A DNA stretch of 64,000 nt from positions 102,355-166,354 of the forward strand of contig JBBRWD010000003.1 in the NCBI GenBank assembly GCA_038249465.1. Direction: 5' to 3'. The DNA comes from Limisphaerales bacterium (GTDB taxonomy: Bacteria > Verrucomicrobiota > Verrucomicrobiia > Limisphaerales > JBBRWD01). Made by a program: the position numbers and the translations under genes. This document shows, piece after piece, positions 1 to 64,000 of the stretch. How positions within the stretch are numbered: position 1 is the first letter of the stretch; each line of letters begins with the position of its first letter. The notes beneath the pieces are model-generated. The model saw only the letters and a list, made by a program, of their open reading frames with translations. It was not told the DNA's origin and searched no databases.

Positions 1-77
1 TGACGAATCGCCCCTCCCGCCTGACGCGATGAGTATTTCCGCCGAGGTCGCTCACCAATCCCCACTGGTTTCGTGGC

Positions 78-3000
78 TTACGCCGGGCCGAGGCGCTGCA
101 CCAATCCGGCGTCACCATGATTTTCCGGCGGCAGATGGCGGCGCAGGTTTTCCGCGAGTTCATCGAGCACTGCGGGCTGGGAAGGCTTGGCCGCCAGCAG
201 GAGTCGCGCAAGGGTCTTGTCCAGGCTGGTCTGACTCGCGCAGGCCATCGGGACGAGCTGCAGAATCAGGCGCGTGCGCTCGTCCGGCGGGAGGTTCGGC
301 ACGACCAGTGCCTCCGCGCAAAAGCGGGTGGCCAGCCAGGGAGCGAATCGCGGATCGGGAACGCGCACCGGCAGGTTTTCCGCCAGTTTCTTCCCGGTGT
401 CCGTGATCTCCGGATTCAGTCGCTGAAAATCCGCCAGGGGCCATTGATAGATCCGGGCCAGTTCCTCCAGCGAAGCGGCGCTCTTGACCCAGTCCGGCAC
501 CGGATGCGAACCGCCACCCGGGGTGCGTCCGGGATAACCCCACCCCACGACGTGCAACGCGGCAAATTCGGCGGCCTGCGGATTGGCGAGAAACCGGCGC
601 AGGAGTTCAGCGAACGAAACCGCATCCTGGAATGCCGCGACGTTTCCCCACCAGTTGCGTGTCACCGCCAGGCAGCGGCTCACGGTGCGGGCACAAAAGG
701 TTGGATCCTGCACGTTGTCTGCGGCGCGGGCCGCACTCGCCAGAGCCGCGCCGATCTGCGCCGCCTGACCGCCGCAAATCCACAGCGATTCGGCGATCCC
801 CAGACAGGCCGGCGTTTGAAATCCGGCAAAGCCGAAGGGGAGTGACAATGCGAGCCGGAGCAGGCCGTCGGCCTGGGCGCGGTTTCCATCAATCACGGCC
901 AGCGCCTCGGCCAGGGAGCAAAGCCGCCGCCGGTGGTCGCCCCATGAATCGCTGGCGTGGCGTTCCTGTTTGAGTTGATCGGCCTCGACGGCGATGCGCT
1001 GGATGGTTTGATCGGCGGCGGATTTTTCGGTGGGATTCCGCGCGGCGCGCAGGCGTTGCAGCGTCAACGGAGCGGCCGAAGTGAACTCTCTCCCCTGCCC
1101 CGACAAAGCCGCTTCGCAGAGCGTTTGCATCATGCCGCGCGCCCAGGCGTCGTCAGGATGCGTCAGCACGGCGATGGCGATGCGCCAGAGAGATTCATTG
1201 CGATAGACACGATACGCGTTGGCGGAATGCACGGCGATGTAATCGCGCAGCCGCTGCGTGCCGGCTTCCGGCGCCACCAGCGCGTAGGCCACCAGCCGCG
1301 GCGCATGAAAATCCGCGAGGTAAACGCGCCCTTCCGAAGAACCCCCGGGCGGCGCGGGGACGGTCGCTTCGACCGGCGCCAGGCCCCGTGCTTCGCCACC
1401 CAGACCAAATCCGCCGATCTCCGACAAAACCTGCAAGGCTTCCATTTCATTACCGCCGCCGGGCGGTGGCGGCAGGACGGGCGGGCGGCCCTCGAACGCC
1501 GCGTCCACGCGCTCGTTCAATAACGCACCGGAACGCGCGCGCTGACGCAAGGCCTCGGCGGCTGGGCGGTTTTTTGGCAGCGCCAGCCACGCGCCAACGA
1601 GCTGGGCGGCGGTGCGCCATTGCTCGGCCGGAAAGAGTTCGAGCTCCTTCTCGAAGGCATCGACCTCGCCATCGCTGGCGAGCTTGAACAAACGGGTGGA
1701 ATTCAAACGCTCGCGACGAAAGGCGAGCAACGCCAGTGACGCGGTGGATGTCAATGGCACGGCCAGGGCCGGAGGGCGATGCAGGGCCGCATCGAGCGCG
1801 GTCAGCAGGCTGTGATGCAGACCGAGCGCATCCGCCGAGCGACGAAACTGCACCGCCGGATCGACTGCGAAACGCACGAGCCGCTCCGCCGCGGATTTGC
1901 GGGCTGCGGGGTCGAGTTCGCGCGCATTGTGCGCCAGATGCGTGGCGAGGTGGCTGAGGGCGTAGGGACTCAGTTCGGCGACATCGGTTTCAAACAAGCC
2001 CCAGAATCCTTCCGCAAGCGCTTGATGTCCGGTGGCGGGTGCCGCCGAGTATTTCGCGCCCTGGCGCGCGGGATCCGTCAGCCAGTCGGCGAGGGCCTTG
2101 TGGAAGAGCGCATAGCGTGGTGGCTGCTCCAGGCTTGGTCGCAGAAACGAAGTTGCCGCCAGCAACAGTTGCGCCGTGGCCGCCGGTGCGCTTAGGCGCA
2201 AGGCGGTGGCGAGATCGGCAACGGTGAGTTGATCCTGCGCGGCGACGAGCACCTCGAACAATCGCCGCACCGGCTGCCAGCGCGCGTCGCTGGGAAATTG
2301 GCGCTCGAAAAACCACTGAAACTGATCGTGCAATCCGGGCGGGAGCAGAGGCAATTCATCCAGCGTCACCAGTCCGCTTGCGACCGCGTCGAGCGCCTTC
2401 TGCACGTAGAGGAAATTTCCCTGCGCGCGGGAGACGAGGTCGGTCGCGATCTTCGCCGCAGTCGCACCACCCGCCGCCAGCTTGGGCGCGAACGACGTCT
2501 CCGCCAGCCTTTGCAAAGCGTAGGCCTCGAGATCAGAAAGGTTGCGCGGATCCTGCGCCTCGACCTGGCGGGCCTTGAGCGCCTGGAGCGACAGCAAAAC
2601 CTCCGGCTCCTTGCGCGTGGTCGCAAGCAGGCGCAGCCACGGCGGCAGCTTCTCCACGGCGCCACGCAACAAATCAACGATGGTCAGCGGCGCGGGACCG
2701 GAGCCTGCGTTCTGGCGCGGCAGGATCGCCTCGTCGAGCGCGTCGATGACCAGCAGGCGGAGTCCATCGGGCGGAGCCGGCAGGTGGGCGAGCGGATTGA
2801 GCACACCCCGATCGAAGGCGCTCAGCGGATCCTTGTCGCACGCGCTCTCGCTCAAAATCTGGCGCAACTCCGGACGATCGAGTGCGGTGGCATAATCAGG
2901 GCAACGACTCGCAATCATGGCGGCCAGACTGCGCACGCAACGCCCGGGATTCAGCGTCTCCGGCACGCGCGACTGGCAGCAATGGTAGGCGAGCACCGCG

Positions 3001-3689
3001 CCTTCGAGATTGCGGTGGACGAGTTCCGCGACGATGGCGGATTTGCCGATGCCCGGGTCGCCGGTCACCAGGAGCGATGGCTCGCCGCCCTGATGCAGCC
3101 ATTGGCGGATCTCCTCGAACAGCCAGTCGCGTCCGGTGAAGTGTTCGCGCTTGCGATCGAGGAACTCGCCAAAATCCCAGGGTTGCAACTGATCGACCCA
3201 GTTACGGTAAGGAACCTTCTCGCCGCGCAACATTGCCTCCAGCCCTTCGCGCAGTTTCTGGAACGCGAGGTCAAACTCGGCCGGCGATTGTTTCCAGCGC
3301 GAGAAATCCAGGAACTGGAGCCGGAAAATATCCAGCGGCACCTCGCATGGCGGCGCCACGACCATCACCGGCAGGATGGGCGTATGAGTCTGGTAGCAGG
3401 CGAAAGCAACCTCCTGGAGGCAGACGCTGTCCACATCCGCGCCGCCGGCGCGCGTGCGGACCGAGTGCGGGCTGAGCAGCGCCACGAAGAGCTTCGTGGT
3501 CTTGAGGCCCTGCACAATTTGATCGGCCCACGCCGGGCCGCCAATGATCTCCCGCGTGTCCTGCCAGGGCACGTAGCCGAGTTGCGTCAGTTCCTGGTGC
3601 AGTCGCTCTGCGAGATCCTTCGCGTCCGCCCGGCCGTAGCTGAGAAAGATCCGGTCGCCGGAGCCCGTCGTCATGGTGGTGTTACACAT
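78..3689 (-). CDS. TIR-NACHT (STAND NTPase) NLR-like protein with long C-terminal alpha-helical repeat/sensor region
   Basis: Single 1203-aa ORF. The N-terminal ~140 aa look TIR-like ('RIFLSYGRAD', alphaC-like 'SVCLQEV' resembling the SxxCLxEL catalytic-Glu motif). The P-loop NTPase has Walker A 'LLVTGDPGIGKSAIV' and Walker B 'LRLLVIDALDEA'. About 700 aa of Ala/Leu-rich helical repeats follow. The gene runs to within 78 nt of the window edge. Confidence 0.7.
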   Translation of the reverse strand: MCNTTMTTGSGDRIFLSYGRADAKDLAERLHQELTQLGYVPWQDTREIIGGPAWADQIVQGLKTTKLFVALLSPHSVRTRAGGADVDSVCLQEVAFACYQTHTPILPVMVVAPPCEVPLDIFRLQFLDFSRWKQSPAEFDLAFQKLREGLEAMLRGEKVPYRNWVDQLQPWDFGEFLDRKREHFTGRDWLFEEIRQWLHQGGEPSLLVTGDPGIGKSAIVAELVHRNLEGAVLAYHCCQSRVPETLNPGRCVRSLAAMIASRCPDYATALDRPELRQILSESACDKDPLSAFDRGVLNPLAHLPAPPDGLRLLVIDALDEAILPRQNAGSGPAPLTIVDLLRGAVEKLPPWLRLLATTRKEPEVLLSLQALKARQVEAQDPRNLSDLEAYALQRLAETSFAPKLAAGGATAAKIATDLVSRAQGNFLYVQKALDAVASGLVTLDELPLLPPGLHDQFQWFFERQFPSDARWQPVRRLFEVLVAAQDQLTVADLATALRLSAPAATAQLLLAATSFLRPSLEQPPRYALFHKALADWLTDPARQGAKYSAAPATGHQALAEGFWGLFETDVAELSPYALSHLATHLAHNARELDPAARKSAAERLVRFAVDPAVQFRRSADALGLHHSLLTALDAALHRPPALAVPLTSTASLALLAFRRERLNSTRLFKLASDGEVDAFEKELELFPAEQWRTAAQLVGAWLALPKNRPAAEALRQRARSGALLNERVDAAFEGRPPVLPPPPGGGNEMEALQVLSEIGGFGLGGEARGLAPVEATVPAPPGGSSEGRVYLADFHAPRLVAYALVAPEAGTQRLRDYIAVHSANAYRVYRNESLWRIAIAVLTHPDDAWARGMMQTLCEAALSGQGREFTSAAPLTLQRLRAARNPTEKSAADQTIQRIAVEADQLKQERHASDSWGDHRRRLCSLAEALAVIDGNRAQADGLLRLALSLPFGFAGFQTPACLGIAESLWICGGQAAQIGAALASAARAADNVQDPTFCARTVSRCLAVTRNWWGNVAAFQDAVSFAELLRRFLANPQAAEFAALHVVGWGYPGRTPGGGSHPVPDWVKSAASLEELARIYQWPLADFQRLNPEITDTGKKLAENLPVRVPDPRFAPWLATRFCAEALVVPNLPPDERTRLILQLVPMACASQTSLDKTLARLLLAAKPSQPAVLDELAENLRRHLPPENHGDAGLVQRLGPA

Positions 3690-3707
3690 GGTGTTTATCC
3701 TGGGGTG

Positions 3708-4883
3708 CTATGGATTCGTTGGAGCTTGGTTGCCGGCGGCGATGGCCTTGACTCGGGCTTGTTGCGCCTCCGCGTCCTTGTTGGCGAGCACGGGCCGGAG
3801 ATTGCTGAGCGAACGGAGCAGGTTGAACCAGAACGGCGCGCCCAGACTCAACATAGCGATGCTGACCATGACGCCACCCCAATGTCTCCCGACCGCCCGC
3901 GACCACGACTCGCCCGGCAGCCGCGAATGGATGACCCCGAGTGCGAGGTGGCTCTCGACAAGGCTGTGCAGATGGTCCGCCGACTGGCGAAGCGCCGCCT
4001 GCGGGACGAGCGCCTGATATTCTTCGAGCCAGCGGGCGGAATTGGTCACACCGTTCGCCTGGCATTGCGCGATCAGCCAGTTGGTGCCACTGCGCAGGTC
4101 GGTGATGGCTGCGATCCCGGAGAATTTAGCCAGTTCGTTGGTGTGCAGGGCGAGCAATTGTCCGGCAGCCACGCGATAGACCGCGGCGGGCAGATTCGTT
4201 GAGCCGGCCTGCATTTCATCGGCCTTCTTGAGAAGCGCGTCGCTGGTGGCGATAACCCGCAGGCGCAACTCGGGACTGCGCGCCAGTTGCTGCCACAGCT
4301 CGATGCTATCGACCAGCAGCACGAGTGAAACGATCCCGGCGCCCAGGATGGTGATGAGGCGCATGTTGGCGGAAAACCGCTGCGAAACTCGGCTCATGCT
4401 GGACTCGAACCATTCGGCCAGGCCGTCCTCGATCCCTTGGAGTTTGGCGAGTTCCGTTGTCGCTAGTTCGCGGAACGACCCGGGCACGTTGAGCGAATCG
4501 AGCACCTTGGTGCGGGCCGCCTTTTCCTGCGCGGTCGTCTGCGGCATGGCCAGCGCGGTGCGCCAGCGGGAGAGAAGACCGGTCAATTCCTCCGGCCGGA
4601 TGTGGCTCGCGTAACGCCACCAGGTCCACCCGATCTTCCGGGCGGCGAAGGTCGAATCGGAGAGCAGCGGATGCAGCAGAATGTGCCGGGCGAGAGTCTG
4701 GGCCATTATCTCATCGAGCTGGGGTGCCAGGGTGGCAAAGAGCTTTATGAGACCCCACTTCAAGTTGAGTCCGCGCAGGCCGAGCAGACCGGAGATCGCC
4801 TGGGTCAGCGCGGTGATGACGAGGCTCAGTCCCGCCATGACGGCGGCGAAGGCGAGGATGGTGTCGAAGTGTTCGAGGTTCAC
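3708..4883 (-). CDS. predicted three-TM membrane protein of unknown function, co-oriented 18 bp upstream of the TIR-NACHT gene
   Basis: 391-aa ORF with hydrophobic helices at the N-terminus ('ILAFAAVMAGLSLVITALTQAI'), the middle ('LITILGAGIVSLVLLV') and near the C-terminus ('VMVSIAMLSLGAPFWFNLL'). No recognisable catalytic motif. Its stop lies 18 nt before the start of the next gene, consistent with an operon. Confidence 0.55.
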   Translation of the reverse strand: MNLEHFDTILAFAAVMAGLSLVITALTQAISGLLGLRGLNLKWGLIKLFATLAPQLDEIMAQTLARHILLHPLLSDSTFAARKIGWTWWRYASHIRPEELTGLLSRWRTALAMPQTTAQEKAARTKVLDSLNVPGSFRELATTELAKLQGIEDGLAEWFESSMSRVSQRFSANMRLITILGAGIVSLVLLVDSIELWQQLARSPELRLRVIATSDALLKKADEMQAGSTNLPAAVYRVAAGQLLALHTNELAKFSGIAAITDLRSGTNWLIAQCQANGVTNSARWLEEYQALVPQAALRQSADHLHSLVESHLALGVIHSRLPGESWSRAVGRHWGGVMVSIAMLSLGAPFWFNLLRSLSNLRPVLANKDAEAQQARVKAIAAGNQAPTNP

Positions 4884-5082
4884 GGTGGTTCCTTTCGTTC
4901 TCTGATTTGCCTCGGGACTTTGGTGTGTTTTGGCGTCGGCCGATGGCGCCCTCGCCCTGCGGCCGCACGGTGTGAGTCTATCAGGAACTCCCGGCGCGAC
5001 CAGATGATTTTAAGGCAAACCGATGCCAGGCAGTAGTGGCCAAGCAGGAGCGTCCTTCCGCCCCAGCGGCCGAAGGGCACTG

Positions 5083-5652
5083 CTACGGTTTGACCGCCTC
5101 GTAGGTGGCGCGAAACAGCGCCTGGTCCACCACCCAGACGTCCTCGGGATGCGCCACGGCACGGTCGCGAAAATTTTTAAGAACGAAGTCGCCCGGTTTG
5201 CCCGCCAGCGTTCCCCAGGTGGCTGCCACGGAAAACGGGTGTGGCACCGGCGCGGCCATGACCCCTTCCGCGTCGGGACGCGGCTGGTATTTTCGCCAGC
5301 CGCCTTCGGTCACGGCGCCGGTCGGCGTGTAGCGGGCTTCGAGGGTTTTCGCGGATTGCGGCCAAAGATCGCCCGCCTCGCCACGGCACAGGTAATCGCC
5401 GGCCTTTGCGGTGACGTCTCCTTCGAGCGTCGCGACGGTCTGTTCGCGCTCGATCAGCCGCGCCCAGATCGGCCGGTTCTTCTTCGCGTGAAACCAGGCG
5501 CGGGCGGAATCGAGTTCGTCAAGCAGGGCTTGGTTGGGTGAGATCGGGGCGTTCATTTTGGCAGGCTGAGGTGAATGATTGCATCCCGGGAGCAGGAACA
5601 GAGTCGCAATGGCACCGAGGCTCATCAGGCATTTTCTCCGGACGCTGAACAT
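5083..5652 (-). CDS. hypothetical lipoprotein
   Basis: 189-aa ORF with a signal peptide plus lipobox 'LFLLPGC'. No recognised domain. Confidence 0.5.
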   Translation of the reverse strand: MFSVRRKCLMSLGAIATLFLLPGCNHSPQPAKMNAPISPNQALLDELDSARAWFHAKKNRPIWARLIEREQTVATLEGDVTAKAGDYLCRGEAGDLWPQSAKTLEARYTPTGAVTEGGWRKYQPRPDAEGVMAAPVPHPFSVAATWGTLAGKPGDFVLKNFRDRAVAHPEDVWVVDQALFRATYEAVKP

Positions 5653-6096
5653 GGTGCGATAGTGCGATGCCGCGCCGGGACATCAACTTCATTCCTGCCC
5701 ATTCGGATCGGGAGCTGTTCGAACTGGACCAGAAATTGTTGATGGGGGAACGCGTGTCCCAAGCATTTCGCCCGCTCTCTCGTAGCGCGCAGGTTTCCCA
5801 GCCTGCTGCATCGCGGGTTCCCCAACCCGCCTGCCCCTCGAACTGCTGAACCACCGGCCCATTTTCTTGTCGAGAATCTTCCCGGCGATTCCATCCGCCG
5901 CGCGCCAGGCCACCGGGTGCCACTGCGTTTTGGCAATCGATTGGCTCAGTGCTACCGCAGCCCGGCCTGCCGTTTGCCAGGCTTCAGGCGCCGCTCAGGT
6001 TGCGTCCCCGCAGAGCCCCATGCTCCGCTGAAGCAAATCCATCTTCGTGCCCTGTCCAGGCGCCGACAACAAACAACCTCCTCTCACGTCATTATT

Positions 6097-6136
6097 CCAC
6101 TTTTGATCGCACAGCCTCGTCCACTTTTGATCGCAC
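6097..6136. repeat. tandem pair of family-B TIR-like fragments 'ccacttttgatcgcac' (solo-TIR remnants) adjacent to MITE A1
   Basis: 'ccacttttgatcgcacagcctcgtccacttttgatcgcacc'. It matches the family-B terminus 'ccacttttgatcacac' with 1 mismatch, twice. Confidence 0.4.
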
Positions 6137-6170
6137 CACCACACAGACGATTGCGAAGATGTCCTTGCGC

Positions 6171-6329
6171 GGGCGCATCTCTCGACACTGCCCCCGGCGC
6201 GCGGCCTTCAGGCCACTTCGATAGACAGGGAGACAAGGTGCCATCATTGCCCGGCTTGCGCACGGTGAAGCGACGTCAACGTCGCGCTCCAACCCAGTTG
6301 CATCCGGGGCCAAGTGCGCGGATGCGCCC
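6171..6329. mobile_element. MITE-like palindromic element, family A, copy 1 (~159 bp, ~24-bp terminal inverted repeats)
   Basis: Left TIR 'gggcgcatctctcgacactgcccccg' and right TIR 'cggggccaagtgcgcggatgcgccc'. Internal stem 'gaagcgacgtcaacgtcgcgctcc'. The same family occurs at 9855 and 20234. Confidence 0.6.
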
Positions 6330-6404
6330 TCCTTGCGCGGAGATGGTCATTGCCCGTGTCTTGGGCATCCGCTAGTTGTTCGCGCGCGGTGTTTGTCCGC
6401 ATTC

Positions 6405-7091
6405 ATGAGCTTCCAATGGTATCTCTGGTCATCGGGTTGTGGGGACGCCGCGGAAAACATGGCGGCCGACGAAGCCCTGCTCGAAGGCACACGCGTCCAT
6501 GGCCGGCCGGTGCTGCGCGTTTATGGCTGGGCGGTTCCCGCCGCCACGTTCGGCTACTCGCAACACTATGCGGAGGTCGCCCGTGTCACGTTGCTGCGCC
6601 CGCTCATCCGCCGTCCCACCGGTGGCGGTCTTGTGCCGCACGACGCGGACTGGACCTACTGTCTGGCCATTCCGCCCGACAACGCGTGGAATGCGCTCAC
6701 TGCGGTGGAGAGTTACCGCCGCGTGCATGAATGGATTCGCCGGGCGTTGGCGCAGATGGGCGTCGAGACGGAACTCGCGCCGTGTTGTCGCCAGGATGCG
6801 CCCGGGCAATGCTTCGCCGGCGCGGAGAGATTCGATGTCCTCTGGCAAGGGCGGAAGATCGCGGGTGCCGCACAACGCCGCAATCGCAGCGGTCTGCTGA
6901 TTCAAGGCTCGGTGCAGCCGCCGCCGCTGCGTCTCTGCCGCGAGGATTGGGAGCAGGCGATGACTGAAACCGCGACGCGTGAATGGAGCGTGGCGTGGTC
7001 GCCGCTAAAACCGTCGGAGGCGTTTCGCGAAACCATCCGCCGGCTCTGCGAGGAGAAATACTCGCGGGACGCATTCAACCGGCGGCGGTGA
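6405..7091 (+). CDS. lipoate-protein ligase / octanoyltransferase family protein (BPL/LPL catalytic domain)
   Basis: Motif 'RRPTGGGLVPHD' resembles the LplA/LipM 'RRxTGGGAVxHD' signature. The start was chosen at the internal ATG (MSFQW...) because the upstream part of the long ORF overlaps a repeat element. Confidence 0.55.
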   Translation: MSFQWYLWSSGCGDAAENMAADEALLEGTRVHGRPVLRVYGWAVPAATFGYSQHYAEVARVTLLRPLIRRPTGGGLVPHDADWTYCLAIPPDNAWNALTAVESYRRVHEWIRRALAQMGVETELAPCCRQDAPGQCFAGAERFDVLWQGRKIAGAAQRRNRSGLLIQGSVQPPPLRLCREDWEQAMTETATREWSVAWSPLKPSEAFRETIRRLCEEKYSRDAFNRRR

Positions 7092-7345
7092 AGACGTGTC
7101 CGTCGGGGTGGCCGGGCAGCGGATAAACCGGAACTCCGAAATCGGGACCAGGAGCGCGCAGGCATCCCGCCTGCAGGGGGCTTCGCATCTCAGGCACGAC
7201 TCAAATCCAGGCGCCGATGCAGCGGGACGGCTGTGCCAAGTCCTCCGCTGTCATCTGCCAGGGCGGAAAGCGATGGCACCCCGCCGTCCGGGCGCTTTGA
7301 ATGCCGCCGCGCCGGCAACGGTCAAAGCTGGCGCAAAAATCTATC

Positions 7346-8653
7346 ATGATGAAAACCACTCTCTTTATCAACGTCTCCGCGTGCCTCGCCTCGACGGCGC
7401 TGCTCGTCACTATGCTCCCGGTTTCGGCTGGCGACTGGCCGCAATATCGCGGACCGAATCACAACGGGAAATCCTCCGAGACGATCAACGCCGATTGGGG
7501 CGCTGCCGGACCGAAACCCGTCTGGAAAATTCCGACCAAGAATGGTTTTAGTTCCTTCGCGGTCAGCGGCGGCAAGGCTTACACGCAGGTCAACCGCGAG
7601 ATCAACGGCGGGCCGCGCGAGATCGTCATTGCTCTGGACGCGAACACGGGCAAGGAACTGTGGCTGGCGGATGTCGGCTCGGGCAAATACGACGGCGGCG
7701 GCGACGCAGGGACGTCCGAAAACCGCGGCGGCGACGGACCGCGCTCCACACCGACCGTGAATGACGGCAAGGTCTATGTGTTCAATCAGTTTCTGGTGGT
7801 GTACTGCCTCGACGCGCAGAACGGCAAATTGCTTTGGAGCCGCGATCTTTTGAAGGACCACGGCGGACGCAACATCGGGTGGAAGAACGCCGCTTCGGCG
7901 GTGGTGGATGGTGACCTGGTGTTTGCCGCGGGCGGCGGCCCGGGCGAATCGTTGCTGGCCCTTAACAAGAACACCGGGGAAGTCATCTGGAAGGCGCACG
8001 ATGAAATGATCACGCACGCCACGCCGGTGGTCGCCACGATCCAGGGCGAGCGCCAGGTGATCTTCTTCCTGCAAAAGGGTCTGGTCTCGGTCGCGCCGAA
8101 GGACGGCAAAATCCTCTGGCGTTTTCCCTTCCGCTATAATGTCTCCACGGCGGCCTCGGCCGTCGTCTGCGGCGACATCGTGTATTGCTCGGCGGGTTAC
8201 GGCGTCGGCGGCGGCGCGTGCAAGATCACCAAGGACGGCGACCAGTTCACGGCCACCGAACTCTACAAGATCACGGGCGACCGACAGATCGCCAACCACT
8301 GGAGCACCCCCGTCTTCAAGGATGGCTTCCTGTACGGGATGTTCAGCTTCAAGAAATATGGTGTCGGTCCGCTGAAGTGCGTCGAGGTCGCCACCGGTCA
8401 GGTCAAGTGGGAGAAGGCCGGTTTCGGTGCCGGCAACGTGACCATTGCTGGCGACAAGATCCTGGCGCTGGCGGACACGGGGGATCTCGTGGTGGTCGAA
8501 GCGACTCCTGACGCCTACAAGGAAGTCGCCCGCACCAAGGTGGTGGCTGGCAAATGCTGGTCCACCCCAGCCTTCAGCAACGGCCGCATTTACGTGCGCA
8601 GTACCACGGAAGGCGCCTGCCTCGACGCCTCCGGCAGGCCCGCGCAGAATTAG
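7346..8653 (+). CDS. PQQ-like beta-propeller repeat protein (BamB-like fold), secreted
   Basis: Signal peptide 'MMKTTLFINVSACLASTALLV' followed by 'DWPQYRGPNHNG', typical of PQQ-like propeller proteins. Repeated 'G.VYV/..DG' blades follow. Confidence 0.65.
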   Translation: MMKTTLFINVSACLASTALLVTMLPVSAGDWPQYRGPNHNGKSSETINADWGAAGPKPVWKIPTKNGFSSFAVSGGKAYTQVNREINGGPREIVIALDANTGKELWLADVGSGKYDGGGDAGTSENRGGDGPRSTPTVNDGKVYVFNQFLVVYCLDAQNGKLLWSRDLLKDHGGRNIGWKNAASAVVDGDLVFAAGGGPGESLLALNKNTGEVIWKAHDEMITHATPVVATIQGERQVIFFLQKGLVSVAPKDGKILWRFPFRYNVSTAASAVVCGDIVYCSAGYGVGGGACKITKDGDQFTATELYKITGDRQIANHWSTPVFKDGFLYGMFSFKKYGVGPLKCVEVATGQVKWEKAGFGAGNVTIAGDKILALADTGDLVVVEATPDAYKEVARTKVVAGKCWSTPAFSNGRIYVRSTTEGACLDASGRPAQN

Positions 8654-8737
8654 AATCGCCAGCGGTTTCTCCACGCCGATGCCAGCGGCCTTTGTGCGCA
8701 GCTTCGGCGTGTTCGTTTTTTCATCAGGTGGCGGGAT

Positions 8738-9670
8738 TCACGGCTTGGTCATCTGCGCCGCCTCGACCATCGCGCCCACGAAATCCGCCACCTTCCACTC
8801 ATTCCCATCGAACACCTTGAAGACGCGCCCGCGCGGGTCAAGCACGACGGTGCGGCTGTTGTGGTTGAAGCCGGCGCCGTCCCGCCAGAACATCTGCCCA
8901 AAGTGATCGCCGATGGCGGTGATATCCACCAAGTCACCCGTTGCGAATGTCCACCGCGCGGCGTCCTTGCGGTACTGCGTTGCGTAGGGCTTGAGCACCC
9001 TCGGCGTGTCGTATTCCGTGTCGAACGTGAGGCTGAGCAGATGCCAGTTGGTCGGCCCATTCGGCCAGGTGAGAAGCTGCCGCTCCGCCGCCGCAAAGTT
9101 CCCGGACATGCGTGGACAAAAGGTTGGGAACGGGCAGCGCGTGAAGATGAAGGTGATGCCCAGGGCGCCGCCGCGATAGCCGGTGAGCTGGAAGGCCCGT
9201 CCCGCATCGTTGGTCAGCGTGTAATCCGGCATCACATCGCCCACCTTCAGTTCATCCACCACCCGCGCGGCACGGACTTCATCCTGGAGCGAGGTTCCCA
9301 CGACGCTGGCGGTCCCGACCCTCTTCACGTGCTCGATCCAGCCATCGTCGTCGGTGACGACCATGCGAAACTCGACGGCATCGTTCGTCTGCAGGCCTTC
9401 CAGTTCGCGCGCGTCCTTCACCTCGAAGAGCATCGTCATCGCCTCCATGTAGCCGGGGATCTTCTCGTGGGTGATGCGGACGCGTTTCTTTTCGGGGATG
9501 AGTTGCTTGATGACTCCCTTGACCTGGTAAGCCTGTTGGTTCGTCGGCGCAACGACCGTGTGGGTGACCGGCGGCGGTGTCGTCGCGGGAGGTGTGACAG
9601 GTTTGCACCCCCACAATGTCAGAGCGAGGAGAATGCTGACGTTGAAGTGGCTTCGAGTAACTGCTTCCAT
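8738..9670 (-). CDS. SCO1/SenC family copper chaperone with N-terminal CusF-like metal-binding domain; lipoprotein
   Basis: Lipobox 'LTLWGC'. A CusF-like segment ('GVIKQLIPEKKRVRITHEKIPGYMEAMTMLFEV') precedes a thioredoxin-fold SCO domain with the 'CPFPTFCP' (CxxxC) motif. The start was set at the internal Met preceding the signal peptide. Confidence 0.65.
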   Translation of the reverse strand: MEAVTRSHFNVSILLALTLWGCKPVTPPATTPPPVTHTVVAPTNQQAYQVKGVIKQLIPEKKRVRITHEKIPGYMEAMTMLFEVKDARELEGLQTNDAVEFRMVVTDDDGWIEHVKRVGTASVVGTSLQDEVRAARVVDELKVGDVMPDYTLTNDAGRAFQLTGYRGGALGITFIFTRCPFPTFCPRMSGNFAAAERQLLTWPNGPTNWHLLSLTFDTEYDTPRVLKPYATQYRKDAARWTFATGDLVDITAIGDHFGQMFWRDGAGFNHNSRTVVLDPRGRVFKVFDGNEWKVADFVGAMVEAAQMTKP

Positions 9671-9854
9671 GGGCCGCATATAAGCCCGCGCCACCATCAT
9701 TGGCAAGTCCGCGGTCTTCCAAGGGTTTCGGCCATTTGAACATGGGCGCGTTGCAAACTTGCGATGCCCCGCGCGACAACAAAGCGTTGCCTGGCCGGAC
9801 GGAAAAGGTGCGTCGCCACACTGCAACCACGCCATCCCAACCGCAAGGCTCCGG

Positions 9855-10014
9855 TGAGCGCATCCGCGCACTGCCCCCGGCGCGCGGCCTTGAGGCCGCT
9901 TCAGCGTTCGATGGGTGTTGGTGAAACATTGCCGGACGGTCTCTCGAACGATGAAGCGACGTAAACGTCGCGCTCCAGCCCGGGTGCCTTCGGGGACAGT
10001 GTCGAAATGCGCCC
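9855..10014. mobile_element. MITE-like palindromic element, family A, copy 2
   Basis: 'gagcgcatccgcgcactgcccccggcgcgcggccttgaggccgcttcagcgttcgatggg...gaagcgacgtaaacgtcgcgctccagccc...cggggacagtgtcgaaatgcgccc' is >85% identical to copy 3. Confidence 0.6.
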
Positions 10015-10378
10015 GGCTCCGGTTTGATGGCCAGAGGTGTCTTGACAGGCGCCGCGCGCTCCCTAAGTTTAGCTTTGGTCATTCCGTAAGTTACCAATGT
10101 TAAAGTGGGAAGTAAGCCGTGGACTGGGGAATGACGGCGCCCGAGGGTTGCCGCGCAGGTGGAACGCAACCGCAATGATCGCCCGGGCCTCGCGTCCTGC
10201 CTTCCCTTTCTGGCTCTGCCCTGCCAGGGAGCACCACAGGCCACCGCCCAGGCGAGCCGCTGATTCGACCGCACGCTACTGCCGCGATTGCCCAACCCTC
10301 GAGCCCACGCCGATCCACGACGGCGTTTCGATTTTTCCCGCCGAATCACCCCAAATGGATCACCGCAAGGAAGCAGCC

Positions 10379-13300
10379 ATGAAAAACCAACACCACCCAA
10401 GGACGGTCCTTCTTCTCATCCTCAGCCTGGCGATGCACCTCAGCTCCGGCCTGGCACGCGGACAGGTGTGCGCGGCCAATCTGACCAATCGCGCCGATGT
10501 GTTTCTGGCCACGCCGGGGAATGACTATAATGTGTATTTCGATGTCAACGGGATGAGTGCGGACTCCTTCCCCGCAGTCAACGCCGGCTGGGTGCGCGAT
10601 GCATTGTTTGGGGCGCACCATGCCTTCGTGACCACCAACGGCTTTCGCAATCCTTCGTTCAGCGCCAATCCCAACGACACCTGCATTTCGATGGCGGTGG
10701 GCTGTTTCGCTGATGCGCCGCTGGATCGCATCCGGCTTCAATCCGGTTGCATGGCGGGCCTGACCGAACCCTTCACGCGCTCGGTGGTGACGCACGAGTT
10801 GTTTCATCACGCCCAATACGCCTACATCAACTTCAATGACTGGCCCTCTTGGGGCACCTGGACCATCGAGGCGACACCCTCGGCCATGGAAGACCGCTCC
10901 TTTGCCGACGTGGATAACAACGGGGCGAACTCCCGCTACGTCGGTGACGTGAACTTCTTCCTTGGGACGCCGAACACGACCTTGATGAGTCGCAGCTATG
11001 ACGCTGCACTCTTTTGGAACTATCTGGCCGAGCGACTGGGCACAGTCACGACGGAACCCAACCGCGGCGTGGACGTCATCCGCGGCTTTTGGGAACGGGC
11101 GCGCGGCAACAGCCCGGACAGCGTTCGCTACGTGCGCGATACCATTCAGGCCCAGGCGCCGGGGCGTACGTTGGAGGATTTGTTCATTGACCTGGCCATC
11201 GCCGGGTTCACCCACAATCTGGATCGAAGTCGTTTGCCGGCCGACCAGCAGGCGCGGTATGCGTTCTTGGACGAATCGGCCACCGGCGGCGGCACCGCCT
11301 ACGGCGCCTCGGCGCGAACCACGGTGACCTCGCTCAATACCACGCTGAGCAGCAATGTCGTCCGCTGGGGTGCGCAGTACTTCGTCGCCAACGTCGGGGA
11401 TAAAGGCTGCCAGGCCGTGGGCGCGTGGGGCAAAGCCAGGAACAATCAGAACCTGGGCTGGGCGGTGGTGGGCGTGCGGAGCGGAAACAAAGTGACGGAG
11501 ATAGCCCGTGGACAAGGGAGTGTCTTCTACCGTTCGTTCATCGATAATCCGGTGGATCCCTTCGTCCAGTTGGCGCTGGTGGTGGTGGGCTTGAATGAAG
11601 CCGCTGATTTCGACTATGCCTTCGGTTTCGGCCAGATCGGAGCCACCATCCTGCTGCCCACCATGGACCGGATGGCGTTTGCCGGCCGCCGCGATGATCC
11701 CCGCCGGTTCCAGGTGCGCCTGCGGATTACTGGACCGTCGGTGCTGACCCCGGCGGGTTCTGCGCCGATTTCGATTCGCGGCCTGGACCCGTCGATCTTC
11801 CGGATTGTCCTGCGAAGCACCAGCACCGGGGCGACTTATCCCGTCACCGTGGTCAACTCGGCCTACGTCAGCGGCGAATACTGGCTGGTCGCATCGGCAC
11901 CGGTCATCTCCAACGCCGCCGATGGCGACCTGTATGACCTGGAAGTCTGCGTGTGCACCACCGAACGCGACTGCGCCTCGCAGCTTGTCAATCCGCGGTC
12001 TGTTCTCTACGGCGACATCCAATACAACCAGATGCTGGTGCTGGATCGGTCCTACAGCATGCATTACCCGGAGCCGGTCGAAAGTTCGAAGATCGAGGCG
12101 GCGAGAAATGCGGCGCGAATGTTCGCCGATACCGCGGCGGACAACGATCGGCTCGGTTTGGTGACGTTCACCGGCGACAACACTGAGTGCAACCTCGACG
12201 CCACGGTCAACCGCCCGTTGCGGCTCATGAACGATGGCGGCATCGACAACCGCGGGCCGCTCATCAGCGCCATCAGCGGCGTGGTGGAGGATGGTTGGAC
12301 CTCCATCGGTGACGGACTGAAACTAGGCCGCGACGCTCTCCTGACAGCCTCGCCGCCGCTGGGCTTGCGCGACGTCAACGGGCTGCTGCTGCTAAGTGAT
12401 GGACTGGAGAACGAGGGAGATTTCTGGGCGGCGGCGAACACGGCGTGCCCAACGCCATTCCCGCCGCCGGTGCGCGATTCGTTTGACCCCGTCTCCGGTG
12501 TCGCTCGTAACATCAAGGTGGATACCATCGCCCTCGGATCCAATGCCGATCAGGAATTGCTGCAACGGATCGCGACTTTTACCCGGGGAACCTTCTATGC
12601 CGTCAGCGCCGATCCGCCCACCGGCGGAGGCGCGGCGCGCGCGGGCATCGCTCCGGCCAGCCCAGCCAGCGAGCCGCCCTCGATGAGCAGCCTCCAAGTG
12701 CCCAACCGGCTGGCCCACGTCCACCGCAGTGCCCAGGAGGAATTGCACGGGCACGATCGCCTGTTTTTCCGCGCCTTTGGATTGAACGCTGGCGCCAACA
12801 ACTTCGTGGTGCCGGTGACCGAACCCAGCGAAGGCGGCGTGCAGGAAGCCAGCTTCACCTTCAACTGGCACCTCCAATCCGTGACCGTAAAGGTGCATCT
12901 CTTCGATCCAGCCGGCGACGAAATCACCAGTTCCACGCCGGGCTGGAGTGTGTTTCAGGATGACACCCACCAAGTCTATCAGTTCAACGGCACCCTGCCG
13001 GCGGGCGACTACGCCGTGACCGCCGAGGCCAGCGGGCCGGTGCAATTGCTGGCCATGCTTTCCGGCTTGTTGATCCGAGGCGTGGATTTTGATCTCTACC
13101 TCTCGCAGCCGCGCGGCCTGGCACCCAATGCCGAATGTCCTTTCCGCGACCGCTATGATTATTTGCGCGGCCTGCCGGTGGATATCTTCGCCACGGTCAC
13201 CGACTACAAAGGCGGCATTGGTGGCCTGAGCATGGAGGCACGGATTGAGAATCCCGACGGTTCCATCAACCGGCTCAGCCTCTACGACGACGGCCTGCAC

Positions 13301-14686
13301 GACAATGGCATCGAGGGCGACGGTATTTACGGCAATCGCTACACCCGCACTCCCTTCTCCAGCCAGGGCGGCCAGCCGGATTTCCCCGGCCTTCCGGCTG
13401 GCCAGTGGGGAAGCTACACCGTCCAGGTCTTCGCCCAGGGCAAGGGCCATTCGGGCGATCCGTTTGAGCGCTTCGCCACGCGATTCTTTCAGGTCTATGA
13501 ATTCGTGGAAAATCCCCAGTTTAAAATATGCGATCCCGACACGGATGATGACGGCCTCCCGGACCGCTGGGAGGATTTGTATGGCTTGAACAAGCTGGAC
13601 CCCGCAGATGCGGCGCTCGACAACGACGTTGACGGGCTGAGCAACAAGGAAGAGTTCCAGCATGGCACGCTGCCGTTCAATCCGGACACCGACGGCGGGG
13701 GCGAATCCGATGGCTCGGAAGTCGCCGCCAGTCGCGATCCGCTCTACGACAAGGACGACCTCCTGCCTGCCATCATGGACTACGGCGTGGTCACCCACGT
13801 ATTCCACGTTCCGGTTCACGAGCCTGAACCCGAAACTCTGATCCTCCATTACCCAGTCAACACCGCCTATCGCTTCATGGAGGTCTGGAGATTTGACTGG
13901 GGCACCCTGACCTGGCTGCTCCACGAGCGGGTCGATCTCACCGTGGACCACTCCGGCATCTACTACGACCGCGGACTGGTCAACGACGTCGTTTACTTCT
14001 ACGCCTTGGTGGCGGAGGGCCACAGCGGCGCGCGAACCGCCGCCACCGCGTGGTTTGGCGGTGTGCCCAAAGCCGATCCGATTCCCCCGGACGGTGCCAT
14101 GATGATTAACATGGGCGACCACTTTACCGCGTCACCCGTGGTGAAGGTTCAGTTCGGGGTAAGTCCCGATACCAAGGAGGTCATGTTGTCTGAAGATCCC
14201 GCCTTTGCCGGGGCAATCTACCAGCCCTTCCAAGCCGAGCTTCCGTTCGCGCTCACATCTGGTCCCGGCCCGGTGACCGCGACGATTTACGCCAAACTTC
14301 GCGATGCCGCCCTCAATGAATCCATCGCCATCCATGATTCAATCCTACTCAACATGGCGGATGACTCCGACAACGATTCGCTGTCCGACATCTGGGAACG
14401 CCGGTTTTTTGGCGATCTTCGCTTCGGTCAGAATGACAATCCGGATCACGATGGTTTCTCCAACCGGGACGAGTTCCGCAATGGCACCGACCCGACCGAT
14501 CCGCGCAGCCCGCGGCGCGCCGGGGTAACCTCCATCCGCCGGGACGGCGGTCAGACGGTCATCGAATACGAAGGGACCCTCCGAAGTTCTGAACACGTCG
14601 ATGGGCCATATCTGGCCGAGCCGGGAGCCACCTCGCCTTATCGATTCACGCCCACGGATCGCAGCCGGTTCTTCCTGGCTGAATAA
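10379..14686 (+). CDS. very large secreted zinc metalloprotease-like protein with vWA domain and thrombospondin-type-3-like Ca-binding repeats
   Basis: Signal peptide 'MKNQHHPRTVLLLILSLAMHLSSGLA'. HExxH motif 'VVTHELFHHAQY'. vWA MIDAS-like 'MLVLDRSYSM'. Repeated 'DPDTDDDGLPDRWED'/'DNDVDGLSNKEE' segments. The C-terminal module ends in 'SRFFLAE'. Confidence 0.65.
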   Translation: MKNQHHPRTVLLLILSLAMHLSSGLARGQVCAANLTNRADVFLATPGNDYNVYFDVNGMSADSFPAVNAGWVRDALFGAHHAFVTTNGFRNPSFSANPNDTCISMAVGCFADAPLDRIRLQSGCMAGLTEPFTRSVVTHELFHHAQYAYINFNDWPSWGTWTIEATPSAMEDRSFADVDNNGANSRYVGDVNFFLGTPNTTLMSRSYDAALFWNYLAERLGTVTTEPNRGVDVIRGFWERARGNSPDSVRYVRDTIQAQAPGRTLEDLFIDLAIAGFTHNLDRSRLPADQQARYAFLDESATGGGTAYGASARTTVTSLNTTLSSNVVRWGAQYFVANVGDKGCQAVGAWGKARNNQNLGWAVVGVRSGNKVTEIARGQGSVFYRSFIDNPVDPFVQLALVVVGLNEAADFDYAFGFGQIGATILLPTMDRMAFAGRRDDPRRFQVRLRITGPSVLTPAGSAPISIRGLDPSIFRIVLRSTSTGATYPVTVVNSAYVSGEYWLVASAPVISNAADGDLYDLEVCVCTTERDCASQLVNPRSVLYGDIQYNQMLVLDRSYSMHYPEPVESSKIEAARNAARMFADTAADNDRLGLVTFTGDNTECNLDATVNRPLRLMNDGGIDNRGPLISAISGVVEDGWTSIGDGLKLGRDALLTASPPLGLRDVNGLLLLSDGLENEGDFWAAANTACPTPFPPPVRDSFDPVSGVARNIKVDTIALGSNADQELLQRIATFTRGTFYAVSADPPTGGGAARAGIAPASPASEPPSMSSLQVPNRLAHVHRSAQEELHGHDRLFFRAFGLNAGANNFVVPVTEPSEGGVQEASFTFNWHLQSVTVKVHLFDPAGDEITSSTPGWSVFQDDTHQVYQFNGTLPAGDYAVTAEASGPVQLLAMLSGLLIRGVDFDLYLSQPRGLAPNAECPFRDRYDYLRGLPVDIFATVTDYKGGIGGLSMEARIENPDGSINRLSLYDDGLHDNGIEGDGIYGNRYTRTPFSSQGGQPDFPGLPAGQWGSYTVQVFAQGKGHSGDPFERFATRFFQVYEFVENPQFKICDPDTDDDGLPDRWEDLYGLNKLDPADAALDNDVDGLSNKEEFQHGTLPFNPDTDGGGESDGSEVAASRDPLYDKDDLLPAIMDYGVVTHVFHVPVHEPEPETLILHYPVNTAYRFMEVWRFDWGTLTWLLHERVDLTVDHSGIYYDRGLVNDVVYFYALVAEGHSGARTAATAWFGGVPKADPIPPDGAMMINMGDHFTASPVVKVQFGVSPDTKEVMLSEDPAFAGAIYQPFQAELPFALTSGPGPVTATIYAKLRDAALNESIAIHDSILLNMADDSDNDSLSDIWERRFFGDLRFGQNDNPDHDGFSNRDEFRNGTDPTDPRSPRRAGVTSIRRDGGQTVIEYEGTLRSSEHVDGPYLAEPGATSPYRFTPTDRSRFFLAE

Positions 14687-14689
14687 CCC

Positions 14690-14863
14690 GGGTGTGATTA
14701 AAAGCGGGTGAGGCCGGCACGCCCGGCGAGGTCGGGCGCGTCACTCCGTGCGCTCCGTCGGGAATGCTGGCACCGCTCCGGCGGCGCGCGCGGAGTGGCT
14801 CGCCCTACTTCCCAGGGTTTTCCGCCGGTTCGGGGTTAACCTCACCCACTTTTGATCACACCC
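14690..14863. mobile_element. MITE-like element, family B, copy 1 (174 bp) with 24-bp TIRs and 9-bp target-site duplication
   Basis: Left TIR 'gggtgtgattaaaagcgggtgagg' and right TIR 'cctcacccacttttgatcacaccc' (22/24 inverse match). The element is flanked by the direct repeat 'gaataaccc' at 14681-14689 and 14864-14872. The left TSD contains the TAA stop codon of the metalloprotease gene. Confidence 0.7.
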
Positions 14864-15068
14864 GAATAACCCGGGACTTCCACCACTGCGAATAGTCGCG
14901 GCTGGCAAAGACTGGACGCCCATCTGCTGACAGCCTCAACGAGGCCCACGAAGATCGGCGGAAATGATTCCCATCGTTCTCAGCACCGAGGCGCTGACGG
15001 TTCCAGCGCCGGATATCCGGGAAGATTCCAGCGCGTGGCGTTTCCCGAGGCACCTTCCACCCGCGCGG

Positions 15069-18000
15069 TCACGGAATGAGGCGCAGCCGGTAAAAGCGTG
15101 TGTGTTGTGGGCCGGCCGGCAGGATGTCGTCGAAGTGTTCTTCAGTCGCGGTCGCGACGCGCGGGAGGCCGGCGGCGGTGAGTGGCCGGAAGACGTATTC
15201 GAGTCCGTTGGCGTACTGGATTTCGTAGCGGCGGCCTGGCACCGCCTTCCACGAAAGGCGCACCGTGTTGCCGGGCAGCATGGCGGCAGTCAGGCGCAGC
15301 GCCGAGGTGGGATCGCGCGGGTCGGTATCGGTGAGGTACTCGCCGAAGTTGGACACGCTGTCGTCATCTGCATCCTTGTCGCAATCGTCTGTCTCCGGGT
15401 TGAGTTGATGCAGTGTTTCCCAGGCGTCGGGCATGCCGTCACCGTCGGAATCAATTTCGGCGCCAGTGACGATGGTCACTTGGTCCGGCGTGCCGTCGGC
15501 ATTCAGGTCGAGTTCGGAGCGGACCTGCTTCACGCGCGGCCAGTCTTGCAGCACGACGCAATGCACCGCGCCGTTCGGCACGTTGAACGGGCCAAAGACG
15601 GCGCACGTGTTGTTCGTCGTGCGAGCATCCACGGCGTCCACGCGGAGGTAATGTTGCGTCGGCTTGCCGCTGTCATTGCGGTAATCGACGGCCCGCTGGC
15701 TCTTGAGGGCGCGGAATTCCTGGGTCCGGTTGCTCACGGCGTCGAGGCCGAGCCATTGGAACGTGGCGCAGGCGCCGTTGCTGATGGCGAAGCCGATCCT
15801 TGGAGTGAAGTTGCTGATGGCGGCCTGCGGCGTGAAGCGAAAGGAGCTGAGTTGATTGGAAATCGCAGTGAGGCTGATGCGATTGCTGTGGCCGGGCGTG
15901 CTGCCGGCCATTTCCAATTGCAGCATGGTGCCGCCCGCCGCGACGTGGAAGACGTTCGCGTTGCTGCCGCGCATGTGAATGTCGATGGCCGGAATGCCGT
16001 TCGAGATAGGCAGCAGAATGGGGATGCTCCGCGTGCGGTTTGTGGGAGTTCCCAGGATGGGAATGGCCTTCAGGCCGGGCAGGTTGTTCACGAAGGTGCC
16101 GTCTTGGCGCCAGCCCCATTCCCTGCCGGCCGGCGCGGTGAAATGCGCGTCGGCGTCGCCAGCCACCACGACGAGAAAGGTGCCCAGCGCGAGGGCAAAA
16201 TCGTAGAGGCCGGGCGCGGTGCGGGTGTCGGTGTATAGCCGGCGTGGCACGGTGAACAGCGCGGTGCCGGTCCAACCGCTGCCCGGGAAAATGTATTCGT
16301 TGGCACTGTGATCGATGTCGATGAATTGATTGGTGACGCACCAGTCGTCCGCGGCGGCGCCGATGGCGCACGGGCTGTTGTTGTCGTAAATCCAGATGCG
16401 CGTGATGTTGGGGTCGCCGCCATAGTTTCCCTCCACGCGGTAGGGCGACACGCAATGGCCGCCCTCAAAACCCTGCACCATGCAGACGGCCTGCGCGGTG
16501 GTGCCCGCGCGCAATTCGGGCAGACGCGCGACGGGATCGCCGCCGAAGTTGGGTGAGAACACATCGACATCGAGCTGCGAGATCAGGTGGTTCAAATACT
16601 CCGCGCTGGTCTGCGCGCCGTGGTTCATGCGGATGCGCGCCCAGATGTCCTTGGGGATGGGAGGGCGGGTGTACCGGCCGCCGGTGTTGCCGGTATCGAA
16701 CTCGCCGGGTGCCCCGGGGTTGTCAATGCCATTGGCGAAGAGCGCCTCGGGATCATAGGTCTGCGGGATCTCCAGCAGATTGAACAGTTCCAACGCGGTG
16801 CCGGAGAAGCCCACGCAACTGCCGGTGCTCTTGTCGATGACGATTTTATGCACCGGCCACCACAGGCCCCAATACAGAGGGTCCGGGATGTGGGCGCCGC
16901 AATCACCAATCGGGTCCACGCAGATGTAGGCGCTGTAACCGTAGCCGGCGAGGAACTCGTTGAGGAGGGCGTCGTGATCCTCGTTATCAAAACTGAACCC
17001 ATGAATGGTCGGATAGGGCGGACGGCGCAGCGTGAAGGTGCCGACGGTGCTGTATTCAATCTGTCCGGGACGGAACCACGCGTCGCGCGCGACCCATTGC
17101 CAGGGCGATTGGAACGAAGGCACGAAGGGGCCGCTGGTGTGTTGGCGCACGAAGTCGGGAACAAACGGCGCCTGCACGCGTACCGTGGTGGCATTGACCC
17201 GCTCGACGTTTGCAGCGGGAAGCAACGTCCATGCACCGGGGCTGGTCGGGAAGGTTCCAGTGATGGGTGACAGGGAGTATTCCATCTCCGCGTGCAGGTT
17301 CGTGCCGGTGAGCGTGACCCATTCGCCAAGTCCGCCAATGCCGCCCTGGCGCACGGCGATGCCGACCATTGGATTCGTGGGCGACGCGCCGGTGATCCCG
17401 GACGCGACCAGCAGGGGTCGTTGCACGAAGAAATCCACGTTGGCGAATTGGAAGGTCCCGCTGGCGCCGGTGGGGAGGCCGGCAAAGATGACGCGATTGG
17501 TGTAGATGAATTGCGGCTGTATTCCGGCGGCACTCACGCGGGGCAACGTGTAGCGGCCGAACGCCTCCAGTTCCGCCTGCGCGAAAATGAACGTCGTCCC
17601 AGCCGGCACCGGCTCGTCAAAACTGAACCGCCCAAAGCTGTCGGTGAACTTGCTGTAAGCCACGCTGTCGGCGATGAGTGACACGCGATAGTTGGGCAGC
17701 GGTGTGGAGGTGTTGGTGAGGCCGGAGAAGACCCGTCCGCTCCAGCGCACCCGTGGCAGGTTTGCGCTGCCTTCGCCGTAGGACATCGTGAGCCAGGTCG
17801 CGGGCGACGCCTCGAAGCCCGCCTCGGGGATGAAGGTTTGGTCGCCGAACGAAGTGAAATTGATCTGTCCCAGCGCCACTCCATCGAACTCGTTGAAGTT
17901 TCCCAGCAGCGTTCGGGCCACGCGAAACTCCGTGCAGATCGCGGTGGAAATTTCACCGCCGCAGAACCGCTGGCCCACCTGATAGAGACTGCGCGGCGTG

Positions 18001-20099
18001 CAGGGCTGGGGCAGGCCGATGCCGCCGGGCGTCTGGCAAATGTAGTAACCGCCGGAGCCGTCACCATTGAGCCAGGCCGAGCGACTGCTGCCGTCCATCG
18101 GCGCCCGCAGTTCCGCCTGCGGATATTCCGCCAGCGCCGGCCTGGCGTTCGTCGTGTCGAGGTAGAGGCTCAACCACGAGTTGGTGATGTTCCAGCCGCC
18201 AGGAAGCGCAAGGCCCGCCGCCACCGAGACAAAGAGATCGTTGTCCGTGTGAACGAAATGCGCCGTGACATCCACCATTTCGGGCTGATCCGGGTAACGC
18301 ACCACGAGCTGCTCGGCACCAAGATACTCGGTCGCAATGTTAATGTTGCCATCCGCCGTGGGAGGAAAAGCCGCGCGGGGCACGACGAGGTCACGCGGAG
18401 CCATGCCGAAGATTTGCTCGGTGACGCTGCCCACGGCTCCCACCAGACCTGAGACCACCTCGACGCGTCCGCCGCGCGGAATGGCCGCCGCCAGGCCCGG
18501 CTCGCCGCGCACTTCCCGGTACATGCCCTCGCGGATTTCGGTCGCGCTCCGCGCCACGGACCACACGCGCACTTCGTCGAGGTTTCCCAGGAGCACGGCG
18601 ACGGGGGTAAATGTTTGGAAAGAAAACCCGCCGTGGCCCAGCAGCAGTGGGCGCAGCTTGCCCGCGCCGTTATGAGCGAGCGTGCGACCGCCCGCGAACT
18701 CGCCGTTGAGGTAGAAGCGCGCAATCGCCCCGTCGTAGCTCACGGCGACGTGCGTCCACTTCCGCGTGGACACTGGAGTCGCGACTTCGGCGAAATTTGT
18801 CCCGCGATAGAACCGCAGCCGCGGCGAGAAAACCAACCGATAGGAATCGGGGGCTTGCGAAGCAAAATCGGAGCTGTGCGAGACAATGGTCTCGAAGCGG
18901 TTTGCGTCGTGCCGGTACACCCACGCCTCGACGGTCATCGAGACCGACTGATCCCATTCGGGTCGCGCCTCGTAGCTGACCTGGCTGAGGCTTCCGTCAT
19001 AAAACGTGCTGCGCAGCGGCGGCGTGCCCGCCGGTCCGGGAAAGGCGGGAATGCTGAAGCTGGCATTCACTCCATTCACCCGGCCATTAGGGTTCGTGGC
19101 CACGAGCCGAAAGTGATTGGTCTGTCCCTGAAACTGGCCAGTGATTTCCGCGTTCATGACCACCGAGGTCGAGGCGTTGCCCACATTCACCGGTGGCGTC
19201 AGGTTTCCGTAGTTGGTGGTCGCACCCCACTCGAACCACGCCGTGGTGTCCAGTCCGAGGGCCGTGACCGCGCCATTGAGCCGCGCTGAAGTCAGCCCCT
19301 GCTGGCTGGCCTGGGTCGTGGAAACGAGCGGGCCGATCTGTACTTCAGACACCATCCGCGTCGGACCTCCCACCAATGTTCCCAAGTTGTCACCCGCGTT
19401 GTTTGGCGCGGCGTCAGCCGTGGCAATACCCGAAGGCTCGTCAAATCGCCAGTAAGCCAGCAGCCCCGTCTCGTTCGTCGCCAGGCGGCGGTTCATCGCG
19501 CTGGCGATGGCATTCGAGGAGAGCGCCACGTTCCAGATGCTCACCTCGTCCATTGAGCCGCGATAAAAATTGTTTTCGTAACGGCCCAGCCGCACCTCCT
19601 GCGCGGTGGTCGGGGCGCCGGCGGTGCCCGTCCAGGCGCGGCTGTCGCGCAACACGCCGTTCACATACAGCTTGCCGCCCGTGGCATCCACGGTGAAGGC
19701 GACATGCGACAAGCCAAAGATGGAAAGGAAGCCACCATTGAGACCGCGCCCGCCATCCCAGACCTGGGAACCATTGGTTCGGAAATACCAGGCGTGCAGC
19801 GTGCCCTCGTAGAGATAGATCTGGTAGCCATTGAAAGAGTTGGCGGCGTATTTGTTGATCAGGCCGCGATCCGGACCGTATTCGTCGTTCCGGATCCAGC
19901 CCATGACCGTCAGCGGAAAGGCGTTCAGCGCGGCACTGTTCGAGATGCTCACGTAGTCATTCAACCCGTCGAAGGACAGCGCGGTGCCCGCACCGGTTTG
20001 CGCGCGGAGGACAGGACCCGTCACCAGCCAGCCCGTGAGTCCGAGAATTGCGACGGTGCCAGCCCGGCGCACGCGTCGAGAGCAGATGCCATTGTTCAT
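15069..20099 (-). CDS. giant secreted LamG/concanavalin-A-like lectin domain protein with TSP3-like repeats
   Basis: The start was chosen at MNNGICSRR, just before a predicted signal peptide. LamG-like 'LDEVRVWSVA'/'MDEVSIWNVAL' motifs occur twice. Asp-rich repeats 'DSDGDGMPDAWE' are present. The C-terminal module ends in 'TRFYRLRLIP'. Confidence 0.6.
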   Translation of the reverse strand: MNNGICSRRVRRAGTVAILGLTGWLVTGPVLRAQTGAGTALSFDGLNDYVSISNSAALNAFPLTVMGWIRNDEYGPDRGLINKYAANSFNGYQIYLYEGTLHAWYFRTNGSQVWDGGRGLNGGFLSIFGLSHVAFTVDATGGKLYVNGVLRDSRAWTGTAGAPTTAQEVRLGRYENNFYRGSMDEVSIWNVALSSNAIASAMNRRLATNETGLLAYWRFDEPSGIATADAAPNNAGDNLGTLVGGPTRMVSEVQIGPLVSTTQASQQGLTSARLNGAVTALGLDTTAWFEWGATTNYGNLTPPVNVGNASTSVVMNAEITGQFQGQTNHFRLVATNPNGRVNGVNASFSIPAFPGPAGTPPLRSTFYDGSLSQVSYEARPEWDQSVSMTVEAWVYRHDANRFETIVSHSSDFASQAPDSYRLVFSPRLRFYRGTNFAEVATPVSTRKWTHVAVSYDGAIARFYLNGEFAGGRTLAHNGAGKLRPLLLGHGGFSFQTFTPVAVLLGNLDEVRVWSVARSATEIREGMYREVRGEPGLAAAIPRGGRVEVVSGLVGAVGSVTEQIFGMAPRDLVVPRAAFPPTADGNINIATEYLGAEQLVVRYPDQPEMVDVTAHFVHTDNDLFVSVAAGLALPGGWNITNSWLSLYLDTTNARPALAEYPQAELRAPMDGSSRSAWLNGDGSGGYYICQTPGGIGLPQPCTPRSLYQVGQRFCGGEISTAICTEFRVARTLLGNFNEFDGVALGQINFTSFGDQTFIPEAGFEASPATWLTMSYGEGSANLPRVRWSGRVFSGLTNTSTPLPNYRVSLIADSVAYSKFTDSFGRFSFDEPVPAGTTFIFAQAELEAFGRYTLPRVSAAGIQPQFIYTNRVIFAGLPTGASGTFQFANVDFFVQRPLLVASGITGASPTNPMVGIAVRQGGIGGLGEWVTLTGTNLHAEMEYSLSPITGTFPTSPGAWTLLPAANVERVNATTVRVQAPFVPDFVRQHTSGPFVPSFQSPWQWVARDAWFRPGQIEYSTVGTFTLRRPPYPTIHGFSFDNEDHDALLNEFLAGYGYSAYICVDPIGDCGAHIPDPLYWGLWWPVHKIVIDKSTGSCVGFSGTALELFNLLEIPQTYDPEALFANGIDNPGAPGEFDTGNTGGRYTRPPIPKDIWARIRMNHGAQTSAEYLNHLISQLDVDVFSPNFGGDPVARLPELRAGTTAQAVCMVQGFEGGHCVSPYRVEGNYGGDPNITRIWIYDNNSPCAIGAAADDWCVTNQFIDIDHSANEYIFPGSGWTGTALFTVPRRLYTDTRTAPGLYDFALALGTFLVVVAGDADAHFTAPAGREWGWRQDGTFVNNLPGLKAIPILGTPTNRTRSIPILLPISNGIPAIDIHMRGSNANVFHVAAGGTMLQLEMAGSTPGHSNRISLTAISNQLSSFRFTPQAAISNFTPRIGFAISNGACATFQWLGLDAVSNRTQEFRALKSQRAVDYRNDSGKPTQHYLRVDAVDARTTNNTCAVFGPFNVPNGAVHCVVLQDWPRVKQVRSELDLNADGTPDQVTIVTGAEIDSDGDGMPDAWETLHQLNPETDDCDKDADDDSVSNFGEYLTDTDPRDPTSALRLTAAMLPGNTVRLSWKAVPGRRYEIQYANGLEYVFRPLTAAGLPRVATATEEHFDDILPAGPQHTRFYRLRLIP

Positions 20100-20233
20100 A
20101 GTGTTCTGGAATTGAGTTCGCCGGATTGCGTCTTGGATGTTGCGGGGGCGGTGGAGTGTTGCAGTTACATTATGTTCAGAATGTTGCACACTTATGCTTG
20201 TGCGAGCCGGTGTCAAGCACCGTGGACGAATGG

Positions 20234-20391
20234 GGGCGCATCCGCGCACTGCCCCCGGCGCGCGGCCTTGAGGCCGCTTCCGCGTTCGATGGGTATTGGC
20301 GAAACATTGCCGGACGGTCTCGAACGATGAAGCGACGTGAACGTCGCGCTCCAACCCGGTTTGCCTTCGGGGGCAGTGTCGAGATGCGCCC
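20234..20391. mobile_element. MITE-like palindromic element, family A, copy 3
   Basis: 'gggcgcatccgcgcactgcccccggcgcgcggccttgaggccgcttccgcgttcgatggg...cgggggcagtgtcgagatgcgccc'. It lies between the 5' end of the giant LamG gene and the CBM9-like gene. Confidence 0.6.
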
Positions 20392-20647
20392 GACGAATGG
20401 TCCGCACTGAAACGACGCCGGTCTTCCCATCCGCGTTCTCGATCGTCCGCAAGTCTGGGCCATGAACGCGGAGGAGTGGGCGGGGCAAGGCGTGCGGTCA
20501 ATCCTCGTCAGGCATCATCTCAGTGAGGGCGGGTGGCGGGTCAGCGATGTCCCGTGGACCGCACACGGCGACGAGCACAACCGATTTGCCGTCAGGTTGC
20601 AGGGCGGCGGAGGAAAGACCACGCTGCATCCATCCGTCCGCCCCGGT

Positions 20648-21319
20648 TCACTCAAAAACCAACTTCCCAAAACAGCGCGGCCGGTGGAAATTGAGCTGGT
20701 CCACCGGAGCCCAGGCGGCCCAATGGGGATGGGACGTTCCACTGCCGCATTTGAAGGCGTTACCGCGCCAGACCAGTCCCGACATAACCCCCACCGGCCC
20801 CACAAACTTCTCCATGACCGCGACAGGAATCCGGAACATCAGCCACCAGGATGTCGGCCGGGTGATTTCCGGATCAACGATTCGCGGAAGCGAGGTGGCG
20901 ACGCTGACGCCCGCGACGTCTTGGGCGCTCAGCCTCGTGTATTCCTTGAAGCTGGCCGGCGCCCCGGTTTCATCCGTGATGTGATTGCACAGGAACGCCC
21001 CGCCGCAGTTAAACTCGAAGCTGAAATAGCCGCAGGCCGGCTGGGGCTGGATGAAAAACTCCACGCAACTGTCCCGGCAAACCGGATCCCCGTAGTCCTG
21101 ATGCGTGCAGCGCACATAACGGTCATCAACTTGAAAACGACCGTGGATCGATTCTTGATCATGCAGGAGCTGGAGCAGGGTTCTCGGGCGATGATCGGTT
21201 CCTTCGGGGCGGAACTGATCGATCGCGATGACATCGGCTTTCTGCCAGGCAGCTTTCGGCGGTCGCGAACCGGAAGCCGGTGGCACGATGCGACGCACGG
21301 TTGTCCAGGAGGTCGTCAT
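20648..21319 (-). CDS. carbohydrate-binding family 9 (CBM9)-like domain protein
   Basis: Non-low-complexity ORF with 'FEFNCGGAFLCNH' and 'NFHRPRCFGKLVFE' motifs reminiscent of CBM9/DOMON-like domains. The overlapping plus-strand ORF is Arg-rich and looks spurious. Confidence 0.4.
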   Translation of the reverse strand: MTTSWTTVRRIVPPASGSRPPKAAWQKADVIAIDQFRPEGTDHRPRTLLQLLHDQESIHGRFQVDDRYVRCTHQDYGDPVCRDSCVEFFIQPQPACGYFSFEFNCGGAFLCNHITDETGAPASFKEYTRLSAQDVAGVSVATSLPRIVDPEITRPTSWWLMFRIPVAVMEKFVGPVGVMSGLVWRGNAFKCGSGTSHPHWAAWAPVDQLNFHRPRCFGKLVFE

Positions 21320-21469
21320 GGCGGTGCATCGAATGGAATCAAGGTCCGGAAAGCAAGCCCTGACCACGCCGCGCCAATGCCACCGTTGCCTCATCGTAAG
21401 TATGCTTGGAATTCATAATTGGCGCAGGGCCATTGCAGGGCGCCGGTCATTCTGACTATTCTCCCGAGC

Positions 21470-22447
21470 ATGACTTCACTGGATGGCGTGGAAACAGCGC
21501 TCAAGGGCGCCCCGCGCGAATTTCTGAACTCCACCGAATGGAGTGAAGCCGTTGGCGAACCGCTCACGGGGGATGCTTCCGCGCGGAAATATTTCCGCCT
21601 GCGAAGAGCCGATCAGACCGCGGTCTTGATGGACTCTTCGCAAATGCTGGAAAGCGTGGCGCCGTTCATCCGCATCGACCAGCACCTGGCGCGACTGGGC
21701 TTCAGCGCGCCAGCCATCCTGGCGAGGGATGACGAGAACGGCTTCCTTCTGCTGGAGGATTTCGGCGACGACACCTTCGCCCGCCTGCTGGCAAATGCGG
21801 AGGAATCGGAACGGCTCTTCGCGCTGGCCACTGATGTTCTCGTGGCCCTCCATCAACAAGCGCAGGCTGTTCCCCCGGCGTTGCGCGCGTATCATCCGCA
21901 GAAGATGCTGGAGGACATCGAACTGTTCCTGGACTGGTGTACCCCCGCGATTTCAGACGACGGAAAGTCCGGGTATCGTAAGGCGTGGCTGGAGGTGCTG
22001 CCGTTGACGCATCAGGTTCCCACCTCGCTGCTCCTGCGCGATTATCACGTCGCCAACCTGATGTTGTTGCCCGGTCGGGAAGGTGTTCGTCAGGCCGGGC
22101 TGCTGGATTTTCAGGACGCGTATCAAGGCCCCATTACCTACGACCTGATGTCGCTGCTGGAGGATGCCCGACGCGACGTGCCGGAAAGTCTGAAGTCGAA
22201 GATGCTGGCGCGTTACCTTGCCAGTTTTCCGGATCTGGACCGCGAGGCTTTCGCAACTTCGCTGGCAATCCTCGCCGCCCTGCGGCACACGCGCGTGCTG
22301 GCCGTGTTCGAGCGGCTGGGCCGGCGCGACGGAAAGCACGACTACAAGAAGCTCCATTCGCCGCGCGTGGAACGAATGTTGCGCAGCGCCTTGAGCCACC
22401 CCACGCTGGCGGGCGTGAAACATTGGTTCAATCAATATGCGTGGTGA
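21470..22447 (+). CDS. amgK: aminoglycoside-phosphotransferase-fold kinase, AmgK-like (MurNAc/GlcNAc anomeric kinase)
   Basis: APH-like fold ('RDYHVANLMLL', 'LLDFQDA'). It sits immediately upstream of, and overlaps by 11 nt, a MurU-like nucleotidyltransferase gene, the classic amgK-murU arrangement. The exact start is uncertain. Confidence 0.5.
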   Translation: MTSLDGVETALKGAPREFLNSTEWSEAVGEPLTGDASARKYFRLRRADQTAVLMDSSQMLESVAPFIRIDQHLARLGFSAPAILARDDENGFLLLEDFGDDTFARLLANAEESERLFALATDVLVALHQQAQAVPPALRAYHPQKMLEDIELFLDWCTPAISDDGKSGYRKAWLEVLPLTHQVPTSLLLRDYHVANLMLLPGREGVRQAGLLDFQDAYQGPITYDLMSLLEDARRDVPESLKSKMLARYLASFPDLDREAFATSLAILAALRHTRVLAVFERLGRRDGKHDYKKLHSPRVERMLRSALSHPTLAGVKHWFNQYAW

Positions 22448-23195
22448 GATCAAGAAGGCCATGGTGCTGGCCGCAGGCTATGGCACACGGCTCAAACCGC
22501 TGACGGACCGGATGCCCAAGCCGCTGGTTCCCGTCCTGGGCAAGCCGATGATCGAATACTCCCTCAATCACTTGAAGGCGTTCGGCATCGAAGAAGTCGT
22601 CATCAACGTCTCGCACCTCAAGGAGCAACTCAGCGCATATCTTTCCCAATGCCCCGACCTGACGATTCGATTGTCCGAGGAGGCCGAGCCGCTGGAAACC
22701 GGCGGCGGACTTAAGAAGGCGCTGCCCCTGCTCGGGAGCGAAGCCTTCTTCTACATCAACAGCGACATCATCTGGCTGGACGAAGGCGAGACCGCGCTGG
22801 ACCGCCTCGCCCGCCACTGGGACGACGCGACGATGGATTTCCTCCTGCTCGCGCAACCGCGCGCCAAGGCCGTCGGCTACGACAAAGGCGAGGACCACTT
22901 GTTCGTGCGGCGCGACAACACGATCGAATGGGACGAGCAGGAGGCGCCCTACATCATTGCCAGCGTCGGCATCATCCATCCACGCATCTTCGCCGGAATG
23001 CCGGAGGGGAAATTCTCCGTCAAGAAGCTCTGGCTCCAGGCGCTCAGCCAGAATCGCCTCTTCTGCCTGCCGCATCACGGGCGATGGTTTCAGACCGGCA
23101 CCCTCCCGGACATCGAGAAAGCCGAGCGCCTCCTGCCTCAAGCAACTCCGGCGGTGGACGGCAAGATCCTTACCACCGCAGATGAAACCAGATGA
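22437..23195 (+). CDS. murU: sugar-1-phosphate nucleotidyltransferase, MurU-like
   Basis: N-terminal 'MVLAAGYGTRLKPLTDRMPKPLV' is the G-x-G-T-R-L NTP-transferase signature. Pairing with the AmgK-like gene supports the call. Confidence 0.55.
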   Translation: MRGEIKKAMVLAAGYGTRLKPLTDRMPKPLVPVLGKPMIEYSLNHLKAFGIEEVVINVSHLKEQLSAYLSQCPDLTIRLSEEAEPLETGGGLKKALPLLGSEAFFYINSDIIWLDEGETALDRLARHWDDATMDFLLLAQPRAKAVGYDKGEDHLFVRRDNTIEWDEQEAPYIIASVGIIHPRIFAGMPEGKFSVKKLWLQALSQNRLFCLPHHGRWFQTGTLPDIEKAERLLPQATPAVDGKILTTADETR

Positions 23196-23320
23196 ACGCA
23201 GATAAGTCTGAGAGACAAAGCCGGATGTGCCAAGACAGGTTTTCCCCTGGCGGGTGATGGGCGCTCTGGTCGCAGGCCCTTGGAATCCGCGTTCATCTGC
23301 GTTCATCTGCGGTTCAATTG
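23175..23320. repeat. palindromic repeat family D, copy 1 (inverted 'ACCGCAGATGAACGCAG' termini, ~145 bp)
   Basis: Left arm 'accgcagatgaaaccagatgaacgcagat' and right arm 'cgcgttcatctgcgttcatctgcggttcaattgc'. The left arm encodes the last 7 codons (TTADETR*) of the murU-like gene. Confidence 0.5.
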
Positions 23321-23346
23321 CCGAATTCAGGTTAAATCACTAGAAC

Positions 23347-24078
23347 ATGTCCCCCTCGATTTCCAAATCGCTCCTCGCCGCCGCGCGCGAACTCTCCAAC
23401 GCCGTGGATGGACTCCGCTTTGCGCCGCCGGTCACGCAAGTCTATAACCCGCTCGACTACGCCTGGACCGCGCACGCGGCCTACCTCACGAAATACGGCG
23501 CCACCCGCAAACGCGTCCTCTTTCTCGGCATGAATCCCGGCCCGTTCGGCATGGCGCAGACTGGCGTGCCCTTCGGCGAAATCGACGCGGTGCGCAACTG
23601 GCTCGGCATCGAACTGCCCGTCAGCCGTCCGCGCCGGGAGCATCCGCTGCGGCCGGTGATGGGGTTTCTCTGTCCGCGCTCCGAAGTTAGCGGGCGGCGG
23701 CTCTGGGGATTCTTCGCGAAACGCTTCGGCACGGCGGATGCCTTCTTTGCGGAGCATTTCGTGGTCAACTACTGCCCGCTGGCCTTCTTCGAGGAGAGCG
23801 GACGCAATCGCACTCCGGACAAACTGACCGCCGCCGAAGCCGCGCCGCTGACCGCCGCCTGCGACCGGCATCTCGCGCGCCTGATCGAGATCTTCCAGCC
23901 CGAATGGGTCATTGGCGTGGGAAGATTTGCCCTCGATTGCGCCACGCGGGTGGCGGGCGAGAAATCACCGGTCAAGCTCGGCACCATCTTGCATCCCAGC
24001 CCGGCGAGTCCGGCGGCCAACCGCGATTGGGAAGGCACGGCGCTCAAGCAACTGCGCGCCCTGGGTGTGTGGCAGTGA
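23347..24078 (+). CDS. SMUG-family uracil-DNA glycosylase (UDG family 3)
   Basis: Both SMUG signature motifs are present: 'LFLGMNPGPFGMAQTGVPF' (GMNPGP) and 'LHPSPASPAANR' (HPSP). Confidence 0.7.
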   Translation: MSPSISKSLLAAARELSNAVDGLRFAPPVTQVYNPLDYAWTAHAAYLTKYGATRKRVLFLGMNPGPFGMAQTGVPFGEIDAVRNWLGIELPVSRPRREHPLRPVMGFLCPRSEVSGRRLWGFFAKRFGTADAFFAEHFVVNYCPLAFFEESGRNRTPDKLTAAEAAPLTAACDRHLARLIEIFQPEWVIGVGRFALDCATRVAGEKSPVKLGTILHPSPASPAANRDWEGTALKQLRALGVWQ

Positions 24079-24176
24079 GGGCGAACGGAGTGCGCTGTAT
24101 CGGTCGGGGCGGATTCCAGTCCGTCCTGGAACGCTCGTGAAGAATGGGGACGCGGATGGAACGCGTCCCTACCGGA

Positions 24177-26987
24177 TCATTGCACGCCCACGCGGTAGAA
24201 GCGCGGACCTGCTGGCGCGGCGTTGGTGTCGGTGAAGGTGGTGGTGCCGGTTTGCCCGGCGATGTTCGATGCCAGCGGGAGGAACGAGGCGTTCGTCGCC
24301 AAGCTCGTGCTGCGTTCGAGGAAGTAGGTCTTGTTCGTCACGCTCTGCCATGTCACCACGAGGTTGGAGCCGACGGTCTGTGGAGTGAGCAGGCGCAGGG
24401 CGGAAAGCGCGTTGGTGGGAACGGTGGCGCAATTCCATTCCTGCCAGTTGTTCGCGTGGTCGCCATCCGGGTCGGTGAAGTCCGCCGAACCATCGGTGGG
24501 CAGACCGTATTGTTGGAGCCAGGCGTAGGAGAGCTGTGACGCGGGTGACTGGAATTCGTAGGCGCCGATGTCCACCGCGCCGCCGACGATGTGCGGCTTG
24601 CCGTCGAGGTCGGTGGTGCCGGAGACAGAGGCGTTGTCGCCGGCGTTGATGCAGGGGGAATTGCTTTGGAGCCGCAGATTGCTCCAGCCGTTGGTGTTCA
24701 TGAACAATGGTGCATTGGTCAGATTTCCCCCGTCCGCAGGCAGCGGCGTGGAGCAGCAGTATTTGAAGGTGCCGCCATAGCAATTGGGGCCATTTGGAGC
24801 CGAATTGTAGTAGATGATGCAGTTGTTCATGGAACTCCATTCGGCCCCGCCGGCGTACGAACGAGCGATATTGCCAGCGAGCGTGCAGTTGTTCAACGTG
24901 CCGAAGTAGGCCCCGCCGCCCTCCTGGTCGGCTGAATTGTCTGTGAGCACGCAGTTGTGAAGTGTGCCAAGGAAGACCCCGCCGCCCTTGATGGCTGAAT
25001 TGCCTGTGAGCACGCAGTTGGACACCACCACATTCCATCCCTCGCTCCATACCCCGCCGCCAGCGCCGGGGCTGCCGTAGTAATCGGAGTTCTGCGTCGC
25101 ACCGTTGGTTAGGGTAAAACCCGCGAGCACCGCCCCGTTGGTTAGATAGACGCAGCGCACCGCGGTCGGGCCAGTCCTGGTTCCCGGCTCCTGGTAGCCC
25201 AGGATTTGGGTCACGGGCGGCCCGTTGACGCTCCGCACCGTCACCGGCTTGGTGACCGCCACCCGGTTGGTCATTCGATACACTTCCCGAACGCCGATCT
25301 GGTAAACCCCGTTGCTCACCCACACCAGCGCCCCAGGAACTGTCGCCACGTCCACCGCATCTTGAATGTTTCTGGCCGCGGCAGCCCACGAACTGTAGGG
25401 CTGCAGCGGGTTGGCGCTGGTCAGCGCCACATAGTGGGTCGGTTGAGGCACAACCCGCACCGTGACCGTAGCCGCCACTCCGGCCGGATTACTCTCGTTA
25501 CAAGCCCGCAATTCGACCACGTAATCCCCTGCCGCTGCCCAAGCATGCGAAGCCCAAGGCCGATTGCTCGCCACACTCCCGTCGCCAAAGTCCCAACGCG
25601 ACGAGCTCACCTGTCCCCCGATCACCGCTTGGAAATCCACCCCAAAGCCCACCGCCACATTCGTGTAAGCTGCCACAATTGCCACATTAAGTGCGCCCGT
25701 CAGCGAACCGCACCAATACTCGTCGCAGCCGATAGAAGGCGGATTAGCCCACGGTTCGCTGTCGAGGTCCTCGCCGCTGGCGTATGCGGCGCTGCCCCGA
25801 CCGATGCAGGGAGAACCGGCGCTCAGACGCCACGTGCCGGCCAGTTGCGGATCCTCAGCCAGGTTGCCCGGGCCCGGGGGCAGGGGCGTGGTGCAGCAAT
25901 AGTTGAAAGTGGCGCCAAAGTAATTGGTATCAGCATAGCGGGCACTGTTGTTATGAACGATGCAGTTGTTCAGCGTGCCGTACATGGCCCCGCCGACCCT
26001 GTTTGCCGAATTGCCCGTGAGCGTGCAGTTGCTCAGCTTGCCCTCGTAGGCTCCACCGCCGCTTTTTGCCGAGTTGCCCGTAAGCGTGCAGTTGTTCAAC
26101 GTGCCGCCGTAAGCCCCGCCGCCGTCGTCGGCTGAATTGCCCGTGAGCGTGCAGTTGTTCGCCCTACTACCGTCGACCCCGCCACCGAACCGAGATGCTG
26201 AATTGCCCATGAGTGCGCAGTTGTTCAGAGTGCCGCCGTAAGCCCCGCCGCCGTAGGTGGCTGAATTGCCCGTGAGCGAACATTTGTTCAGTGTTCCGGT
26301 GTAGGCTCCACCGCCGAAGGACGCCGAATTGCCGGTGAACACGCAGTTGTTAAATGTTCCTGCATAGGCTCCGCCGCCATACGCACTGGTTGAATTGCTC
26401 GTGAGCACACAGTTGTTCAGTGTGCCTCCAAATGCTCCGGCGCCTTGGGAGTAGGCTGAATTGCCGGTGAGCACGCAGTTGGATAAAACCGCACTGAACC
26501 CCTCGCTCCACACGCCGCCCCCGGATTGATTCGTGTAGGAATTGGCAGAAGTTTGTGTTGCGCCATTGGTCAGTGTGAAGCCCGCGAGCAAAGCCCCGTT
26601 GGTCAGAAACACGCAGCGCACTGCCGCCGGGCCATTTCGAGTACCCGGTACTTGGTATCCCACGATATGAGTCTCCGAAGGCCCGTTAACGCTCCGCACC
26701 GTCACCGCCTTAGTCACCGCCACCCGGTTGGTCATCGTCCCGTTCACCGCGCGGCCCCCCGTCGCATATACACCGTTGTTCACCAGAATTTCATCGCCCG
26801 GCTCGGCGGCGTCTACAGCTTCTTGGATATTCGTCGCGGCGGTGGACCAGTCGGTGAACGGCGGCACGGGATTGGTGTTGTTGATGTTCACATAGCGCAC
26901 GGTGGCGGCGGGCAGCGACAGCGCGGCGGTGAGGAGAAGAAGAGAGGAGAGCGCTTTCCCGGAATGCAGTCTGGAAGAGGATTTCAT
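24177..26987 (-). CDS. large secreted right-handed beta-helix repeat protein with internal duplication and C-terminal sorting-like module
   Basis: Signal peptide 'MKSSSRLHSGKALSSLLLLTAALSLPA'. Dozens of 'NNCxLTGNSA' parallel beta-helix repeats. Two ~450-aa modules are duplicated ('...VAVTKAVTVRSVNGPSETHIVGYQVPGTRNGPAAVRCV' vs '...VAVTKPVTVRSVNGPPVTQILGYQEPGTRTGPTAVRCV'). The protein ends in 'PRFYRVGVQ'. Confidence 0.6.
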   Translation of the reverse strand: MKSSSRLHSGKALSSLLLLTAALSLPAATVRYVNINNTNPVPPFTDWSTAATNIQEAVDAAEPGDEILVNNGVYATGGRAVNGTMTNRVAVTKAVTVRSVNGPSETHIVGYQVPGTRNGPAAVRCVFLTNGALLAGFTLTNGATQTSANSYTNQSGGGVWSEGFSAVLSNCVLTGNSAYSQGAGAFGGTLNNCVLTSNSTSAYGGGAYAGTFNNCVFTGNSASFGGGAYTGTLNKCSLTGNSATYGGGAYGGTLNNCALMGNSASRFGGGVDGSRANNCTLTGNSADDGGGAYGGTLNNCTLTGNSAKSGGGAYEGKLSNCTLTGNSANRVGGAMYGTLNNCIVHNNSARYADTNYFGATFNYCCTTPLPPGPGNLAEDPQLAGTWRLSAGSPCIGRGSAAYASGEDLDSEPWANPPSIGCDEYWCGSLTGALNVAIVAAYTNVAVGFGVDFQAVIGGQVSSSRWDFGDGSVASNRPWASHAWAAAGDYVVELRACNESNPAGVAATVTVRVVPQPTHYVALTSANPLQPYSSWAAAARNIQDAVDVATVPGALVWVSNGVYQIGVREVYRMTNRVAVTKPVTVRSVNGPPVTQILGYQEPGTRTGPTAVRCVYLTNGAVLAGFTLTNGATQNSDYYGSPGAGGGVWSEGWNVVVSNCVLTGNSAIKGGGVFLGTLHNCVLTDNSADQEGGGAYFGTLNNCTLAGNIARSYAGGAEWSSMNNCIIYYNSAPNGPNCYGGTFKYCCSTPLPADGGNLTNAPLFMNTNGWSNLRLQSNSPCINAGDNASVSGTTDLDGKPHIVGGAVDIGAYEFQSPASQLSYAWLQQYGLPTDGSADFTDPDGDHANNWQEWNCATVPTNALSALRLLTPQTVGSNLVVTWQSVTNKTYFLERSTSLATNASFLPLASNIAGQTGTTTFTDTNAAPAGPRFYRVGVQ

Positions 26988-27062
26988 CGGCGTTGCCCGT
27001 GGATAAAAGCAATGCATCCAGCCAGCGGCAAGTTACAAATCATCGCACGATGGACCGCTTTA

Positions 27063-27219
27063 TTTGGAGTGCGGTGACTTGTCACCGCTTTCGCCAAGGC
27101 GACTTGTCGCCGTTTACGGTCAGGTTGCGCCCATCCTGACCACGAGCCGCTGGACGCGGCTCTGCCGGAGCGACCAGTCGCTCCGGCGGAAAAGCGGTGA
27201 CAAGTCACCGCACTCCAAA
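27063..27219. mobile_element. MITE-like element, family C, copy 1 (157 bp, perfect 29-bp TIRs)
   Basis: Left TIR 'tttggagtgcggtgacttgtcaccgcttt' and right TIR 'aaagcggtgacaagtcaccgcactccaaa' are an exact reverse complement. Internal palindromes 'ggcgacttgtcgcc' and 'gcgaccagtcgc' are present. Confidence 0.6.
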
Positions 27220-27245
27220 GGCGGACGGCTCCGGCAGATGCCGCT

Positions 27246-29420
27246 TCACTTCGCCGGCACGAACTGCACCGCGTCCACCACCACGTGTCCATCGGTGCCT
27301 TTGTTGGACACATTCACGGTCACCGCTTTGCCCGCCGCGAGGGTGACGTGCCCGAGCGAGAAACGGCCGTCGCCAGTTTTCTGATTCACCTGCACCAGCT
27401 TCGCCGCTCCATCGGCGAGCGTGACGGTGACGGGCACCCGCGTGGCGCGATTCGGATTCGGCGGCCACACGAGAAAGACTTCGAACTCGCCCGCCGAGGG
27501 AATCTCCGGCGTGAAGGTCAGCGTGCAAGCGCCCTTGTGCTGGTTGTTGTCGTGCAAATAGCCATGGCCGGCGCGGAACGGCAGGCTCGCCGCTTCAAAC
27601 CAGTCGCCAGTGCGCGCGGCATCCGCGTCATCCACCACGATGCCGTCCAGTTTTCCCACGGGCCGCGTGGCGCCAGAGGCGGGCGCGTTGGTCCAGTCGA
27701 GAATCTGTTTGTCCGCGAGCAGGCGTGCGCGGAGTTTCGCGTAATCCACCTGCTGCACCGGCACCCGGCCATCGATGGCCATCGCGGCGGCGGTGGCGGA
27801 GGACTGCCCGAGGATCATAAACACCGGTTCCATGCGGATGGAACCGTAGGCGATGTGCGAGGCCGCGAGGCACACCGGGGCCAAGAGGTTGTCGCACTCG
27901 GCCGCCTTGGGCACGATGGCGCGGTAGCTGATAGGGTATGGCTTCATCGGCGGCACCTGCACGTCGCCCTCGTTCTCGGCGCGGCCGTTGCGGGCCACGC
28001 GCTGGCAATTGTGCGAGTCCATGTTGTAGGCGGCGAGGCCCACGGAGTCCGGCGCGGTTTCCTGGAGGCGGCAGTTCTTCTCCGTCATCACGTAATCCGA
28101 AATCATGCGGCGCGCTTCGCGCACGTAAAGCTGGCGCGGCCAGCCGGCGGTGTCCGCAAATTCATCCTTGGCCGGACCCCATTGCTGCATCTCGCGACGC
28201 ATCGACTCGGGCACGCGCGGACTGGTGGCGAGGAAGGTGATGAAGCCGCGAATGTAAGTTTCGTGCTCGCGGGCGAGGCTCTCCCGACCGGCATAGTCCG
28301 CCGCCGGGAATCCCCAGTTCATACCGATGTAGTCGGTCGAGAACCCGCCGTTGTTGTTGATGTCGGTTTTTTGGTTCGGCATCCAGATGGGATTCCAGAA
28401 CTGCGCCAGCCGCGGCGTTTTCCCCGCGGCGACGAGGGCTTCGAGGTAGCGCGCGAGCAGTTCAAACTTCGCGGGATCGTAGTCCGCCGGCGGCGTGACC
28501 GGGAGCCGGCCATTGGCAGCGCGCTGAAGTCCGGCAAAGCGTTCATTGGACATGCCCTCGGGCTTGGTGGCTGGAAGGCGCAGCGCGTCATTGGTGGTGA
28601 AGCAGAGGCGATAGTTGTAAGTCTGCACGCGGGAATCACCCTCGCCAGCCTTGCCGGGATCGGTGCCCTGGATGAACGGCAGCAGTCCGCTCGTGGGATC
28701 GCCGGGCTTGACGTAGGGATCGACCGCCACGGTGAATTGGTGGTGCGGCGTGGTCGCGCGGATGCCATTGAGCGTCTCGCCGTAGGTCGCATTGGCTTCC
28801 CGGCCGACGTGAAACGAAACTCCAGCGCGGTCCATCAGGTCGCCCTCGTAGGTGGCGTCGATGAACATTTTCGCGCGATACACCGTGCTGTCCGCTGTGG
28901 TGATTTCCATGATGCGTTTGCCATCCTTCTTCACGTCGGCGAGGCGCTGGTTGAGACGCACCGGAATCTTCGCCACGCGCAGCATGTCCGCATAGACGCG
29001 GTCGGCGACGGACGGCTCGAAGGTCCACATCGTGGCATCGGCCGAACTGAGGTCCGAGGCGTTGGCCTGACCGCTGCCGCGTTTGGTGAAGTAGTCGGCG
29101 CGGGTCTCCCATTTCCACGCGTCATCCCTGGCGTAGTGCTGCGCGATGCGGTGGTAGAACTCGCGCGAGATGCCGCCGATGGCCGCCTTGTTGCCGATGT
29201 CGGTGGCGCCAAGTCCGCCCGTGGTGAGGCCGCCGAGGTATTTTCCCGGCTCGACGAGCACGACGGATTTTCCCATGCGCGCCGTTTGAATCGCGGCAGC
29301 GATGCCACCCGAGGTGCCGCCGAAGACACAGACATCCGATTCGACGACGGCGGCGGAGACGGTGGTGGCAAAGGCGGTCAGGCAGTTGAAGAGAAGAAGT
29401 CTGGCGCGGAGGGTTTTCAT
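27246..29420 (-). CDS. secreted FAD-dependent oxidoreductase with C-terminal beta-sandwich domain
   Basis: Signal peptide followed by the Rossmann dinucleotide motif 'VCVFGGTSGGIAAAIQTARMGKSVVLVE' (GxGxxG). Confidence 0.7.
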   Translation of the reverse strand: MKTLRARLLLFNCLTAFATTVSAAVVESDVCVFGGTSGGIAAAIQTARMGKSVVLVEPGKYLGGLTTGGLGATDIGNKAAIGGISREFYHRIAQHYARDDAWKWETRADYFTKRGSGQANASDLSSADATMWTFEPSVADRVYADMLRVAKIPVRLNQRLADVKKDGKRIMEITTADSTVYRAKMFIDATYEGDLMDRAGVSFHVGREANATYGETLNGIRATTPHHQFTVAVDPYVKPGDPTSGLLPFIQGTDPGKAGEGDSRVQTYNYRLCFTTNDALRLPATKPEGMSNERFAGLQRAANGRLPVTPPADYDPAKFELLARYLEALVAAGKTPRLAQFWNPIWMPNQKTDINNNGGFSTDYIGMNWGFPAADYAGRESLAREHETYIRGFITFLATSPRVPESMRREMQQWGPAKDEFADTAGWPRQLYVREARRMISDYVMTEKNCRLQETAPDSVGLAAYNMDSHNCQRVARNGRAENEGDVQVPPMKPYPISYRAIVPKAAECDNLLAPVCLAASHIAYGSIRMEPVFMILGQSSATAAAMAIDGRVPVQQVDYAKLRARLLADKQILDWTNAPASGATRPVGKLDGIVVDDADAARTGDWFEAASLPFRAGHGYLHDNNQHKGACTLTFTPEIPSAGEFEVFLVWPPNPNRATRVPVTVTLADGAAKLVQVNQKTGDGRFSLGHVTLAAGKAVTVNVSNKGTDGHVVVDAVQFVPAK

Positions 29421-29478
29421 GGGAAAAAGGGACTAACGGTTAAGCGGTAAACCTAAAACGCCGGCGAGGGCCGACAGG

Positions 29479-29595
29479 CGTAGCGCAGATTTCCAATCTG
29501 CTGTATCGCCGAATTCTATTCGGCAGATCGCACGAACCTGCCGGCACCTGCGGATTGGAAATCCGCGATACAGCAGGTTGGAAACCTGCGCTACG
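29479..29595. repeat. 117-bp element E: 31-bp near-perfect inverted repeats (29/31) flanking a 55-bp core with internal palindromes
   Basis: Left arm 'cgtagcgcagatttccaatctgctgtatcgc' and right arm 'gcgatacagcaggttggaaacctgcgctacg'. The core contains 'ccgaattctattcgg' and 'cggattggaaatccg'. It lies between the CII-like gene 3' end and the FAD-oxidoreductase 5' end. Confidence 0.55.
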
Positions 29596-29641
29596 AGTTT
29601 TCGGCACGCGATCCGGCAAGGGAGTTTGCAGTGCATCTGGG

Positions 29642-30130
29642 CTAACGAGTGGTGGACAGGCTGGCGGCGGGATTCCGGATCGGATCAAAGTTCCCCTCTT
29701 CGCAGCAGCGCACGAAGGTTTCGGTGACCGACTTCAGATCCTCCCAGCGCGCACGAATTGTCTTCGCCTCGTCCGGGGTGATCTTGTTGTCGCCCGCTGC
29801 GGTGGCGATGACGGCGAGCAGGTCGGCAAATTCCTGCACGATGTTGTTCGTGGCGGGAATGAGGAAGTCGGGATGCGCGTGGGTCGATTTCGGATTACGG
29901 ATGAAGAAGCCGCCGGCGCGCTGGCAGACCCATTGCACGATGCGCTCGTCGCCGGTGGAGCGGACGAGGTCCTCGATGCGGTCGAGCGGATTGGTGGCGC
30001 CACTGCCGGAGTTATCGACGGGCGGCTCGGCCCACTTGTAAATCATCGAGAGCGAGAGTCCGAGATCGGCGCTGATCTGCTTGGCGCTGTTATTCTGGAG
30101 GACTTCGCGCAAGAGTTCATGGGAGTGCAT
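29642..30130 (-). CDS. phage CII-like (CP76-family-like) HTH regulatory protein
   Basis: HTH 'AKQISADLGLSLSMIYKWAEP' followed by 'IVQWVCQRAGGFFIRNP', resembling the phage 186 CII family layout (HTH then '...LVDGFLAQIHCLPCVP'). The start was set at the internal Met 'MHSHELL'. Confidence 0.45.
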   Translation of the reverse strand: MHSHELLREVLQNNSAKQISADLGLSLSMIYKWAEPPVDNSGSGATNPLDRIEDLVRSTGDERIVQWVCQRAGGFFIRNPKSTHAHPDFLIPATNNIVQEFADLLAVIATAAGDNKITPDEAKTIRARWEDLKSVTETFVRCCEEGNFDPIRNPAASLSTTR

Positions 30131-30316
30131 GGCGGCGGATGCTAGAGCAGCGCGCGGGGCTGGCAAGCGGGGAGTGAATGGCAGGAGCTTCAGCCTGCGA
30201 CGGAAATCGCGCCCCAATTTGTAACTGCGTTGCCAGCCGTTTTCCCATTCACTGTTGTCGCATCAAACGACGCGGCGAGGAAAACCCGCACCGCGTTGCC
30301 ACGGAAAGGAAATCCT

Positions 30317-30544
30317 ATGTTTGCTTTAATGCTGGGCGGTTTGGAACTCCTGCTGGTTCTTGGCGTGGGAGTGCTGGGAACCGTGTTCTGGATTTGGATG
30401 CTGATCGATTGCGCCACCAGGGAGCCCAGCACAGGCAACGACAAGGTCGTATGGATCCTGGTCATCGCGCTGACGCATTGGATTGGAGCGTTGATCTATC
30501 TGCTCGTCCGACGGCCGCAGCGCATCGCGCAGACCGGGCGATGA
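30317..30544 (+). CDS. small membrane protein, PLD-nuclease N-terminal (PLDc_N)-like
   Basis: 'VFWIWMLIDCATRE...KVVWILVIALTHWIGALIYLLVRR' matches the two-helix PLDc_N pattern. A good RBS 'aggaaatcctATG' precedes the start. Confidence 0.5.
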   Translation: MFALMLGGLELLLVLGVGVLGTVFWIWMLIDCATREPSTGNDKVVWILVIALTHWIGALIYLLVRRPQRIAQTGR

Positions 30545-30632
30545 ATGGCGCGGCGGCGGGAGTCTGCTTTCCCGCTTGCTAGCGGCACGGGCCGACTCTT
30601 AACTCTGATCAAAACCAAGTGCGTCTCGCTTT

Positions 30633-31193
30633 ATGGAGTTCATTGTTTATCTCGTCTGTCTCGGAGCGGGTTTGCTCTTCACCCTCCTCTCCCTCGTCGC
30701 CGGGCACCTCTTCGGCGGCGGCCACGATGGACACGACATCGGCAGCAGCGGCCATGCAGAGGCGGGCGCCGACGCGACGGATGGCCCGGGCATGTCGGCC
30801 TTCAGCCCGACGATGATCGCGGCCTTCATCATGGCATTCGGAGGGTTTGGCGTCATCTTCCACCAACTCCCGGCCACTCATTCCCCGTGGCTGAGTGCTC
30901 CGCTGGCGGTGGTCTGCGGTTTCCTGGCCGCGGCGGGGCTGCTGTGGATTCTTCGGCAACTTTTTAGCAAGACGCAGAGTTCGAGCGAATCGCACGTTGG
31001 CACCCTCGTCGGCATGAGCGCCACGGTCATTTCGCCCATCCCGCAGCACGGCGTGGGCGAGATCGCCTACGTGCAAGGCGGCTCGCGTTACACTGCTCCG
31101 GCGCGCACCGAATCCGGAGGCGCGGTGGCCGGAGGCCAGACAGTCAAAATCAACCGGGTCGTCGGCACCTCGTTCTACGTCGTGCCGGTTTGA
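30633..31193 (+). CDS. NfeD-family membrane protein (flotillin-associated, C-terminal OB-fold)
   Basis: N-terminal TM helices, a Gly/His-rich linker and a C-terminal beta-rich domain ('GVGEIAYVQGGSRYTAPAR...VVGTSFYVVPV'). It lies directly upstream of the flotillin gene. Confidence 0.6.
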   Translation: MEFIVYLVCLGAGLLFTLLSLVAGHLFGGGHDGHDIGSSGHAEAGADATDGPGMSAFSPTMIAAFIMAFGGFGVIFHQLPATHSPWLSAPLAVVCGFLAAAGLLWILRQLFSKTQSSSESHVGTLVGMSATVISPIPQHGVGEIAYVQGGSRYTAPARTESGGAVAGGQTVKINRVVGTSFYVVPV

Positions 31194-31235
31194 ATTTTTT
31201 CGGCAGCAGACAACCCATCAACCCATCCCCAACCC

Positions 31236-32765
31236 ATGATCCTCAGCCCACTCTTCGCGGATTTAAGCTCGCTGCTCGGCGGCGGCATCATCCCGCTCGT
31301 CATCGTCCTGCTCGCGGTCGGCGCCGTGGCCATCATCTGGATGGTCCTGAGCCGCTACACCAAGGTCGGCCCCAACGAAGTGCTCGTCGTCTCGGGACGC
31401 AAGCACCGCTACCTCGATCCGGACGGCTCTCCGGTGGCGCGCGGCTTTCGCATCGTCAAGGGCGGCGGCACCTTCGTGTATCCCATCGTGGAGAAGGTGG
31501 ACATCCTCTCGCTCGAGTTGCTCACCATCGATGTGCAGACGCCGGAGGTTTACACCAGCAAGGGCGTGCCGGTGAAGGTGGACGGTGTGGCGCAGATCAA
31601 GGTCAAGGGCGACGACGTCTCCATCGCCACCGCCTCCGAGCAGTTCCTCAGCAAGGGCGTCGAGAAGATCAAGAACATCGCCATGCAGACACTCGAAGGA
31701 CATCTGCGCGCCATCCTGGGCACGATGACCGTCGAGGAGATTTACCAGAACCGCGACGCCTTTGCCTCGAAGGTGCAGGAAGTGGCCGCGGGCGACATGG
31801 CCAACATGGGCCTCGGCATCGTCAGCTTCACCATCCGCGACATCCGCGACACGCAAGGCTACCTCGACGCGCTCGGCAAACCGCGCATCGCGCAGGTCAA
31901 ACGCGACGCGCAGATTGCGCAGGCCGAAGCCGACCGCGACGCGATGATCAAATCTTCGCAGGCCACGCAAGCCGGGCAGGAGGCGAAGTTCCAGGCCGAC
32001 TCGAAGATCGCCGAGGCGCAGCGCGATTATCAGTCGAACGTCGCGTCCTACCAGGCCACCGTGAACCAGAAGAAGGCGGAGGCCGACCTCGCCTACGATC
32101 TGCAGAAGTACAAGACCGGCCAGCTTGTGAAGGCGGAAGAGGTGCAGGTGCAGATCATCGAAAAGCAGAAACAGATCGAGCTGCAGCAACAGGAAATCCT
32201 CCGCAAGCAGCGCGAGCTCGAAGCCAACGTGCAGAAGCCCGCCGACGCCGAGCGCTACAAGGTGGAGACCCTCGCCAACGCGAAGAAATTCCAGCTCGAA
32301 ACCGAGGCCGCGGGCGCCGCCGCCGCCACCAAACAAACGGGTTTCGCCGCCGCCGATGTCGCCAAAGCCACCGGTCTGGCCGAGGCCGAGGCGAACAAGG
32401 CACGCGGTCTGGCGGAAGCCGCCGTCATCGAGGCGCAAGGCAGGGCGCAGGCCGAGGCGATGAAGCAAAAGGCCGAGTCGTTCAAGCAATACAACGAGGC
32501 GGCGGTCATCGAAATGATCGTGCGCGTGCTGCCCGAGGTGGCGGGACGCATCAGCGAACCGCTCAGCAAGACGGAGAAGATGGTCATCATCAATTCCGGC
32601 AGCGGCCCCGGCGGCGGCGCGAGCAAGCTCACCGGCGACATCACGCAGATCATCGCGCAATTGCCGCCAGTGCTGGAGAGCCTGACGGGCGTGAAGTTTG
32701 AAAAACTTCTCGAACAAGTGCCGGCGCTGAAGAATGCGATGAAGAAGGATGAGCCGAAGGGGTGA
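31236..32765 (+). CDS. flotillin (SPFH/band-7 domain, FloT/YqiK-like)
   Basis: N-terminal TM then an SPFH domain ('VGPNEVLVVSGRKHRYLDPDG...VYPIVEKVDILSLELLTIDVQTPEVYTSKGVPVKVDGVAQIKV'), followed by a long EA-rich coiled coil ('AEADRDAMIKSSQATQAGQEAKFQADSKIAEAQRDYQ'). Confidence 0.75.
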   Translation: MILSPLFADLSSLLGGGIIPLVIVLLAVGAVAIIWMVLSRYTKVGPNEVLVVSGRKHRYLDPDGSPVARGFRIVKGGGTFVYPIVEKVDILSLELLTIDVQTPEVYTSKGVPVKVDGVAQIKVKGDDVSIATASEQFLSKGVEKIKNIAMQTLEGHLRAILGTMTVEEIYQNRDAFASKVQEVAAGDMANMGLGIVSFTIRDIRDTQGYLDALGKPRIAQVKRDAQIAQAEADRDAMIKSSQATQAGQEAKFQADSKIAEAQRDYQSNVASYQATVNQKKAEADLAYDLQKYKTGQLVKAEEVQVQIIEKQKQIELQQQEILRKQRELEANVQKPADAERYKVETLANAKKFQLETEAAGAAAATKQTGFAAADVAKATGLAEAEANKARGLAEAAVIEAQGRAQAEAMKQKAESFKQYNEAAVIEMIVRVLPEVAGRISEPLSKTEKMVIINSGSGPGGGASKLTGDITQIIAQLPPVLESLTGVKFEKLLEQVPALKNAMKKDEPKG

Positions 32766-32808
32766 GGCTCCGCCGTGACACGCGCGGAGTTCATCGAACT
32801 GAGATCGT

Positions 32809-33381
32809 ATGGCCCGGCGCAATGAATCCATCTTCGGTTCGGTGGTCGTCCTGATTCTGGGCGGCGGCTTCGCCATTTTCTGGATCAGCAGCGCGTCCAG
32901 GCACGGCGCGCCGGCGTTCTTTCCGCTCTTTGGAATTGCGTTCCTTGCCATACTCGTGATTTCCGTCGGCGGCTCGATTATCAAAATCCTTGGGGAACGA
33001 GCCAACAACCAAGCGGCGCCGGTGCTGACCGCTGACGCCGTCGTAGCGGCCAAGCGCCTGCAAGTCGTAAACCGCGGCAAGTCCCACTCGACCGAATACT
33101 ATGCCACGTTCGATCTCGGCTCCGGCGAACGCATCGAACTGGAACTGGACGGAAAGCAATACGGGTTGCTGGCCGAAGAAGACAGAGGCGCATTGCGCTA
33201 CCAGGGAACATGGTTCCTGGACTTTGCCAGACAGGCCGGAGCGGCGCCTGCCGAGCAAGTCATTGTTCAATCCAGCTTGGTTTGCGAATACTGCGGCGCG
33301 GTGAATCCGCCGAGGACCGCCCGGTGCGCCGGTTGCGGTTCGGGCAGGCTCACGCCGATGGAGCCCAAGGTTGAGACATGA
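32809..33381 (+). CDS. membrane protein with C-terminal zinc-ribbon (CxxC...CxxC)
   Basis: Two TM helices, a soluble domain, then 'CEYCGAVNPPRTARCAGCG'. It is co-oriented with, and 4-nt overlapped by, the next gene. Confidence 0.4.
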   Translation: MARRNESIFGSVVVLILGGGFAIFWISSASRHGAPAFFPLFGIAFLAILVISVGGSIIKILGERANNQAAPVLTADAVVAAKRLQVVNRGKSHSTEYYATFDLGSGERIELELDGKQYGLLAEEDRGALRYQGTWFLDFARQAGAAPAEQVIVQSSLVCEYCGAVNPPRTARCAGCGSGRLTPMEPKVET

Positions 33382-33920
33382 TGGAGAATGCGACCACCAA
33401 AGTCTGCCCAATGTGCGCCGAGACAATCCGGAGCGCCGCAAAGGTGTGTCCGCATTGCCGCCATTGGCAGACGAAATGGTCGTTTCAGAATCCGCAGATC
33501 GGGGTGACGATTTGGGTGGTTTTATTCTCAACAGCCATGATTTGCATGGGGCTCTTTTTGGAGAAACTGTTCGGTCCGAAAACGCCATTCGCGGACTACC
33601 GCAATGAGCTGTCTGTCGTCAGTTCTGAGGTCAGCCGTCGCGTTTCAGGAAGCAACGTGCTGGTCACCGTCGTCGGGACTCTCACCAACCGGAGCAGCAT
33701 CGCATGGAAGGACGTTGGCGTGGAGGCGCAGTTTCTGGACAAGGCTGGGAAGCTATTCGATGCCATCACCGTGAATGCAAACGATTACCGAGGCGTGGCC
33801 GTCCTGCCGCACGGCAGCGTTGCCTTTAAGGTCGAGGGCAGAGCGGCCCGACCTGAATCGGATTATCAGAACTGCAAGGTGTCGGTGAGGTGGGCCAAGG
33901 ACGCCGACGCGTGGCCTTGA
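33378..33920 (+). CDS. membrane protein with N-terminal zinc-ribbon and periplasmic beta domain
   Basis: 'CPMCAETIRSAAKVCPHC' zinc ribbon, one TM helix ('IWVVLFSTAMICMGLFL'), then a soluble domain. Confidence 0.4.
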   Translation: MMENATTKVCPMCAETIRSAAKVCPHCRHWQTKWSFQNPQIGVTIWVVLFSTAMICMGLFLEKLFGPKTPFADYRNELSVVSSEVSRRVSGSNVLVTVVGTLTNRSSIAWKDVGVEAQFLDKAGKLFDAITVNANDYRGVAVLPHGSVAFKVEGRAARPESDYQNCKVSVRWAKDADAWP

Positions 33921-34199
33921 TTTCAGAAAGCAGGGCCACGCTGCAAAGCCGGAGATCGCATTGCTCTGCCTCGCTTCCGCTGAAAGCGTTCCGCAGCGGT
34001 GACGGGGAACCATTCTTTCTCTCTTTGCCCCTTCCCGGCCATCACACCGCCAAAAAAGGGTGAACATTCGGCAAGCACGGTGAAGCTGTCCCCCCTGCCC
34101 CGCTCGTAGCGTTTCCTCCATGTTGCCGGGCGTCCGAAATCCTTCCGGCGACTTTTCCCCGGCCCATTTCGGGCCGGTTGTGTTGAACCGTTTTGGAAC

Positions 34200-37100
34200 A
34201 TGAAAGAGAAAGTCTATTTAACCCTGGATGGAAACGAGGCCGTCGCGATGGTGGCCTACGCGTGCAACGAAGTCGCCTGCATCTACCCGATCACCCCGTC
34301 GTCAAACATGGGGGAATGGTGCGATCAGTGGGCTTCTGAAGGTCTTAAGAACCTTTGGGGCACCGTGCCTTCGGTGACGGAAATGCAGAGCGAAGCCGGC
34401 GCGGCCGGCGCGGTCCACGGCGCGCTCCAGAGCGGCGCCCTGACCTGCACATTCACCGCGTCGCAGGGCCTGCTGCTCAAGATTCCCAACATGCTCAAGA
34501 TTGCCGGCGAACTCACGCCGACCGTCTTCCACATCACCGCCCGCGCCATCGCCACGCATGCGCTGTCAATCTTCGGCGATCACAGCGACGTGATGCTGGC
34601 GCGCACCACCGGATTCGCCATGCTCAGCTCGGCGTCGGTGCAGGAGGCGATGGACTTCGCGCTCATCGCCCAGGCGGCGACGCTCGAATCCCGGATTCCC
34701 TTCGTTCATTTCTTCGATGGCTTCCGCACCTCGCACGAGGTTTCCAAGATCGAAGTCGTCACCAACGACATCATCCGCGAGATGATCGACGACAATCTGG
34801 TCAACGCCTTCCGCGCCCGCGCCATGACGCCGGACGCCCCGGTGCTGCGCGGCACGGCGCAGAATCCTGACGTGTTTTTCCAGGCGCGCGAGGCCTGCAA
34901 TCCCTTCTACGACGCCTGCCCGGACATCGTGCAGAAGGCGATGGACAAGTTCGCCGGACTGACTGGCCGTCACTACAAATTGTTCCAGTATGACGGTCCC
35001 GCCGATGCGGATCGCGTCATCATCCTGATGGGCTCGGGCTGCGAAGCCGCGCACGAGACGATGGATTATCTCAACGCCCGGGGCGCCAAGGTCGGCCTGC
35101 TCAAGGTGCGCCTGTTCCGCCCGTGGGACATCAAGCGTTTCATGGAAGCGCTGCCCGCGACGGTCAAATCCATCGCCGTGCTCGACCGCACGAAGGAAGC
35201 CGGCGCGCTCGGTGAACCGTTGTATCTCGACGTGATCGCCACGCTGACCGAGGGGTTGGCTGCCGGCCTGGGAACGCTCCAGTCCATGCCGAAGGTCGTG
35301 TCCGGTCGTTACGGCCTTTCCTCGAAGGAATTCACGCCGGCCATGGTCAAGGCGGTCTTCGACAACCTCGCGGGGGCCAAGCCGAAGAACCATTTCACCG
35401 TCGGCATCAACGACGACGTCACGCACACCAGCATCGACTTCGACCCGGAATTCTCGACCGAATCCGACAAGGTGGTGCGCGCCCTGTTCTACGGTCTGGG
35501 CTCCGACGGCACCGTGGGCGCGAACAAGAACTCGATCAAAATCATCGGTGAGAACACCGACAACTACGCGCAGGGCTACTTCGTGTATGACTCGAAGAAG
35601 GCCGGCGCGGTGACGGTGTCGCACCTGCGCTTCGGGCCGTCGCCCATCCGCTCGACCTACCTGATCAGCAAGGCGAACTTCGTGGCCTGCCATCAACCGA
35701 CGTTCCTCGAGCGCTTCGACATGCTCGGCACCATGGTGACCGGCGGCACCTTCCTGCTGGCGACGCATCATTCCAAAGATCAGGTCTGGGCGCACCTTCC
35801 GCGCAAGGTTCAGGAGAGTCTCCTCGCCAAAAAGGCGAAGTTCTACGTGATTGATGCGAACAGGGTCGCCCGCGAAACCGGCATGGGCGCGCGCATCAAC
35901 ACCATCATGCAGACCTGTTTCTTCGCTCTCTCGGGCGTGCTCCCGCGTGACGAGGCCATCGAGCAGATCAAGTACGCCATCAAGAAGACCTACGGCAAGA
36001 AGGGCGAGGAAATCGTCAAGAAGAACATTGCCGCGGTGGACCAGACGATCGCCAATCTCTTCGAGGTCACGGTGCCCGCCACGGTCACCAGCACGGTGGA
36101 GATGCCGCCCGTTTTCCCGGGCGCGCCAGAGGCCATTCGCGCCACCCTCGGCCGCATTTACGGCGGCGAAGGCGAGATGCTTCCGTCCAGCGCCTTCCTG
36201 CCGGATGGCACGTTCCCCATCGGCACGGCGAAGTACGAGAAGCGCAACCTCGCGCTGGAGATTCCCGTGTGGGACGAGAAGACCTGCATCCAGTGCGGCA
36301 AGTGCGTCATCATCTGTCCGCACGCGTCCATCCGCATGAAGGTGTATGAACCGGCCGCGCTCGCGGGTGCGCCGGCAACCTTCAAAACCACGGAATCGCG
36401 CAATCCCGACTTCAAGGGCCTCAAATACACCCTGCAGGTCGCGGCCGAGGATTGCACCGGCTGCGTGCTCTGCGTGGAGGTCTGCCCGGCCAAGAACAAG
36501 AGCGAGCCGAAGCTCCGGGCGATCAACATGCGCCCGCAGGAGCCGTTGCGCGTGACCGAGCGGGCGAACTTCGACTTCTTCCTCAACCTGCCCGAGTACG
36601 ACCGGCGCAAGATCAAGATCGGCCAGATTCGCTCGCAGCAGATCATGCAGCCGCTGTTCGAGTTCTCCGGCGCGTGCGCGGGCTGCGGCGAGACGCCCTA
36701 CATCAAGCTGGTCACCCAGCTCTTCGGTGACCGCATGATCACCGCCAACGCCACGGGCTGCTCCTCGATCTACGGCGGCAACCTCCCGACGACGCCCTAC
36801 GCGAAGGACAACAACGGCCGCGGCCCGACGTGGAACAACTCGCTCTTCGAAGACGCCGCGGAATTCGGCATGGGCTTCCGGCTCTCCATCGACAAGCAGG
36901 CGGAACTCGCCCGCGAACTCGTGGCCAAGATCGCTCCGCAGATTGGCGACACGCTGGCGCAGGGCATCCTGAAGGCCGAGCAGCGCGATGAGGCCGGCAT
37001 CTTCGACCAGCGCGAACGCGTGGTCGCGCTCAAGGCGAAGCTCAAGACGCTGAATTCACCTGAAGCAAAATTCCTCACCGGCGTGGCCGACATGCTGGTG

Positions 37101-37814
37101 CGCAAGAGCGTGTGGATCTTCGGCGGTGACGGCTGGGCCTACGACATCGGCTATGGTGGCCTCGACCATGTGATGGCCAGCGGCCGTGACGTCAACATGC
37201 TGGTGATGGACACCGAAGTGTATTCGAACACCGGCGGCCAGATGTCGAAGGCCACGCCGCGCGGCGCGGTGGCCAAGTTTGCCGCGGGCGGCAAGCCGCT
37301 CGGGAAGAAAGACCTCGGCCTGATCGCCATGAGTTACGGCAACGTCTATGTCGCCAGCGTGGCGATGGGCGCGAAGGACGAGCACACGCTCAAGGCCTTC
37401 ATCGAGGCCGAATCGTGGCACGGCCCGTCGATCATCATCGCCTACAGCCATTGCATCGCGCACGGCATCGACCTCGATCGCGGCGTCGGCGCGAAGCAGC
37501 AGAAGCTCGCGGTCGAATCCGGCCAGTGGCTGCTCTACCGCTACGACCCGCGGCGGGCAGCGGCAGGTGAGAACCCGATGATGCTCGATTCGCAGGCGGC
37601 CAAGACCAAGGTGCAGGATTACCTGCTCTCGGAAAACCGCTTCAAGATGCTCACCAAGAGCAAGCCCGAGGATGCCAAGCGCTTCTTCGAAGAAGCGCAG
37701 CACGACGTGGAGGCGCGCTGGCAGTTGTATTCGTACATGGCCGCCCGCAAAGCCAGCACGGCCGCCGCTCCGGCGCCGGCCCCCACCACGGTCGCCAACG
37801 GCAACGGCAACTAA
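34200..37814 (+). CDS. nifJ: pyruvate:ferredoxin (flavodoxin) oxidoreductase, single-polypeptide PFOR
   Basis: 1204 aa. N-terminus '[35 protein letters not shown]'. Two 4Fe-4S 'CxxCxxCxxxCP' motifs ('[12 protein letters not shown]', '[12 protein letters not shown]'). TPP-binding region '[17 protein letters not shown]'. Confidence 0.9.
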   Translation: [1204 protein letters not shown]

Positions 37815-37821
37815 AGCTCAC

Positions 37822-37867
37822 CGGCCCGGCCTGCGGGTTCGCCTGCAAGGCCGGGCCAAAACTTTTG
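37822..37867 (+). terminator. possible terminator/attenuator hairpin between nifJ and DHOD-like gene
   Basis: Stem 'ggcccggcc'...'ggccgggcc' with a 17-nt loop, followed by 'aaaacttttg'. The weak, interrupted T-tract lowers confidence. Confidence 0.3.
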
Positions 37868-37888
37868 AAACCTTAAGCAAACCCGGAA

Positions 37889-38890
37889 TTGATTATGGAC
37901 CTGACGACGACCTACATGGGCCTCAAGTTGAAGAGCCCTCTCGTACCTTCCGCCTCTCCGCTGACCGAGGACGTCAGCAACATCAAGAAGATGGAAGACG
38001 CCGGCGCCGGCGCGGTGGTGCTGCATTCTCTGTTCGAAGAGCAGCTTCATCTGGAATCGATGGAGCTGGATCACCACCTCAATCATGGCACCGAAAGCTT
38101 CGCCGAGGCGCTCAGTTATTTCCCCGAGCCGAAGGAATTCCGCCTCGGCCCCGAGGAGTATCTCAAGCTGATCGAGAACGCGAAGAAGTCGGTGAAGATC
38201 CCCATCATTGCCAGCCTCAACGGTTCGACCGTGGGTGGCTGGACGGACTTCGCCAAAAAGATGCAGCAGGCCGGAGCCGACGCGATCGAATTGAACATCT
38301 ACAGCATTCCCACCGACATGACTCTGACCGGTGCGGCGCTGGAGAAGCTCAACCTCGACATCGTCAAGTCGGTGCGCGCGGCCGTCGCCGTCCCGGTGGC
38401 GGTGAAGCTCAGCCCGTACTTCACCAACTTCGCCAACATGGCGAAGCAACTGGACGACACGGGCGCGAACGGATTGACGCTGTTCAACCGCTTCTATCAG
38501 CCGGACATCGATCTCGAATCGCTCGAGGTCACGCCCAATGTTCTGCTCAGCACGCCGATGGCGTCCCGTCTGCCGCTGCGCTGGATTGCCATCCTGTTCG
38601 GCAAGGTCAAGGCCAGCCTCGCGGCCACCAGCGGTGTCTATCGCGGCACCGACGCGCTCAAGATGCTCATGGCCGGGGCGGACATCACCATGCTGTGCTC
38701 CGTCATTCTGCGTCGTGGCGTCGGCTATATGAGCATCATCGAGCAGGAGATGGTTTCCTGGATGGAAGAGCACGAGTATGAATCCATCCAGCAGCTCAAG
38801 GGCAGCATGAGCCAGAAGAACTGCCCGGAGCCGTCCGCCTTCGAGCGCGCCCAATACATGCGCGCCCTGACGTCTTACAAGCCCGACTAG
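37889..38890 (+). CDS. dihydroorotate dehydrogenase-like (PyrD-family TIM-barrel) protein, PFOR-associated
   Basis: The DHOD-like pattern 'PLVPSASPLTED...LNIYSIPTD...VAVKLSPYFTNF' and 'LTLFNRFYQPDIDLESL' is present. It lies immediately downstream of nifJ. Confidence 0.7.
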   Translation: MIMDLTTTYMGLKLKSPLVPSASPLTEDVSNIKKMEDAGAGAVVLHSLFEEQLHLESMELDHHLNHGTESFAEALSYFPEPKEFRLGPEEYLKLIENAKKSVKIPIIASLNGSTVGGWTDFAKKMQQAGADAIELNIYSIPTDMTLTGAALEKLNLDIVKSVRAAVAVPVAVKLSPYFTNFANMAKQLDDTGANGLTLFNRFYQPDIDLESLEVTPNVLLSTPMASRLPLRWIAILFGKVKASLAATSGVYRGTDALKMLMAGADITMLCSVILRRGVGYMSIIEQEMVSWMEEHEYESIQQLKGSMSQKNCPEPSAFERAQYMRALTSYKPD

Positions 38891-38935
38891 ATCCACCTCA
38901 TCTTCGTACCCTGCGCTGGTGTGGTTGCGCAGGTT

Positions 38936-38984
38936 GGCCCGGACCGGCCTTCCTCCTTTCCCGGTCCGGGCTTTCTCTTTGGTT
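38936..38984 (+). terminator. putative intrinsic terminator downstream of DHOD-like gene
   Basis: GC-rich stem 'ggcccggaccgg'...'ccggtccgggc' (perfect 11-bp inverted repeat, 13-nt loop) followed by 'tttctctttggtt'. Confidence 0.5.
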
Positions 38985-39030
38985 CATCGCGGATTTCCGG
39001 AGACAAATGGCCCGCGAAGGTGAGCCCCGT

Positions 39031-39247
39031 GAACGCCAACGGCGTTCAATCAGCCAGCCCAGGGTTGGAGCGCAAGCACCTGCCCTGGGTGTGGCGCAGA
39101 TGATTATCCAACCCTGAAGGGGTTGAATCGAACGGGACGGATGGGTGATGCAACCCCTTCAGGGTTGGTTCGTGCTTCGACGTCCGACCCAGGGTGGCGC
39201 CTGCGGCGCCACCCTGGGCTGCATGATGAGAACGCCGTTGGCGTTCC
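39031..39247. repeat. nested palindrome cluster (symmetrical ~220-bp structured region)
   Basis: Outer 'gaacgccaacggcgttc' (39031) pairs with 'gaacgccgttggcgttc' (39231). Inner 'cccagggttgg...ccctggg', 'caaccctgaaggggttg'/'caaccccttcagggttgg', and the perfect palindrome 'cccagggtggcgcctgcggcgccaccctggg'. Confidence 0.45.
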
Positions 39248-39298
39248 CCGGGATTCCGCGATGAACCAAAAAACTCCTGAGATGCGCCGTGAGCCGTC

Positions 39299-39471
39299 GG
39301 GTGTGATTAAAAGTGGGAAAGGTTAACCAGGAACCGGCGGAAAATCCCGGGTGGTAGGGCGCGTCGCTCCGCGTGCGCCGCCGGAGCGGTGCCAGCAATC
39401 CCAACGGCGCGCACGGAGTGACGCGCCCTGCCTCGCCGGGCGTGCCGACCTCACCCGCTCGTGATCACACC
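39299..39471. mobile_element. MITE-like element, family B, copy 2 (inverted orientation relative to copy 1)
   Basis: It starts 'gggtgtgattaaaagtgggaaaggttaaccaggaaccggcggaaaatccc' (reverse complement of the copy-1 right half) and ends 'cctcacccgctcgtgatcacacc'. Confidence 0.55.
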
Positions 39472-39551
39472 TGAACCATCTGGGTGGCGACCTTCGGACT
39501 TGCCGCTCGCTGGATGAATCGCTTTCATGCGGGCCAACGCCGATAAAAACT

Positions 39552-41033
39552 ATGCCCAAGGAGCATTTCATGAGGATTCTTCCGACACTTATTCTCGCCA
39601 CCGCCGCGCTGTCGCTCGCCGCTGCAACGAACATCCACGCTGCGGTAACGGCGACTCAAGCAACGCCAGTTTCCAACTGGCTCGCGCTGACGATTACCAA
39701 TCCCACGCCGGCAACCAGCGACTTCTTCGGCTTTTCCGTGGCGGCGGTGGGGACCGACCGGGTGCTGATTGGGGCGTTTCGGGACGACACGGGTGGGACC
39801 TCTGCCGGGGCGGCATATCTTTTCAGCACCAACGGCGCATTGCTGACCACCTTCACCAATCCCACGCCGGCATCCAGTGGCTACTTCGGATATTCCGTGG
39901 CGGCGGTGGGGACCGACCGGGTGCTGATTGGGGCGTGGTTCGATAACACGGGCGCGAGCGATGCCAGGGCGGCGTATCTGTTCAGCACCAACGGCGTGTT
40001 GCTGACCACCTTCACCAATCCCACGCCGACAGCCGGTGACTACTTCGGCCGGTCCGTGGCGGCGGTGGGGACCGACCAGGTGCTGATTGGCACGCCTAAC
40101 GACGACACGGGTGCGGACAATGCCGGAGCGGCGTATCTGTTCAGCACTGACGGCGCATTGCTCACCACCTTCACCAAGCCCACGCCGGCAGCCGGCGACA
40201 ACTTCGGCGCTTCCGTAGTGGCGGTGGGGAGCGACCTGGTACTGATTGGGGCGTATCTTGACGACACGGGCGCGGTCGATGCCGGAGCGGCGTATTTGTT
40301 CAGCACCAACGGCGCATTACTCACCACTTTCACCAATCCCACGCCGGCCGCCGGCTACCACTTCGGCGGTTCCGTGGTGGCGGTGGGGACCGACCGGGTG
40401 CTGATTGGGGGGCCTTACCACAACACGGGTGCCCAGGGTGCCGGGGCGGCGTATCTGTTCAGCACCAACGGCGCGTTGCTGACCACCTTCATCAATCCCA
40501 CGCCGGCAGCCGACGACTGGTTCGGCTATTCTGTGGCGGCGGTTGGGACCGACCGGGTGCTGATTGGGGCGATTCTGGACGACGCGAGCGTGAGCGATGC
40601 CGGGGCGGCGTATTTGTTCAGCACTAACGGCACGTTGCTCACCATCTTTACCAATCCCACGCCGGCAACCTTCGACCACTTCGGCGGGTCCGTGGCGGCG
40701 GTGGGGACCGACCGGGTGCTGATTGGGGCGTATCTGGACGATACGGGCGCTCCCGATGCCGGGTCGGTGTATCTGTTCAGCCTCGAACCGTTCACTCCAG
40801 CAGCGCCATCGCTCTCGACCCGCCGCAACCCTTCGCTCTCCACCATCACCATCTCCTGGCCCGCGCCGGCGGAGGGGTGGTTGCTGGAAGGCACCAACGC
40901 GCTGCCGTCCGTGGCGGCGTCCTCGTGGCTGCCGGTTCCGCCGCCGTATCAAACCAACGCGGGAACCATCTCGGTGACGTTTACCAACCTTCCCGCCACC
41001 GGAAACCAGTTCTTCCGACTGCGCCAGCCTTGA
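39552..41033 (+). CDS. secreted FG-GAP-like beta-propeller repeat protein with C-terminal sorting-like module
   Basis: Signal peptide. Nine near-identical ~47-aa repeats 'TFTNPTPAxxDxFGxSVAAVGTDRVLIGAxxDDTGAxDAGAAYLFSTNGALLT'. The protein ends in 'NQFFRLRQP'. Confidence 0.6.
   Translation: MPKEHFMRILPTLILATAALSLAAATNIHAAVTATQATPVSNWLALTITNPTPATSDFFGFSVAAVGTDRVLIGAFRDDTGGTSAGAAYLFSTNGALLTTFTNPTPASSGYFGYSVAAVGTDRVLIGAWFDNTGASDARAAYLFSTNGVLLTTFTNPTPTAGDYFGRSVAAVGTDQVLIGTPNDDTGADNAGAAYLFSTDGALLTTFTKPTPAAGDNFGASVVAVGSDLVLIGAYLDDTGAVDAGAAYLFSTNGALLTTFTNPTPAAGYHFGGSVVAVGTDRVLIGGPYHNTGAQGAGAAYLFSTNGALLTTFINPTPAADDWFGYSVAAVGTDRVLIGAILDDASVSDAGAAYLFSTNGTLLTIFTNPTPATFDHFGGSVAAVGTDRVLIGAYLDDTGAPDAGSVYLFSLEPFTPAAPSLSTRRNPSLSTITISWPAPAEGWLLEGTNALPSVAASSWLPVPPPYQTNAGTISVTFTNLPATGNQFFRLRQP
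39693..40790 (+). repeat. tandem ~141-bp coding repeats (x8-9) inside the FG-GAP gene, near-identical at DNA level
   Basis: Recurring 'caccaatcccacgccggc...ttccgtggcggcggtggggaccgaccgggtgctgattggggcg...gcggcgtatctgttcagcaccaacggcgcattgctgaccacctt' units. Confidence 0.7.
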
Positions 41034-41273
41034 GCCATCCGAAACGCGAAGCACCACGAAGGCACGGAGATCACGGAGAGGAGTTGCGCCGCGTCGGCCA
41101 ACGTAGCACAGGCGTCGCGCCTGCATGAGTCAGCCCGCCCTGGCTTTCCGAAAACGATCTACCCCATTCAGCCGAGACGGCCGTGCTACTTTGGAGCCGC
41201 TGTCGTCATCCCTGTTTTGTCCGCCACAAATGCCGCCAATTGACATCGGGTAGCGAAAGGCTACCGTGCCTCC

Positions 41274-41660
41274 ATGAGTCAACCGGTGAAACTTTCCGAT
41301 GCCCTGGTCCTCGATGCCCGGCTGGCGGGTGAAGCGCTCGAACGCTCCATCGCCGGCCAGGTTGAGTTCTGGGCGAGACTCGGTCGGGCGGTCGAGCCAC
41401 TGCTGCAGGGCACGCAGGCCCTCGCGTTGTGCCGCAGGGCCGGCGCGCAACCCCTTTCCGCCTGCCTTGATTCCGTCGATTCGCCCAACGGACGGCAGCG
41501 GGTCGCTGCGTTTCTCCAATCCCAGCCTTTTCCTCATTACGAACCCGCGGCCGATGCGCCCGGGCTTCTGGTTCGCATCGAAGCGGACGGCAAGCGTTCG
41601 GTGGGCCGCTTCGTCAACCGGCAGTTTCAAGTGGTAAAAGGCGGTCGGGCCAAGCGATGA
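41274..41660 (+). CDS. putative ParD-like antitoxin (type II TA), partner of downstream zeta-like toxin
   Basis: 128-aa protein. Its stop overlaps the start of the P-loop gene by 4 nt (ATGA). The N-terminal 'VKLSDALVLDARLAGEALERSIAGQVEFWARLGRAV' region resembles ParD-like antitoxins that pair with zeta toxins. Confidence 0.4.
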   Translation: MSQPVKLSDALVLDARLAGEALERSIAGQVEFWARLGRAVEPLLQGTQALALCRRAGAQPLSACLDSVDSPNGRQRVAAFLQSQPFPHYEPAADAPGLLVRIEADGKRSVGRFVNRQFQVVKGGRAKR

Positions 41661-42244
41661 GCCTGCCGCTCGATCAGCGTCCCATCATCGTGGCATTGGC
41701 TGGTCCAAACGGCGCCGGCAAGACGACTTTCTACCATGCCCACCTGCAGCCCGCAGGTCTGCGCTTCGTCAATGCCGATCTGCTGGCGCGGGAACTCGAT
41801 CTTGATCCGTATGCCGCCGCGAAAGTGGCCGATGCGTTGCGCCACGAGTTGGTGAAACAGCGCGAGAGCTTTGTCTTTGAAACCATCTTCTCTGACCCGA
41901 TCGGCGACAAACTGCGTTTCTTGAAGGACGCCGGAAAAGCGGGCTACACGGTGGTGGTGTGTTTCGTCGGAATTTCCGGGCCGGAGGTTTCAGAAGAGCG
42001 CGTGGCCATGCGCGTTTCCCAAGGCGGCCACGATGTGCCCACGGAGAAGCTTGTCGCCCGTTTCCCGCGCACGCTGGCCAATCTGAAAGCCGCGATTCGC
42101 GAATTGCCGCAGGTTCTGATCTTCGACAACGATGATCTGCGGACGCCATTCCGGCAGGTCACAGTGTTCGAGCAGGGGCGGGAGGTCTCACTGCGACCAC
42201 CGGTGCCAAAATGGCTGCAGCCATTGCTGACGCAGCGCCGGTGA
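41657..42244 (+). CDS. zeta-toxin-like P-loop kinase (putative type II TA toxin)
   Basis: Walker A 'ALAGPNGAGKTTF' within ~10 aa of the N-terminus. Size of about 195 aa and translational coupling with the upstream small gene support the call. Confidence 0.5.
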   Translation: MSLPLDQRPIIVALAGPNGAGKTTFYHAHLQPAGLRFVNADLLARELDLDPYAAAKVADALRHELVKQRESFVFETIFSDPIGDKLRFLKDAGKAGYTVVVCFVGISGPEVSEERVAMRVSQGGHDVPTEKLVARFPRTLANLKAAIRELPQVLIFDNDDLRTPFRQVTVFEQGREVSLRPPVPKWLQPLLTQRR

Positions 42245-42286
42245 GATTGTCGGTGCTCTGCCAAGACGCCGCCACGGGGCAAAGGC

Positions 42287-43374
42287 TCACTCCCGCTTGA
42301 TCCAGCCGCCGCCCATCACCACGTCGCCGTCGTAGATCACCGCGGCCTGGCCCGGCGTGACGGCGCGCTGTGGTTCATGGAGTTTCACCTGCGCCGTGCC
42401 GCTGGCGCCCGGCGTGATCGTGGCGGAGGTGCCAGGGTGATTGTAGCGAATCTTCACCATGGCCTCAAAGCCCGGCGGCGGCTCGGCGAAGGAAATCCAG
42501 TTGCAGCGCTCGATGGTGAAGGTGTCGCACGCCAGAGTTGCGTCGTCACCCACCACCACGCGATTGCGCGCCGCGTCGAGATCCACCACGTAGAGCGGCG
42601 TGGGATGCGAGAGGCCGAGCCCCTTGCGCTGGCCGATGGTGTAGAACTCGATGCCGTCGTGGTGTCCGAGCACGCGCCCGTGCAGATCGACAATTTCGCC
42701 GCGGTGTTTCTCCACCAGCTTCGCCGCCTCGAGAAATTTTCCGTAGTCGTTGTCGGGCACGAAGCAGATTTCCATGCTCTCCTCCTTGTCGGCGGTCTTG
42801 AGCTGGCAGGCGCGGGCCGTTTCGCGCGCATCGCTCTTGGTGCGTTCGCCGAGCGGGAAGAGGCAGCAGGCGAGTTGCTCCTGCCGCAGCGTAAAGAGGA
42901 AATAGCTCTGGTCCTTGCGCGGATCGCGTCCGCGCTTGAGCAGGTGCCGCGATCCGTCGGGGCTGCGCTCGACCCGCGCGTAATGCCCGGTGGCCACCAG
43001 GCCGGCGCCGAGTTGACGCGCACGCCGCAACAGCGTGCCGAACTTGAGCTTCTCGTTGCACAGCACGCACGGATTTGGCGTGCGCCCGGCTTTATATTCG
43101 TCGGCGAAATATTGAATGACCTCGCGCTGAAAATCCTCCGCTTCGTCCACAAGGTAATAGGGAATGCCCAACCGATGAGCCACGGACCGCGCATCGGTGA
43201 CAGCCTGCGGACCGCAGCATTTGTCCTCGGCGCGGGAAACGCAGTCCTGCGGCCAGAGCTTGAGAGTGATGCCGATGACGTCGTAGCCCTGTTCCAGCAA
43301 CAGCGCCGCCGCGGCCGAGGAATCCACTCCGCCGCTCATGCCGAGCACCACCCGCGTTTTTCCAGAATCAGACA
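42287..43374 (-). CDS. mnmA: tRNA-specific 2-thiouridylase MnmA
   Basis: PP-loop 'VVLGMSGGVDSSAAA'. Catalytic Cys motifs 'NPCVLCN' and 'EICF'. C-terminal 'GQAAVIYDGDVVMGGGWI'. Confidence 0.85.
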
Positions 43375-43621
43375 TCGTGGCGGAAACTACGCGTGTGCGC
43401 CGGAAGCTCAAAGGGGAAAGTTGGACCCGCCGAAAAGAAGGATGTGCCGAATCGGATGATGCCTCCCGGCTTGTCGTGGTTCCGATCTTTGGCGGGTCGG
43501 GTCGGGCGACTTTCCCGGAGGGACATAATGATTATGGCGATGCCTTCCCTATAAAGAGTTAGCCCAGCGGGGCGTAACGAGTCGCACAGCATGCAAGCAC
43601 CGGGCAGCCAGCTTCGAGAAG

Positions 43622-45160
43622 GGTGAAAACATGACGCCCCGCTCTTTCCATTACCCACAGGATTCATGACCAAAGCGTTGCCAGGCGGCGGTGATCGCCC
43701 GCAGTTGTTGCAGGCCGCGCCAGACCACGGTCGGCCCGGGTTCTCCATCGCGGCGCCGGCCCAGGAAGCCGCCCAATTGCGCGAGCCAGCGCCCCGCCTG
43801 CCGCAGCGTCGGCGGCTGGCGCGGCGGCAGGGCCCGTTCTTCCATGTAACACGTCAAGGCACGCCATTCGTCGGCGCTCAGCCAGTCGCTGGCCAGTCCG
43901 TCCGGGGTCGCGCGCCCCGCCTGGCACAACGCCAGCACCCGCCAGGCGACGATCAAATCCACCCGCACCACCCGCTGCAAACGCGCGGCCGTCTCCAGTT
44001 GCCGCTGCTCGACCTGGCAGCCGCTCTTGAGCACCTTGTGCAGCACTTCGATCGGCCAGCGCCGCGCATACCAGCCGACTTTTTCCACCGCCGCGGCGAG
44101 GCTCTCCACCGGTTGCGTGGTCAGGAGCCGCCAGCAAATCGGCGTGGCCCCTTTGGGCGGACGGGTCTCGCGCGCTTCCACCGCCCACAACGTCAGCGGC
44201 GGCTGGTCTTCCTTCAAGCAGGGCGGGCGCAAGGTGACGGGCGCAAAACGGATCGACAGCGTGGCCAGCCGCGCGGGCTGGCCCCCGTTGCGGGGCACTT
44301 TGATTTTGAGTCGCCCGCCCACGCGCTGGGCCGCCAGGAAATTCCACAGATATTGCTGCGGATGGGCGAGCTGCCGGTCATGCTGCGCGCGCACCAGCAG
44401 GTGGACGCGCGGCCCCTCCGCCGGGGCCAGGGCCGCCACGAACAGGTCGTAGAGATCGCCCTCGCGGTCGGCCACGTTGACCAGCGTGGTGTCGGGACAC
44501 TGCGCGGCCAGCGCCTGGCAGGCGGTTAAACTCTCCAGCCACTTCTGGCTTTCCTTCTGGGCGCGCGGCGTGCGGTTGCGCGCGGCGGAAGAGCGGCCAA
44601 ATTCCTTCTGCGAGCGGACCCAGCTTTGGGCGTGGAGCAGGCCCAGCGGTTGGCCCGCGGGCGTGACCGCCAGGGTCGAATGCAGGAACAGGCCGATGGT
44701 TTTGTCGCGATTGTTGCCGATGGGTCCCAGGCCCTGGGTTTGCGGATGCGTCGAGTAGTTGAGGCTGGTGGTGTCCTGCAGGCACAGCACGATGGGCTGG
44801 GTGGCGGCACGGCGGACGGTGGCCTGGACGTGGGTGGCCAGCAGATCTTCCGGCGCGATGCCGTCGTGGTCGAAGAAGCGGTAGGCGGCCTTGGTCCGGG
44901 CCCAGGAGCCGCAGGCCTGGGGGATGGAGGCGGTGGGCTGGAGGGCGAAGTCAGTGGCCATGGTGATCAAGCGCGCGACCAGACGCTGGTCGGGCAGCGG
45001 CGCGTGGGCGAATTCGTGCGCGGCCCAGTCGGCGCCGGCGGGTTGGATCGAGGGTGGCGAGGATGCAGTGCGTTTGAGCATCCCGCCATAAACTACATAA
45101 GTCGTTGTTGTACTAGACTAATGTTGTGGGTAATAGAAAGGACTCGTCACTGCTTTCACC
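43622..45160. mobile_element. IS4-family insertion sequence (~1.54 kb) with ~40-bp imperfect terminal inverted repeats
   Basis: The left end 'ggtgaaaacatgacgccccgctctttccattacccacagga' is an imperfect inverse of the right end 'tgttgtgggtaatagaaaggactcgtcactgctttcacc'. The transposase stop overlaps the left IR, as in IS50. The outer ~20 bp of the right IR overlap a copy of repeat family C, so the exact right boundary (45143 vs 45160) is uncertain. No clear 9-bp TSD was seen. Confidence 0.55.
43651..45081 (-). CDS. IS4-family (IS50/Tn5-like) DDE transposase
   Basis: 'VNVADREGDLYDLF' (DREAD-like) and the IS4 signature 'YARRWPIEVLHKVLKSGC' (Y-2-R-3-E-6-K). 476 aa. Confidence 0.85.
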   Translation of the reverse strand: MLKRTASSPPSIQPAGADWAAHEFAHAPLPDQRLVARLITMATDFALQPTASIPQACGSWARTKAAYRFFDHDGIAPEDLLATHVQATVRRAATQPIVLCLQDTTSLNYSTHPQTQGLGPIGNNRDKTIGLFLHSTLAVTPAGQPLGLLHAQSWVRSQKEFGRSSAARNRTPRAQKESQKWLESLTACQALAAQCPDTTLVNVADREGDLYDLFVAALAPAEGPRVHLLVRAQHDRQLAHPQQYLWNFLAAQRVGGRLKIKVPRNGGQPARLATLSIRFAPVTLRPPCLKEDQPPLTLWAVEARETRPPKGATPICWRLLTTQPVESLAAAVEKVGWYARRWPIEVLHKVLKSGCQVEQRQLETAARLQRVVRVDLIVAWRVLALCQAGRATPDGLASDWLSADEWRALTCYMEERALPPRQPPTLRQAGRWLAQLGGFLGRRRDGEPGPTVVWRGLQQLRAITAAWQRFGHESCG

Positions 45161-45282
45161 GCTTGGGCGACTTGTCGCCAAAGCAGAGCCGCGTTCAGCG
45201 GTTCGGAGCCAATTCACGCGCCTGCCCGTTCGACGGCGACAAGTCGCCTGCCGAAAGCGGCGAGAACTCGCCGCACTCCAAA
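45139..45282. mobile_element. MITE-like element, family C, copy 2 (degenerate, abutting or overlapping IS right end)
   Basis: 'ggactcgtcactgctttcaccgcttgggcgacttgtcgcc...ggcgacaagtcgcctgccgaaagcggcgagaactcgccgcactccaaag' parallels copy 1 ('ggcgacttgtcgcc', 'gcggtgacaagtcaccgcactccaaag'). Confidence 0.45.
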
Positions 45283-45352
45283 GCCTGTGGTTGCGGCGTC
45301 AGCCGCGCCGGGTGAATCCGCGTCCATCCGTAGTTAGATTTCGTTTTCCCGA

Positions 45353-47116
45353 TCAAATCTCCATCGTGCGCACCCGCCGCACAGCCATCGTCATCGGCGC
45401 AGCGCCCAGCGCGAGGGAGAGCGTCACGAAGCCCGCCAGGCAGGCGAGCGCCTGCACCTTGTCGCCGGTCGTTGCCAGCGCCCAAGGCGCGCCCAGGGCC
45501 AGCAGGATCACCGAGCCAAGAATGTAGAGAAAGCTCAGCACGAGACAAAATGTTCCGCCGAAGCCGCTGACGATCTTGCTCGGGTTGTCCTCCTTGAAAT
45601 TTGGATAGAGCACCCCGATGCCGACGGCCAGCCCGTTGAGCGTGAGGGTCATCACCGCAATGGCCACGGCGAAGTAGGCGGTGCGGACCGCCGGCAGGTC
45701 CAGCATGTAGCACGAAAGCGAGATCAGCCCGAGGGTGATGACCAGGGACGTGCTGGCGGCGAGCCAGAACTTGGCGCGGACCACGCGCTCCAGCCCGAGA
45801 GGGGCGAGACCGACAATCCAGACGCGTTTGCCTTCGAGGGAGAACTGCGGAAAGACGAAGCGCGTGGTCAGGGTGGCGAGGTTCAACGCGCACGCGCCGA
45901 GGTTGAGGTAGGAGACCAGTTGCACCCAGAACGGATGGCTGAGTTGCAGCGTGAAGTGCGGCAGGTTGAAGATGTAAACGCCAAGCAGGCCGAAGAGCAT
46001 GAGCGACTGGGCCCATTGCGTGGTGTCGCGCCAGAACATGCGCAGATCCTTCACCAAAAGCGCGCGGATATCCGTCGGCAATCCCGGCACCCACTTCGCC
46101 AGACGTTCGGCCAGGCCGGGGGCGCCGTCGCGCGCTTCCGTGCGGGAGAAGGTGCGGGCGCCCGTCCGTTGCCAGCGATCGAACACGCCGCCGCGGCTAT
46201 GAACGGCGGAGGAGGCGCTGTAAAAAAGGCCGCCCATGCGCGTGCCGGCGAGCAATCCGAAAAACGCCACGTAGCTCAGCAGCATCAGCGTGAAGAAGCC
46301 CACCGCCGACCAAATGCCGTCCTGCCAGCCAAGCAGCCCAGACGACAACCAGAAACTCGGGAGAAATGGGAATTCGGCAAAGCGCGTCTTGGCGAGCATT
46401 TTGTCGAGCACCGTGGCAACGTGATCCGAGCCGGGGTCACTGGCATCGTCCTTGAATCCGAGCCAGTAGGCCGCCCATCCAATCAGCGCCGCCAGCGCAA
46501 AAAAGATGATGATCTGAAACGCCCTGCGGTCGAGGTAGCGCGCCAGGTTGACCGCCAGGAAGGATCCCAGCAGCGCCGGCAGCGCGATAAACAAGGCCAG
46601 CAGCGCCAGCGTGCCCGCGTAAAAATGCCACGGCACCCCGCGAGTCAAGCCGTATGCCCCGACCAGCGGCGCAATGAGAAACAGAAACGCCCACGACGCC
46701 ACCAGCGCGGATTCGATCAGCTTCCACTGGAAGATGGTGTGCGTGGAGACGGGCATGGTGAGCAGGAACGACGTCTCGCGATTCCGGAACAGGTTTGAAT
46801 AGCTGACGATGAGATTGCTCAACAGGAGCAGGATGAAGAGCATGGCGAACAGCAGGAACAACAGCCGCTCGACGAGCAACAATCCCATTCCCGGAAAGCG
46901 CAGGATGAACCGCAGCCCCTCGTAAAAAAGCCAGAAAGAGATGCCGAGATAGCCGACGATGAAGGCAAGCACGACCGCAGTGAGCAGGCGCGACTGCTCG
47001 CGCAGCGAGGTGAACCGACGCCAGAATGTCAGGGCGTTGACGCGTAGCAACAGGATCAGCGGGGGCGGAGCGCCGGCCGCGCCCGGCGTTGATCCGATCT
47101 GACGGGTGCCGTTCAC
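45353..47116 (-). CDS. polytopic integral membrane protein (putative ABC-exporter-like permease)
   Basis: 587-aa ORF with 12 or more hydrophobic helices. No ATPase motif. The start is uncertain. Confidence 0.45.
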   Translation of the reverse strand: MNGTRQIGSTPGAAGAPPPLILLLRVNALTFWRRFTSLREQSRLLTAVVLAFIVGYLGISFWLFYEGLRFILRFPGMGLLLVERLLFLLFAMLFILLLLSNLIVSYSNLFRNRETSFLLTMPVSTHTIFQWKLIESALVASWAFLFLIAPLVGAYGLTRGVPWHFYAGTLALLALFIALPALLGSFLAVNLARYLDRRAFQIIIFFALAALIGWAAYWLGFKDDASDPGSDHVATVLDKMLAKTRFAEFPFLPSFWLSSGLLGWQDGIWSAVGFFTLMLLSYVAFFGLLAGTRMGGLFYSASSAVHSRGGVFDRWQRTGARTFSRTEARDGAPGLAERLAKWVPGLPTDIRALLVKDLRMFWRDTTQWAQSLMLFGLLGVYIFNLPHFTLQLSHPFWVQLVSYLNLGACALNLATLTTRFVFPQFSLEGKRVWIVGLAPLGLERVVRAKFWLAASTSLVITLGLISLSCYMLDLPAVRTAYFAVAIAVMTLTLNGLAVGIGVLYPNFKEDNPSKIVSGFGGTFCLVLSFLYILGSVILLALGAPWALATTGDKVQALACLAGFVTLSLALGAAPMTMAVRRVRTMEI

Positions 47117-47389
47117 GAAGTGAATCTTCGGTGCGCGCCGAACCGGCGCAAGCGATTTGATCAGGCGCGGGCAGGGTCAGGCACAACGCCGGTTTCCAAA
47201 ACGGCCGAATCGCGGATACTCCAACCCGCCTCAGCGTCACCCTGCGCGGCTTCGGCAGATCCCGATATTGCCCATGGGCGCCGGAACGCCGTGCGCAAAA
47301 ACTCCTTGGCAGCGCGAGCGCGTCAGCCAACCTTCCTGCGCGACACGATGACCGGTTCAGTCCGCCAGATTCCAGACGCGCACCACGCC

Positions 47390-48406
47390 ATGACCACTCC
47401 CCGGCGCCTGCCAGTGGGGGTGATCATCCCCACGTACAATTGCGCCGCGCACATGCCCGCGCATCTCGCGGCGCTCAAAGAGTGGCTTGATCTCGCGCAG
47501 GAGGTGGTGGTGGTGGACAGCGAATCCACCGACGGCACGCTGGAGCTGCTTCAGACGGGGCTGGCGCATCCGCATCTCAGATTTTTTACGCGGCCGCGGG
47601 GGCTTTATCAGGCGTGGAACTTCGGCATCGCGCAACTGACAAGCGAGTTCACCTACGTTTCGACGGCGGGCGACACCATTACGCGCGAAGGCATCACGCA
47701 TCTGGTCGAGACGGCGCAACGCCTCGGCAGCGACGTGCTCATCAGCCCGCCGAAATTGATTCCCGAGGCTGGCGTGAAGCAGCCAGAAAACGACTGGCCG
47801 GTGCATCGCATCCTCGCGGAATTGAACCTCCGCGCGCCCGCCGTGCTGCGGCGCAGCCGGGTGCTGCATTTCGCCATCGACCACGCGCTGCATGTGCTCG
47901 GGATTCTCGGCAGTTCGGCGAGCAATCTCTACCGCACCGCACCGCTCCAGGAGCGGCCGTTCCCGGACGATTGCGGCCATGCCGGCGACGTGGGGTGGGG
48001 CGTGCGCCACGCGCTGGATGCGACGTTCGCGCTCACGCCGGAATGTTGCTCGACCTTCTTGATTCATCCCGTGACGCACACCGAGCAGCAGAAGAGGTTT
48101 TATCTCCAGCTCCAGTCGCGCGCGCCGGAATGGGCACGGGAGGCGTTGCGCGCGGCGGTGGCCGACGGTCCGCCCGCCGACGCGGCCGAACTGGAGATCG
48201 TGGGCGAGTATCTCGGCGCGGTGACAGCCTTCGTGGCCGACAAGGATCGCGTCCACAAGCTGCGCGACCGCCATCGATTCTGGTCCCTGTATCCGTCGGT
48301 GTGGCGCGTTCGGCAGACGCGCAACCGGCATCGTCGTCACGCGGAGGCACTGGCCGCGCGGCTCCGACAGTTTCCAGCGATTGGCACGAGCAGCGCCTCA
48401 GCGTGA
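47390..48406 (+). CDS. family-2 glycosyltransferase
   Basis: 'LPVGVIIPTYNCAAHMPAHLAALKEW...VVVVDSESTDGT', the GT-A N-terminal signature with the DxD/DSxS region. The start was chosen at 'MTTPRRL'; an alternative ATG lies at 47348. Confidence 0.6.
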   Translation: MTTPRRLPVGVIIPTYNCAAHMPAHLAALKEWLDLAQEVVVVDSESTDGTLELLQTGLAHPHLRFFTRPRGLYQAWNFGIAQLTSEFTYVSTAGDTITREGITHLVETAQRLGSDVLISPPKLIPEAGVKQPENDWPVHRILAELNLRAPAVLRRSRVLHFAIDHALHVLGILGSSASNLYRTAPLQERPFPDDCGHAGDVGWGVRHALDATFALTPECCSTFLIHPVTHTEQQKRFYLQLQSRAPEWAREALRAAVADGPPADAAELEIVGEYLGAVTAFVADKDRVHKLRDRHRFWSLYPSVWRVRQTRNRHRRHAEALAARLRQFPAIGTSSASA

Positions 48407-48447
48407 TCCCGCAGGTCTGCCCCACGCCTCGCCGGCTGGTGTTCTCC

Positions 48448-49470
48448 TCAATCCTCGCTCCGACCGCCTGCTGCGTCGCGAGCGGCTTCAATCTGTTTTT
48501 GCGTGGGTGTCTTCAGCGGATAAAGGCCCGGACAACAGCCGAACATCTCGCGAAAGGCCGTGCTGAAGTGACTCAGACTGTTGTAGCCGACCTCGAGGGC
48601 GGCTTCCGTCACGTTGCAGCGTCCGGTGCGCAGCAACTCGGCCGCGCGTTCCAGGCGCGCCTGCCGGAGAAATTGTTGAATCGTAAGACCGGTCGCCTCG
48701 GAGAACTGCCGACTCAGGTAAAACGTGCTGCAGCCCACCAACCGCCCCAGTTCCTCCAGCGACGGCGGATCGGCCAGGCGCTCGCTCAGAATCTCCCGCA
48801 CGCGACCGGCTCGCTCGCAGGCGGCGCATTGCTGGCGCGTGCAAAACAATTCTCCTTCCGGCGGACAAAAGAATGATTGCGCCGCCAATTCCAGCGCCTT
48901 GCACCGAAACCAAGTTTCCTGCGCGGGCTTGAACACCGGGCAGTGTTGGAGGCATTCCACCACCTGGAGAAAGCCGACCCCCATCGGTTCGGGAACGGTC
49001 ACGACCGACTGCCGCGCGGATTGATTGATCACGGCCTGCACGCAAGGGTGGAGATGCCGCGCCTCGCTCTGCAAATACTGCTTCAGGAATTCCACCGCGA
49101 ACTCGACGGTGATGAAACGGTGCTGTTCCTTCGCCCGCCGCCTGGCCGCGAGAGGCGGCTCGCCTTGAAAATAGAACGCGCTGGTGCGGGGCCGGAGTTT
49201 CACGGTCTGCCGCGCATCGGCCAGGGTCGCCTGCCCGTCGAGGTTGAGGCACAACTCCAGACTGCCCGGATGGAAACTGCGCGCCCAGTCCAGTTCCTCT
49301 TCCGTCTTGAAGTCGTGCCATTCAAAGCTGAAGCCCAGCGCGCGGAAATTTCCGAACAACGGACGCCAGCCCACGCCAACGGCACTCCATGCCGGCGCCT
49401 CGGTGAAGGAGGCGTCGGCAGGCGCGGGCGGCTTCGCCGGGACCGTTGAAACGGATTTCGACATCGGCAC
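48448..49470 (-). CDS. AraC-family transcriptional regulator
   Basis: C-terminal double HTH 'LEELGRLVGCSTFYLSRQFSEATGLTIQQFLRQARLERAAELLRTGRCNVTEAALEVGYNSLSHFSTAFREMFGCCP'. Confidence 0.7.
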   Translation of the reverse strand: MPMSKSVSTVPAKPPAPADASFTEAPAWSAVGVGWRPLFGNFRALGFSFEWHDFKTEEELDWARSFHPGSLELCLNLDGQATLADARQTVKLRPRTSAFYFQGEPPLAARRRAKEQHRFITVEFAVEFLKQYLQSEARHLHPCVQAVINQSARQSVVTVPEPMGVGFLQVVECLQHCPVFKPAQETWFRCKALELAAQSFFCPPEGELFCTRQQCAACERAGRVREILSERLADPPSLEELGRLVGCSTFYLSRQFSEATGLTIQQFLRQARLERAAELLRTGRCNVTEAALEVGYNSLSHFSTAFREMFGCCPGLYPLKTPTQKQIEAARDAAGGRSED

Positions 49471-49802
49471 TTACTTGCCACGTTACGGTCTTCCATGCAA
49501 GGAGGCTGAGCTTGCTGCCTGCAATGGAGACGAGATGCTCCCGGACGTGACGGCAAGCGGAACAGGGACTCTCTGGCTGTCGGCTGCCTGCGCGCCCAAG
49601 GGTCTGGACTGCGGGGATCGAAAGTGCGCGCGCTTTGCGAACACCACGCGATGACCAAGCGCCAGCGGGCTTACCGGGAACTGGCGAAGCGTTCACCAGA
49701 GGGCGCGACAACGAGGAGACTGGTTCTTTCTCTCAACGATCACAGGCTTGAATAGAGGCATTTCCATTCCAGTCGAGTCTTGCTCGCAGCAACAGCAACC
49801 GA

Positions 49803-50141
49803 ATGCGTGTCTTTTCTTCATGCGCGACGCAGTGGATTGCCGGCAGAATCGCCGGGGTGATGCTTCTGATTGCCCTGGTCCTGGGGCTGGACCTCGCTGC
49901 CAGTTGCAGCACGCTGCACCAGAGGCTCTGTCCGAACGCCGGGAAGCAGGACGATGCCTGCGCCATCGCGGCGTTTGCCGGAGGCGCCTGCCCGAGTTCT
50001 ATCGCGCCTCTGCTCCTGACGGCCGTGGTCCCGATGCTGATTTGGGCCACCCGCTGGACCGACGAAGATGTCCCTTCCGTTCCCATCTTCCAACTGGCGC
50101 CCTCGCGCGCTCCACCCCGGGCAGTGCAGCTTCCGGGCTGA
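49803..50141 (+). CDS. small two-TM Cys-containing membrane protein (paralog of 57866..58210), upstream of the phosphoesterase gene
   Basis: 'RIAGVMLLIALVLGLDLAASCSTLHQRLCPNAGKQDDACAIAAFAGGAC...IFQLAPSRAPPRAV' aligns closely with the protein encoded at 57866..58210. Confidence 0.35.
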   Translation: MRVFSSCATQWIAGRIAGVMLLIALVLGLDLAASCSTLHQRLCPNAGKQDDACAIAAFAGGACPSSIAPLLLTAVVPMLIWATRWTDEDVPSVPIFQLAPSRAPPRAVQLPG

Positions 50142-50296
50142 GTCTGCCTCCTTCGGTCACGCTCAGCTGCTGATTTTGCGAAGAGCGAAACCCCCGGCTG
50201 TCGCGGACAGGCAGCCGGTGCGCGGGTGATAATTTTTCCGCCGCCACAGACGGTCATTTCCTCCCATCGCACGAAAACTTTTTGAATTAACGCAGC

Positions 50297-53143
50297 ATGA
50301 ACTCCTTTCCCCATCGACATTTTGGGTCGCAGCTCGCGGCCATGTTCCTCCTGATGCAAACGTGCGCGGTCCTCAACGCGCGGGAGCCATTGGGATCCCT
50401 CAAGCCCACGAATGCCGTGGGGCGCATCGGGCACGACCTCTTCGCCACGCCGACCGGGCAGTTGCTCACGCCCGCCGGGCGTCAGGTCGAGTTGCCAAAG
50501 ATGCGACCGCAGGCGCTGGCACTCAGCCCGGATGGCAGGTTGCTTGTCACCTCAGGACGGGCGGGCAAACTGGTGGTCATCGATGCGGCCAGCGGCCTTA
50601 TTGTACAAAACGTCGCGCTGTCCACCAACAAGGCCGAAGTCGAGGGAACGATTGGCGATCCGACGTCTTCCGCCACCCCGGCCCCACCCACCAACGCGCC
50701 AGCCGCGGACACCAACAAGGTTGCCGCTACGGCCGCTGGGGGAACAAACACCGTCACCACAACGAACGCGGTCTCCGGATCAAAAACCAACGCCACTCCC
50801 AGAGCCGAGCCCAAACCTGGGAGTCCGTTGTTGAGCCTCACCGGCCTGACCTTCTCGCCTGATGGTCGGCGCATTTACCTCTCAAGCGTGGGGGGAACGG
50901 TGCGGGTGTTCGCCGTGGACAAACGTCAGAGGGTGACCAATCTTGCCCGCTATTTCGTGCCTCCAGCCAGGGCGCCGAAGCGAAGGGAAGAAGTCCCCGC
51001 CGGCCTGGCCGTCTCGGCGAATGGCCGGCAGCTTTACGTGGTGGCCAACCTCGGCAACCGGCTGCACGAAATGGATGCGGCCACCGGCAAGCTCCTGCGC
51101 TCCTGGGATACGGGTGTGGCGCCTTACGATGTGGTTCTCGCCGCCGGCAAGGCGTATGTCAGCAACATGGGCGGGCGCCGCCCGGGGACCAATGCGCCCA
51201 CTGCATCGGCGGGACGCGGCATGACGGTGCGGGTGGATCCCGTGCGGCACATCGCCAATGAAGGTTCGGTGACAGTGGTGGATCTCAAGACTGGCAAGGT
51301 GAAAACCGAGATCCTCGTGGAACTGCACGCCTCAGCACTGGCGGTTTCCCCCGACAGGCGCCACGTCGTCGTGGCCAACACGGGCAGCGACACCTTGAGC
51401 GTGATCGACACGCGGACCGATGCCGTGGTGGAGAAGATTTGGATGCGCCAGGCGCCGGGCGAACCGTTCGGCGCGCAGCCCAACGCCCTGGCGTTCGACC
51501 GCACCGGCCAACGGCTCTATGTCTGCAATGGCACGCAAAACGCGGTGGCGGTGGTCCAATTCGAACCGGAGGAGAAGGAGTCCAAGCTCATCGGATTGAT
51601 CCCCACGGGCTGGTTTCCCGGAGCCATCCAATTCGATCATCGCCGAAACATCCTGTGCGTCGCCAATATCAAGGGCGCCGGCTCCACGCGCATTCTCAAG
51701 CCCGGCGACAAGGTCCGCTTCAACTCCAAGGATTTCTTCGGCACGCTCTCGCTGATCCCCCTGCCCTCCGACAAAAGCCTGGCCAGCCAGACCGATCTGG
51801 CCCTGGCCAACATGCGTTACCCCAGAATCGCGGAAGCGAAACTGCCGGCGCGCCCCGGCCAACCGCCGCGCCCGGTGCCGGAGCGGGTCGGCGAACCCAG
51901 CGTGTTCAAGCACGTCATCTACGTGGTGAAGGAGAACCGCACCTATGATCAGGTTCTGGGCGACATGAAGGAGGGAAACGGGCACAGCAACCTCTGCATT
52001 TTCGGGGAGGAGTACACGCCCAATCAGCACAAAATCGCCCGCGAATTCGTCCTGCTGGACAACACGTATTGCTCTGGCGTGCAAAGCGCCGACGGGCACC
52101 AATGGGCGGATAGCGCCATCGCCAATGCCTACATGGAGCGCCAGATCAGCGCCGATTTTCCGCGCAGCTATCCCGGCGGCAAGACCCGGGATGACAACGA
52201 CGCGCTCGCCTGGGCTTCCTCCGGTTTCATCTGGGACAACGTGCTGGCCCACGGAAAGACCTTCCGCAACTACGGTGAGTGGATGATGTCCCGGGCGAAC
52301 TGGCGAAATCCGGCCCGCCACAAGGACAAGGTGGCTTGGACGAATTTCTGGAACGACTACGCGCACGGCAGCAACTCCACCCGGCTCGAATCGCGGGTGG
52401 CCATTGAATCGATGCGCCCCCATGGCAACACCAACACGGTGGGCTGGGATTTGAACGTGCCCGACCAGATGCGCGCCGCGGAGTTCATCAAGGAACTCCG
52501 CCGCTACGAAACCAACGGCGGATTCCCGAACTTCATCTACGTGTTTCTCCCCAACGACCACACCGGCGGCACCGACAGCAAGCTGCCCACGCCGGGCGCG
52601 ATGGTGGCCGACAACGATCTCGCGTTCGGCAAAATCGTCGAGGCCGTCAGCCGCAGCCGGTTCTGGCCGGAGACGTGCATCTTCGCCATTGAAGACGATC
52701 CGCAGGACGGCTGGGATCACGTCAGCGGTTACCGGACGACCTGTTACGTGGTCAGCCCCTACACCAAGCGCCGGCAAACCATCAGCACTCAGTACAACCA
52801 GCCCGGCGTGATGCGAACGATGGAGTTGATCCTTGGCCTGCCGCCCATGAACCAGATGGACGCCACCGCCACGCCGATGAGCGACTGCTTCGTGGACACC
52901 GCCACCCTGACACCCTTCACCAGTGTGGCCAACCGCGTTCCTCTCGATCAGATGAATCCTCCGCCCAAGAAGGTCAAAGATCCCGTCAAGAAGAAGGATG
53001 CCATCAAGTCCGCGAAGCTCCCGCTGGATGAAGTGGATCGCTGTCCCGAGGACGTCTTCAACCGCATTCTCTGGCGCGCGATGAAGGGAACGCAAACCCC
53101 ATACCCCGAGTGGGCCGTGACCGCCGGGGATGACGATGACTGA
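50297..53143 (+). CDS. secreted fusion protein: N-terminal YVTN/NHL-type beta-propeller + C-terminal phosphoesterase (PLC/AcpA family)
   Basis: Signal peptide. Propeller repeats ('[27 protein letters not shown]', '[22 protein letters not shown]'). Phosphoesterase-family hallmark '[17 protein letters not shown]' and '[14 protein letters not shown]'. Confidence 0.65.
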
Positions 53144-53171
53144 AGTGGCTCGCACCAAACAAAACGGAGCC

Positions 53172-53870
53172 ATGCGGCTCCACGGCTTCACCCTGATCGA
53201 GTTGCTGGTGGTGGTCGCCATCATCGCGATTCTCGCCGGACTGCTTCTGCCGGCGCTGGCCAAGGCGAAGAATCGCGCCCGGCGCGCCGCCTGTCTCTCC
53301 AACCTCCGCCAAATCGGCTATGCCGCCGCGATGTACACGGATGAAAGCGACGGGCGGATGCCTTGGATCGCCGATGCCGATCTGCAACTGACCCCGCCGG
53401 TGGACTCGTCCGGCAAGCGCTACGCCTCGATGGGTTCCTTCATGCCGTTGTTGAATGTCTATCTCGACCAGCCGGAGGTTTTCATCTGTCCGCCCGTGGG
53501 ATTGATCAACACCGATGACTGGCGGGCGCACTTCGCCGGTCCCTGGCGCGAGGGCGGCACCAACTTTCCGGAGAGGGGCTGGGCCAATTACATCAGCGAT
53601 AAACTGGCCGAACTCGATCCCACCAAGTCGCGCTACCTGCGGGGCCGCACGCCGGAAAGTCTGACCAGCGTGCGCGCCAGTACCGTCTCGGATGAGGAAT
53701 GGCTCATCAGTCCGTTTTTCGAAAAAAGCTGGTGGAGTGGATTTCGGACTGCCTGGTCTTGGGGCGCAAGTGAGCCGCCGGCAAAGGGCTGGTCCGCGCA
53801 TAATGGCGGGCGCAACCAGCTGTTCCTCGACATGCACGCGGATTGGGCCAGGCGGGACATTGATCCCTGA
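53172..53870 (+). CDS. prepilin-type N-terminal cleavage/methylation domain protein with H-X9-D(G)-like C-terminus (pseudopilin-like)
   Basis: '[38 protein letters not shown]' is the class III signal. The C-terminal '[16 protein letters not shown]' resembles the H-X9-DG family. It overlaps the upstream gene by 14 nt, suggesting co-transcription. Confidence 0.6.
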
Positions 53871-53954
53871 GCCCTGTCGCGCTGAGGAACAACCCCCCAT
53901 GGTGCCGGACCGTCGCAATGTAAAGCCGGCACGGCTGTTCGAGGCATTGGCTCA

Positions 53955-54093
53955 TGAACCAATCAACCGCAGATGAACGCAGGTAAATTCCTCAAGGTCG
54001 GGGTTCCGTACGGAAAGGGCCCTTCACCCGCGATGTGAGTGGATCTGGATCTGCAAACCACTCGTCATCTGCGTTCCACTGCGGTTCAACTGC
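53955..54093. repeat. palindromic repeat family D, copy 2
   Basis: Left arm 'aaccgcagatgaacgcagg' and right arm 'cgtcatctgcgttccactgcggttcaactgc'. Same termini as copy 1, different internal sequence. Confidence 0.5.
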
Positions 54094-54325
54094 TCTGTAT
54101 CTACGTGCCATGCTGCGCTGGATCGCTTGCATCCTTCTCCTCGCGCAACGACTGGGACCACTCGCCCTGGTCACGGCGGAGGGACATGTGCTGGTGGTTG
54201 GCGTGGCTGGTTGGCTGGCGCCCAAGAACTGGCCGGGCGGAATGCCGCCGATCACCCTGCTGGCGTTCCTCGCGGTGGCCGTGCCGCTGATGCTTCGGGC
54301 ACGACGGCGTTAAGCGGCTTGGACG

Positions 54326-56008
54326 TTACACAAGCGAATCGCCGAACGGTTCGGCGTAGCGAGCGATGTGCTCCACTTCTTCGACGTCCCACGCATCCCC
54401 TGCCATCTGCGGCAGCGAGGGATTCTCGAAGCGGATGCCGGCGAGTTGCGTGTAGTGGTCGAAGATGTCCGTGTTCTCGATCAGACCGGCGAAGCGTTCC
54501 GCCCCCGGTCCGCTGGCCAGGATGGGCACGTAGTCGGAGGTGTGCGTGTTGCCGGTGAAGCCGATGCCAAAATAGTTCGCCATCAACTGGCCGAACTGCG
54601 TGATGACCGGATTCATCTGGTCAAAGAGCGTCCAGCTATCGCCCGCGAGAACCTCGCCCAACATCAGCGCCCGCGCCCGCGGCATGTTATAGCCGGTGGT
54701 TTCGCGGACGATCGCGATGATGTCCTGCGGCGACACGAGCCAGGCGTAGTGGGGCGTCTTCTTGGCTGGCTTGGCCTTCGGATCAACCGGTTCCTTCTTT
54801 TTCGCAGCGTCGGCGAGCACCTGATCCGGGTTTTTAAAACTGGGGTGTTTGTAAGGCAGCGGTTCGTCTCCTTCCACGAGGCGAGGCGGCTCGGTCTCGA
54901 ACTTGCGCCCCGCCTTTTCGAGCCGCTTCAAAATCTCGGGATACGAGCAGCGCACGTGGCTGAGATTGGTGAAGCGCAGCGAGCTGCGCAGGTAATTGCC
55001 GCTCATTCCGTTGAGGCCCATGTTGGAGTTGGCGTGGTCGGTCGTCGCCACCACCAGCGTGTCGGGGTGCTCGCGTTGAAAAGCGAGCACCAGTTCCAGC
55101 GCCTCATCGAGCGCGATCTGATCGTGGATGGCCGCGGGCGCGTCGGAGTTGTGCGCGGCATGGTCGATGCGTGCTCCTTCCACCTGGAGGATGAACTGGT
55201 CCGAAGCCGCGAGCCGGTCGAGCGCGGCGCGGGTCATCTCGGCCAGCGTCGGAACTTTCGCGCGCAGCTTCGCATCAGTCCGGTGATCGATCTCGTAGGG
55301 CAGATGGCTGTCGGTGAAGATACCCAGCAGCCGGCCCTTGCGGTCTGCCGCCAGCAATTGTTCGCGCGTTTCCACGACGGTGTAGCCGGCTTTGCGATAC
55401 TCAGCCTTGACGTCCCGCTTGTCCTTGCGTTTGGCCTTGTCAAAGAACGGAAGGCCGCCGCCGAGCAGGATGTCCACGCGCCGGTCGAGATACTGCGTGG
55501 CGATGGTGTTGGGGTTCTCCCGGTTGACGACGGTGGCGGCAAAGCCCGCCGGCGTGGCGTGGGTGATTTCCGCCGTGGTCACCAGGGCGCGTGTCCACCC
55601 GGCGTCGGCGAACAAACTGTAAAGGGGTTTCAACTCGCGTCCATCCGGCAGCACATTGAGCGCACCGTTCAAGACCCGCGAACCGCTGCCCCAGCTCGAC
55701 GCAGCGGCCGCCGAGTCCGTCACCAGCGAATTGAGCGAGCGGGTGTTCATCAGGCCCCGCTGCGTTTCAGGTCGCTGGTAGAATTCCATCCAGGCCAGCG
55801 GGCGTTTGCGAAAGATGCGCGAGTAATGGTCCGCACAACTGAGCGTGCCGAGGCTCATCCCGTCGCTGACGACATGGATGATGCGCCGCGGCCGGCTGCC
55901 AGCGCGGGCGTTGAGGGCTTCGGCGGACTGTGCGATGTGAGGCGTGCCGGCGGCGGCGATGGCGGCGGCGGCACCCGAACGGCTGAGGAATTGACGGCGA
56001 TTGAGCAT
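54326..56008 (-). CDS. alkaline phosphatase (PhoA family), Tat-secreted
   Basis: Tat motif 'MLNRRQFLSRSGAAAAIAAAG'. 'IIHVVSDGMS' (metal-binding Asp) and active-site 'TDSAAAASSWGSG'. Confidence 0.7.
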   Translation of the reverse strand: MLNRRQFLSRSGAAAAIAAAGTPHIAQSAEALNARAGSRPRRIIHVVSDGMSLGTLSCADHYSRIFRKRPLAWMEFYQRPETQRGLMNTRSLNSLVTDSAAAASSWGSGSRVLNGALNVLPDGRELKPLYSLFADAGWTRALVTTAEITHATPAGFAATVVNRENPNTIATQYLDRRVDILLGGGLPFFDKAKRKDKRDVKAEYRKAGYTVVETREQLLAADRKGRLLGIFTDSHLPYEIDHRTDAKLRAKVPTLAEMTRAALDRLAASDQFILQVEGARIDHAAHNSDAPAAIHDQIALDEALELVLAFQREHPDTLVVATTDHANSNMGLNGMSGNYLRSSLRFTNLSHVRCSYPEILKRLEKAGRKFETEPPRLVEGDEPLPYKHPSFKNPDQVLADAAKKKEPVDPKAKPAKKTPHYAWLVSPQDIIAIVRETTGYNMPRARALMLGEVLAGDSWTLFDQMNPVITQFGQLMANYFGIGFTGNTHTSDYVPILASGPGAERFAGLIENTDIFDHYTQLAGIRFENPSLPQMAGDAWDVEEVEHIARYAEPFGDSLV

Positions 56009-56019
56009 GTGGAGGTCGG

Positions 56020-57753
56020 TTAAGGATTGGATGAGGATGAGGACGAAGAGGTGGAGGATTCGGACTGCGCGAGCTTCTTCAACAAGCCCGCGGCGGTGGC
56101 GGAAGTCCGCGAGGCGGGACCGTAGGCGAGGGTTTCTCCGAAGGTCCCGGTGGCGCGCGCCTGGAGAACCAGTTCCGGACTGAGTTCCGGGGTGCCTTTC
56201 ACCTTTCTCTTGCCGATGTAGTTGACCGTGACCCAGACCACCTTGTTGGTTTCACCTTTGGCTGGCGTGGCCACGCGCAGCGGGAATTCCGTCACGGAGT
56301 AGTTTTTTGCGGAATCGGGCGCCAGCGTGATCTCCAACTGCGCGGGCTGCGGCGAGGTCTTGAGCGGTGGCAGCGTGATCATGGCCATCGCGGGCTGCCG
56401 GTTGGTCGGCACCGAGGCGAGCTTGGCCAGCAGGTTGGGACCAATTTCGTAAGTCACTTTCATCGCCTCCTCGGGGTACACCTGTGCCAGGAATTCCGGC
56501 GTCTGCCGTCCGCCGGGCTTGCGAATTTCAAACTGGTCAATCTCCGCCCCGTCCACGCGGATGGCTTTCGCGACAAGGCGATCTCGTGACGCCTCCACCG
56601 CGACGAAGTGGTTGGTCGAAACCCCGAAGGCCTGGGCGGGATGCGGCAGGACGCGGTTCAATTCCGCTCCACCGCCTCCCGTGGTGATGGCGGTCACGGC
56701 CCAGGCGCTGGGCGGGTTGGTGGGGGCGACCGGGCGAAACCGCTCGTAGAAATGGCTGTGCCCCGCGAAGACAATGTCCACCTTGGCCTCGTGGAACAGC
56801 GGCAGGTAATGCTGGTGTCCCCAGGAGGAACTGTGGCCGCCGAAGTTGAAGATCGGGTTGTGCAGGAAGACGACCTTCCAAGGAGCCTTCGATTCCAGCA
56901 GGTCATTTTTCGCAAACTTGAACTGCTCGTGCGTTTCCTTCTCGAAATGGTAGTCGATGGCCAGCACGTGGACCGGGCCGGCATCAAAGGAATACCAGCG
57001 GTTGCTGCCCTTCATCGGAAAATAGGCGAGGTAGTTCTTCAGATCCTCCTCGTGATTCCCCGGCACGGCAAAGAACGGAACTTGGTCAGCCACGCCCCGC
57101 ACCGGCTCAAAGAACTGTTGAAGCCATTGCCCGTAATCCTTGCCCGCGAGCACCAGGTCGCCGGTGTGCAAGACGAACTCGGGTTCATGCTCCAGGAAGC
57201 GACCCGCTACGACGCGATGAACCCTGGGATTGCTGCGCGAGTCTCCATACGCGATGAACCGCACTGAGTCTGCCCGGGGATGGAACGTCTTGAAGGCACG
57301 CGGCGCCGTCGCCTTGCCGGCCAACTCCACCGCGTAGGTGTAGCGGGCGCCGGGCTGGAGATTCGTCAGCGCGGCTTGATAGACGTAGAACATGTTGGTG
57401 ATCGATCCTCTGACGCGATTCGTTTTTGTCACGGTCGCACCATTGGTCACGATGGTGACGAAGTTCGTGTGGCGGAACGGAGTCAGGCCCACGAGCCTCT
57501 TCGGCGTCACGGGGCCAAACTGCTGGTCGAGCGAGCCGTTGAGGCCGAAGCGGACAAACCCCGGAATATTCGTGGGCGATTCCCACATCACGCTCATGGT
57601 GTCCGGCCCGGGCGCCTGGAGATACGGTCCTTTGGAAATGGTCTGCCGCGCGCTTTGGCCTCCAAGGGAGGAGCAACCCCAAATCATGACGAGTGCCAGC
57701 CCGCTCAGGCCGAGAGCCAATGCTTTGGAGAAAATCGAGTTTTGCTGTTTCAT
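56020..57753 (-). CDS. purple acid phosphatase / calcineurin-like metallophosphoesterase, lipoprotein
   Basis: Lipobox 'LVMIWGCSS'. Metallophosphoesterase motifs 'FIAYGDSRS', 'VLHTGDLV', 'VPGNHE' and 'FAGHSHFYER'. A 12-nt gap separates it from the alkaline phosphatase gene on the same strand. Confidence 0.7.
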   Translation of the reverse strand: MKQQNSIFSKALALGLSGLALVMIWGCSSLGGQSARQTISKGPYLQAPGPDTMSVMWESPTNIPGFVRFGLNGSLDQQFGPVTPKRLVGLTPFRHTNFVTIVTNGATVTKTNRVRGSITNMFYVYQAALTNLQPGARYTYAVELAGKATAPRAFKTFHPRADSVRFIAYGDSRSNPRVHRVVAGRFLEHEPEFVLHTGDLVLAGKDYGQWLQQFFEPVRGVADQVPFFAVPGNHEEDLKNYLAYFPMKGSNRWYSFDAGPVHVLAIDYHFEKETHEQFKFAKNDLLESKAPWKVVFLHNPIFNFGGHSSSWGHQHYLPLFHEAKVDIVFAGHSHFYERFRPVAPTNPPSAWAVTAITTGGGGAELNRVLPHPAQAFGVSTNHFVAVEASRDRLVAKAIRVDGAEIDQFEIRKPGGRQTPEFLAQVYPEEAMKVTYEIGPNLLAKLASVPTNRQPAMAMITLPPLKTSPQPAQLEITLAPDSAKNYSVTEFPLRVATPAKGETNKVVWVTVNYIGKRKVKGTPELSPELVLQARATGTFGETLAYGPASRTSATAAGLLKKLAQSESSTSSSSSSSNP

Positions 57754-57865
57754 GGTTCACCCAGTCCGTTGGATAATCAAACCGGAGCGCATCGTGGACT
57801 CAGCGAGCGCCCGGGGTGGGAAGTTGAAGAAGGAGAGACCTCAGATCGCGACGGACGACCTGACC

Positions 57866-58210
57866 TTACCCGGCAAACGAAACAGCGGAGGGAGGAGCAC
57901 GCGAGGGAGAAAGTCGGAATAGCGGAACCGCAAGAGGACGAACTTCGGGCAGGCGCACGCTGGCAAAGACGACCGCCAGCACCGCCAGACCGAACACCGC
58001 CGCGACAGGGACTTCAACCTGTCCGGCCGCGAAATCACTGACCGCGCAGTGGTGGCCGGGGCGGTTGGCGTTGGGGCAGAGGCGCAGATGCAGCGTTGGA
58101 GAAGAAGCCGCGGCCACAAGCCCAAGCAACAACGCGATCAACAGCACCACGCCGGCAATTCTGCCGCGAGCCTTCCAGACATGATGCGCGTTAGCTGCGA
58201 TGGATCGCAT
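57866..58210 (-). CDS. small two-TM Cys-containing membrane protein (paralog of 49803..50141), directly upstream of the purple acid phosphatase gene
   Basis: 'RIAGVVLLIALLLGLVAAASSPTLHLRLCPNANRPGHHCAVSDFAAGQV...LFRLSPSRAPPSAV'. The start was chosen at the internal 'MRSIAANAHH' by analogy with 'MRVFSSCATQ' of its paralog. Confidence 0.35.
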   Translation of the reverse strand: MRSIAANAHHVWKARGRIAGVVLLIALLLGLVAAASSPTLHLRLCPNANRPGHHCAVSDFAAGQVEVPVAAVFGLAVLAVVFASVRLPEVRPLAVPLFRLSPSRAPPSAVSFAG

Positions 58211-58287
58211 GACAGGGATTAAGCGATGAACGTTTGATTCTGCCAAGAGACAACCCATTCATCCAAAATTTCCACACGCGAAGCCGA

Positions 58288-58447
58288 GGGTGTGATTAAC
58301 AGCGGGTGAGGCCGGCACGCCAGGCGAGGTGGGCCGCGTCGCTCCGTACGCGCCGTTGGGAATGCTGGCACCGCTCCGGCGGAGCGACGCGCCCCACCTC
58401 CCACGGTTTTCCGCCGGTTCGTGGTTAACCTCGCCCGCTTACTACCC
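58288..58447. mobile_element. MITE-like element, family B, copy 3 (right TIR degraded)
   Basis: It starts 'gggtgtgattaacagcgggtgaggccggcacgccaggcgaggtgggccgcgtcgctccg...ttttccgccggttcgtggttaacctcgcccgctta', which is ~85% identical to copy 1 across the shared length. The right terminus lacks the 'ttttgatcacaccc' end. Confidence 0.5.
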
Positions 58448-58610
58448 AGGCAGAGGGATGGACGACACCCGGACTGGGCAGGGCGCGTCTGTCCCAGCGC
58501 GCCGCGAACCACTCCCGGCCAACCCGACGACCAGCGGGGGACAGGCGCGCCCCAAGTTCCAGAGGATCCCATGATTTTTCGAGGGAAGCGGGAAGTGCCG
58601 GCCGCTCGGT

Positions 58611-61600
58611 TCACGGCAGGATGCGAATCCGGAAGATGCCATTGGTTAAACCGAGCGAGCTGGTCTTGCTCGCCGTATTCGCCGGCGCGGTCACGTCGCC
58701 AGGCAGCGTGCTCCAGTTGGTGGCTGCCAGACTGGACTTGTATTCCACCCGATAACTCCGACCGGCGATGGCCGACCAGGTGAGGGTCAGGTTGGTGCCC
58801 ACGACGGCCGGACGGAGAAGCGTCGGACGTGCCACCACCCAGATGTTGAGCGCGCCGGTGGCGCTCAGACTGGGCGTGCCGTTGTCAAAGACGCGCACTC
58901 TCACCCGGTTCGTGGTGCCCGCATCGGCGTCGCCGCTGGACCAGTTAATCTGGCCCGCGCCATTGACGGTCAGCCCCGTCGGACCGGAAAGGAGGGCGAA
59001 GGTGAGCGTGTTGGCTGGCAGGTCCGGATCGGAAGCGGTCGCGGTGAGCGAGAGCGGAACACCGGCATGAATCGTCCGGTCGGCTGGCACGGTGATGGAC
59101 GGCGCCACGTTCTCTTCGTTGACCGTCAGGGTGAAACTGTTGGTGCTGCTCAGGGATTTCGAGCTTGCCGCAGCCGCATTGGTGTCGCTCACGCGGACGA
59201 AGATGAGATTGGTGCTCGGATTCTGCGCACTGACTGGCGTCCAGGTGATCGCCCCGGAGGGAGATACGGCCAGTCCCGCCGGACCTGAAACCAGCGAAAA
59301 CGTCAGCGGATTGGCCGGGATGTCCGGGTCGGTGGCGGTGGCGTTGTTGCTGTAGGAAGTGAGTTGATGGATCGTCCGGTTGGGCGGCATGGTGAGGGTC
59401 GGGGCGGTGTTTGCTTCGCGCACGATGACGGTGAAACTGTTGGTCGTGTTCAACGCCGTTGCATTCACCGCGGAGGGATTGCTGTCGGTGACCTTCACCC
59501 GGATCAGGTTGGTGCTCGGGCTTTGAGATTCGCCCGGCGTCCAGGTCAACACGCCGCTGGCGGAGTTGACCGCGACCCCCGTCGGGCCGCCCGCCAGGGC
59601 AAACGTGAACGAATTGGCCGGCACATCGGCGTCCGTGGCGGTGTTGGTGACCGTCAACGTGGTGTGTTCGGTCACCGTTTGTTCGCCGGGCACGGTCAAC
59701 ACGGGCGCGACATTCACCTCCCGGACGATGACGTTGAAACTGTTGGTGGTGCTCAACGACTGATTGGTCACGGCGAAGGCGTTCGTGTCGGTCACCTTGA
59801 TGCGCACCTGATTGGTGCCGGGGCCATCTGTTTCGGTGGGTGTCCACGTCATCGCGCCGGATGGTGAAACGGTGAAACCAGCCGGCCCGGAAAGGAGCGC
59901 AAAGGTCCGCCCGTTGGTCGGCACATCGGCATCCGTGGCCGTGGCGTTGTTGGTGAAGAGCGCCATCTCGTTGGCGTTCGGATTCGACGGCAGGGAAAGC
60001 ACCGGCGGGACGTTGTTCTCGTTCACCACGACTTGAAACGCGCGCGAAGCCGTCAGGCGCGGTGAACCGCTGTCCGTCACCAGCACGGTGATGTTCGTGA
60101 CCAGCGGACCCTGGTTCTCCGTGGGCGTCCAGCGGATGACGCCGCTGCTGTTGATGGTGGCGCCAGTGGGGGAATTGGTCAGCGCGTAGGTGAAGGTCTG
60201 CGCCGGTCGGTCGGCATCGGTGACACTGACCGTTACGCTGAGCTGGGCGAGTTCGTTGTTGGTCCGATCCGTGATGGGGGCGATGACCGGGCGGACATTG
60301 GCGGCCCGAAGGACGGCATTGGTCAGGGTGTAGTCAACGGTCAGACCGGCCACATTCGGGGAATAGAGCAGGTTGGTGAACGTGCCGGTGCGGCTGGCGT
60401 TCGTGAGGAAGACAAACGAGGCGTTTGTCGGCGGAGTGAAGCCGTTCGTAAAAATGACCGCGAGCGTCCCGTTGAGACTGGCGGTGCCGGTGATCAGGAG
60501 CTGATCGAAGTTGGTTCCGGGCGCAGTGCCCCCGAGTTCAATCTCCAACACCCCGTTGGTGGTCTGGGTGTAGCTGCCGGCGATGACCATGGACCCGAGT
60601 GAACTGCCGGGGCGGACCGTCCCATTGTTGACGACGCTGCCCACGACCCGGTTGGTGCCGGCGAGCCTGCCGCCCTGGAGTTGCAGCGGCTGGCCGGTGC
60701 TGAGATTTCCCCCTTCGAGCAGCGTCCATCCGGCGGTCTGCACATACCGGTTGATGCTCAACGTGCCGCGCTGCACCTGCACCGTGCCGGAATTGGTGAA
60801 ATTCACGCCGAAACCGGCGGTATTCGTTCCGCTCGTTTTCCGAAGCACTCCCGCGTTGAAAAAGCCCCGGCTGCCGGTGTCGAAATACGACACGTCGGCC
60901 GCGAGGTCAAACACAGCGCCAGGGGCATTGCTGATCGCCGCGCCGCCTGATGCATAGATTACCCCGGCGCTCCAGGTGGCTTGGGCGGTGTTGTTCAAAG
61001 TGCGCCCGACAAAGTATCGGTTTGCGTCGTCTGCGATGGTCAGACCGCCCTCGGCACGCACCGTGCCCAAGCCGTTGATGTTGCCACCGGTCCAGACCAT
61101 TGGCCCGCTGACCAGCAAATCATTGGTACCGCCGAGGCTGCCGAGGCTGAGGTTCAAAACCGTCGGAGCAATGAGACCGCTGCCATTGAAGTTGGCCGTC
61201 CCGCCGGCAATGTTCAATGTCCCACCGGAAATACTGGCGCTTCCTGAGAAATTTGCCGTGCCCGAGATCAATGAATTGGACCCACCGAGGTTGATCATGC
61301 CAAGAAAATTGGCGGTGCCGCCGCTGACACTTAAACCGCCAGCGCCGGTGACGCTGGAAACAGGGTTGAACTGGTTCACCCCGCCGACCAGTTGGAGGAC
61401 GGCACCAGCCGAGACGACGAAGCTCCCGTTGTTCGTTCCTCCGCCATAGAGTCGGAGGGCGCCCGATTGCACCTCGACTGCGCCGCTGTTGTTGAACCCA
61501 ATCCCGCCGGCCACGATCATCGCGGCGACGCCGCCGGTTTTACGCAACAGCCCCGCATTGGCCAAGGTTCCACCACTGAGATTGGCGATGTGGCCATCGA

Positions 61601-62171
61601 ACTCACAGTCAAACGTGCCGCCCGGCGCATTGGATATCACGCCGCCTCCGCCCAGGTTAATCGCCCCTCCGCTCCACGTCGCGGTGGCCGTATTGACCAG
61701 AGTTCGTCCGTTGAGGTTCTTCGCAGCGGTGCCGGGCAGGAACAAGCCGCCTCGCGCGGAAATGAGTCCCGATCCCGAGAACGTGCCACCCGCCCAGATG
61801 AATGTTCCGTCGGCCGTCACGGCAGCCGTGCCCGCCAGACTGCCGCCGCCCAGGCTGAGCACGCCATTGGCATTCACCGTTCCCAAACCATTTAGCGTGA
61901 GAATCTGATTGGCGTTCGTGAGAGTCTGCGCGCCGGAGGATCCGCCCAGCACCAGATTCGCCAGCGTGGCGCTGTTGTCGAGCGTCACGGTGTAGGTGCC
62001 GTTGTTCGTGAGGAAGACATTGTCTCCGGAGCCTGGCACCTGATGTGAACGCCAGTTGTTGGTCCCACTCCAATTGCCACCAGCACTATTGGTCCAGACA
62101 AAATCAGCCGCGCTCAGCCCCGGTGAGAGAGCGGAGAAACAAATGAACAGAATAATAAAAAGCCTTCGCAT
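58611..62171 (-). CDS. giant surface adhesin: autotransporter-like beta-helix passenger repeats + cadherin/Ig-like (He_PIG-like) repeats + C-terminal sorting-like module
   Basis: Signal peptide 'MRRLFIILFICFSALSPGLSA'. Long Gly/Asn/Thr-rich 'GGT.NF.G...' beta-helix repeats. Six or more ~100-aa repeats 'VTDADxPxxxxTFALxxGPxGxxVxxSGxxTWTP'. The protein ends in 'GIFRIRILP'. Confidence 0.6.
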   Translation of the reverse strand: MRRLFIILFICFSALSPGLSAADFVWTNSAGGNWSGTNNWRSHQVPGSGDNVFLTNNGTYTVTLDNSATLANLVLGGSSGAQTLTNANQILTLNGLGTVNANGVLSLGGGSLAGTAAVTADGTFIWAGGTFSGSGLISARGGLFLPGTAAKNLNGRTLVNTATATWSGGAINLGGGGVISNAPGGTFDCEFDGHIANLSGGTLANAGLLRKTGGVAAMIVAGGIGFNNSGAVEVQSGALRLYGGGTNNGSFVVSAGAVLQLVGGVNQFNPVSSVTGAGGLSVSGGTANFLGMINLGGSNSLISGTANFSGSASISGGTLNIAGGTANFNGSGLIAPTVLNLSLGSLGGTNDLLVSGPMVWTGGNINGLGTVRAEGGLTIADDANRYFVGRTLNNTAQATWSAGVIYASGGAAISNAPGAVFDLAADVSYFDTGSRGFFNAGVLRKTSGTNTAGFGVNFTNSGTVQVQRGTLSINRYVQTAGWTLLEGGNLSTGQPLQLQGGRLAGTNRVVGSVVNNGTVRPGSSLGSMVIAGSYTQTTNGVLEIELGGTAPGTNFDQLLITGTASLNGTLAVIFTNGFTPPTNASFVFLTNASRTGTFTNLLYSPNVAGLTVDYTLTNAVLRAANVRPVIAPITDRTNNELAQLSVTVSVTDADRPAQTFTYALTNSPTGATINSSGVIRWTPTENQGPLVTNITVLVTDSGSPRLTASRAFQVVVNENNVPPVLSLPSNPNANEMALFTNNATATDADVPTNGRTFALLSGPAGFTVSPSGAMTWTPTETDGPGTNQVRIKVTDTNAFAVTNQSLSTTNSFNVIVREVNVAPVLTVPGEQTVTEHTTLTVTNTATDADVPANSFTFALAGGPTGVAVNSASGVLTWTPGESQSPSTNLIRVKVTDSNPSAVNATALNTTNSFTVIVREANTAPTLTMPPNRTIHQLTSYSNNATATDPDIPANPLTFSLVSGPAGLAVSPSGAITWTPVSAQNPSTNLIFVRVSDTNAAAASSKSLSSTNSFTLTVNEENVAPSITVPADRTIHAGVPLSLTATASDPDLPANTLTFALLSGPTGLTVNGAGQINWSSGDADAGTTNRVRVRVFDNGTPSLSATGALNIWVVARPTLLRPAVVGTNLTLTWSAIAGRSYRVEYKSSLAATNWSTLPGDVTAPANTASKTSSLGLTNGIFRIRILP

Positions 62172-62793
62172 ACTTAACTCCAACCAACACAAGTGCTATC
62201 GGCGGTTCCGGCGTGTCATTAAGGGCCGATGTTGGCATCATATCGCCGTTGCGTCCCAGTGGCCGCCTGTAAGGTTCGGCAGGTGGATGCCGAGTCGTTG
62301 CCGGGCGAGGCGAGGTCTTGTCCACGAGGCACGCGAGTAGGTCAACCCCAGGCTGCACGCGGAAATGACAGAACTGTATGGAGTCTCATTCTCGCGGGCG
62401 GCTGCTGGAGGCGCGACGGTGTGAGAAAAGTTCAGAGCCTGCGGAGCGATCCCCCCGGGGGAGGTTGATAGGGAATCGAGTGGAGTCGGGCCGTCCGCAC
62501 TGGGCGAACAAACCCGCCTGGCGGCCAAAGAACCCCCGCCTGTTTGCACGAACTGCCTTGGCCGGCCAGCAGGAAATGCCCGAATAGGAAGTGGGAATTC
62601 GCCAATCTGTTCCTTATCTCCCCGGCGACCTGATTCAGGCGCTGTCGAGCGCGGGTGAGCTGCGGGTGGAATAGAAGAGGCCGGAAACCAGGACTGGCGG
62701 ATGATTCATCCCGTTTTCCTTGAGCCCGGCCCCCTCATCCTATCCTTCTCCCCCAGTGGGGGAGAAGGTGTCCGATAGGGCGGTTGAGGGGGA

Positions 62794-63720
62794 TTACGCC
62801 GCTTTGGCCAGCGCGAGCACCTGCACCTGCACTGCCTCGCTCGGCACGCTTTCGCCGGCGGCATTCGCGGCGACCACGCGCACCTGCACCGTGGCACCGG
62901 GAGTCAGGTCGGTCAGTGTCGTGTCCGTGTCAAACAGCGTGGCCACGCGATGGAATTCCGTCTCAGTGCCCACGACCAGCAGTTCAACGTGATAACGCTC
63001 GGCGCGCACACTCGCGTCCCAATCAATGGTCAACTCCTCCGGCGTGTCGGCCAAGACTTCGAGATTCTGCACCTGTTCGGGCACCGACGGATCGGCCGGG
63101 ATGTTGAAGCCAAAGTTGCGCCAGCGCGGATCGTCCGCCGCGAGGACGGAGGTCAGATCGGCCAGCAGATCGGTCACCAGCTTGAGCACGGCCTGAACCT
63201 TGTCGCTGCGCAGTTCGCGCTTGGCGCGCACAGCCGCCACGCAGCTCTGCACGTTGTCAGCCGCGTCCTGGTATCCGGTGGAAAACCCGAGCGCAATGAC
63301 CGCGGTCACGCCGTGCGACGCGCTCTCCGCCGCCGGGTGGCTCGCCAGATACGACGCCGTGAGGCGCAACACCGCCTGGCGCCCGGCATGGGTTCTGGGC
63401 ACACCCAGGTTGCGGGTGAAGCCGAGTTGCGTCCAGTCGGCGGACCACTTGCGGCCCAGGAGAGTGCTCATCACGCCGACCACTTTGGGGATGAAGACCC
63501 GGGCATCGGCCACCGCTTTGTCGAGTTCGCCCTGGGCGGAGCGCTTGGCGCTGCGGGCCGCAGCGCAATCCTCCTCCGCGCTGATCAGGCCCGCCAGCAC
63601 GGGTTCGTTTAGGGCGGCGGTGACCAGCTTGGTGGTCGCCACGCCTTCTTTGAGGCCGCCGAGGTTGCGTTGGCCGAGATAAATCGTACCCGGAACCGTG
63701 TTTGTTCTGTTCTGCTTCAT
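62794..63720 (-). CDS. hypothetical protein with C-terminal fibronectin type III-like domain
   Basis: 308-aa ORF. C-terminal 'EELTIDWDASVRAERYHVELLVVGTETEFHRVATLFDTDTTLTDLTPGATVQVRVVAANAAGES' is FN3-like. Confidence 0.45.
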   Translation of the reverse strand: MKQNRTNTVPGTIYLGQRNLGGLKEGVATTKLVTAALNEPVLAGLISAEEDCAAARSAKRSAQGELDKAVADARVFIPKVVGVMSTLLGRKWSADWTQLGFTRNLGVPRTHAGRQAVLRLTASYLASHPAAESASHGVTAVIALGFSTGYQDAADNVQSCVAAVRAKRELRSDKVQAVLKLVTDLLADLTSVLAADDPRWRNFGFNIPADPSVPEQVQNLEVLADTPEELTIDWDASVRAERYHVELLVVGTETEFHRVATLFDTDTTLTDLTPGATVQVRVVAANAAGESVPSEAVQVQVLALAKAA

Positions 63721-63868
63721 AGGAGTATTTTTCTGAGCAGCAGTATTGTTTGGTCGCTACTGTTGACCTACCGCCGCTTTCCAAAAGCATCATCGGATGC
63801 TTCTGAGGTATCCGGCTAAGCAGCGACCGTCTTACCCGCGACGGTTTCGCGTGGTAAACGCTGGGCGA

Positions 63869-64000
63869 TGAAAAACTCCAATGGAGTTGCGCGTCGGCGT
63901 CGGCGGCGCACCTCGCCCAGCCGACGTCTCGAACTTCTGGCGGCCTTTGCGGACAGTGGTTTGTCCGCCGCCGCCTTTGCCCGCCAGCAGGGCATTGGCT
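63869..64000 (+). CDS. partial ORF (runs off window): Arg-rich HTH N-terminus resembling IS3/IS66-type transposase OrfA
   Basis: 'MKNSNGVARRRRRRTSPSRRLELLAAFADSGLSAAAFARQQGIG' has the basic stretch plus 'glsaaafarqqgi' HTH typical of transposase OrfA proteins. It is truncated by the window end. Confidence 0.25.

Follow-up and report, generated by a model that had tools for sequence, protein, structure and literature searches.

A TIR-NACHT NLR-like gene beside a three-TM membrane gene in a Limisphaerales bacterium: a candidate autonomous sensor in a variable gene position

The sequence analyzed here, referred to as the window, is a 64,000-nt stretch of contig JBBRWD010000003.1 from a Limisphaerales bacterium, and close to its left edge it carries two genes on the minus strand. 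The upstream gene encodes a 391-aa, all-helical membrane protein with three transmembrane (TM) segments that belongs to a large unannotated family (3708..4883), and the downstream gene encodes a 1203-aa protein (78..3689) whose open reading frame, Pfam domains and homologues identify it as a bacterial NLR-like protein with a TIR domain, a NACHT domain, a winged helix and a helical sensor. An 18-nt spacer with an AGGA ribosome-binding site lies between them on the same strand (3690..3707), bearing out the reading frames, strand and gap given in the original prediction. No terminator was found in the spacer, the promoter and terminator scan returned counts equal to shuffled expectation and was uninformative, and co-transcription of the two genes is plausible and probably takes place.

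A PGDYG-domain lipoprotein gene (189 aa, lipobox LLPGC; 5083..5652, minus strand) lies 199 nt upstream of the membrane gene and was considered as a third component, but was rejected, its synteny being confined to an 81%-identical relative. It is missing from locus L087 and from the 160 loci in which distant relatives of the membrane gene lie, L004 carries a PGDYG fragment with a marginal match, and we consider the lipoprotein gene probably unrelated to the two-gene locus. On the other side, positions 1..32 of the plus strand are the 3′ terminus of a Ser/Thr-kinase-WD40 gene that runs convergently and has most of its length past the window's left edge, and extending the contig in that direction (L001) recovered a convergent gene with Pkinase and WD40 matches. 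The adjoining DNA had been described as repeat-rich and accessory, which did not prove to be the case: no tandem repeats were found in 1-12 kb, there is only one dispersed intergenic repeat of ~130 nt (copies at 6186-6332 and 9853-9998), and the window's right flank consists of ordinary chromosomal genes. Recent horizontal transfer of the NLR gene as judged by composition was rejected, its GC and GC3 being unremarkable.

Pfam domains together with an intact Walker A, Walker B and TIR glutamate confirm the TIR-NACHT-helical-sensor architecture proposed for the 1203-aa protein, all parts of which are encoded on the minus strand. The TIR domain occupies residues 14-138 (3276..3650; Pfam TIR_2, 63.8 bits) and contains the motif SVCLQEV at residues 88-94, with a putative catalytic Glu93 encoded at 3411-3413. 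This residue in CLQEV aligned with the Glu of HKEIV in SARM1, and the same Glu is kept in the homologue consensus SVCLDEI. The nearest solved relatives of the domain are SARM1 TIR NADases, though the similarity is only 20-24 bits. With the TIR fold and the catalytic glutamate both present, the domain is predicted to act as a TIR NADase-type effector. The P-loop NTPase that follows at residues 188-361 (2607..3128) was identified by Pfam and by its motifs, with NPHP3_N (residues 188-359) scoring 59.3 bits against a cut-off of 24.8 and NACHT (residues 207-361) scoring 27.1 bits against a cut-off of 26.7. Its Walker A is GDPGIGKS at residues 210-217 (3039-3062), which includes Lys216, and its Walker B is LLVIDALDEA at residues 312-321 (2727-2756); a search of solved structures found no sequence relative of the NACHT region. 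Residues 385-587 (1929..2537) match a TANC1-like AAA lid and winged helix in Pfam, with 38.7 bits for HTH_TANC1 (residues 464-587) and 25.7 bits, under the cut-off of 29.1, for AAA_lid_TANC1 (residues 385-461).

The C-terminal helical-repeat sensor makes up residues 588-1203 (81..1928). Its AF2 model (~615 aa) is a confident helical solenoid that is almost all helix (pLDDT 84.9, pTM 0.85), and fold comparison gave only weak TPR-like matches. It is a rare domain, found conserved in some 25 proteins, with many invariant residues across 21 homologues, and searching with the sensor on its own returned 6 proteins and no new architectures. Residues ~1044-1110 (360..560) form an insert with a beta-alpha-alpha-beta arrangement in the AF2 model. 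Pfam LysM matches residues 1073-1098 at 13-15 bits, under the cut-off of 20.9, and in 2 of 21 homologues, while a profile of the sub-region against the PDB has LysM proteins as all of its top three matches (E 0.06-0.13), making a LysM-like insert in the sensor probable.

About 20 full-length homologues of the NLR were found at 42-46% identity, and hundreds of other proteins share only its N-terminal 48%, with WD40, TPR or HEAT sensors instead of the helical one. This swapping of sensors on a common TIR-NACHT module matches the modularity reported for bacterial NACHT proteins (10.1101/2022.07.19.500537). As TIR-NACHT bacterial NLR-like proteins were already described by Kibby et al. (10.1101/2022.07.19.500537), the locus cannot be called undescribed in this respect. 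Judged by its sequence, with a NACHT P-loop NTPase and a tripartite architecture, the 1203-aa protein appears to belong among the bacterial NACHT/NLR-related proteins. The expectation that it would match no named system was correct, as PADLOC and NCBIfam match only the TIR part and far under their cut-offs: PADLOC-DB v2.0.0 gave TIR-region matches only (SAVED_TIR, Aga_TIR, PDC-S66), with none of its Avs models matching at E ≤ 1, the Thoeris model ThcB4 of NCBIfam scored 25.9 bits against a cut-off of 220, and a Thoeris effector (SIR2/SLOG or Macro gene) was not found in the locus. Conflict genes turn over rapidly, and in the close sub-clade of the membrane family described below, a TIR gene beside a 63%-identical membrane homologue has an in-frame stop and is probably a pseudogene, so it could be argued that the NLR gene is a remnant, decaying or no longer active, that lies next to the membrane gene by coincidence. 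We regard this as highly improbable given that the 1203-codon frame is intact with all catalytic motifs kept, an 80-86%-identical orthologue is found in one related genome, and the composition is unremarkable.

The membrane gene begins with a GTG start that is backed by homologues opening M-[NT]-L-E-H. As originally predicted, its product has three separated TM segments; the hydrophobic segments are residues 8-26 (4806-4862), 176-194 (4302-4358) and 338-356 (3816-3872), all on the minus strand, and there is no match in Pfam, NCBIfam or PADLOC. The predicted structure is all-alpha and found no fold match in structure comparison, and a SLOG, CARF, SAVED or Macro-type pocket was rejected on both counts. 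The suggested role as a receptor or gated effector through such a pocket is not supported, and neither a nucleotide-binding nor a pore-toxin fold was seen. The family comprises 12,247 unannotated clusters and occurs in at least 309 species genomes, with no fusion to any immune domain in its best 150 representatives, and metagenome relatives of the gene have an identity of 41% or less among the matches listed. That the membrane gene came from a phage or prophage was also considered and rejected, with no relative in viral contigs.

To see whether the two genes belong together we looked at both sides of the pair, and the claim of a dedicated membrane partner was not upheld on either. The exact pair occurs elsewhere only in the 81%-identical relative L086. 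In four other full-length NLR homologue loci the membrane gene is absent and the NLR is mostly stand-alone; the L004 NLR homologue is preceded, 11 nt off, by a different membrane protein, CHASE2-TIR, and a 388-aa gene lying near the NLR homologue in L004 was rejected as a diverged counterpart of the membrane gene (BLASTP E = 1.3). Conversely, the 160 loci of distant membrane-gene relatives have no homologue of the window's TIR or NACHT adjoining, and none has the window's sensor beside the membrane gene, with one sensor-like gene 6.6 kb off in L157. The initial tblastn neighbourhood test was sensitive only to TIRs close to that of the window and was supplemented by Pfam neighbour censuses, in which the distant loci have no conserved neighbour and the genes downstream are mixed (ABC_tran, PG_binding_1, CHAP, eCIS_core, DUF900, SIR2_2, TIR_2, SLOG).

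A different pattern was seen in the window's close sub-clade, sampled in 8 loci via exact-protein look-ups. In 5 of these the membrane gene has a TIR or SIR2 gene next to it that differs from locus to locus, on either side and with tight spacing (18 nt, a 1-nt overlap, or at most 21 nt). This compares with about 7 of the 160 distant loci (p = 4e-5), although the sub-clade loci are related and the statistics overstate their independence. The first downstream position is also enriched for TIR/SIR2 over other positions, with an odds ratio of 8.2 (p = 0.007) that comes from small numbers and a background taken from the same loci. Beyond the sub-clade, a few scattered distant members have same-strand TIR-WD40, SIR2-STAND-TPR or PG_binding-TIR genes downstream, placing TIR/SIR2 neighbours in at least 4 separate clades of the membrane-family tree. 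Going by these gene neighbourhoods, the adjacency appears to be more than would be predicted for a purely passive neighbour. Of the two-gene module originally predicted, the adjacency, the architecture and a plausible co-transcription stand, while the dedicated partnership, the pocket and the label of undescribed do not; what may survive is a residual, weaker form in which the sub-clade membrane gene is repeatedly found beside different TIR/SIR2 genes.

It is possible, if doubtful, that the membrane protein is a true partner of various NAD+-targeting immune proteins (TIR or SIR2, with or without STAND), serving as an anchor or platform, a membrane-disrupting effector or a guarded target, and that it acts here with the TIR-NACHT sensor. 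The sub-clade enrichment and the spread across clades fit this, the spacing suggests translational coupling, and in L171 the TIR gene precedes the membrane gene instead of following it as in the other loci, which a one-sided insertion hotspot fails to explain. The CHASE2-TIR membrane protein ahead of the L004 NLR homologue is in keeping with it as well, and the sub-clade has, in loop 1 (residues ~45-175 of the 391-aa protein), a motif of variable copy number, MPxTTxxEKxxR..L..LN, that is a candidate docking site. Against a partnership, the neighbouring immune proteins are unrelated in architecture, over 90% of the family's members have no TIR/SIR2 neighbour, and one sub-clade TIR neighbour is the probable pseudogene noted above; the NLR homologues without the membrane gene in four genomes, the relatedness of the sub-clade loci, and the lack of both a telling fold and immune-domain fusions in the proteins surveyed also weigh against it.

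The membrane family was found in a second setting as well. In about 20 of the 160 distant loci the membrane homologue follows Baseplate_J, a LysM protein and a DUF6519/eBAP5 tail-fibre gene, DUF6519 being the eBAP5 tail-fibre domain (PMC12923769), and in the same loci an eCIS_core (DUF4157) gene comes after it. In one clade of the family the gene terminates such a Baseplate_J/LysM/DUF6519 baseplate operon. No eCIS baseplate, tail-fibre or eCIS_core genes were found in the window or its close relatives. We think it unlikely that the three-TM family, or the window's sub-clade, is a membrane docking platform or membrane-disrupting executor common to TIR, SIR2, TIR-NACHT, SIR2-STAND and contractile injection systems. 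Read as a shared component, the family would have been recruited repeatedly by unrelated systems and previously unrecognized.

Taken together, we lean towards an autonomous NLR-like sensor of the NACHT-clade STAND type, with the three-TM gene co-transcribed but not dedicated to it and the NLR as the occupant of a variable slot. The 391-aa protein is then probably a co-transcribed neighbour and not an obligate partner. The slot downstream of the membrane gene would be variable and often filled by TIR, SIR2, STAND or eCIS cargo genes, with the NLR gene filling it in the window's lineage. We propose that the rare helical sensor with its LysM-like insert would bind a trigger, either an invader protein or a glycan or envelope-derived molecule, and that binding would free the NACHT NTPase to oligomerize, as known from STAND behaviour. 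Clustering of the N-terminal TIR domains would then lead to NAD+ cleavage, upon which an infected cell would stop growing or die. Of this mechanism, what the sequence shows is the presence of the catalytic Glu and both Walker motifs.

The LysM-like insert also raises a role other than anti-phage defence, in which the NLR would sense envelope or peptidoglycan status in a regulated cell-death or stress circuit, cooperating with the upstream three-TM protein and the PGDYG lipoprotein. Circuits of this sort have been proposed for STAND proteins from bacteria whose lifestyles are complex. The upstream genes do encode envelope proteins, a kinase-WD40 gene converges on the NLR gene, other NLR homologues have Patatin, TPR-S, CHAT or caspase genes around them and not classical phage-defence genes, and conflict and apoptosis-like systems have been described in bacteria of this kind (PMC7159879, PMC8195603). 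With that said, the LysM assignment is under curated thresholds, LysM-like folds double as protein-protein modules in phage baseplates, and neither the PGDYG gene nor the membrane gene is conserved alongside the NLR family, leaving this explanation quite improbable.

In the autonomous-sensor reading that we favour, the NLR adds another sensor type, a helical solenoid with a LysM-like insert, to the large bacterial TIR-NACHT set, and should the insert prove to bind glycans, bacteria would have a counterpart to the way in which NOD1/NOD2 sense muropeptides. The membrane family (>12,000 clusters) is of interest in its own right, being unannotated and found both at the ends of eCIS baseplate operons and beside TIR/SIR2 genes above expectation. 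If this link is functional, the family could be a new membrane component common to bacterial conflict systems; otherwise, the membrane gene still serves as a marker, in Verrucomicrobiota and Acidobacteriota, of a position where conflict genes vary.

Among described systems, membrane protein genes beside a TIR or nucleotide-signalling gene are also seen with CBASS 2TM-SAVED, Pycsar TM effectors and the Thoeris TM-Macro ThsA. The window's membrane protein differs from these effectors in being all-helical, without a ligand-binding alpha/beta domain or a PADLOC match, and in not being co-conserved with the NLR; nor did we find its family described as an eCIS component in the eCIS literature examined. 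The NLR itself resembles the Avs proteins, including SIR2-STAND Avs5 (clades surveyed in PMC13581612), in combining a STAND sensor with an NAD+-targeting effector at the N-terminus and a pattern-recognition domain at the C-terminus, with activation by oligomerization expected, but its NTPase is of the NACHT clade, its effector is a TIR instead of a nuclease or SIR2, and PADLOC's Avs models give no match. The bNACHT proteins, mostly single-gene systems whose N-terminal effectors include TIR and sirtuin (Kibby et al., "Bacterial NLR-related proteins protect against phage", 10.1101/2022.07.19.500537), share with it an N-terminal effector, a central NACHT with Walker A and B, and a variable C-terminal sensor. 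Unlike bNACHT, the window's NACHT scores best with NPHP3_N/TANC1-type models, its sensor is of a rare type, a helical solenoid carrying a LysM-like insert, and we matched it to no numbered bNACHT clade. Finally, the position of the catalytic glutamate is conserved with SARM1-type and plant TNL-type TIR NADases, the difference being in the oligomerization scaffold, which is NACHT here, SAM in SARM1 and NB-ARC in plant TNLs.

Both open reading frames of the original prediction were recovered with the coordinates, strand, lengths and 18-nt gap claimed for them: the NLR-like gene (NLR; 78..3689, minus strand, 1203 aa) and its three-TM neighbour, the membrane gene (3708..4883, minus strand, 391 aa). 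An AGGA ribosome-binding site sits in the 18-nt spacer, and the two genes are not separated by a terminator. Pfam places a TIR_2 domain at residues 14–138 of NLR, an NPHP3_N/NACHT domain at 188–361 and a winged helix at 464–587, with a TANC1-like AAA lid at 385–461 (25.7 bits, under the 29.1 cut-off). Walker A lies at residues 210–217, Walker B at 312–321 and the TIR motif SVCLQEV at 88–94. The closest solved relatives of the TIR are SARM1 TIR NADases, and Glu93 aligned with the Glu in the SARM1 ‘HKEIV’ motif, the catalytic E642. No Avs model in PADLOC matched NLR, and its scores against the NCBIfam Thoeris and retron-TIR models were far under their cut-offs.

The C-terminal 615 aa were predicted with confidence to form a helical solenoid (pLDDT 84.9, pTM 0.85), although fold matches to this sensor were weak and TPR-like only; domains, Walker motifs and solenoid thus agree with the proposed architecture of TIR, P-loop NTPase and helical sensor. 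Set into the sensor is a small beta-alpha-alpha-beta insert (residues ~1044–1110; window 360–560, minus strand) that is probably LysM-like. It resembles a LysM carrying an insertion after strand 1, its Pfam LysM match is sub-threshold, and the three best PDB matches to a profile of the region (Ecp6, SafA and phage P2 tail protein X; E 0.06–0.13) are all LysM proteins. A search of 5.8 billion proteins gave ~20 full-length NLR homologues at 42–46% identity, some in Burkholderiales or Betaproteobacteria MAGs, and all of them keep the insert (‘HVVGe.Y ... tLe.LAr.YQW.L..w...NPEi ... VRVPDP’). We found no description in the searchable literature of a LysM within a cytoplasmic bacterial NLR sensor. 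The insert, along with the envelope proteins encoded upstream, is what would point to the locus being an envelope or peptidoglycan-status sensor circuit, which we regard as unlikely. The PGDYG-domain protein encoded upstream of the membrane gene (5083–5652, minus strand) is, going by its signal peptide and lipobox (LLPGC), a lipoprotein.

A dedicated membrane partner for NLR had also been proposed. The membrane gene is missing at four other loci with full-length NLR homologues: L004/L005, where a CHASE2-TIR gene lies 11 nt upstream and more TIR, Patatin and TPR-S genes are present; L168, where it stands alone with a convergent caspase gene; L169, where it is flanked by housekeeping genes; and L170, where it stands alone and genes for TPR-S, Patatin and CHAT lie a few kb off. 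From the side of the membrane gene, tblastn across 80 genome and 80 metagenome loci detected no TIR, NACHT or PGDYG related to those of the window at distances up to 8 kb from membrane homologues, the sole sensor-like gene being in L157, and clustering of neighbours gave no broadly conserved partner. The PGDYG/membrane/TIR-NACHT trio recurs only in L086, an 81%-identical relative, and only there is the PGDYG gene kept beside the membrane gene. Co-conservation, the lack of which the original prediction had itself named as refuting, therefore fails at the family level (four NLR loci, 160 membrane-family loci); the TIR-NACHT-sensor protein of the original prediction stands, and its dedicated partner is not supported. 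The best-supported reading is that the membrane gene is probably co-transcribed with NLR but not required, and on balance we favour NLR being an autonomous TIR-NACHT sensor in a variable slot, rich in conflict genes, downstream of it. An intact NLR reading frame with intact motifs, together with a conserved orthologue, makes it most improbable that the locus is a decaying remnant. At L004 (6199–11651; also L005), the slot held by the three-TM gene in the window is taken by CHASE2-TIR, another kind of membrane-associated protein, and the NLR homologue (45% identity) is followed by a 1062-aa protein without a Pfam match.

The membrane protein has the three TM segments expected of it, as hydrophobic stretches at residues 8–26, 176–194 and 338–356, and its positive-inside pattern suggests an N-out, C-in topology. 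Its family comprises 12,247 clusters (50% identity, E ≤ 1e-3), with relatives in at least 309 species-level genomes, chiefly Verrucomicrobiota and Acidobacteriota, and none in viral contigs. The protein itself matched nothing in Pfam, NCBIfam or PADLOC, and despite its size the family lacks both a model in these databases and a solved structure of related fold. In the window's sub-clade, cytoplasmic loop 1 holds a short helical motif, ‘..MPxTTxxEKxxR...L..LN.P’ (window 4400–4560, minus strand; also P0004, P0005 and P0009), with a single copy in the window and three copies in the 508–515-aa variants. Loop 1 is otherwise variable, as is the motif's copy number.

In a Pfam census of first neighbours, DUF6519 was directly upstream of the membrane homologue in 16/127 loci, and downstream neighbours included ABC_tran (5), PG_binding_1 (5), CHAP (4), and eCIS_core, DUF900, SIR2_2, TIR_2 and SLOG/LOG (3 each). 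L024 (300–9074) and L014 (152–10644) carry a tightly packed series of Baseplate_J-like, LysM protein, DUF6519 and, last, membrane genes; start and stop codons overlap in L024 (4-nt overlaps), and an eCIS_core (DUF4157) gene comes after the membrane homologue in L014. Baseplate-type series of this kind occur in ~20/160 family loci. DUF6519 corresponds to eBAP5, the domain by which eCIS tail fibres attach to the baseplate (PMC12923769), and because it adjoins the membrane gene together with Baseplate_J-like, LysM and eCIS_core genes, the membrane gene of one verrucomicrobial clade is part of a contractile-injection-system operon or sits at its edge. In Verrucomicrobiota the family would accordingly seem to supply such clusters with a component, or a border gene, that lacks annotation. 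None of these four kinds of gene is present in the window or its close relatives.

In the family tree the window's membrane sub-clade (47% identity or more) forms one monophyletic group, and a TIR or SIR2 gene adjoins the membrane gene in five of its eight loci of known context, a different gene each time, with none seen at the remaining three. These are TIR-NACHT in the window and L086; a TIR-X gene with an in-frame stop, then TPR-S and Patatin, beside a 63%-identical membrane homologue in L087 (1529–2851); a SIR2_2 gene in convergent orientation beside P0005; and a 456-aa TIR gene just upstream in L171, with pYEATS, TPR-S-Patatin, TIR and NB-ARC-TPR thereafter. The L087 stop falls exactly where the catalytic ‘W.C..E’ motif has its conserved Trp (‘DWS*CTYEA’), and this split gene is probably a pseudogene or a sequencing error. 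The L171 island (3830–17548; also L172) is dense and one-stranded, with proteins of 603 aa, 265 aa and the TIR before a 515-aa membrane homologue, and of 229 aa, pYEATS, TPR-S-Patatin (891 aa), TIR (377 aa) and NB-ARC/nSTAND1-TPR (1344 aa) after it. Scattered other family members have same-strand genes just downstream encoding TIR-WD40 (L123), SIR2-STAND-TPR (L045), PG_binding-TIR (L132), two TIRs (L164) or a SIR2 and TIR island (L157). In the last (5524–14785), a distant membrane homologue precedes DUF7379-like, SIR2_2 (735 aa) and TIR (467 aa) genes and a convergent gene, truncated by the contig end, whose product is 34% identical to the C-terminal sensor of NLR.

Scored with seed profiles we built, TIR/SIR2 genes were over-represented in the first position downstream of the membrane gene compared with all other positions in the same loci (odds ratio 8.2, p = 0.007), and the sub-clade stood apart from the remaining loci (5/8 vs. 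about 7/160, p = 4e-5), though these are small numbers, the sub-clade loci are related rather than independent, and the same loci supply the background. What is left is a residual signal linking the membrane family to TIR/SIR2 genes, weaker than a dedicated partnership. This adjacency, recurrent, tightly spaced and on either side of the membrane gene, speaks for the main rival reading, in which differing NAD+-targeting immune proteins share a membrane platform or executor supplied by the family as a whole or by its sub-clade; we hold this doubtful, as the NLR family is independent of the membrane gene, the partners are heterogeneous and the membrane protein has no recognisable functional fold.

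The description of ‘repeat-rich accessory DNA’ beside the genes does not hold up. Window 1–12 kb has no tandem repeats, and the remark reduces to two features: a dispersed intergenic repeat of ~130 nt (6186–6332 and 9853–9998; pieces 83–94% identical), whose copies bracket an LplA-like/PQQ/SCO1 block, and a 17-nt unit that occurs at 6096 and again 24 nt on, at 6120 (within 6096–6136). Right-flank products are lipoate-ligase-like, PQQ/BamB-like propeller, CusF-SCO1, VWA, Laminin_G_3, APH and PKD proteins. On the left, a convergent Ser/Thr kinase-WD40 gene (window 1–32, plus strand, continuing past the edge in the leftward contig extension, L001 6181–9009) has many WD40 repeats over 942 aa, and 45 nt separate its end from the NLR stop codon.

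By analogy with known families, the C-terminal sensor of NLR would bind a trigger, the protein would oligomerise in an NTP-dependent manner and the TIR would cleave NAD+; what NLR itself displays is the motifs. Hundreds of proteins match just the N-terminal 48% of NLR (TIR-NACHT-winged helix), their own sensors being of WD40, TPR or HEAT type. A modular effector-NACHT-sensor layout is known for bacterial NLR-related proteins (Kibby et al., 10.1101/2022.07.19.500537), with TIR and sirtuin among the N-terminal effectors named for them. NLR follows the same pattern with a TIR as its effector, and is a further member of this already described kind of protein.

Follow-up and report, generated by a model that had tools for sequence, protein, structure and literature searches.

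Four proteins encoded in the window, by which we mean the whole 64,000-nucleotide stretch of Limisphaerales DNA analyzed here, end in one terminal family that resembles the fibronectin type III (FN3) fold but is devoid of its G strand, and this family most likely serves as the non-covalently docked "foot" of surface proteins, a reading to which we give a probability of roughly 0.55. At the protein terminus, the family may plausibly act in attachment to the surface or in export. Structural modeling indicates that the module is a compact FN3-like beta-sandwich of about 75 aa; it is abundant, is without a model in Pfam or NCBIfam, and is neither a membrane anchor nor a linear signal nor a T9SS CTD.

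The original prediction held that five giant secreted proteins, here P1 to P5, share a C-terminal module of about 60 aa. Their C-termini had been quoted at exactly the right positions, each followed by a stop codon, and an N-terminal signal peptide was recognized by eye in all five open reading frames (ORFs) (Table 1). However, "giant" is too strong for P4 (~487 aa), the module measures ~75 aa rather than 60, and membership holds for P2, P3, P4, and P5, which are homologous with HMM support, but not for P1, which gave no HMM match.

Table 1. Coordinates of the five genes, their C-terminal modules or tail, and adjoining elements
Feature	Coordinates	Strand	Description
P1 gene	10379..14686	+	Signal peptide, MXAN_6640-like HExxH protease, VWA, TSP3; Met at 10379
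P1 C-terminal tail	14492..14683	+	TSP3 repeat (TSP3_bac match), then beta-rich ~55 aa ending RSRFFLAE; look-alike of the module
P2 gene	15069..20099	-	Signal peptide, two Laminin_G_3 domains, linker, module; Met at 20099
P2 (LamG) C-terminal FN3-like module	15072..15308	-	...LSWKAVPGRRYEIQY...RFYRLRLIP (stop); external-only HMM E 5.7e-12
P2 TSP3-like acidic linker	15309..15380	-	DKDADDDSVSNFGEYLTDTDPRDP; read off the translation; at the position of the P3 linker in alignment A1
P3 gene	24177..26987	-	Signal peptide, beta-helix, PKD, choice-of-anchor Q, linker, module; Met at 26987
P3 (parallel beta-helix/PKD) C-terminal FN3-like module	24180..24407	-	...VTWQSVTNKTYFLERS...RFYRVGVQ (stop)
P3 TSP3-type acidic linker	24408..24515	-	Leads into the module; within the conserved ~112-aa terminal cassette
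P3 choice-of-anchor Q domain	24549..24686	-	NCBIfam NF041518, E 4.7e-13, residues 778-823; just upstream of linker and module
P4 gene	39570..41033	+	Signal peptide, seven FG-GAP_2 repeats, module; Met at 39570
P4 (FG-GAP repeat protein) C-terminal FN3-like module	40803..41030	+	...ISWPAPAEGWLLEG...QFFRLRQP (stop); external-only HMM E 2.1e-11
P5 gene	58611..62171	-	Signal peptide, Big_9/RibLong/cadherin-like domains, module; Met at 62171
P5 (Big_9/RibLong/cadherin-like adhesin) C-terminal FN3-like module	58614..58838	-	...LTWSAIAGRSYRVEYKS...GIFRIRILP (stop); external-only HMM E 1.5e-19

Identity between pairs of the P2 to P5 modules is 24 to 37%. An external-only HMM, trained solely on copies from external multi-copy proteins, matched P2, P3, P4, and P5 in the six-frame translation of the window with E values of 2e-11 to 5e-20, and its only other match there was a marginal one (E ~0.02 to 0.05) to the ordinary fn3 domain of the ORF at 62794-63720. 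The motif [FY][FY]R[LVIA] was found within the last 12 residues of 25 of 618 long ORF segments from the window and 18 related loci, compared with 0.3 expected from its internal frequency, with 18 of these 25 segments having been picked using a related pattern. Together, the motif count and the HMM matches rule out that the module is a product of chance or composition. A homologue search returned only short C-terminal fragments, all from close orthologues; the related loci were gathered with alignment A4 of the P3-type cassette and are therefore skewed toward P3 homologues. The orthologous tails P0022, P0037, P0044, and P0178 share the end position of the P2 module, those of P4 are P0020, P0031, P0035, P0049, and P0054, and relatives of the module with assignable names belong to Verrucomicrobiota. 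When full proteins and isolated modules were scanned against Pfam and NCBIfam at E<=10, not one model matched the modules; PF00041, the FN3 model, matched neither the five proteins nor the isolated modules and was detected in just 12 of 68 external carriers, apparently in canonical arrays. A PDB sequence search gave marginal matches only (E>=0.019), and a description of the module was not found in a literature search.

P1 was dropped as an unproven fifth member. Its tail was matched neither by the HMM built from P2 to P5 nor, with thresholds off, by the broad external HMM, a search for its homologues retrieved none, and single-sequence AF2 prediction gave an uninformative pLDDT of 48.7. What P1 shares with the module proteins is just a TSP3-type linker and "RFF," and as judged from its sequence the tail is not detectably a member of the family.

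The structural model, which draws on a single module and an alignment of 14 sequences, contains six strands in the order A-B-C-C'-E-F and lacks the G strand of ordinary FN3. In this model, the "L[ST]W" and "Y.[LV]E" elements of the original prediction correspond to strands B and C, respectively, and F-[FY]-R-[LIV]-R to strand F, where the tyrosine corner of FN3 lies; the motif is not a linear sorting signal but the last beta-strand of an FN3-like fold. Of 100 terminal copies, 93 have the end of the chain 5 to 7 aa past the Tyr of strand F, and the isolated module yielded a confident AF2 fold. Assignment to the FN3 superfamily agrees with the beta-sandwich, the FN3 strand order, and the structural similarity to solved FN3 domains, as well as with the signature residues seen in alignments A2 and A3, i.e., Trp in strand B, an aromatic residue in strand C, and the tyrosine corner in strand F. 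In addition, the module co-aligns with the canonical arrays P0058 and P0067, and the HMM made from external tandem copies marginally matches the PF00041 domain of the ORF at 62794-63720. Of the seven strands of FN3, six are present in the model, with G missing; shorter than the 90 to 100 aa of PF00041 domains, the ~75-aa module also differs from FN3 in its near-obligate location at the extreme C-terminus and in the Pro-rich linkers of its internal copies. A Foldseek search against PDB returned nothing significant.

The module is also found as internal tandem repeats of up to 8 copies with Pro-rich linkers between them. These internal copies speak against a purely terminal tag and indicate that a free C-terminus is unnecessary for folding. 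Among the top 150 hits, a list skewed toward multi-copy and P3-type proteins, 30 of 34 short-period arrays finish with a copy no more than 8 aa from the C-terminus, and at least two of the remaining four end in a diverged copy; by comparison, canonical FN3 arrays in the same list are terminal in 4 of 39 cases, all four closing on a short-type copy. The two types differ in period, with 70 to 84 aa for short-type arrays versus 85 to 107 aa for canonical ones. In the window and 24 related loci, every ORF with an HMM-detected copy (35/35) ends in a copy, and the final copy has neither a cleavage site nor a sequence of its own that would set it apart from the internal copies. The possibility, raised with the original prediction, that the module is an ordinary internal FN3/Ig domain is thus realized in part: internal tandem repeats do occur, but a copy nearly always occupies the extreme C-terminus.

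In P3, the module is part of a terminal cassette of ~112 aa that is also present in many external proteins, with 51 to 88% identity to the external sequences of alignment A4. Within the P3 family (n = 12), mean pairwise identity is 0.52 to 0.69 for the terminal 160 aa versus 0.25 to 0.53 for the beta-helix body. Elsewhere, choice-of-anchor domains precede a C-terminal anchor, according to the logic of their naming (bioRxiv 10.1101/2023.03.06.531300), and P3 resembles choice-of-anchor proteins with PEP-CTERM, LPXTG, or T9SS tails in that its choice-of-anchor Q domain directly precedes the C-terminal element. Unlike PEP-CTERM and LPXTG tails, the module is a soluble folded domain without a transmembrane helix, a PEP or LPXTG motif, or a basic stop-transfer sequence; inspection of the tails ...RFYRLRLIP, ...RFYRVGVQ, ...QFFRLRQP, and ...IFRIRILP for a TM-type anchor revealed no hydrophobic helix and no NCBIfam match.

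Carriers of the module are Sec-exported or otherwise extracytoplasmic, and their cargo is unrelated, comprising lectin, beta-helix, FG-GAP, and cadherin/Ig adhesins as well as giant S8 proteases; as a single copy, the module is joined to many unrelated cargos. The idea that cargo proteins which are Sec-exported but otherwise unrelated have a beta-rich C-terminal domain in common was borne out, with terminal position as a strong rule. All-versus-all clustering of ORFs from the 18 loci and the window gave the cargo family alone, with no conserved partner gene beside the cargo genes, and secretion genes do not adjoin the genes of two non-S8 carriers. The module-rich giant S8 proteases directly follow a Verru_Chthon-like pseudopilin/GspF cassette at 4/4 loci examined.

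We propose that the folded terminal domain would function as a foot that, by non-covalent docking, keeps proteins at some outer-envelope component or passes them on to it, with the upstream copies forming a stalk and the TSP3 repeats possibly acting as a Ca-binding hinge. On geometric grounds, six strands would place chain entry and exit on the same side, making the module a natural terminal cap, and the last strand would form an exposed sheet edge. Like the T9SS CTD of Bacteroidota (TIGR04183/Por_Secre_tail), the module is a folded Ig-like beta-sandwich of the ~70- to 100-aa class at the extreme C-terminus of many unrelated Sec-dependent proteins; unlike it, the module has no sequence-model match, resides in the phylum Verrucomicrobiota, and is not restricted to a single C-terminal copy, internal tandem copies being frequent. 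The suggested resemblance to the T9SS CTD or another sorting domain model did not hold, as no model matched in the Pfam and NCBIfam libraries, which include TIGR04183, TIGR04131, and Por_Secre_tail. Known C-terminal sorting families (T9SS CTD, PEP-CTERM, LPXTG, or any NCBIfam/Pfam model) were rejected on the same account, and none of PorK/L/M/N, Sov, and PorU/V was found within the window. T1SS/RTX substrates, which have no N-terminal signal peptide and carry an unstructured C-terminal signal after Ca-binding repeats, differ from module carriers, which have N-terminal signal peptides and a folded tail.

A less favored explanation, which we regard as rather unlikely, is that the module is an ordinary structural or spacer Ig/FN3 domain without a targeting role, whose terminal place stems from geometry (a dead-end six-strand sandwich), a history of duplication at the 3' end, or protection of the C-terminus against proteolysis. 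The FN3-like fold, tandem arrays typical of stalk domains, a motif fully accounted for by the structural tyrosine-corner strand, and the lack of a partner at cargo loci would all suit such a domain, whereas the disparity between short-type and canonical arrays within one hit list (30/34 versus 4/39 terminal), the single copies on many unrelated cargos, and the better conservation of module than cargo in the P3 family point away from it. An incomplete Ig fold whose missing G strand another subunit or an anchor protein would donate in trans, as in chaperone-usher and type V pilins, so that carriers polymerize or are tethered by donor-strand complementation, is an analogy we find highly improbable. 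Like chaperone-usher pilins, the module is a sandwich without a C-terminal G strand, its modeled chain stopping after strand F, and one carrier has a prepilin leader; however, the module is carried by large enzymes and adhesins of several domains, rather than by pilins, and these lack a donor N-terminal extension, chaperone and usher genes were absent from the window and the 18 loci, AF2 folded the isolated module confidently, and just Pro-rich linkers follow the internal copies.

It is also doubtful, though conceivable by analogy, that the module is a true export or sorting domain, which a dedicated machine of the outer membrane or of a T2SS-like pseudopilus would recognize in the periplasm, transport across, and possibly cleave. 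T9SS CTDs are likewise Ig-like beta-sandwiches (PMC4804311), and the obligate terminal place on unrelated Sec-dependent cargo with many genes per genome region, the choice-of-anchor domain upstream in P3, and the position of the giant S8 proteases after the pseudopilin/GspF cassette would fit such a role. Set against these are the complete lack of Pfam and NCBIfam matches to the modules even at E<=10, the common internal tandem copies, unlike any known sorting domain, the distance of secretion genes from ordinary cargo genes, and a last copy that neither a cleavage site nor a terminal-specific sequence separates from the others. Still something of a long shot, the G-less cap might be the domain by which a putative, as yet undescribed pathway of Verrucomicrobiota recognizes or docks the folded Sec-exported proteins that it transports or tethers at the outer membrane, possibly by means of the T2SS-like pseudopilin cassettes of the Verru_Chthon type, to which giant S8 proteases with arrays of the module are genetically coupled. 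If so, the module would be a modular, transferable "T2SS-type" surface-sorting domain and a functional analogue of the T9SS CTD; we know of no transferable signal for T2SS-type export.

It is poorly understood how Verrucomicrobiota, and the PVC group in general, place their many large adhesins and enzymes on the outer membrane or send them through it. Since the module is abundant, has no Pfam or NCBIfam model, is present on very different cargo, and is subject to a near-absolute last-in-protein rule, it offers a concrete and cheap handle on this question, and even a merely structural cap would be a useful new family for annotating many "hypothetical" surface proteins.

Some observations speak against the foot reading. 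The giant S8 proteases have an apparent N-terminal membrane anchor and carrier P0152 has a prepilin leader, which would place the module at the distal end of these proteins and not at the anchor; the internal tandem copies and the lack of a conserved neighbor gene at the 18 cargo loci point the same way.

Five giant secreted proteins of the window (P1 to P5, see the table) had been predicted to share a C-terminal module of about 60 amino acids. Their quoted C-termini were all recovered, each with a stop codon directly after it, and all five proteins carry a typical N-terminal signal peptide when translation is started at the appropriate methionine. In an alignment of their last 75-79 residues, P2 to P5 are 24-37% identical and have Trp, Leu, Pro, Thr and Arg columns that do not vary; the module measures about 75 amino acids rather than 60. 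To avoid circularity, an HMM was built solely from copies in unrelated external multi-copy proteins and run against all six reading frames of the window, where it found exactly these four tails, with E values of 4.6e-20 (P3), 1.5e-19 (P5), 5.7e-12 (P2) and 2.1e-11 (P4); the sole further signal, a marginal one, came from ORF 62794-63720 and its canonical fn3 domain. The tail of P1 gave no signal with the P2-P5 HMM or with an HMM of 301 external instances run without thresholds, no P1 homologues were retrievable, and a single-sequence AF2 model of this tail, with a pLDDT of 48.7, was too poor to be informative. P1 has a TSP3 linker and 'RFF' near its end in common with the module carriers, and its tail may be a degenerate short variant. 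Judged by sequence comparison, the shared module is real in four proteins, P2 to P5, and the prediction is confirmed for these but not for P1. The C-terminal tail was absent from four other secreted proteins of the window. The G+C content of the whole window is 61-66%.

Features of the window, of related genomic loci (L) and of external proteins; descriptions of P1 to P5 come from domain searches
Source	Positions	Strand	Feature
Window	10379-14686	+	P1: MXAN_6640-like HExxH protease, VWA, TSP3 repeat
Window	15069-20099	-	P2: two Laminin_G_3 domains
Window	24177-26987	-	P3: parallel beta-helix, PKD, choice-of-anchor Q domain
Window	39570-41033	+	P4: seven FG-GAP_2 repeats
Window	58611-62171	-	P5: Big_9, RibLong, cadherin-like domains
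Window	27246-29420	-	Tail absent; secreted FAD-dependent oxidoreductase, C-terminal Golvesin_C
Window	50297-53143		Secreted, tail absent
Window	54326-56008		Secreted, tail absent
Window	56020-57753		Secreted, tail absent
Window	62794-63720	-	308 aa, canonical PF00041 fn3 at end
Window	78-3689	-	1,203 aa, TIR_2 + NACHT/STAND ATPase + TANC1-like wHTH
Window	43651-45081	-	Tn5-family transposase (Tnp_DNA_bind + Dimer_Tnp_Tn5)
Window	8738-9871	-	CusF-like copper-binding domain fused to SCO1/SenC domain
L004	2603-6334		Neighbour carrier
L004	6529-6948		Neighbour carrier
L006	2-4630		Neighbour carrier
L009	5686-2672		Neighbour carrier
L009	20342-19425		Neighbour carrier
L012	7955-10105		Neighbour carrier
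L016	1788-1339		Neighbour carrier
L023	440-4864		Neighbour carrier
L023	4898-8767		Neighbour carrier
L004	1-6948		Three consecutive module-ending genes
L023	440-19378		Three consecutive module-ending genes
L006	2-10339		Two module-ending genes
L009	2672-20342		Three module-ending genes
L016	1339-1788	-	Small 'DWFT' secreted protein
P0049, P0050, P0054, P0082, P0085			Small 'DWFT' secreted proteins
L019	1-18985		Giant S8 protease + pseudopilin cassette
L020	1-16837		Giant S8 protease + pseudopilin cassette
L021	1-15582		Giant S8 protease + pseudopilin cassette
L022	4646-17644		Giant S8 protease + pseudopilin cassette
L024	1594-4545		TIR-NB-ARC-TPR gene near a module carrier

When the module sequence was matched to FN3, strand B was represented by 'L[ST]W', which holds the FN3 tryptophan, and strand C by 'Y.[LV]E', while 'F-[FY]-R-[LIV]' aligned with 'YYYRISA', the tyrosine-corner F strand of the canonical bacterial FN3 arrays in external proteins P0058 and P0067, which the module profile picked up weakly. 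In canonical repeats the F strand is followed by an FG loop and a G strand, whereas in the short-type module it is followed by a Pro-rich linker (internal copies) or a stop codon (terminal copies). Because of this alignment, and because the chain ends or enters a linker right after the F strand, the motif is very probably the last structural strand of an FN3-like sandwich without a G strand, rather than a linear signal. The module had no match among Pfam and NCBIfam models, even at E<=10; PF00041 matched 12 of 68 external carriers, apparently canonical arrays, and searches of Pfam, NCBIfam, the PDB and the accessible literature turned up no description of the module. The 308-aa window protein with a terminal fn3 domain provides a contrast, as it retains the G strand and is without the FYR tail.

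The most striking result is the terminal position of the module. Among the best 150 representatives, the last copy lay within 5 aa of the C-terminus in 41/46 single-copy and 60/104 multi-copy proteins; 93 of 100 terminal copies stop 5-7 residues past the Tyr, the final residue being Pro in 41% and Gln in 23%. With array period as an internal control, 30 of 34 short-period arrays (<=84 aa) closed with a copy no more than 8 aa from the terminus, at least two of the other four (P0109 and P0110) ending in a diverged copy, compared to 4 of 39 canonical FN3 arrays (>84 aa), and in these four the closing copy is of the short type, with 'RFYR' or a similar sequence. The window and 24 loci (~470 kb), scanned in six frames, yielded 35 module-carrying ORFs (25 and 8 from two scans and 2 by tail regex alone, read by eye); in every one a copy came last, 0-7 residues ahead of the stop, and none had internal copies only. 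About nine are neighbour genes, independent of locus retrieval. Of 618 long ORF segments, 25 had the tail regex, versus 0.3 expected from its internal rate; 18 of the 25 had been preselected by a related pattern. Module-ending genes also tend to cluster.

External carriers with complete N-termini have signal peptides, and those apparently without one look like 5'-truncated gene calls. Cargo includes beta-helix, PKD, Big_9, cadherin, MBG, Ig, He_PIG and S8 protease types and small 'DWFTIDGGGG' proteins; in the latter, a signal peptide and a 'Y(A/S)(I/L)DWFT(L/I)DGGGG' segment precede at least one P4-type module, which makes up most of the protein. Conservation in P3-family members is higher over the last 160 aa, which comprise choice-of-anchor Q, the TSP3 linker and the module, than over the beta-helix body (mean pairwise identity 0.52-0.69 versus 0.25-0.53). 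Choice-of-anchor domains take their name from carriers that end in surface anchors differing by lineage (bioRxiv 10.1101/2023.03.06.531300); in P3 the anchor slot holds the TSP3 linker and module. A P3-type cassette of TSP3 linker and module caps P0152 at its C-terminus, a pilin-like external protein of 414 aa with an N-terminal prepilin-type leader.

An HMMER scan of 1.84 billion representative proteins returned 16,697 at E<=1e-3, a list whose weaker end takes in canonical FN3 arrays, and 1,568 at E<=1e-10. With the P3-type cassette as seed, a scan of genomes gave 18 loci, 13 with Verrucomicrobiota names (Pedosphaera, Verrucomicrobiae and one 'Akkermansia sp.' MAG) and five on short or odd contigs in bins of other phyla, which are probably mis-binned rather than a true occurrence; named cluster members are Verrucomicrobiota too. 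The module is a new, abundant FN3-like family without a G strand, belonging to Verrucomicrobiota wherever a name is available, borne by unrelated extracytoplasmic cargo and nearly always placed at the extreme C-terminus. Contigs with this Verrucomicrobiota-type terminal cassette that are binned as Bifidobacteriaceae, Binatia, Gemmatimonadaceae and Methylomirabilota MAGs are L001, L003, L016 and L017.

The original prediction likened the module to a sorting domain, and its terminal, modular placement on unrelated cargo agrees with that; the module is nonetheless a structural domain of FN3-like type, found internally as well, in up to eight tandem copies where short-type arrays were examined; terminal and internal copies could not be told apart. 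Some carriers, the giant S8 proteases, look N-terminally membrane-anchored, and P0152 has its prepilin leader. No conserved partner gene was found flanking the cargo genes, and known sorting-domain models did not match the module. Internal tandem use, N-terminal anchoring of some carriers and the lack of a partner or model match together disfavor a classical sorting tag, and a genuine export signal serving a dedicated machine is unlikely. The only hint of machinery is limited to one cargo family: in 4/4 loci a conserved pseudopilin cassette is immediately followed by the gene for a giant S8/subtilisin protease (2,278-2,994 aa), which has a TM segment at its N-terminus and arrays of the short module at its C-terminus. 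This cassette comprises 2-3 genes of prepilin type, two unknown genes and one for a 1,211-1,386-aa protein; the N-termini of its proteins match Verru_Chthon cassette proteins D, C and A at scores below threshold. A GspF/T2SSF gene lies upstream in L019 and L020, the two loci reaching far enough. Two non-S8 carriers checked had no adjoining genes of this type.

Its FN3-like fold and internal tandem copies would fit an ordinary internal FN3/Ig domain, but the module sits nearly always at the extreme C-terminus. Six strands would bring both chain ends to the same side of the domain, which would suit a terminal cap and account for the length of the Pro-rich linkers in arrays. A possible, though less favored, role is that of a purely structural cap or spacer. 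The last strand would lie exposed at the edge of the sheet and could dock by beta-augmentation; donor-strand complementation seems very improbable. We favor, at a probability of roughly 0.55 for the whole reading, a putative folded terminal 'foot' that helps hold or hand proteins at the outer envelope.

Elsewhere in the window, the FAD-dependent oxidoreductase shows a different C-terminal domain in the same region, the transposase gene lies amid surface-protein genes, and the copper-binding/SCO1 fusion is a single ORF. The TIR_2 protein has a conflict/defence NTPase architecture, and the TIR gene of L024 is similar to it.

What the first reader, a model, noticed from the sequence alone, without database searches (positions are those of the whole stretch)
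14681..14872. MITE-like element (family B) inserted exactly at the stop codon of the giant metalloprotease gene, with intact 9-bp target-site duplication
A 174-bp element with 24-bp terminal inverted repeats ('gggtgtgattaaaagcgggtgagg' / 'cctcacccacttttgatcacaccc') is flanked by a perfect direct repeat 'gaataaccc'. The upstream copy supplies the gene's TAA stop. An intact TSD implies a relatively recent transposition in trans; no transposase lies inside the element. Two further copies occur in the window: 39299..39471 in inverted orientation and 58288..58447 with a decayed right end. Solo-TIR-like fragments occur at 6097..6136. The 9-bp TSD length equals that of IS4-family elements, and an IS4 member is present at 43622..45160, although the TIR sequences differ.
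Basis: seen in the sequence. Interest (0 to 1): 0.5.

Follow-up and report, generated by a model that had tools for sequence, protein, structure and literature searches.

The report
Small hitch-hiking transposon behind a gene
This is an ordinary non-coding miniature transposon (MITE) that landed just after a gene's stop codon; its ends match those of an ISKra4-family insertion sequence common in Verrucomicrobiota, not the IS4 element nearby.

Summary
Window 14690..14863 is a 174-bp non-coding element. It has 24-bp terminal inverted repeats (22/24 complementary) and a perfect 9-bp duplication, GAATAACCC, on each side. The left duplicate contains the TAA stop of a 1435-aa VWA-domain gene. Copies at 39299..39471 (87% identical, reversed) and 58288..~58440 (84%, right end lost) are real.

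The MITE reading is supported. The proposed IS4 link is not. The same 24-bp end, GGGTGTGATYAAAAGYGGGTGAGG, occurs in at least 117 DNA stretches from about 50 species-level genomes, nearly all Verrucomicrobiota. There it bounds 49 small elements of 121-487 bp with at least 27 unrelated interiors. It also bounds 1412-1433-bp insertion sequences that encode an ISKra4-family (Mutator-like) transposase. Of 51 end pairs, 30 have 9-bp flanks matching at 8 or 9 positions, and every flank sequence is different. Several full-length elements also have perfect 9-bp duplications.

Orthologous genes (74-75% identical) end at the same residue and carry no element. No cognate transposase lies in the window, and I could not search the rest of the source genome. 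An intact duplication is only weak evidence that the insertion is recent.

This is a new member of a known kind, of modest interest.

The parts
14690..14863 (+). MITE copy 1, 174 bp, non-coding; the whole element folds as one long imperfect hairpin
   Evidence: (RNA MFE -124 kcal/mol, z = -9.6)
14681..14689 (.). Left copy of the 9-bp target-site duplication GAATAACCC; contains the last codon GAA and the TAA stop of the VWA gene
14864..14872 (.). Right copy of the 9-bp target-site duplication GAATAACCC
14690..14713 (+). Left TIR GGGTGTGATTAAAAGCGGGTGAGG; 24/24 identical to the right TIR of the full-length IS in L144
14840..14863 (-). Right TIR (reverse complement GGGTGTGATCAAAAGTGGGTGAGG). With the adjacent TTAA, 27/28 (96%) identical to the right end of the IS in L151, and 26/28 (93%) to those in L144 and L046
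39299..39471 (-). MITE copy 2, 87% identical to copy 1, both TIRs mutated (3 mismatches each), no target-site duplication (2/9); lies between a DHO_dh-like gene and an FG-GAP gene
58288..58447 (+). MITE copy 3, 84% identical over element positions 1-162 (to 58440), 9-bp internal deletion, right TIR lost
6097..6136 (+). Two exact copies of the TIR tip CCACTTTTGATCGCAC, 24 bp apart. Probably the remnant of an old right end; no partner end and no MITE interior nearby
10379..14686 (+). Gene whose stop codon lies in the duplication: a 1435-aa VWA/TSP3-domain protein (start as called in public assemblies; the longest ORF starts at 10097)
15069..20501 (-). Convergent neighbour (LamG-domain protein, 1810 aa); the MITE lies in the 382-bp gap between the two gene ends

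Best explanation
The element is a miniature inverted-repeat transposable element. It is a non-coding passenger that carries only the 24-bp terminal inverted repeats recognised by the transposase of an ISKra4-family (prokaryotic Mutator-like, p-MULT4) insertion sequence of Verrucomicrobiota. A transposase made elsewhere binds both ends, excises or copies the element, and inserts it with a 9-bp staggered cut. Repair of that cut duplicates the target GAATAACCC. For this transposase superfamily the published intermediate is a circle. Here the target happened to be the last codon, the stop codon and the next 3 bp of a VWA-domain gene, in the gap between two convergent genes. The protein was left unchanged and the insertion was tolerated.

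Shown: the anatomy of the element; the generality of the 9-bp duplication; the same TIRs on full-length ISKra4-type ISs; and absence of the element from orthologous gene ends.

Inferred: that this copy was mobilised in trans; the circular intermediate; and that the source genome has, or once had, the cognate IS.

The long GC-rich hairpin may also affect transcript ends of the two convergent genes. That is untested.
For: Anatomy: 174 bp, 24-bp TIRs, a perfect 9-bp flanking repeat, and no ORF.

Family: the exact-pattern scan found at least 117 stretches in about 50 species-level genomes, nearly all Verrucomicrobiota. There are 49 small TIR pairs of 121-487 bp falling into at least 27 unrelated interior groups.

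Boundaries: conservation starts exactly at the first G and ends at base 24.

Duplication: 30 of 51 pairs have at least 8/9 identical 9-bp flanks, each of a different sequence.

Autonomous partners: 1412-1433-bp elements with the same TIRs occur in L114, L025, L144, L145, L146, L151 and L152. Perfect 9-bp duplications flank those in L114, L025 (if its left end lacks one G), L144, L146 and L152.

Transposase: the fused L114 protein scores 206.3 bits against a cut-off of 205 for NF033572, ISKra4 family transposase. Transposase fragments abut the TIR at contig ends in 10 further loci.

Published family features match: IRs of 18-39 bp ending in C, direct repeats of 8 or 9 bp, and circular intermediates (PMC3942029).

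Empty state: orthologues at 74-75% identity end at the same residue with no element downstream.

Insertion sites of the family avoid long ORFs: median 125 codons against 416 at random positions.
Against: No ISKra4-type transposase is present in the 64-kb window. The rest of the source genome could not be searched, so trans-mobilisation in this host is inferred.

Only the TIRs (24-28 bp) are shared with the ISs. The interior is unrelated, so this is not a simple deletion derivative.

The window's interior subfamily was found nowhere else.

Copies 2 and 3 lack duplications and have damaged ends, so the family may be extinct in this genome.

No near-identical strain with an empty site was available. 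The 'empty' comparisons come from 74-75% orthologues with different downstream genes.

The NCBIfam score clears its cut-off only marginally, and only after joining two ORFs by hand.
Confidence: 0.9

Rival explanations
1. The element is a MITE mobilised by an IS4-family transposase such as the resident IS at about 43644..45140.
For: IS4-family elements commonly make 9-bp duplications (general knowledge). An intact IS4/Tn5-like transposase is in the window (NF033590, E = 7e-127).
Against: The IS4 element's inverted repeats, CTTTCCATTACCCACAGGATT / AATGTTGTGGGTAATAGAAAG, share nothing with GGGTGTGATTAAAAG.... The MITE ends are 24/24 identical to the ends of ISKra4-type ISs, which also make 9-bp duplications.
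Confidence: 0.02
2. The element is primarily a functional hairpin, either a transcription terminator or RNA-stabilising stem between convergent genes, or a structured small RNA gene. On this view its repeat character is secondary.
For: The whole element folds into one stem of -124 kcal/mol, z = -9.6. Interiors of 34 of 49 family members are strongly self-complementary although unrelated in sequence. A few stem pairs change on both sides between sub-lineages. The element lies directly after a stop codon, between convergent genes.
Against: There is no Rfam match. No intrinsic-terminator-like site and no T-run follow the stem. The interior sequence is not conserved across genomes, whereas the 24-bp ends are. 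Target duplications and shared ends with transposase-bearing ISs show that it spreads by transposition. In the window's three copies the covariation term is unfavourable (+6.2).
Confidence: 0.05
3. The element is a REP/BIME-type extragenic palindrome spread by a RAYT (IS200/IS605-like Y1) transposase.
For: It is palindromic, intergenic and repeated. A Y1 transposase gene lies next to one of the related ISs (L152).
Against: REPs are 20-40 bp, carry GTAG or CGTC heads and make no target duplication (PMC3733652 abstract, and general knowledge). This element is 174 bp, starts with GGGTGTG and is flanked by a 9-bp duplication. The Y1 gene in L152 lies outside the IS.
Confidence: 0.01

Closest known systems
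ISKra4 family insertion sequences (p-MULT4 prokaryotic Mutator-like transposases; groups ISAzba1, ISMich2, ISKra4; Guerillot et al. 2014, PMC3942029)
   Same: The full-length elements carrying the MITE's ends are about 1.43 kb. They have 24-bp IRs ending in C and 9-bp direct repeats. Their transposase matches NF033572. Many copies split the transposase into two ORFs joined by a -1 shift, as described for the ISMich2 group.
   Different: The window element has no transposase and shares only 24-28 bp at each end. The 2014 paper lists seven phyla for this family, and Verrucomicrobia is not among them. I did not test by phylogeny which of the three groups these ISs belong to.
Bacterial MITEs that form long hairpins (Correia/NEMIS of Neisseria, ERIC, RUP, cyanobacterial Nezha; from my own knowledge, not tested here)
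   Same: Size of 100-300 bp, TIRs, target duplication, no coding capacity, intergenic location, whole-length fold-back, and mobilisation in trans by an IS transposase.
   Different: The ends and the partner IS family differ. Here one nearly invariant 24-bp TIR is combined with at least 27 unrelated interiors across about 50 species.
IS4/Tn5-like element in the same window (about 43644..45140)
   Same: A DDE transposon expected to make 9-bp duplications.
   Different: Its inverted repeats are unrelated. It is not the partner.

Membership tests
MITE (miniature inverted-repeat transposable element) | Small size (under about 600 bp) and no coding capacity | tested here: met
   174 bp; no ORF over 60 aa overlaps it other than the end of the flanking gene
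MITE (miniature inverted-repeat transposable element) | Terminal inverted repeats | tested here: met
   24 bp, 22/24 complementary; both arms equal the family consensus
MITE (miniature inverted-repeat transposable element) | Target-site duplication of fixed length whose sequence differs between copies | tested here: met
   Perfect 9 bp at copy 1. 30 of 51 pairs in other genomes have at least 8/9, all of different sequence. Window copies 2 and 3 have none.
MITE (miniature inverted-repeat transposable element) | Multiple copies in a genome | tested here: met
   3 copies in 64 kb. The genome-wide count was not obtainable.
MITE (miniature inverted-repeat transposable element) | An autonomous element with the same TIRs exists | tested here: met
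   L114, L025, L144, L145, L146, L151 and L152: 1412-1433 bp, same ends, transposase inside. All are in other genomes.
MITE (miniature inverted-repeat transposable element) | The cognate transposase is present in the same genome, so the element can still move | not testable with these tools
   None in the window.
ISKra4 family (for the partner IS) | Transposase matches the family model above its curated cut-off | tested here: met
   Fused L114 protein: 206.3 bits against 205 for NF033572. This is marginal. The C-terminal ORF alone scores 181.7.
ISKra4 family (for the partner IS) | IRs of 18-39 bp with a terminal C, and direct repeats of 8 or 9 bp (PMC3942029) | tested here: met
   24-bp IR, 5'-GGG...CCC-3', 9-bp duplications
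ISKra4 family (for the partner IS) | DDE catalytic triad in the positions of Mutator-like transposases | not tested
   Candidate motifs (AEVDGT, VGDGADW, GMIESGH) are visible in the sequence but were not aligned to reference proteins.
ISMich2 group of the ISKra4 family | Transposase in two ORFs restored by a -1 frameshift | tested here: met
   A CGT-A9 run with a -1 relation between the ORFs is present in L114, L046 and L145-L155. Identical two-ORF copies sit at 3 or more places in genomes. Single-ORF relatives have A7 or A10 at the same spot. Phylogenetic placement in this group was not tested.
IS4 family derivative | TIRs matching an IS4-family element | tested here: not met
   The resident IS4 element's IRs are unrelated.
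REP/BIME | 20-40-bp palindrome with a GTAG or CGTC head and no target duplication | tested here: not met
   174 bp, GGGTGTG head, 9-bp duplication

The most novel reading that the evidence does not exclude
The 24-bp end defines a phylum-wide MITE superfamily in Verrucomicrobiota that has not been described in the papers I could search. One nearly invariant transposase-binding end has been joined again and again to unrelated interiors, at least 27 of them, and most of these are long fold-back hairpins. That would mean either that new MITEs are born repeatedly by a mechanism that makes palindromes (for example strand switching at an IS end), or that a hairpin is needed for mobilisation by this Mutator-like transposase. 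The partner IS would control its transposase through slippage on a conserved A9 run.
Probability: 0.3. Interest if true: 0.45.

Novelty: new member of a known kind. Interest (0 to 1): 0.3.

Why it matters
For this window it settles an annotation question. The 174 bp after the VWA gene is transposon debris, not a regulatory RNA or part of the gene. The gene product is unchanged. The nearby IS4 element is not responsible.

More broadly, the 24-bp end GGGTGTGATYAAAAGYGGGTGAGG is a simple marker for a large family of ISs and MITEs in Verrucomicrobiota metagenome-assembled genomes. Many hits lie at contig ends, and the public short-read assembly of this very locus stops inside the element. Masking or recognising the family would therefore help explain assembly breaks in these genomes.

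It also extends MITE formation to the Mutator-like ISKra4 family in a phylum not listed in the family's founding paper. None of this changes how such elements are understood to work.

Tried and rejected
- Rfam scan of the whole window: no family matched.
- Promoter and terminator consensus scan of 14400-15200: nothing found.
- Two metagenome scans for the window's own interior subfamily. TTTTCCGCCGGTTCNNGGTTAACCT gave 0 hits. GCGGGTGAGGYCGGCACGCC gave 21 hits, but none extended more than 7 bp beyond the 20-bp query pattern or had a TIR next to it, so I treated them as chance.
- Viral contig scan with the TIR: 0 hits.
- megablast of the window against the 117 genome loci: no shared sequence, so the source genome is not among them.
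- Looking up the source accession through the protein cluster: no accession returned.
- DNA for the closest orthologue (P0002, 79%): not available.
- Search for a target-site consensus in 30 reconstructed empty sites: none found.
- Similarity of the MITE interior to the subterminal parts of the ISs: none beyond 24-28 bp.
- L104, a TIR pair 1.7 kb apart around hipA, was considered as a cargo-carrying element. I rejected this because it has no duplication and one end has 3 mismatches.
- My early idea of an IS1-family link (GGnnnTG ends, 8-9-bp duplications) was dropped once the ISKra4-type ISs were found.
- Literature searches for ISKra4 with MITE, and for MITEs or ISKra4 in Verrucomicrobia: no description of this family.
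Full report
**1. What is in the sequence**

Reading 14500-15050 shows ...TTCCTGGCT GAATAACCC | GGGTGTGATTAAAAGCGGGTGAGG ... CCTCACCCACTTTTGATCACACCC | GAATAACCC GGGACT. The element is 14690..14863, 174 bp. Its 24-bp arms differ at 2 positions. The 9-mer GAATAACCC flanks it perfectly on both sides.

The TAA at 14684-14686 ends ORF 10097..14686 and lies inside the left 9-mer. The repeat can be read as 12 bp, because the element begins with GGG and so does the downstream flank. The family logo described in section 3 puts the element boundary at the first G, so the duplication is 9 bp.

The TIR pattern with up to 3 mismatches occurs 4 times in the window, against 0 in 100 shuffles. blastn and an alignment confirm a copy at 39299..39471 (87%, opposite orientation). 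They also confirm a copy at 58288..58440 (84%) that has a 9-bp internal deletion and has lost its right end. The 'solo TIR' fragments are two exact 16-mers, CCACTTTTGATCGCAC, at 6097 and 6121. No ORF over 60 aa lies in the element.

The whole element folds as one imperfect hairpin with an RNA MFE of -124 kcal/mol and z = -9.6. Rfam finds nothing in the window.

**2. Context**

Pfam gives the upstream gene only VWA and TSP3 domains. It has one HELFH motif, so the label 'metalloprotease' is unverified. Public assemblies call it as 1435 aa, which puts the start at 10379.

The large ORF on the other strand, 15069..20501, is a LamG-domain protein. The element therefore lies in the gap between two convergent genes. 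Copies 2 and 3 are also intergenic.

**3. The family**

These come from about 50 assemblies, nearly all labelled Verrucomicrobiota: Limisphaerales/Pedosphaera, Terrimicrobiaceae/Chthoniobacter, Opitutales and others. Many hits lie at contig ends.

Only the ends are shared with the window element. The interiors do not match. Pairing plus- and minus-strand ends gave 51 pairs in the genome loci. Re-run with the window's two complete copies included, it gave 49 small elements of 121-487 bp. These elements, together with window copy 3, fall into at least 27 groups with unrelated interiors. The window's three copies form their own group at 82-87% identity.

In a logo of 171 ends, the positions not used for selection are informative. 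The first G is 92% conserved, and positions 22-24 are 91%, 87% and 71% conserved. The bases just outside, on either side, are at background.

**4. The duplication is real and general**

With the boundaries fixed that way, 30 of 51 pairs have 9-bp flanks identical at 8 or 9 positions. Most of these are perfect, and every one has a different sequence.

No target consensus appears in 30 reconstructed empty sites. The sites do avoid long reading frames. The median longest stop-free frame across the site is 125 codons, against 416 at random positions in the same loci.

**5. The autonomous partner**

Three pairs were 1.4-1.7 kb apart.
- L114 (Opitutales MAG, 1432 bp, perfect duplication GTGGGAATC) holds ORFs of 120 and 334 aa.
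- L025 (Chthoniobacter MAG, 1412 bp, duplication CCAATGTCC if the left end lacks one G) holds a frameshifted homologue.
- The third pair, L104, surrounds a broken hipA gene and has no duplication. I read it as two separate ends.

NCBIfam assigns the L114 and L025 proteins to the ISKra4 family. Joining the two L114 ORFs by a -1 shift gives a 440-aa protein that scores 206.3 bits against the curated cut-off of 205. tblastn finds transposase fragments next to the TIR at contig ends in ten more loci, and nothing in the window.

A protein search gives 1848 relatives at E <= 1e-30. They fall into two length classes, about 440 aa and about 332-338 aa, mostly on contigs about as long as the IS itself.

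Fetching four of them added complete 1431-1433-bp ISs with the same or slightly diverged ends:
- L144: perfect duplication AGGATAGGC.
- L146: perfect duplication ACGGGTGCC.
- L152: perfect duplication TTCGGCAGG.
- L145: duplication matching at 8/9.
- L151: no duplication.

The right TIR of L144 is 24/24 identical to the left TIR of the window element. Beyond 24-28 bp the MITE and the ISs share nothing. The MITE is therefore not a simple internal deletion of these ISs.

**6. Comparison with the literature**

Guerillot et al. 2014 (PMC3942029) define this family as prokaryotic Mutator-like transposases (p-MULT4) with three groups: ISAzba1, ISMich2 and ISKra4. They report IRs of 18-39 bp ending in C, direct repeats of 8 or 9 bp, and circular intermediates in related families. 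In the ISMich2 group the transposase is in two ORFs restored by a -1 frameshift. All of this fits.

In L114, L046 and L145-L155 the two ORFs meet at a conserved CGT-A9-CGCTGA run in a -1 relation. Identical two-ORF copies occupy at least three different places in genomes, so they are active rather than dead. Single-ORF relatives have A7 or A10 at the same spot. That pattern is compatible with either ribosomal frameshifting or transcriptional slippage.

The 2014 paper does not list Verrucomicrobia among the host phyla. My searches found no paper describing MITEs of this family or in this phylum.

**7. The IS4 idea**

The resident IS (transposase 43651..45081, NF033590, E = 7e-127) has inverted repeats CTTTCCATTACCCACAGGATT / AATGTTGTGGGTAATAGAAAG. 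These are unrelated to the MITE ends. The shared 9-bp duplication length is a coincidence of two families.

**8. Empty sites and age**

The gene's own protein (P0001) also sits on a short-read contig from run SRR19962012. That contig carries the same junction and stops 33 bp past the stop codon, inside the MITE.

Orthologues at 74-75% identity (L119, L120/L121, L122) end at the same FFL[A/T][D/E]-stop and have no TIR downstream. The insertion is therefore lineage-specific and did not alter the protein. The genes downstream differ in those contigs, so they are not true empty sites.

The three window copies are 82-87% alike, two of them are damaged, and no transposase is in the window. At that divergence a perfect 9+9 bp would survive by chance roughly one time in three (my estimate). 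'Recent' is therefore not established.

**9. The hairpin**

Interiors of 34 of 49 family members are far more self-complementary than shuffles, with a median z of -4.5. A 12-member subfamily shows six stem pairs changed on both sides between two lineages.

The window's three copies give an unfavourable covariation term, and no terminator-like site follows the stem. I treat the fold-back as a family trait of unknown cause. An effect on transcript ends is possible but untested.

**10. Verdict**

The element is a MITE of an ISKra4-family (Mutator-like) insertion sequence that is widespread in Verrucomicrobiota. The IS4 link is wrong. It is a new member of a known kind, useful mainly for annotation and for understanding assembly breaks in these genomes.

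Noticed in passing
window 6097-6112 and 6121-6136: Two exact copies of the TIR tip CCACTTTTGATCGCAC lie 24 bp apart in the divergent gap between a PGDYG-domain gene (5083-5652, -) and a lipoyl-ligase-like gene (6333-7091, +). There is no partner end and no MITE interior. Whether this is a remnant end or something else is unresolved.
   Followed up: partly
L114 1131-1148; L046 about 237; L145-L155 (for example L145 2966): The partner IS has a conserved CGT-A9-CGCTGA run where a 97-120-aa ORF and a 334-335-aa ORF meet in a -1 relation. Identical two-ORF copies sit at 3 or more places in genomes. Single-ORF relatives have A7 (L144) or A10 (L151) at the same spot. This suggests programmed frameshifting or transcriptional slippage.
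   Followed up: partly
window about 43644-45140: An apparently intact IS4/Tn5-like insertion sequence: 476-aa transposase on the minus strand and 21-nt inverted repeats at 86% complementarity. It is unrelated to the MITE. A perfect 14-nt inverted repeat, GGCGACTTGTCGCC, lies just beside it at 45166-45248.
   Followed up: partly
L104 104-1825: A pair of the same TIRs 1.7 kb apart encloses a frameshifted hipA toxin gene, with no target duplication. It is probably two separate ends rather than a cargo-carrying transposon.
   Followed up: partly
loci L018, L031, L038, L046, L053, L088, L099, L109, L113, L115: Contigs carrying this Verrucomicrobiota-type TIR are labelled Chitinophaga pinensis, uncultured Bifidobacterium, Akkermansia muciniphila or Ktedonobacteraceae MAGs. 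The labels may be wrong, the contigs mis-binned, or the element transferred between phyla.
   Followed up: no
L118 4721-4754 (equivalent to window 14686-14719): The public short-read assembly of the same locus stops 33 bp after the stop codon, inside the MITE. Many other TIR hits also lie at contig ends. The family appears to break metagenome assemblies.
   Followed up: partly
window 10097-14686: The gene called a 'giant metalloprotease' shows only VWA and bacterial TSP3 domains in Pfam, plus one HELFH motif at residue 233 of the long ORF. Its function is not established.
   Followed up: partly
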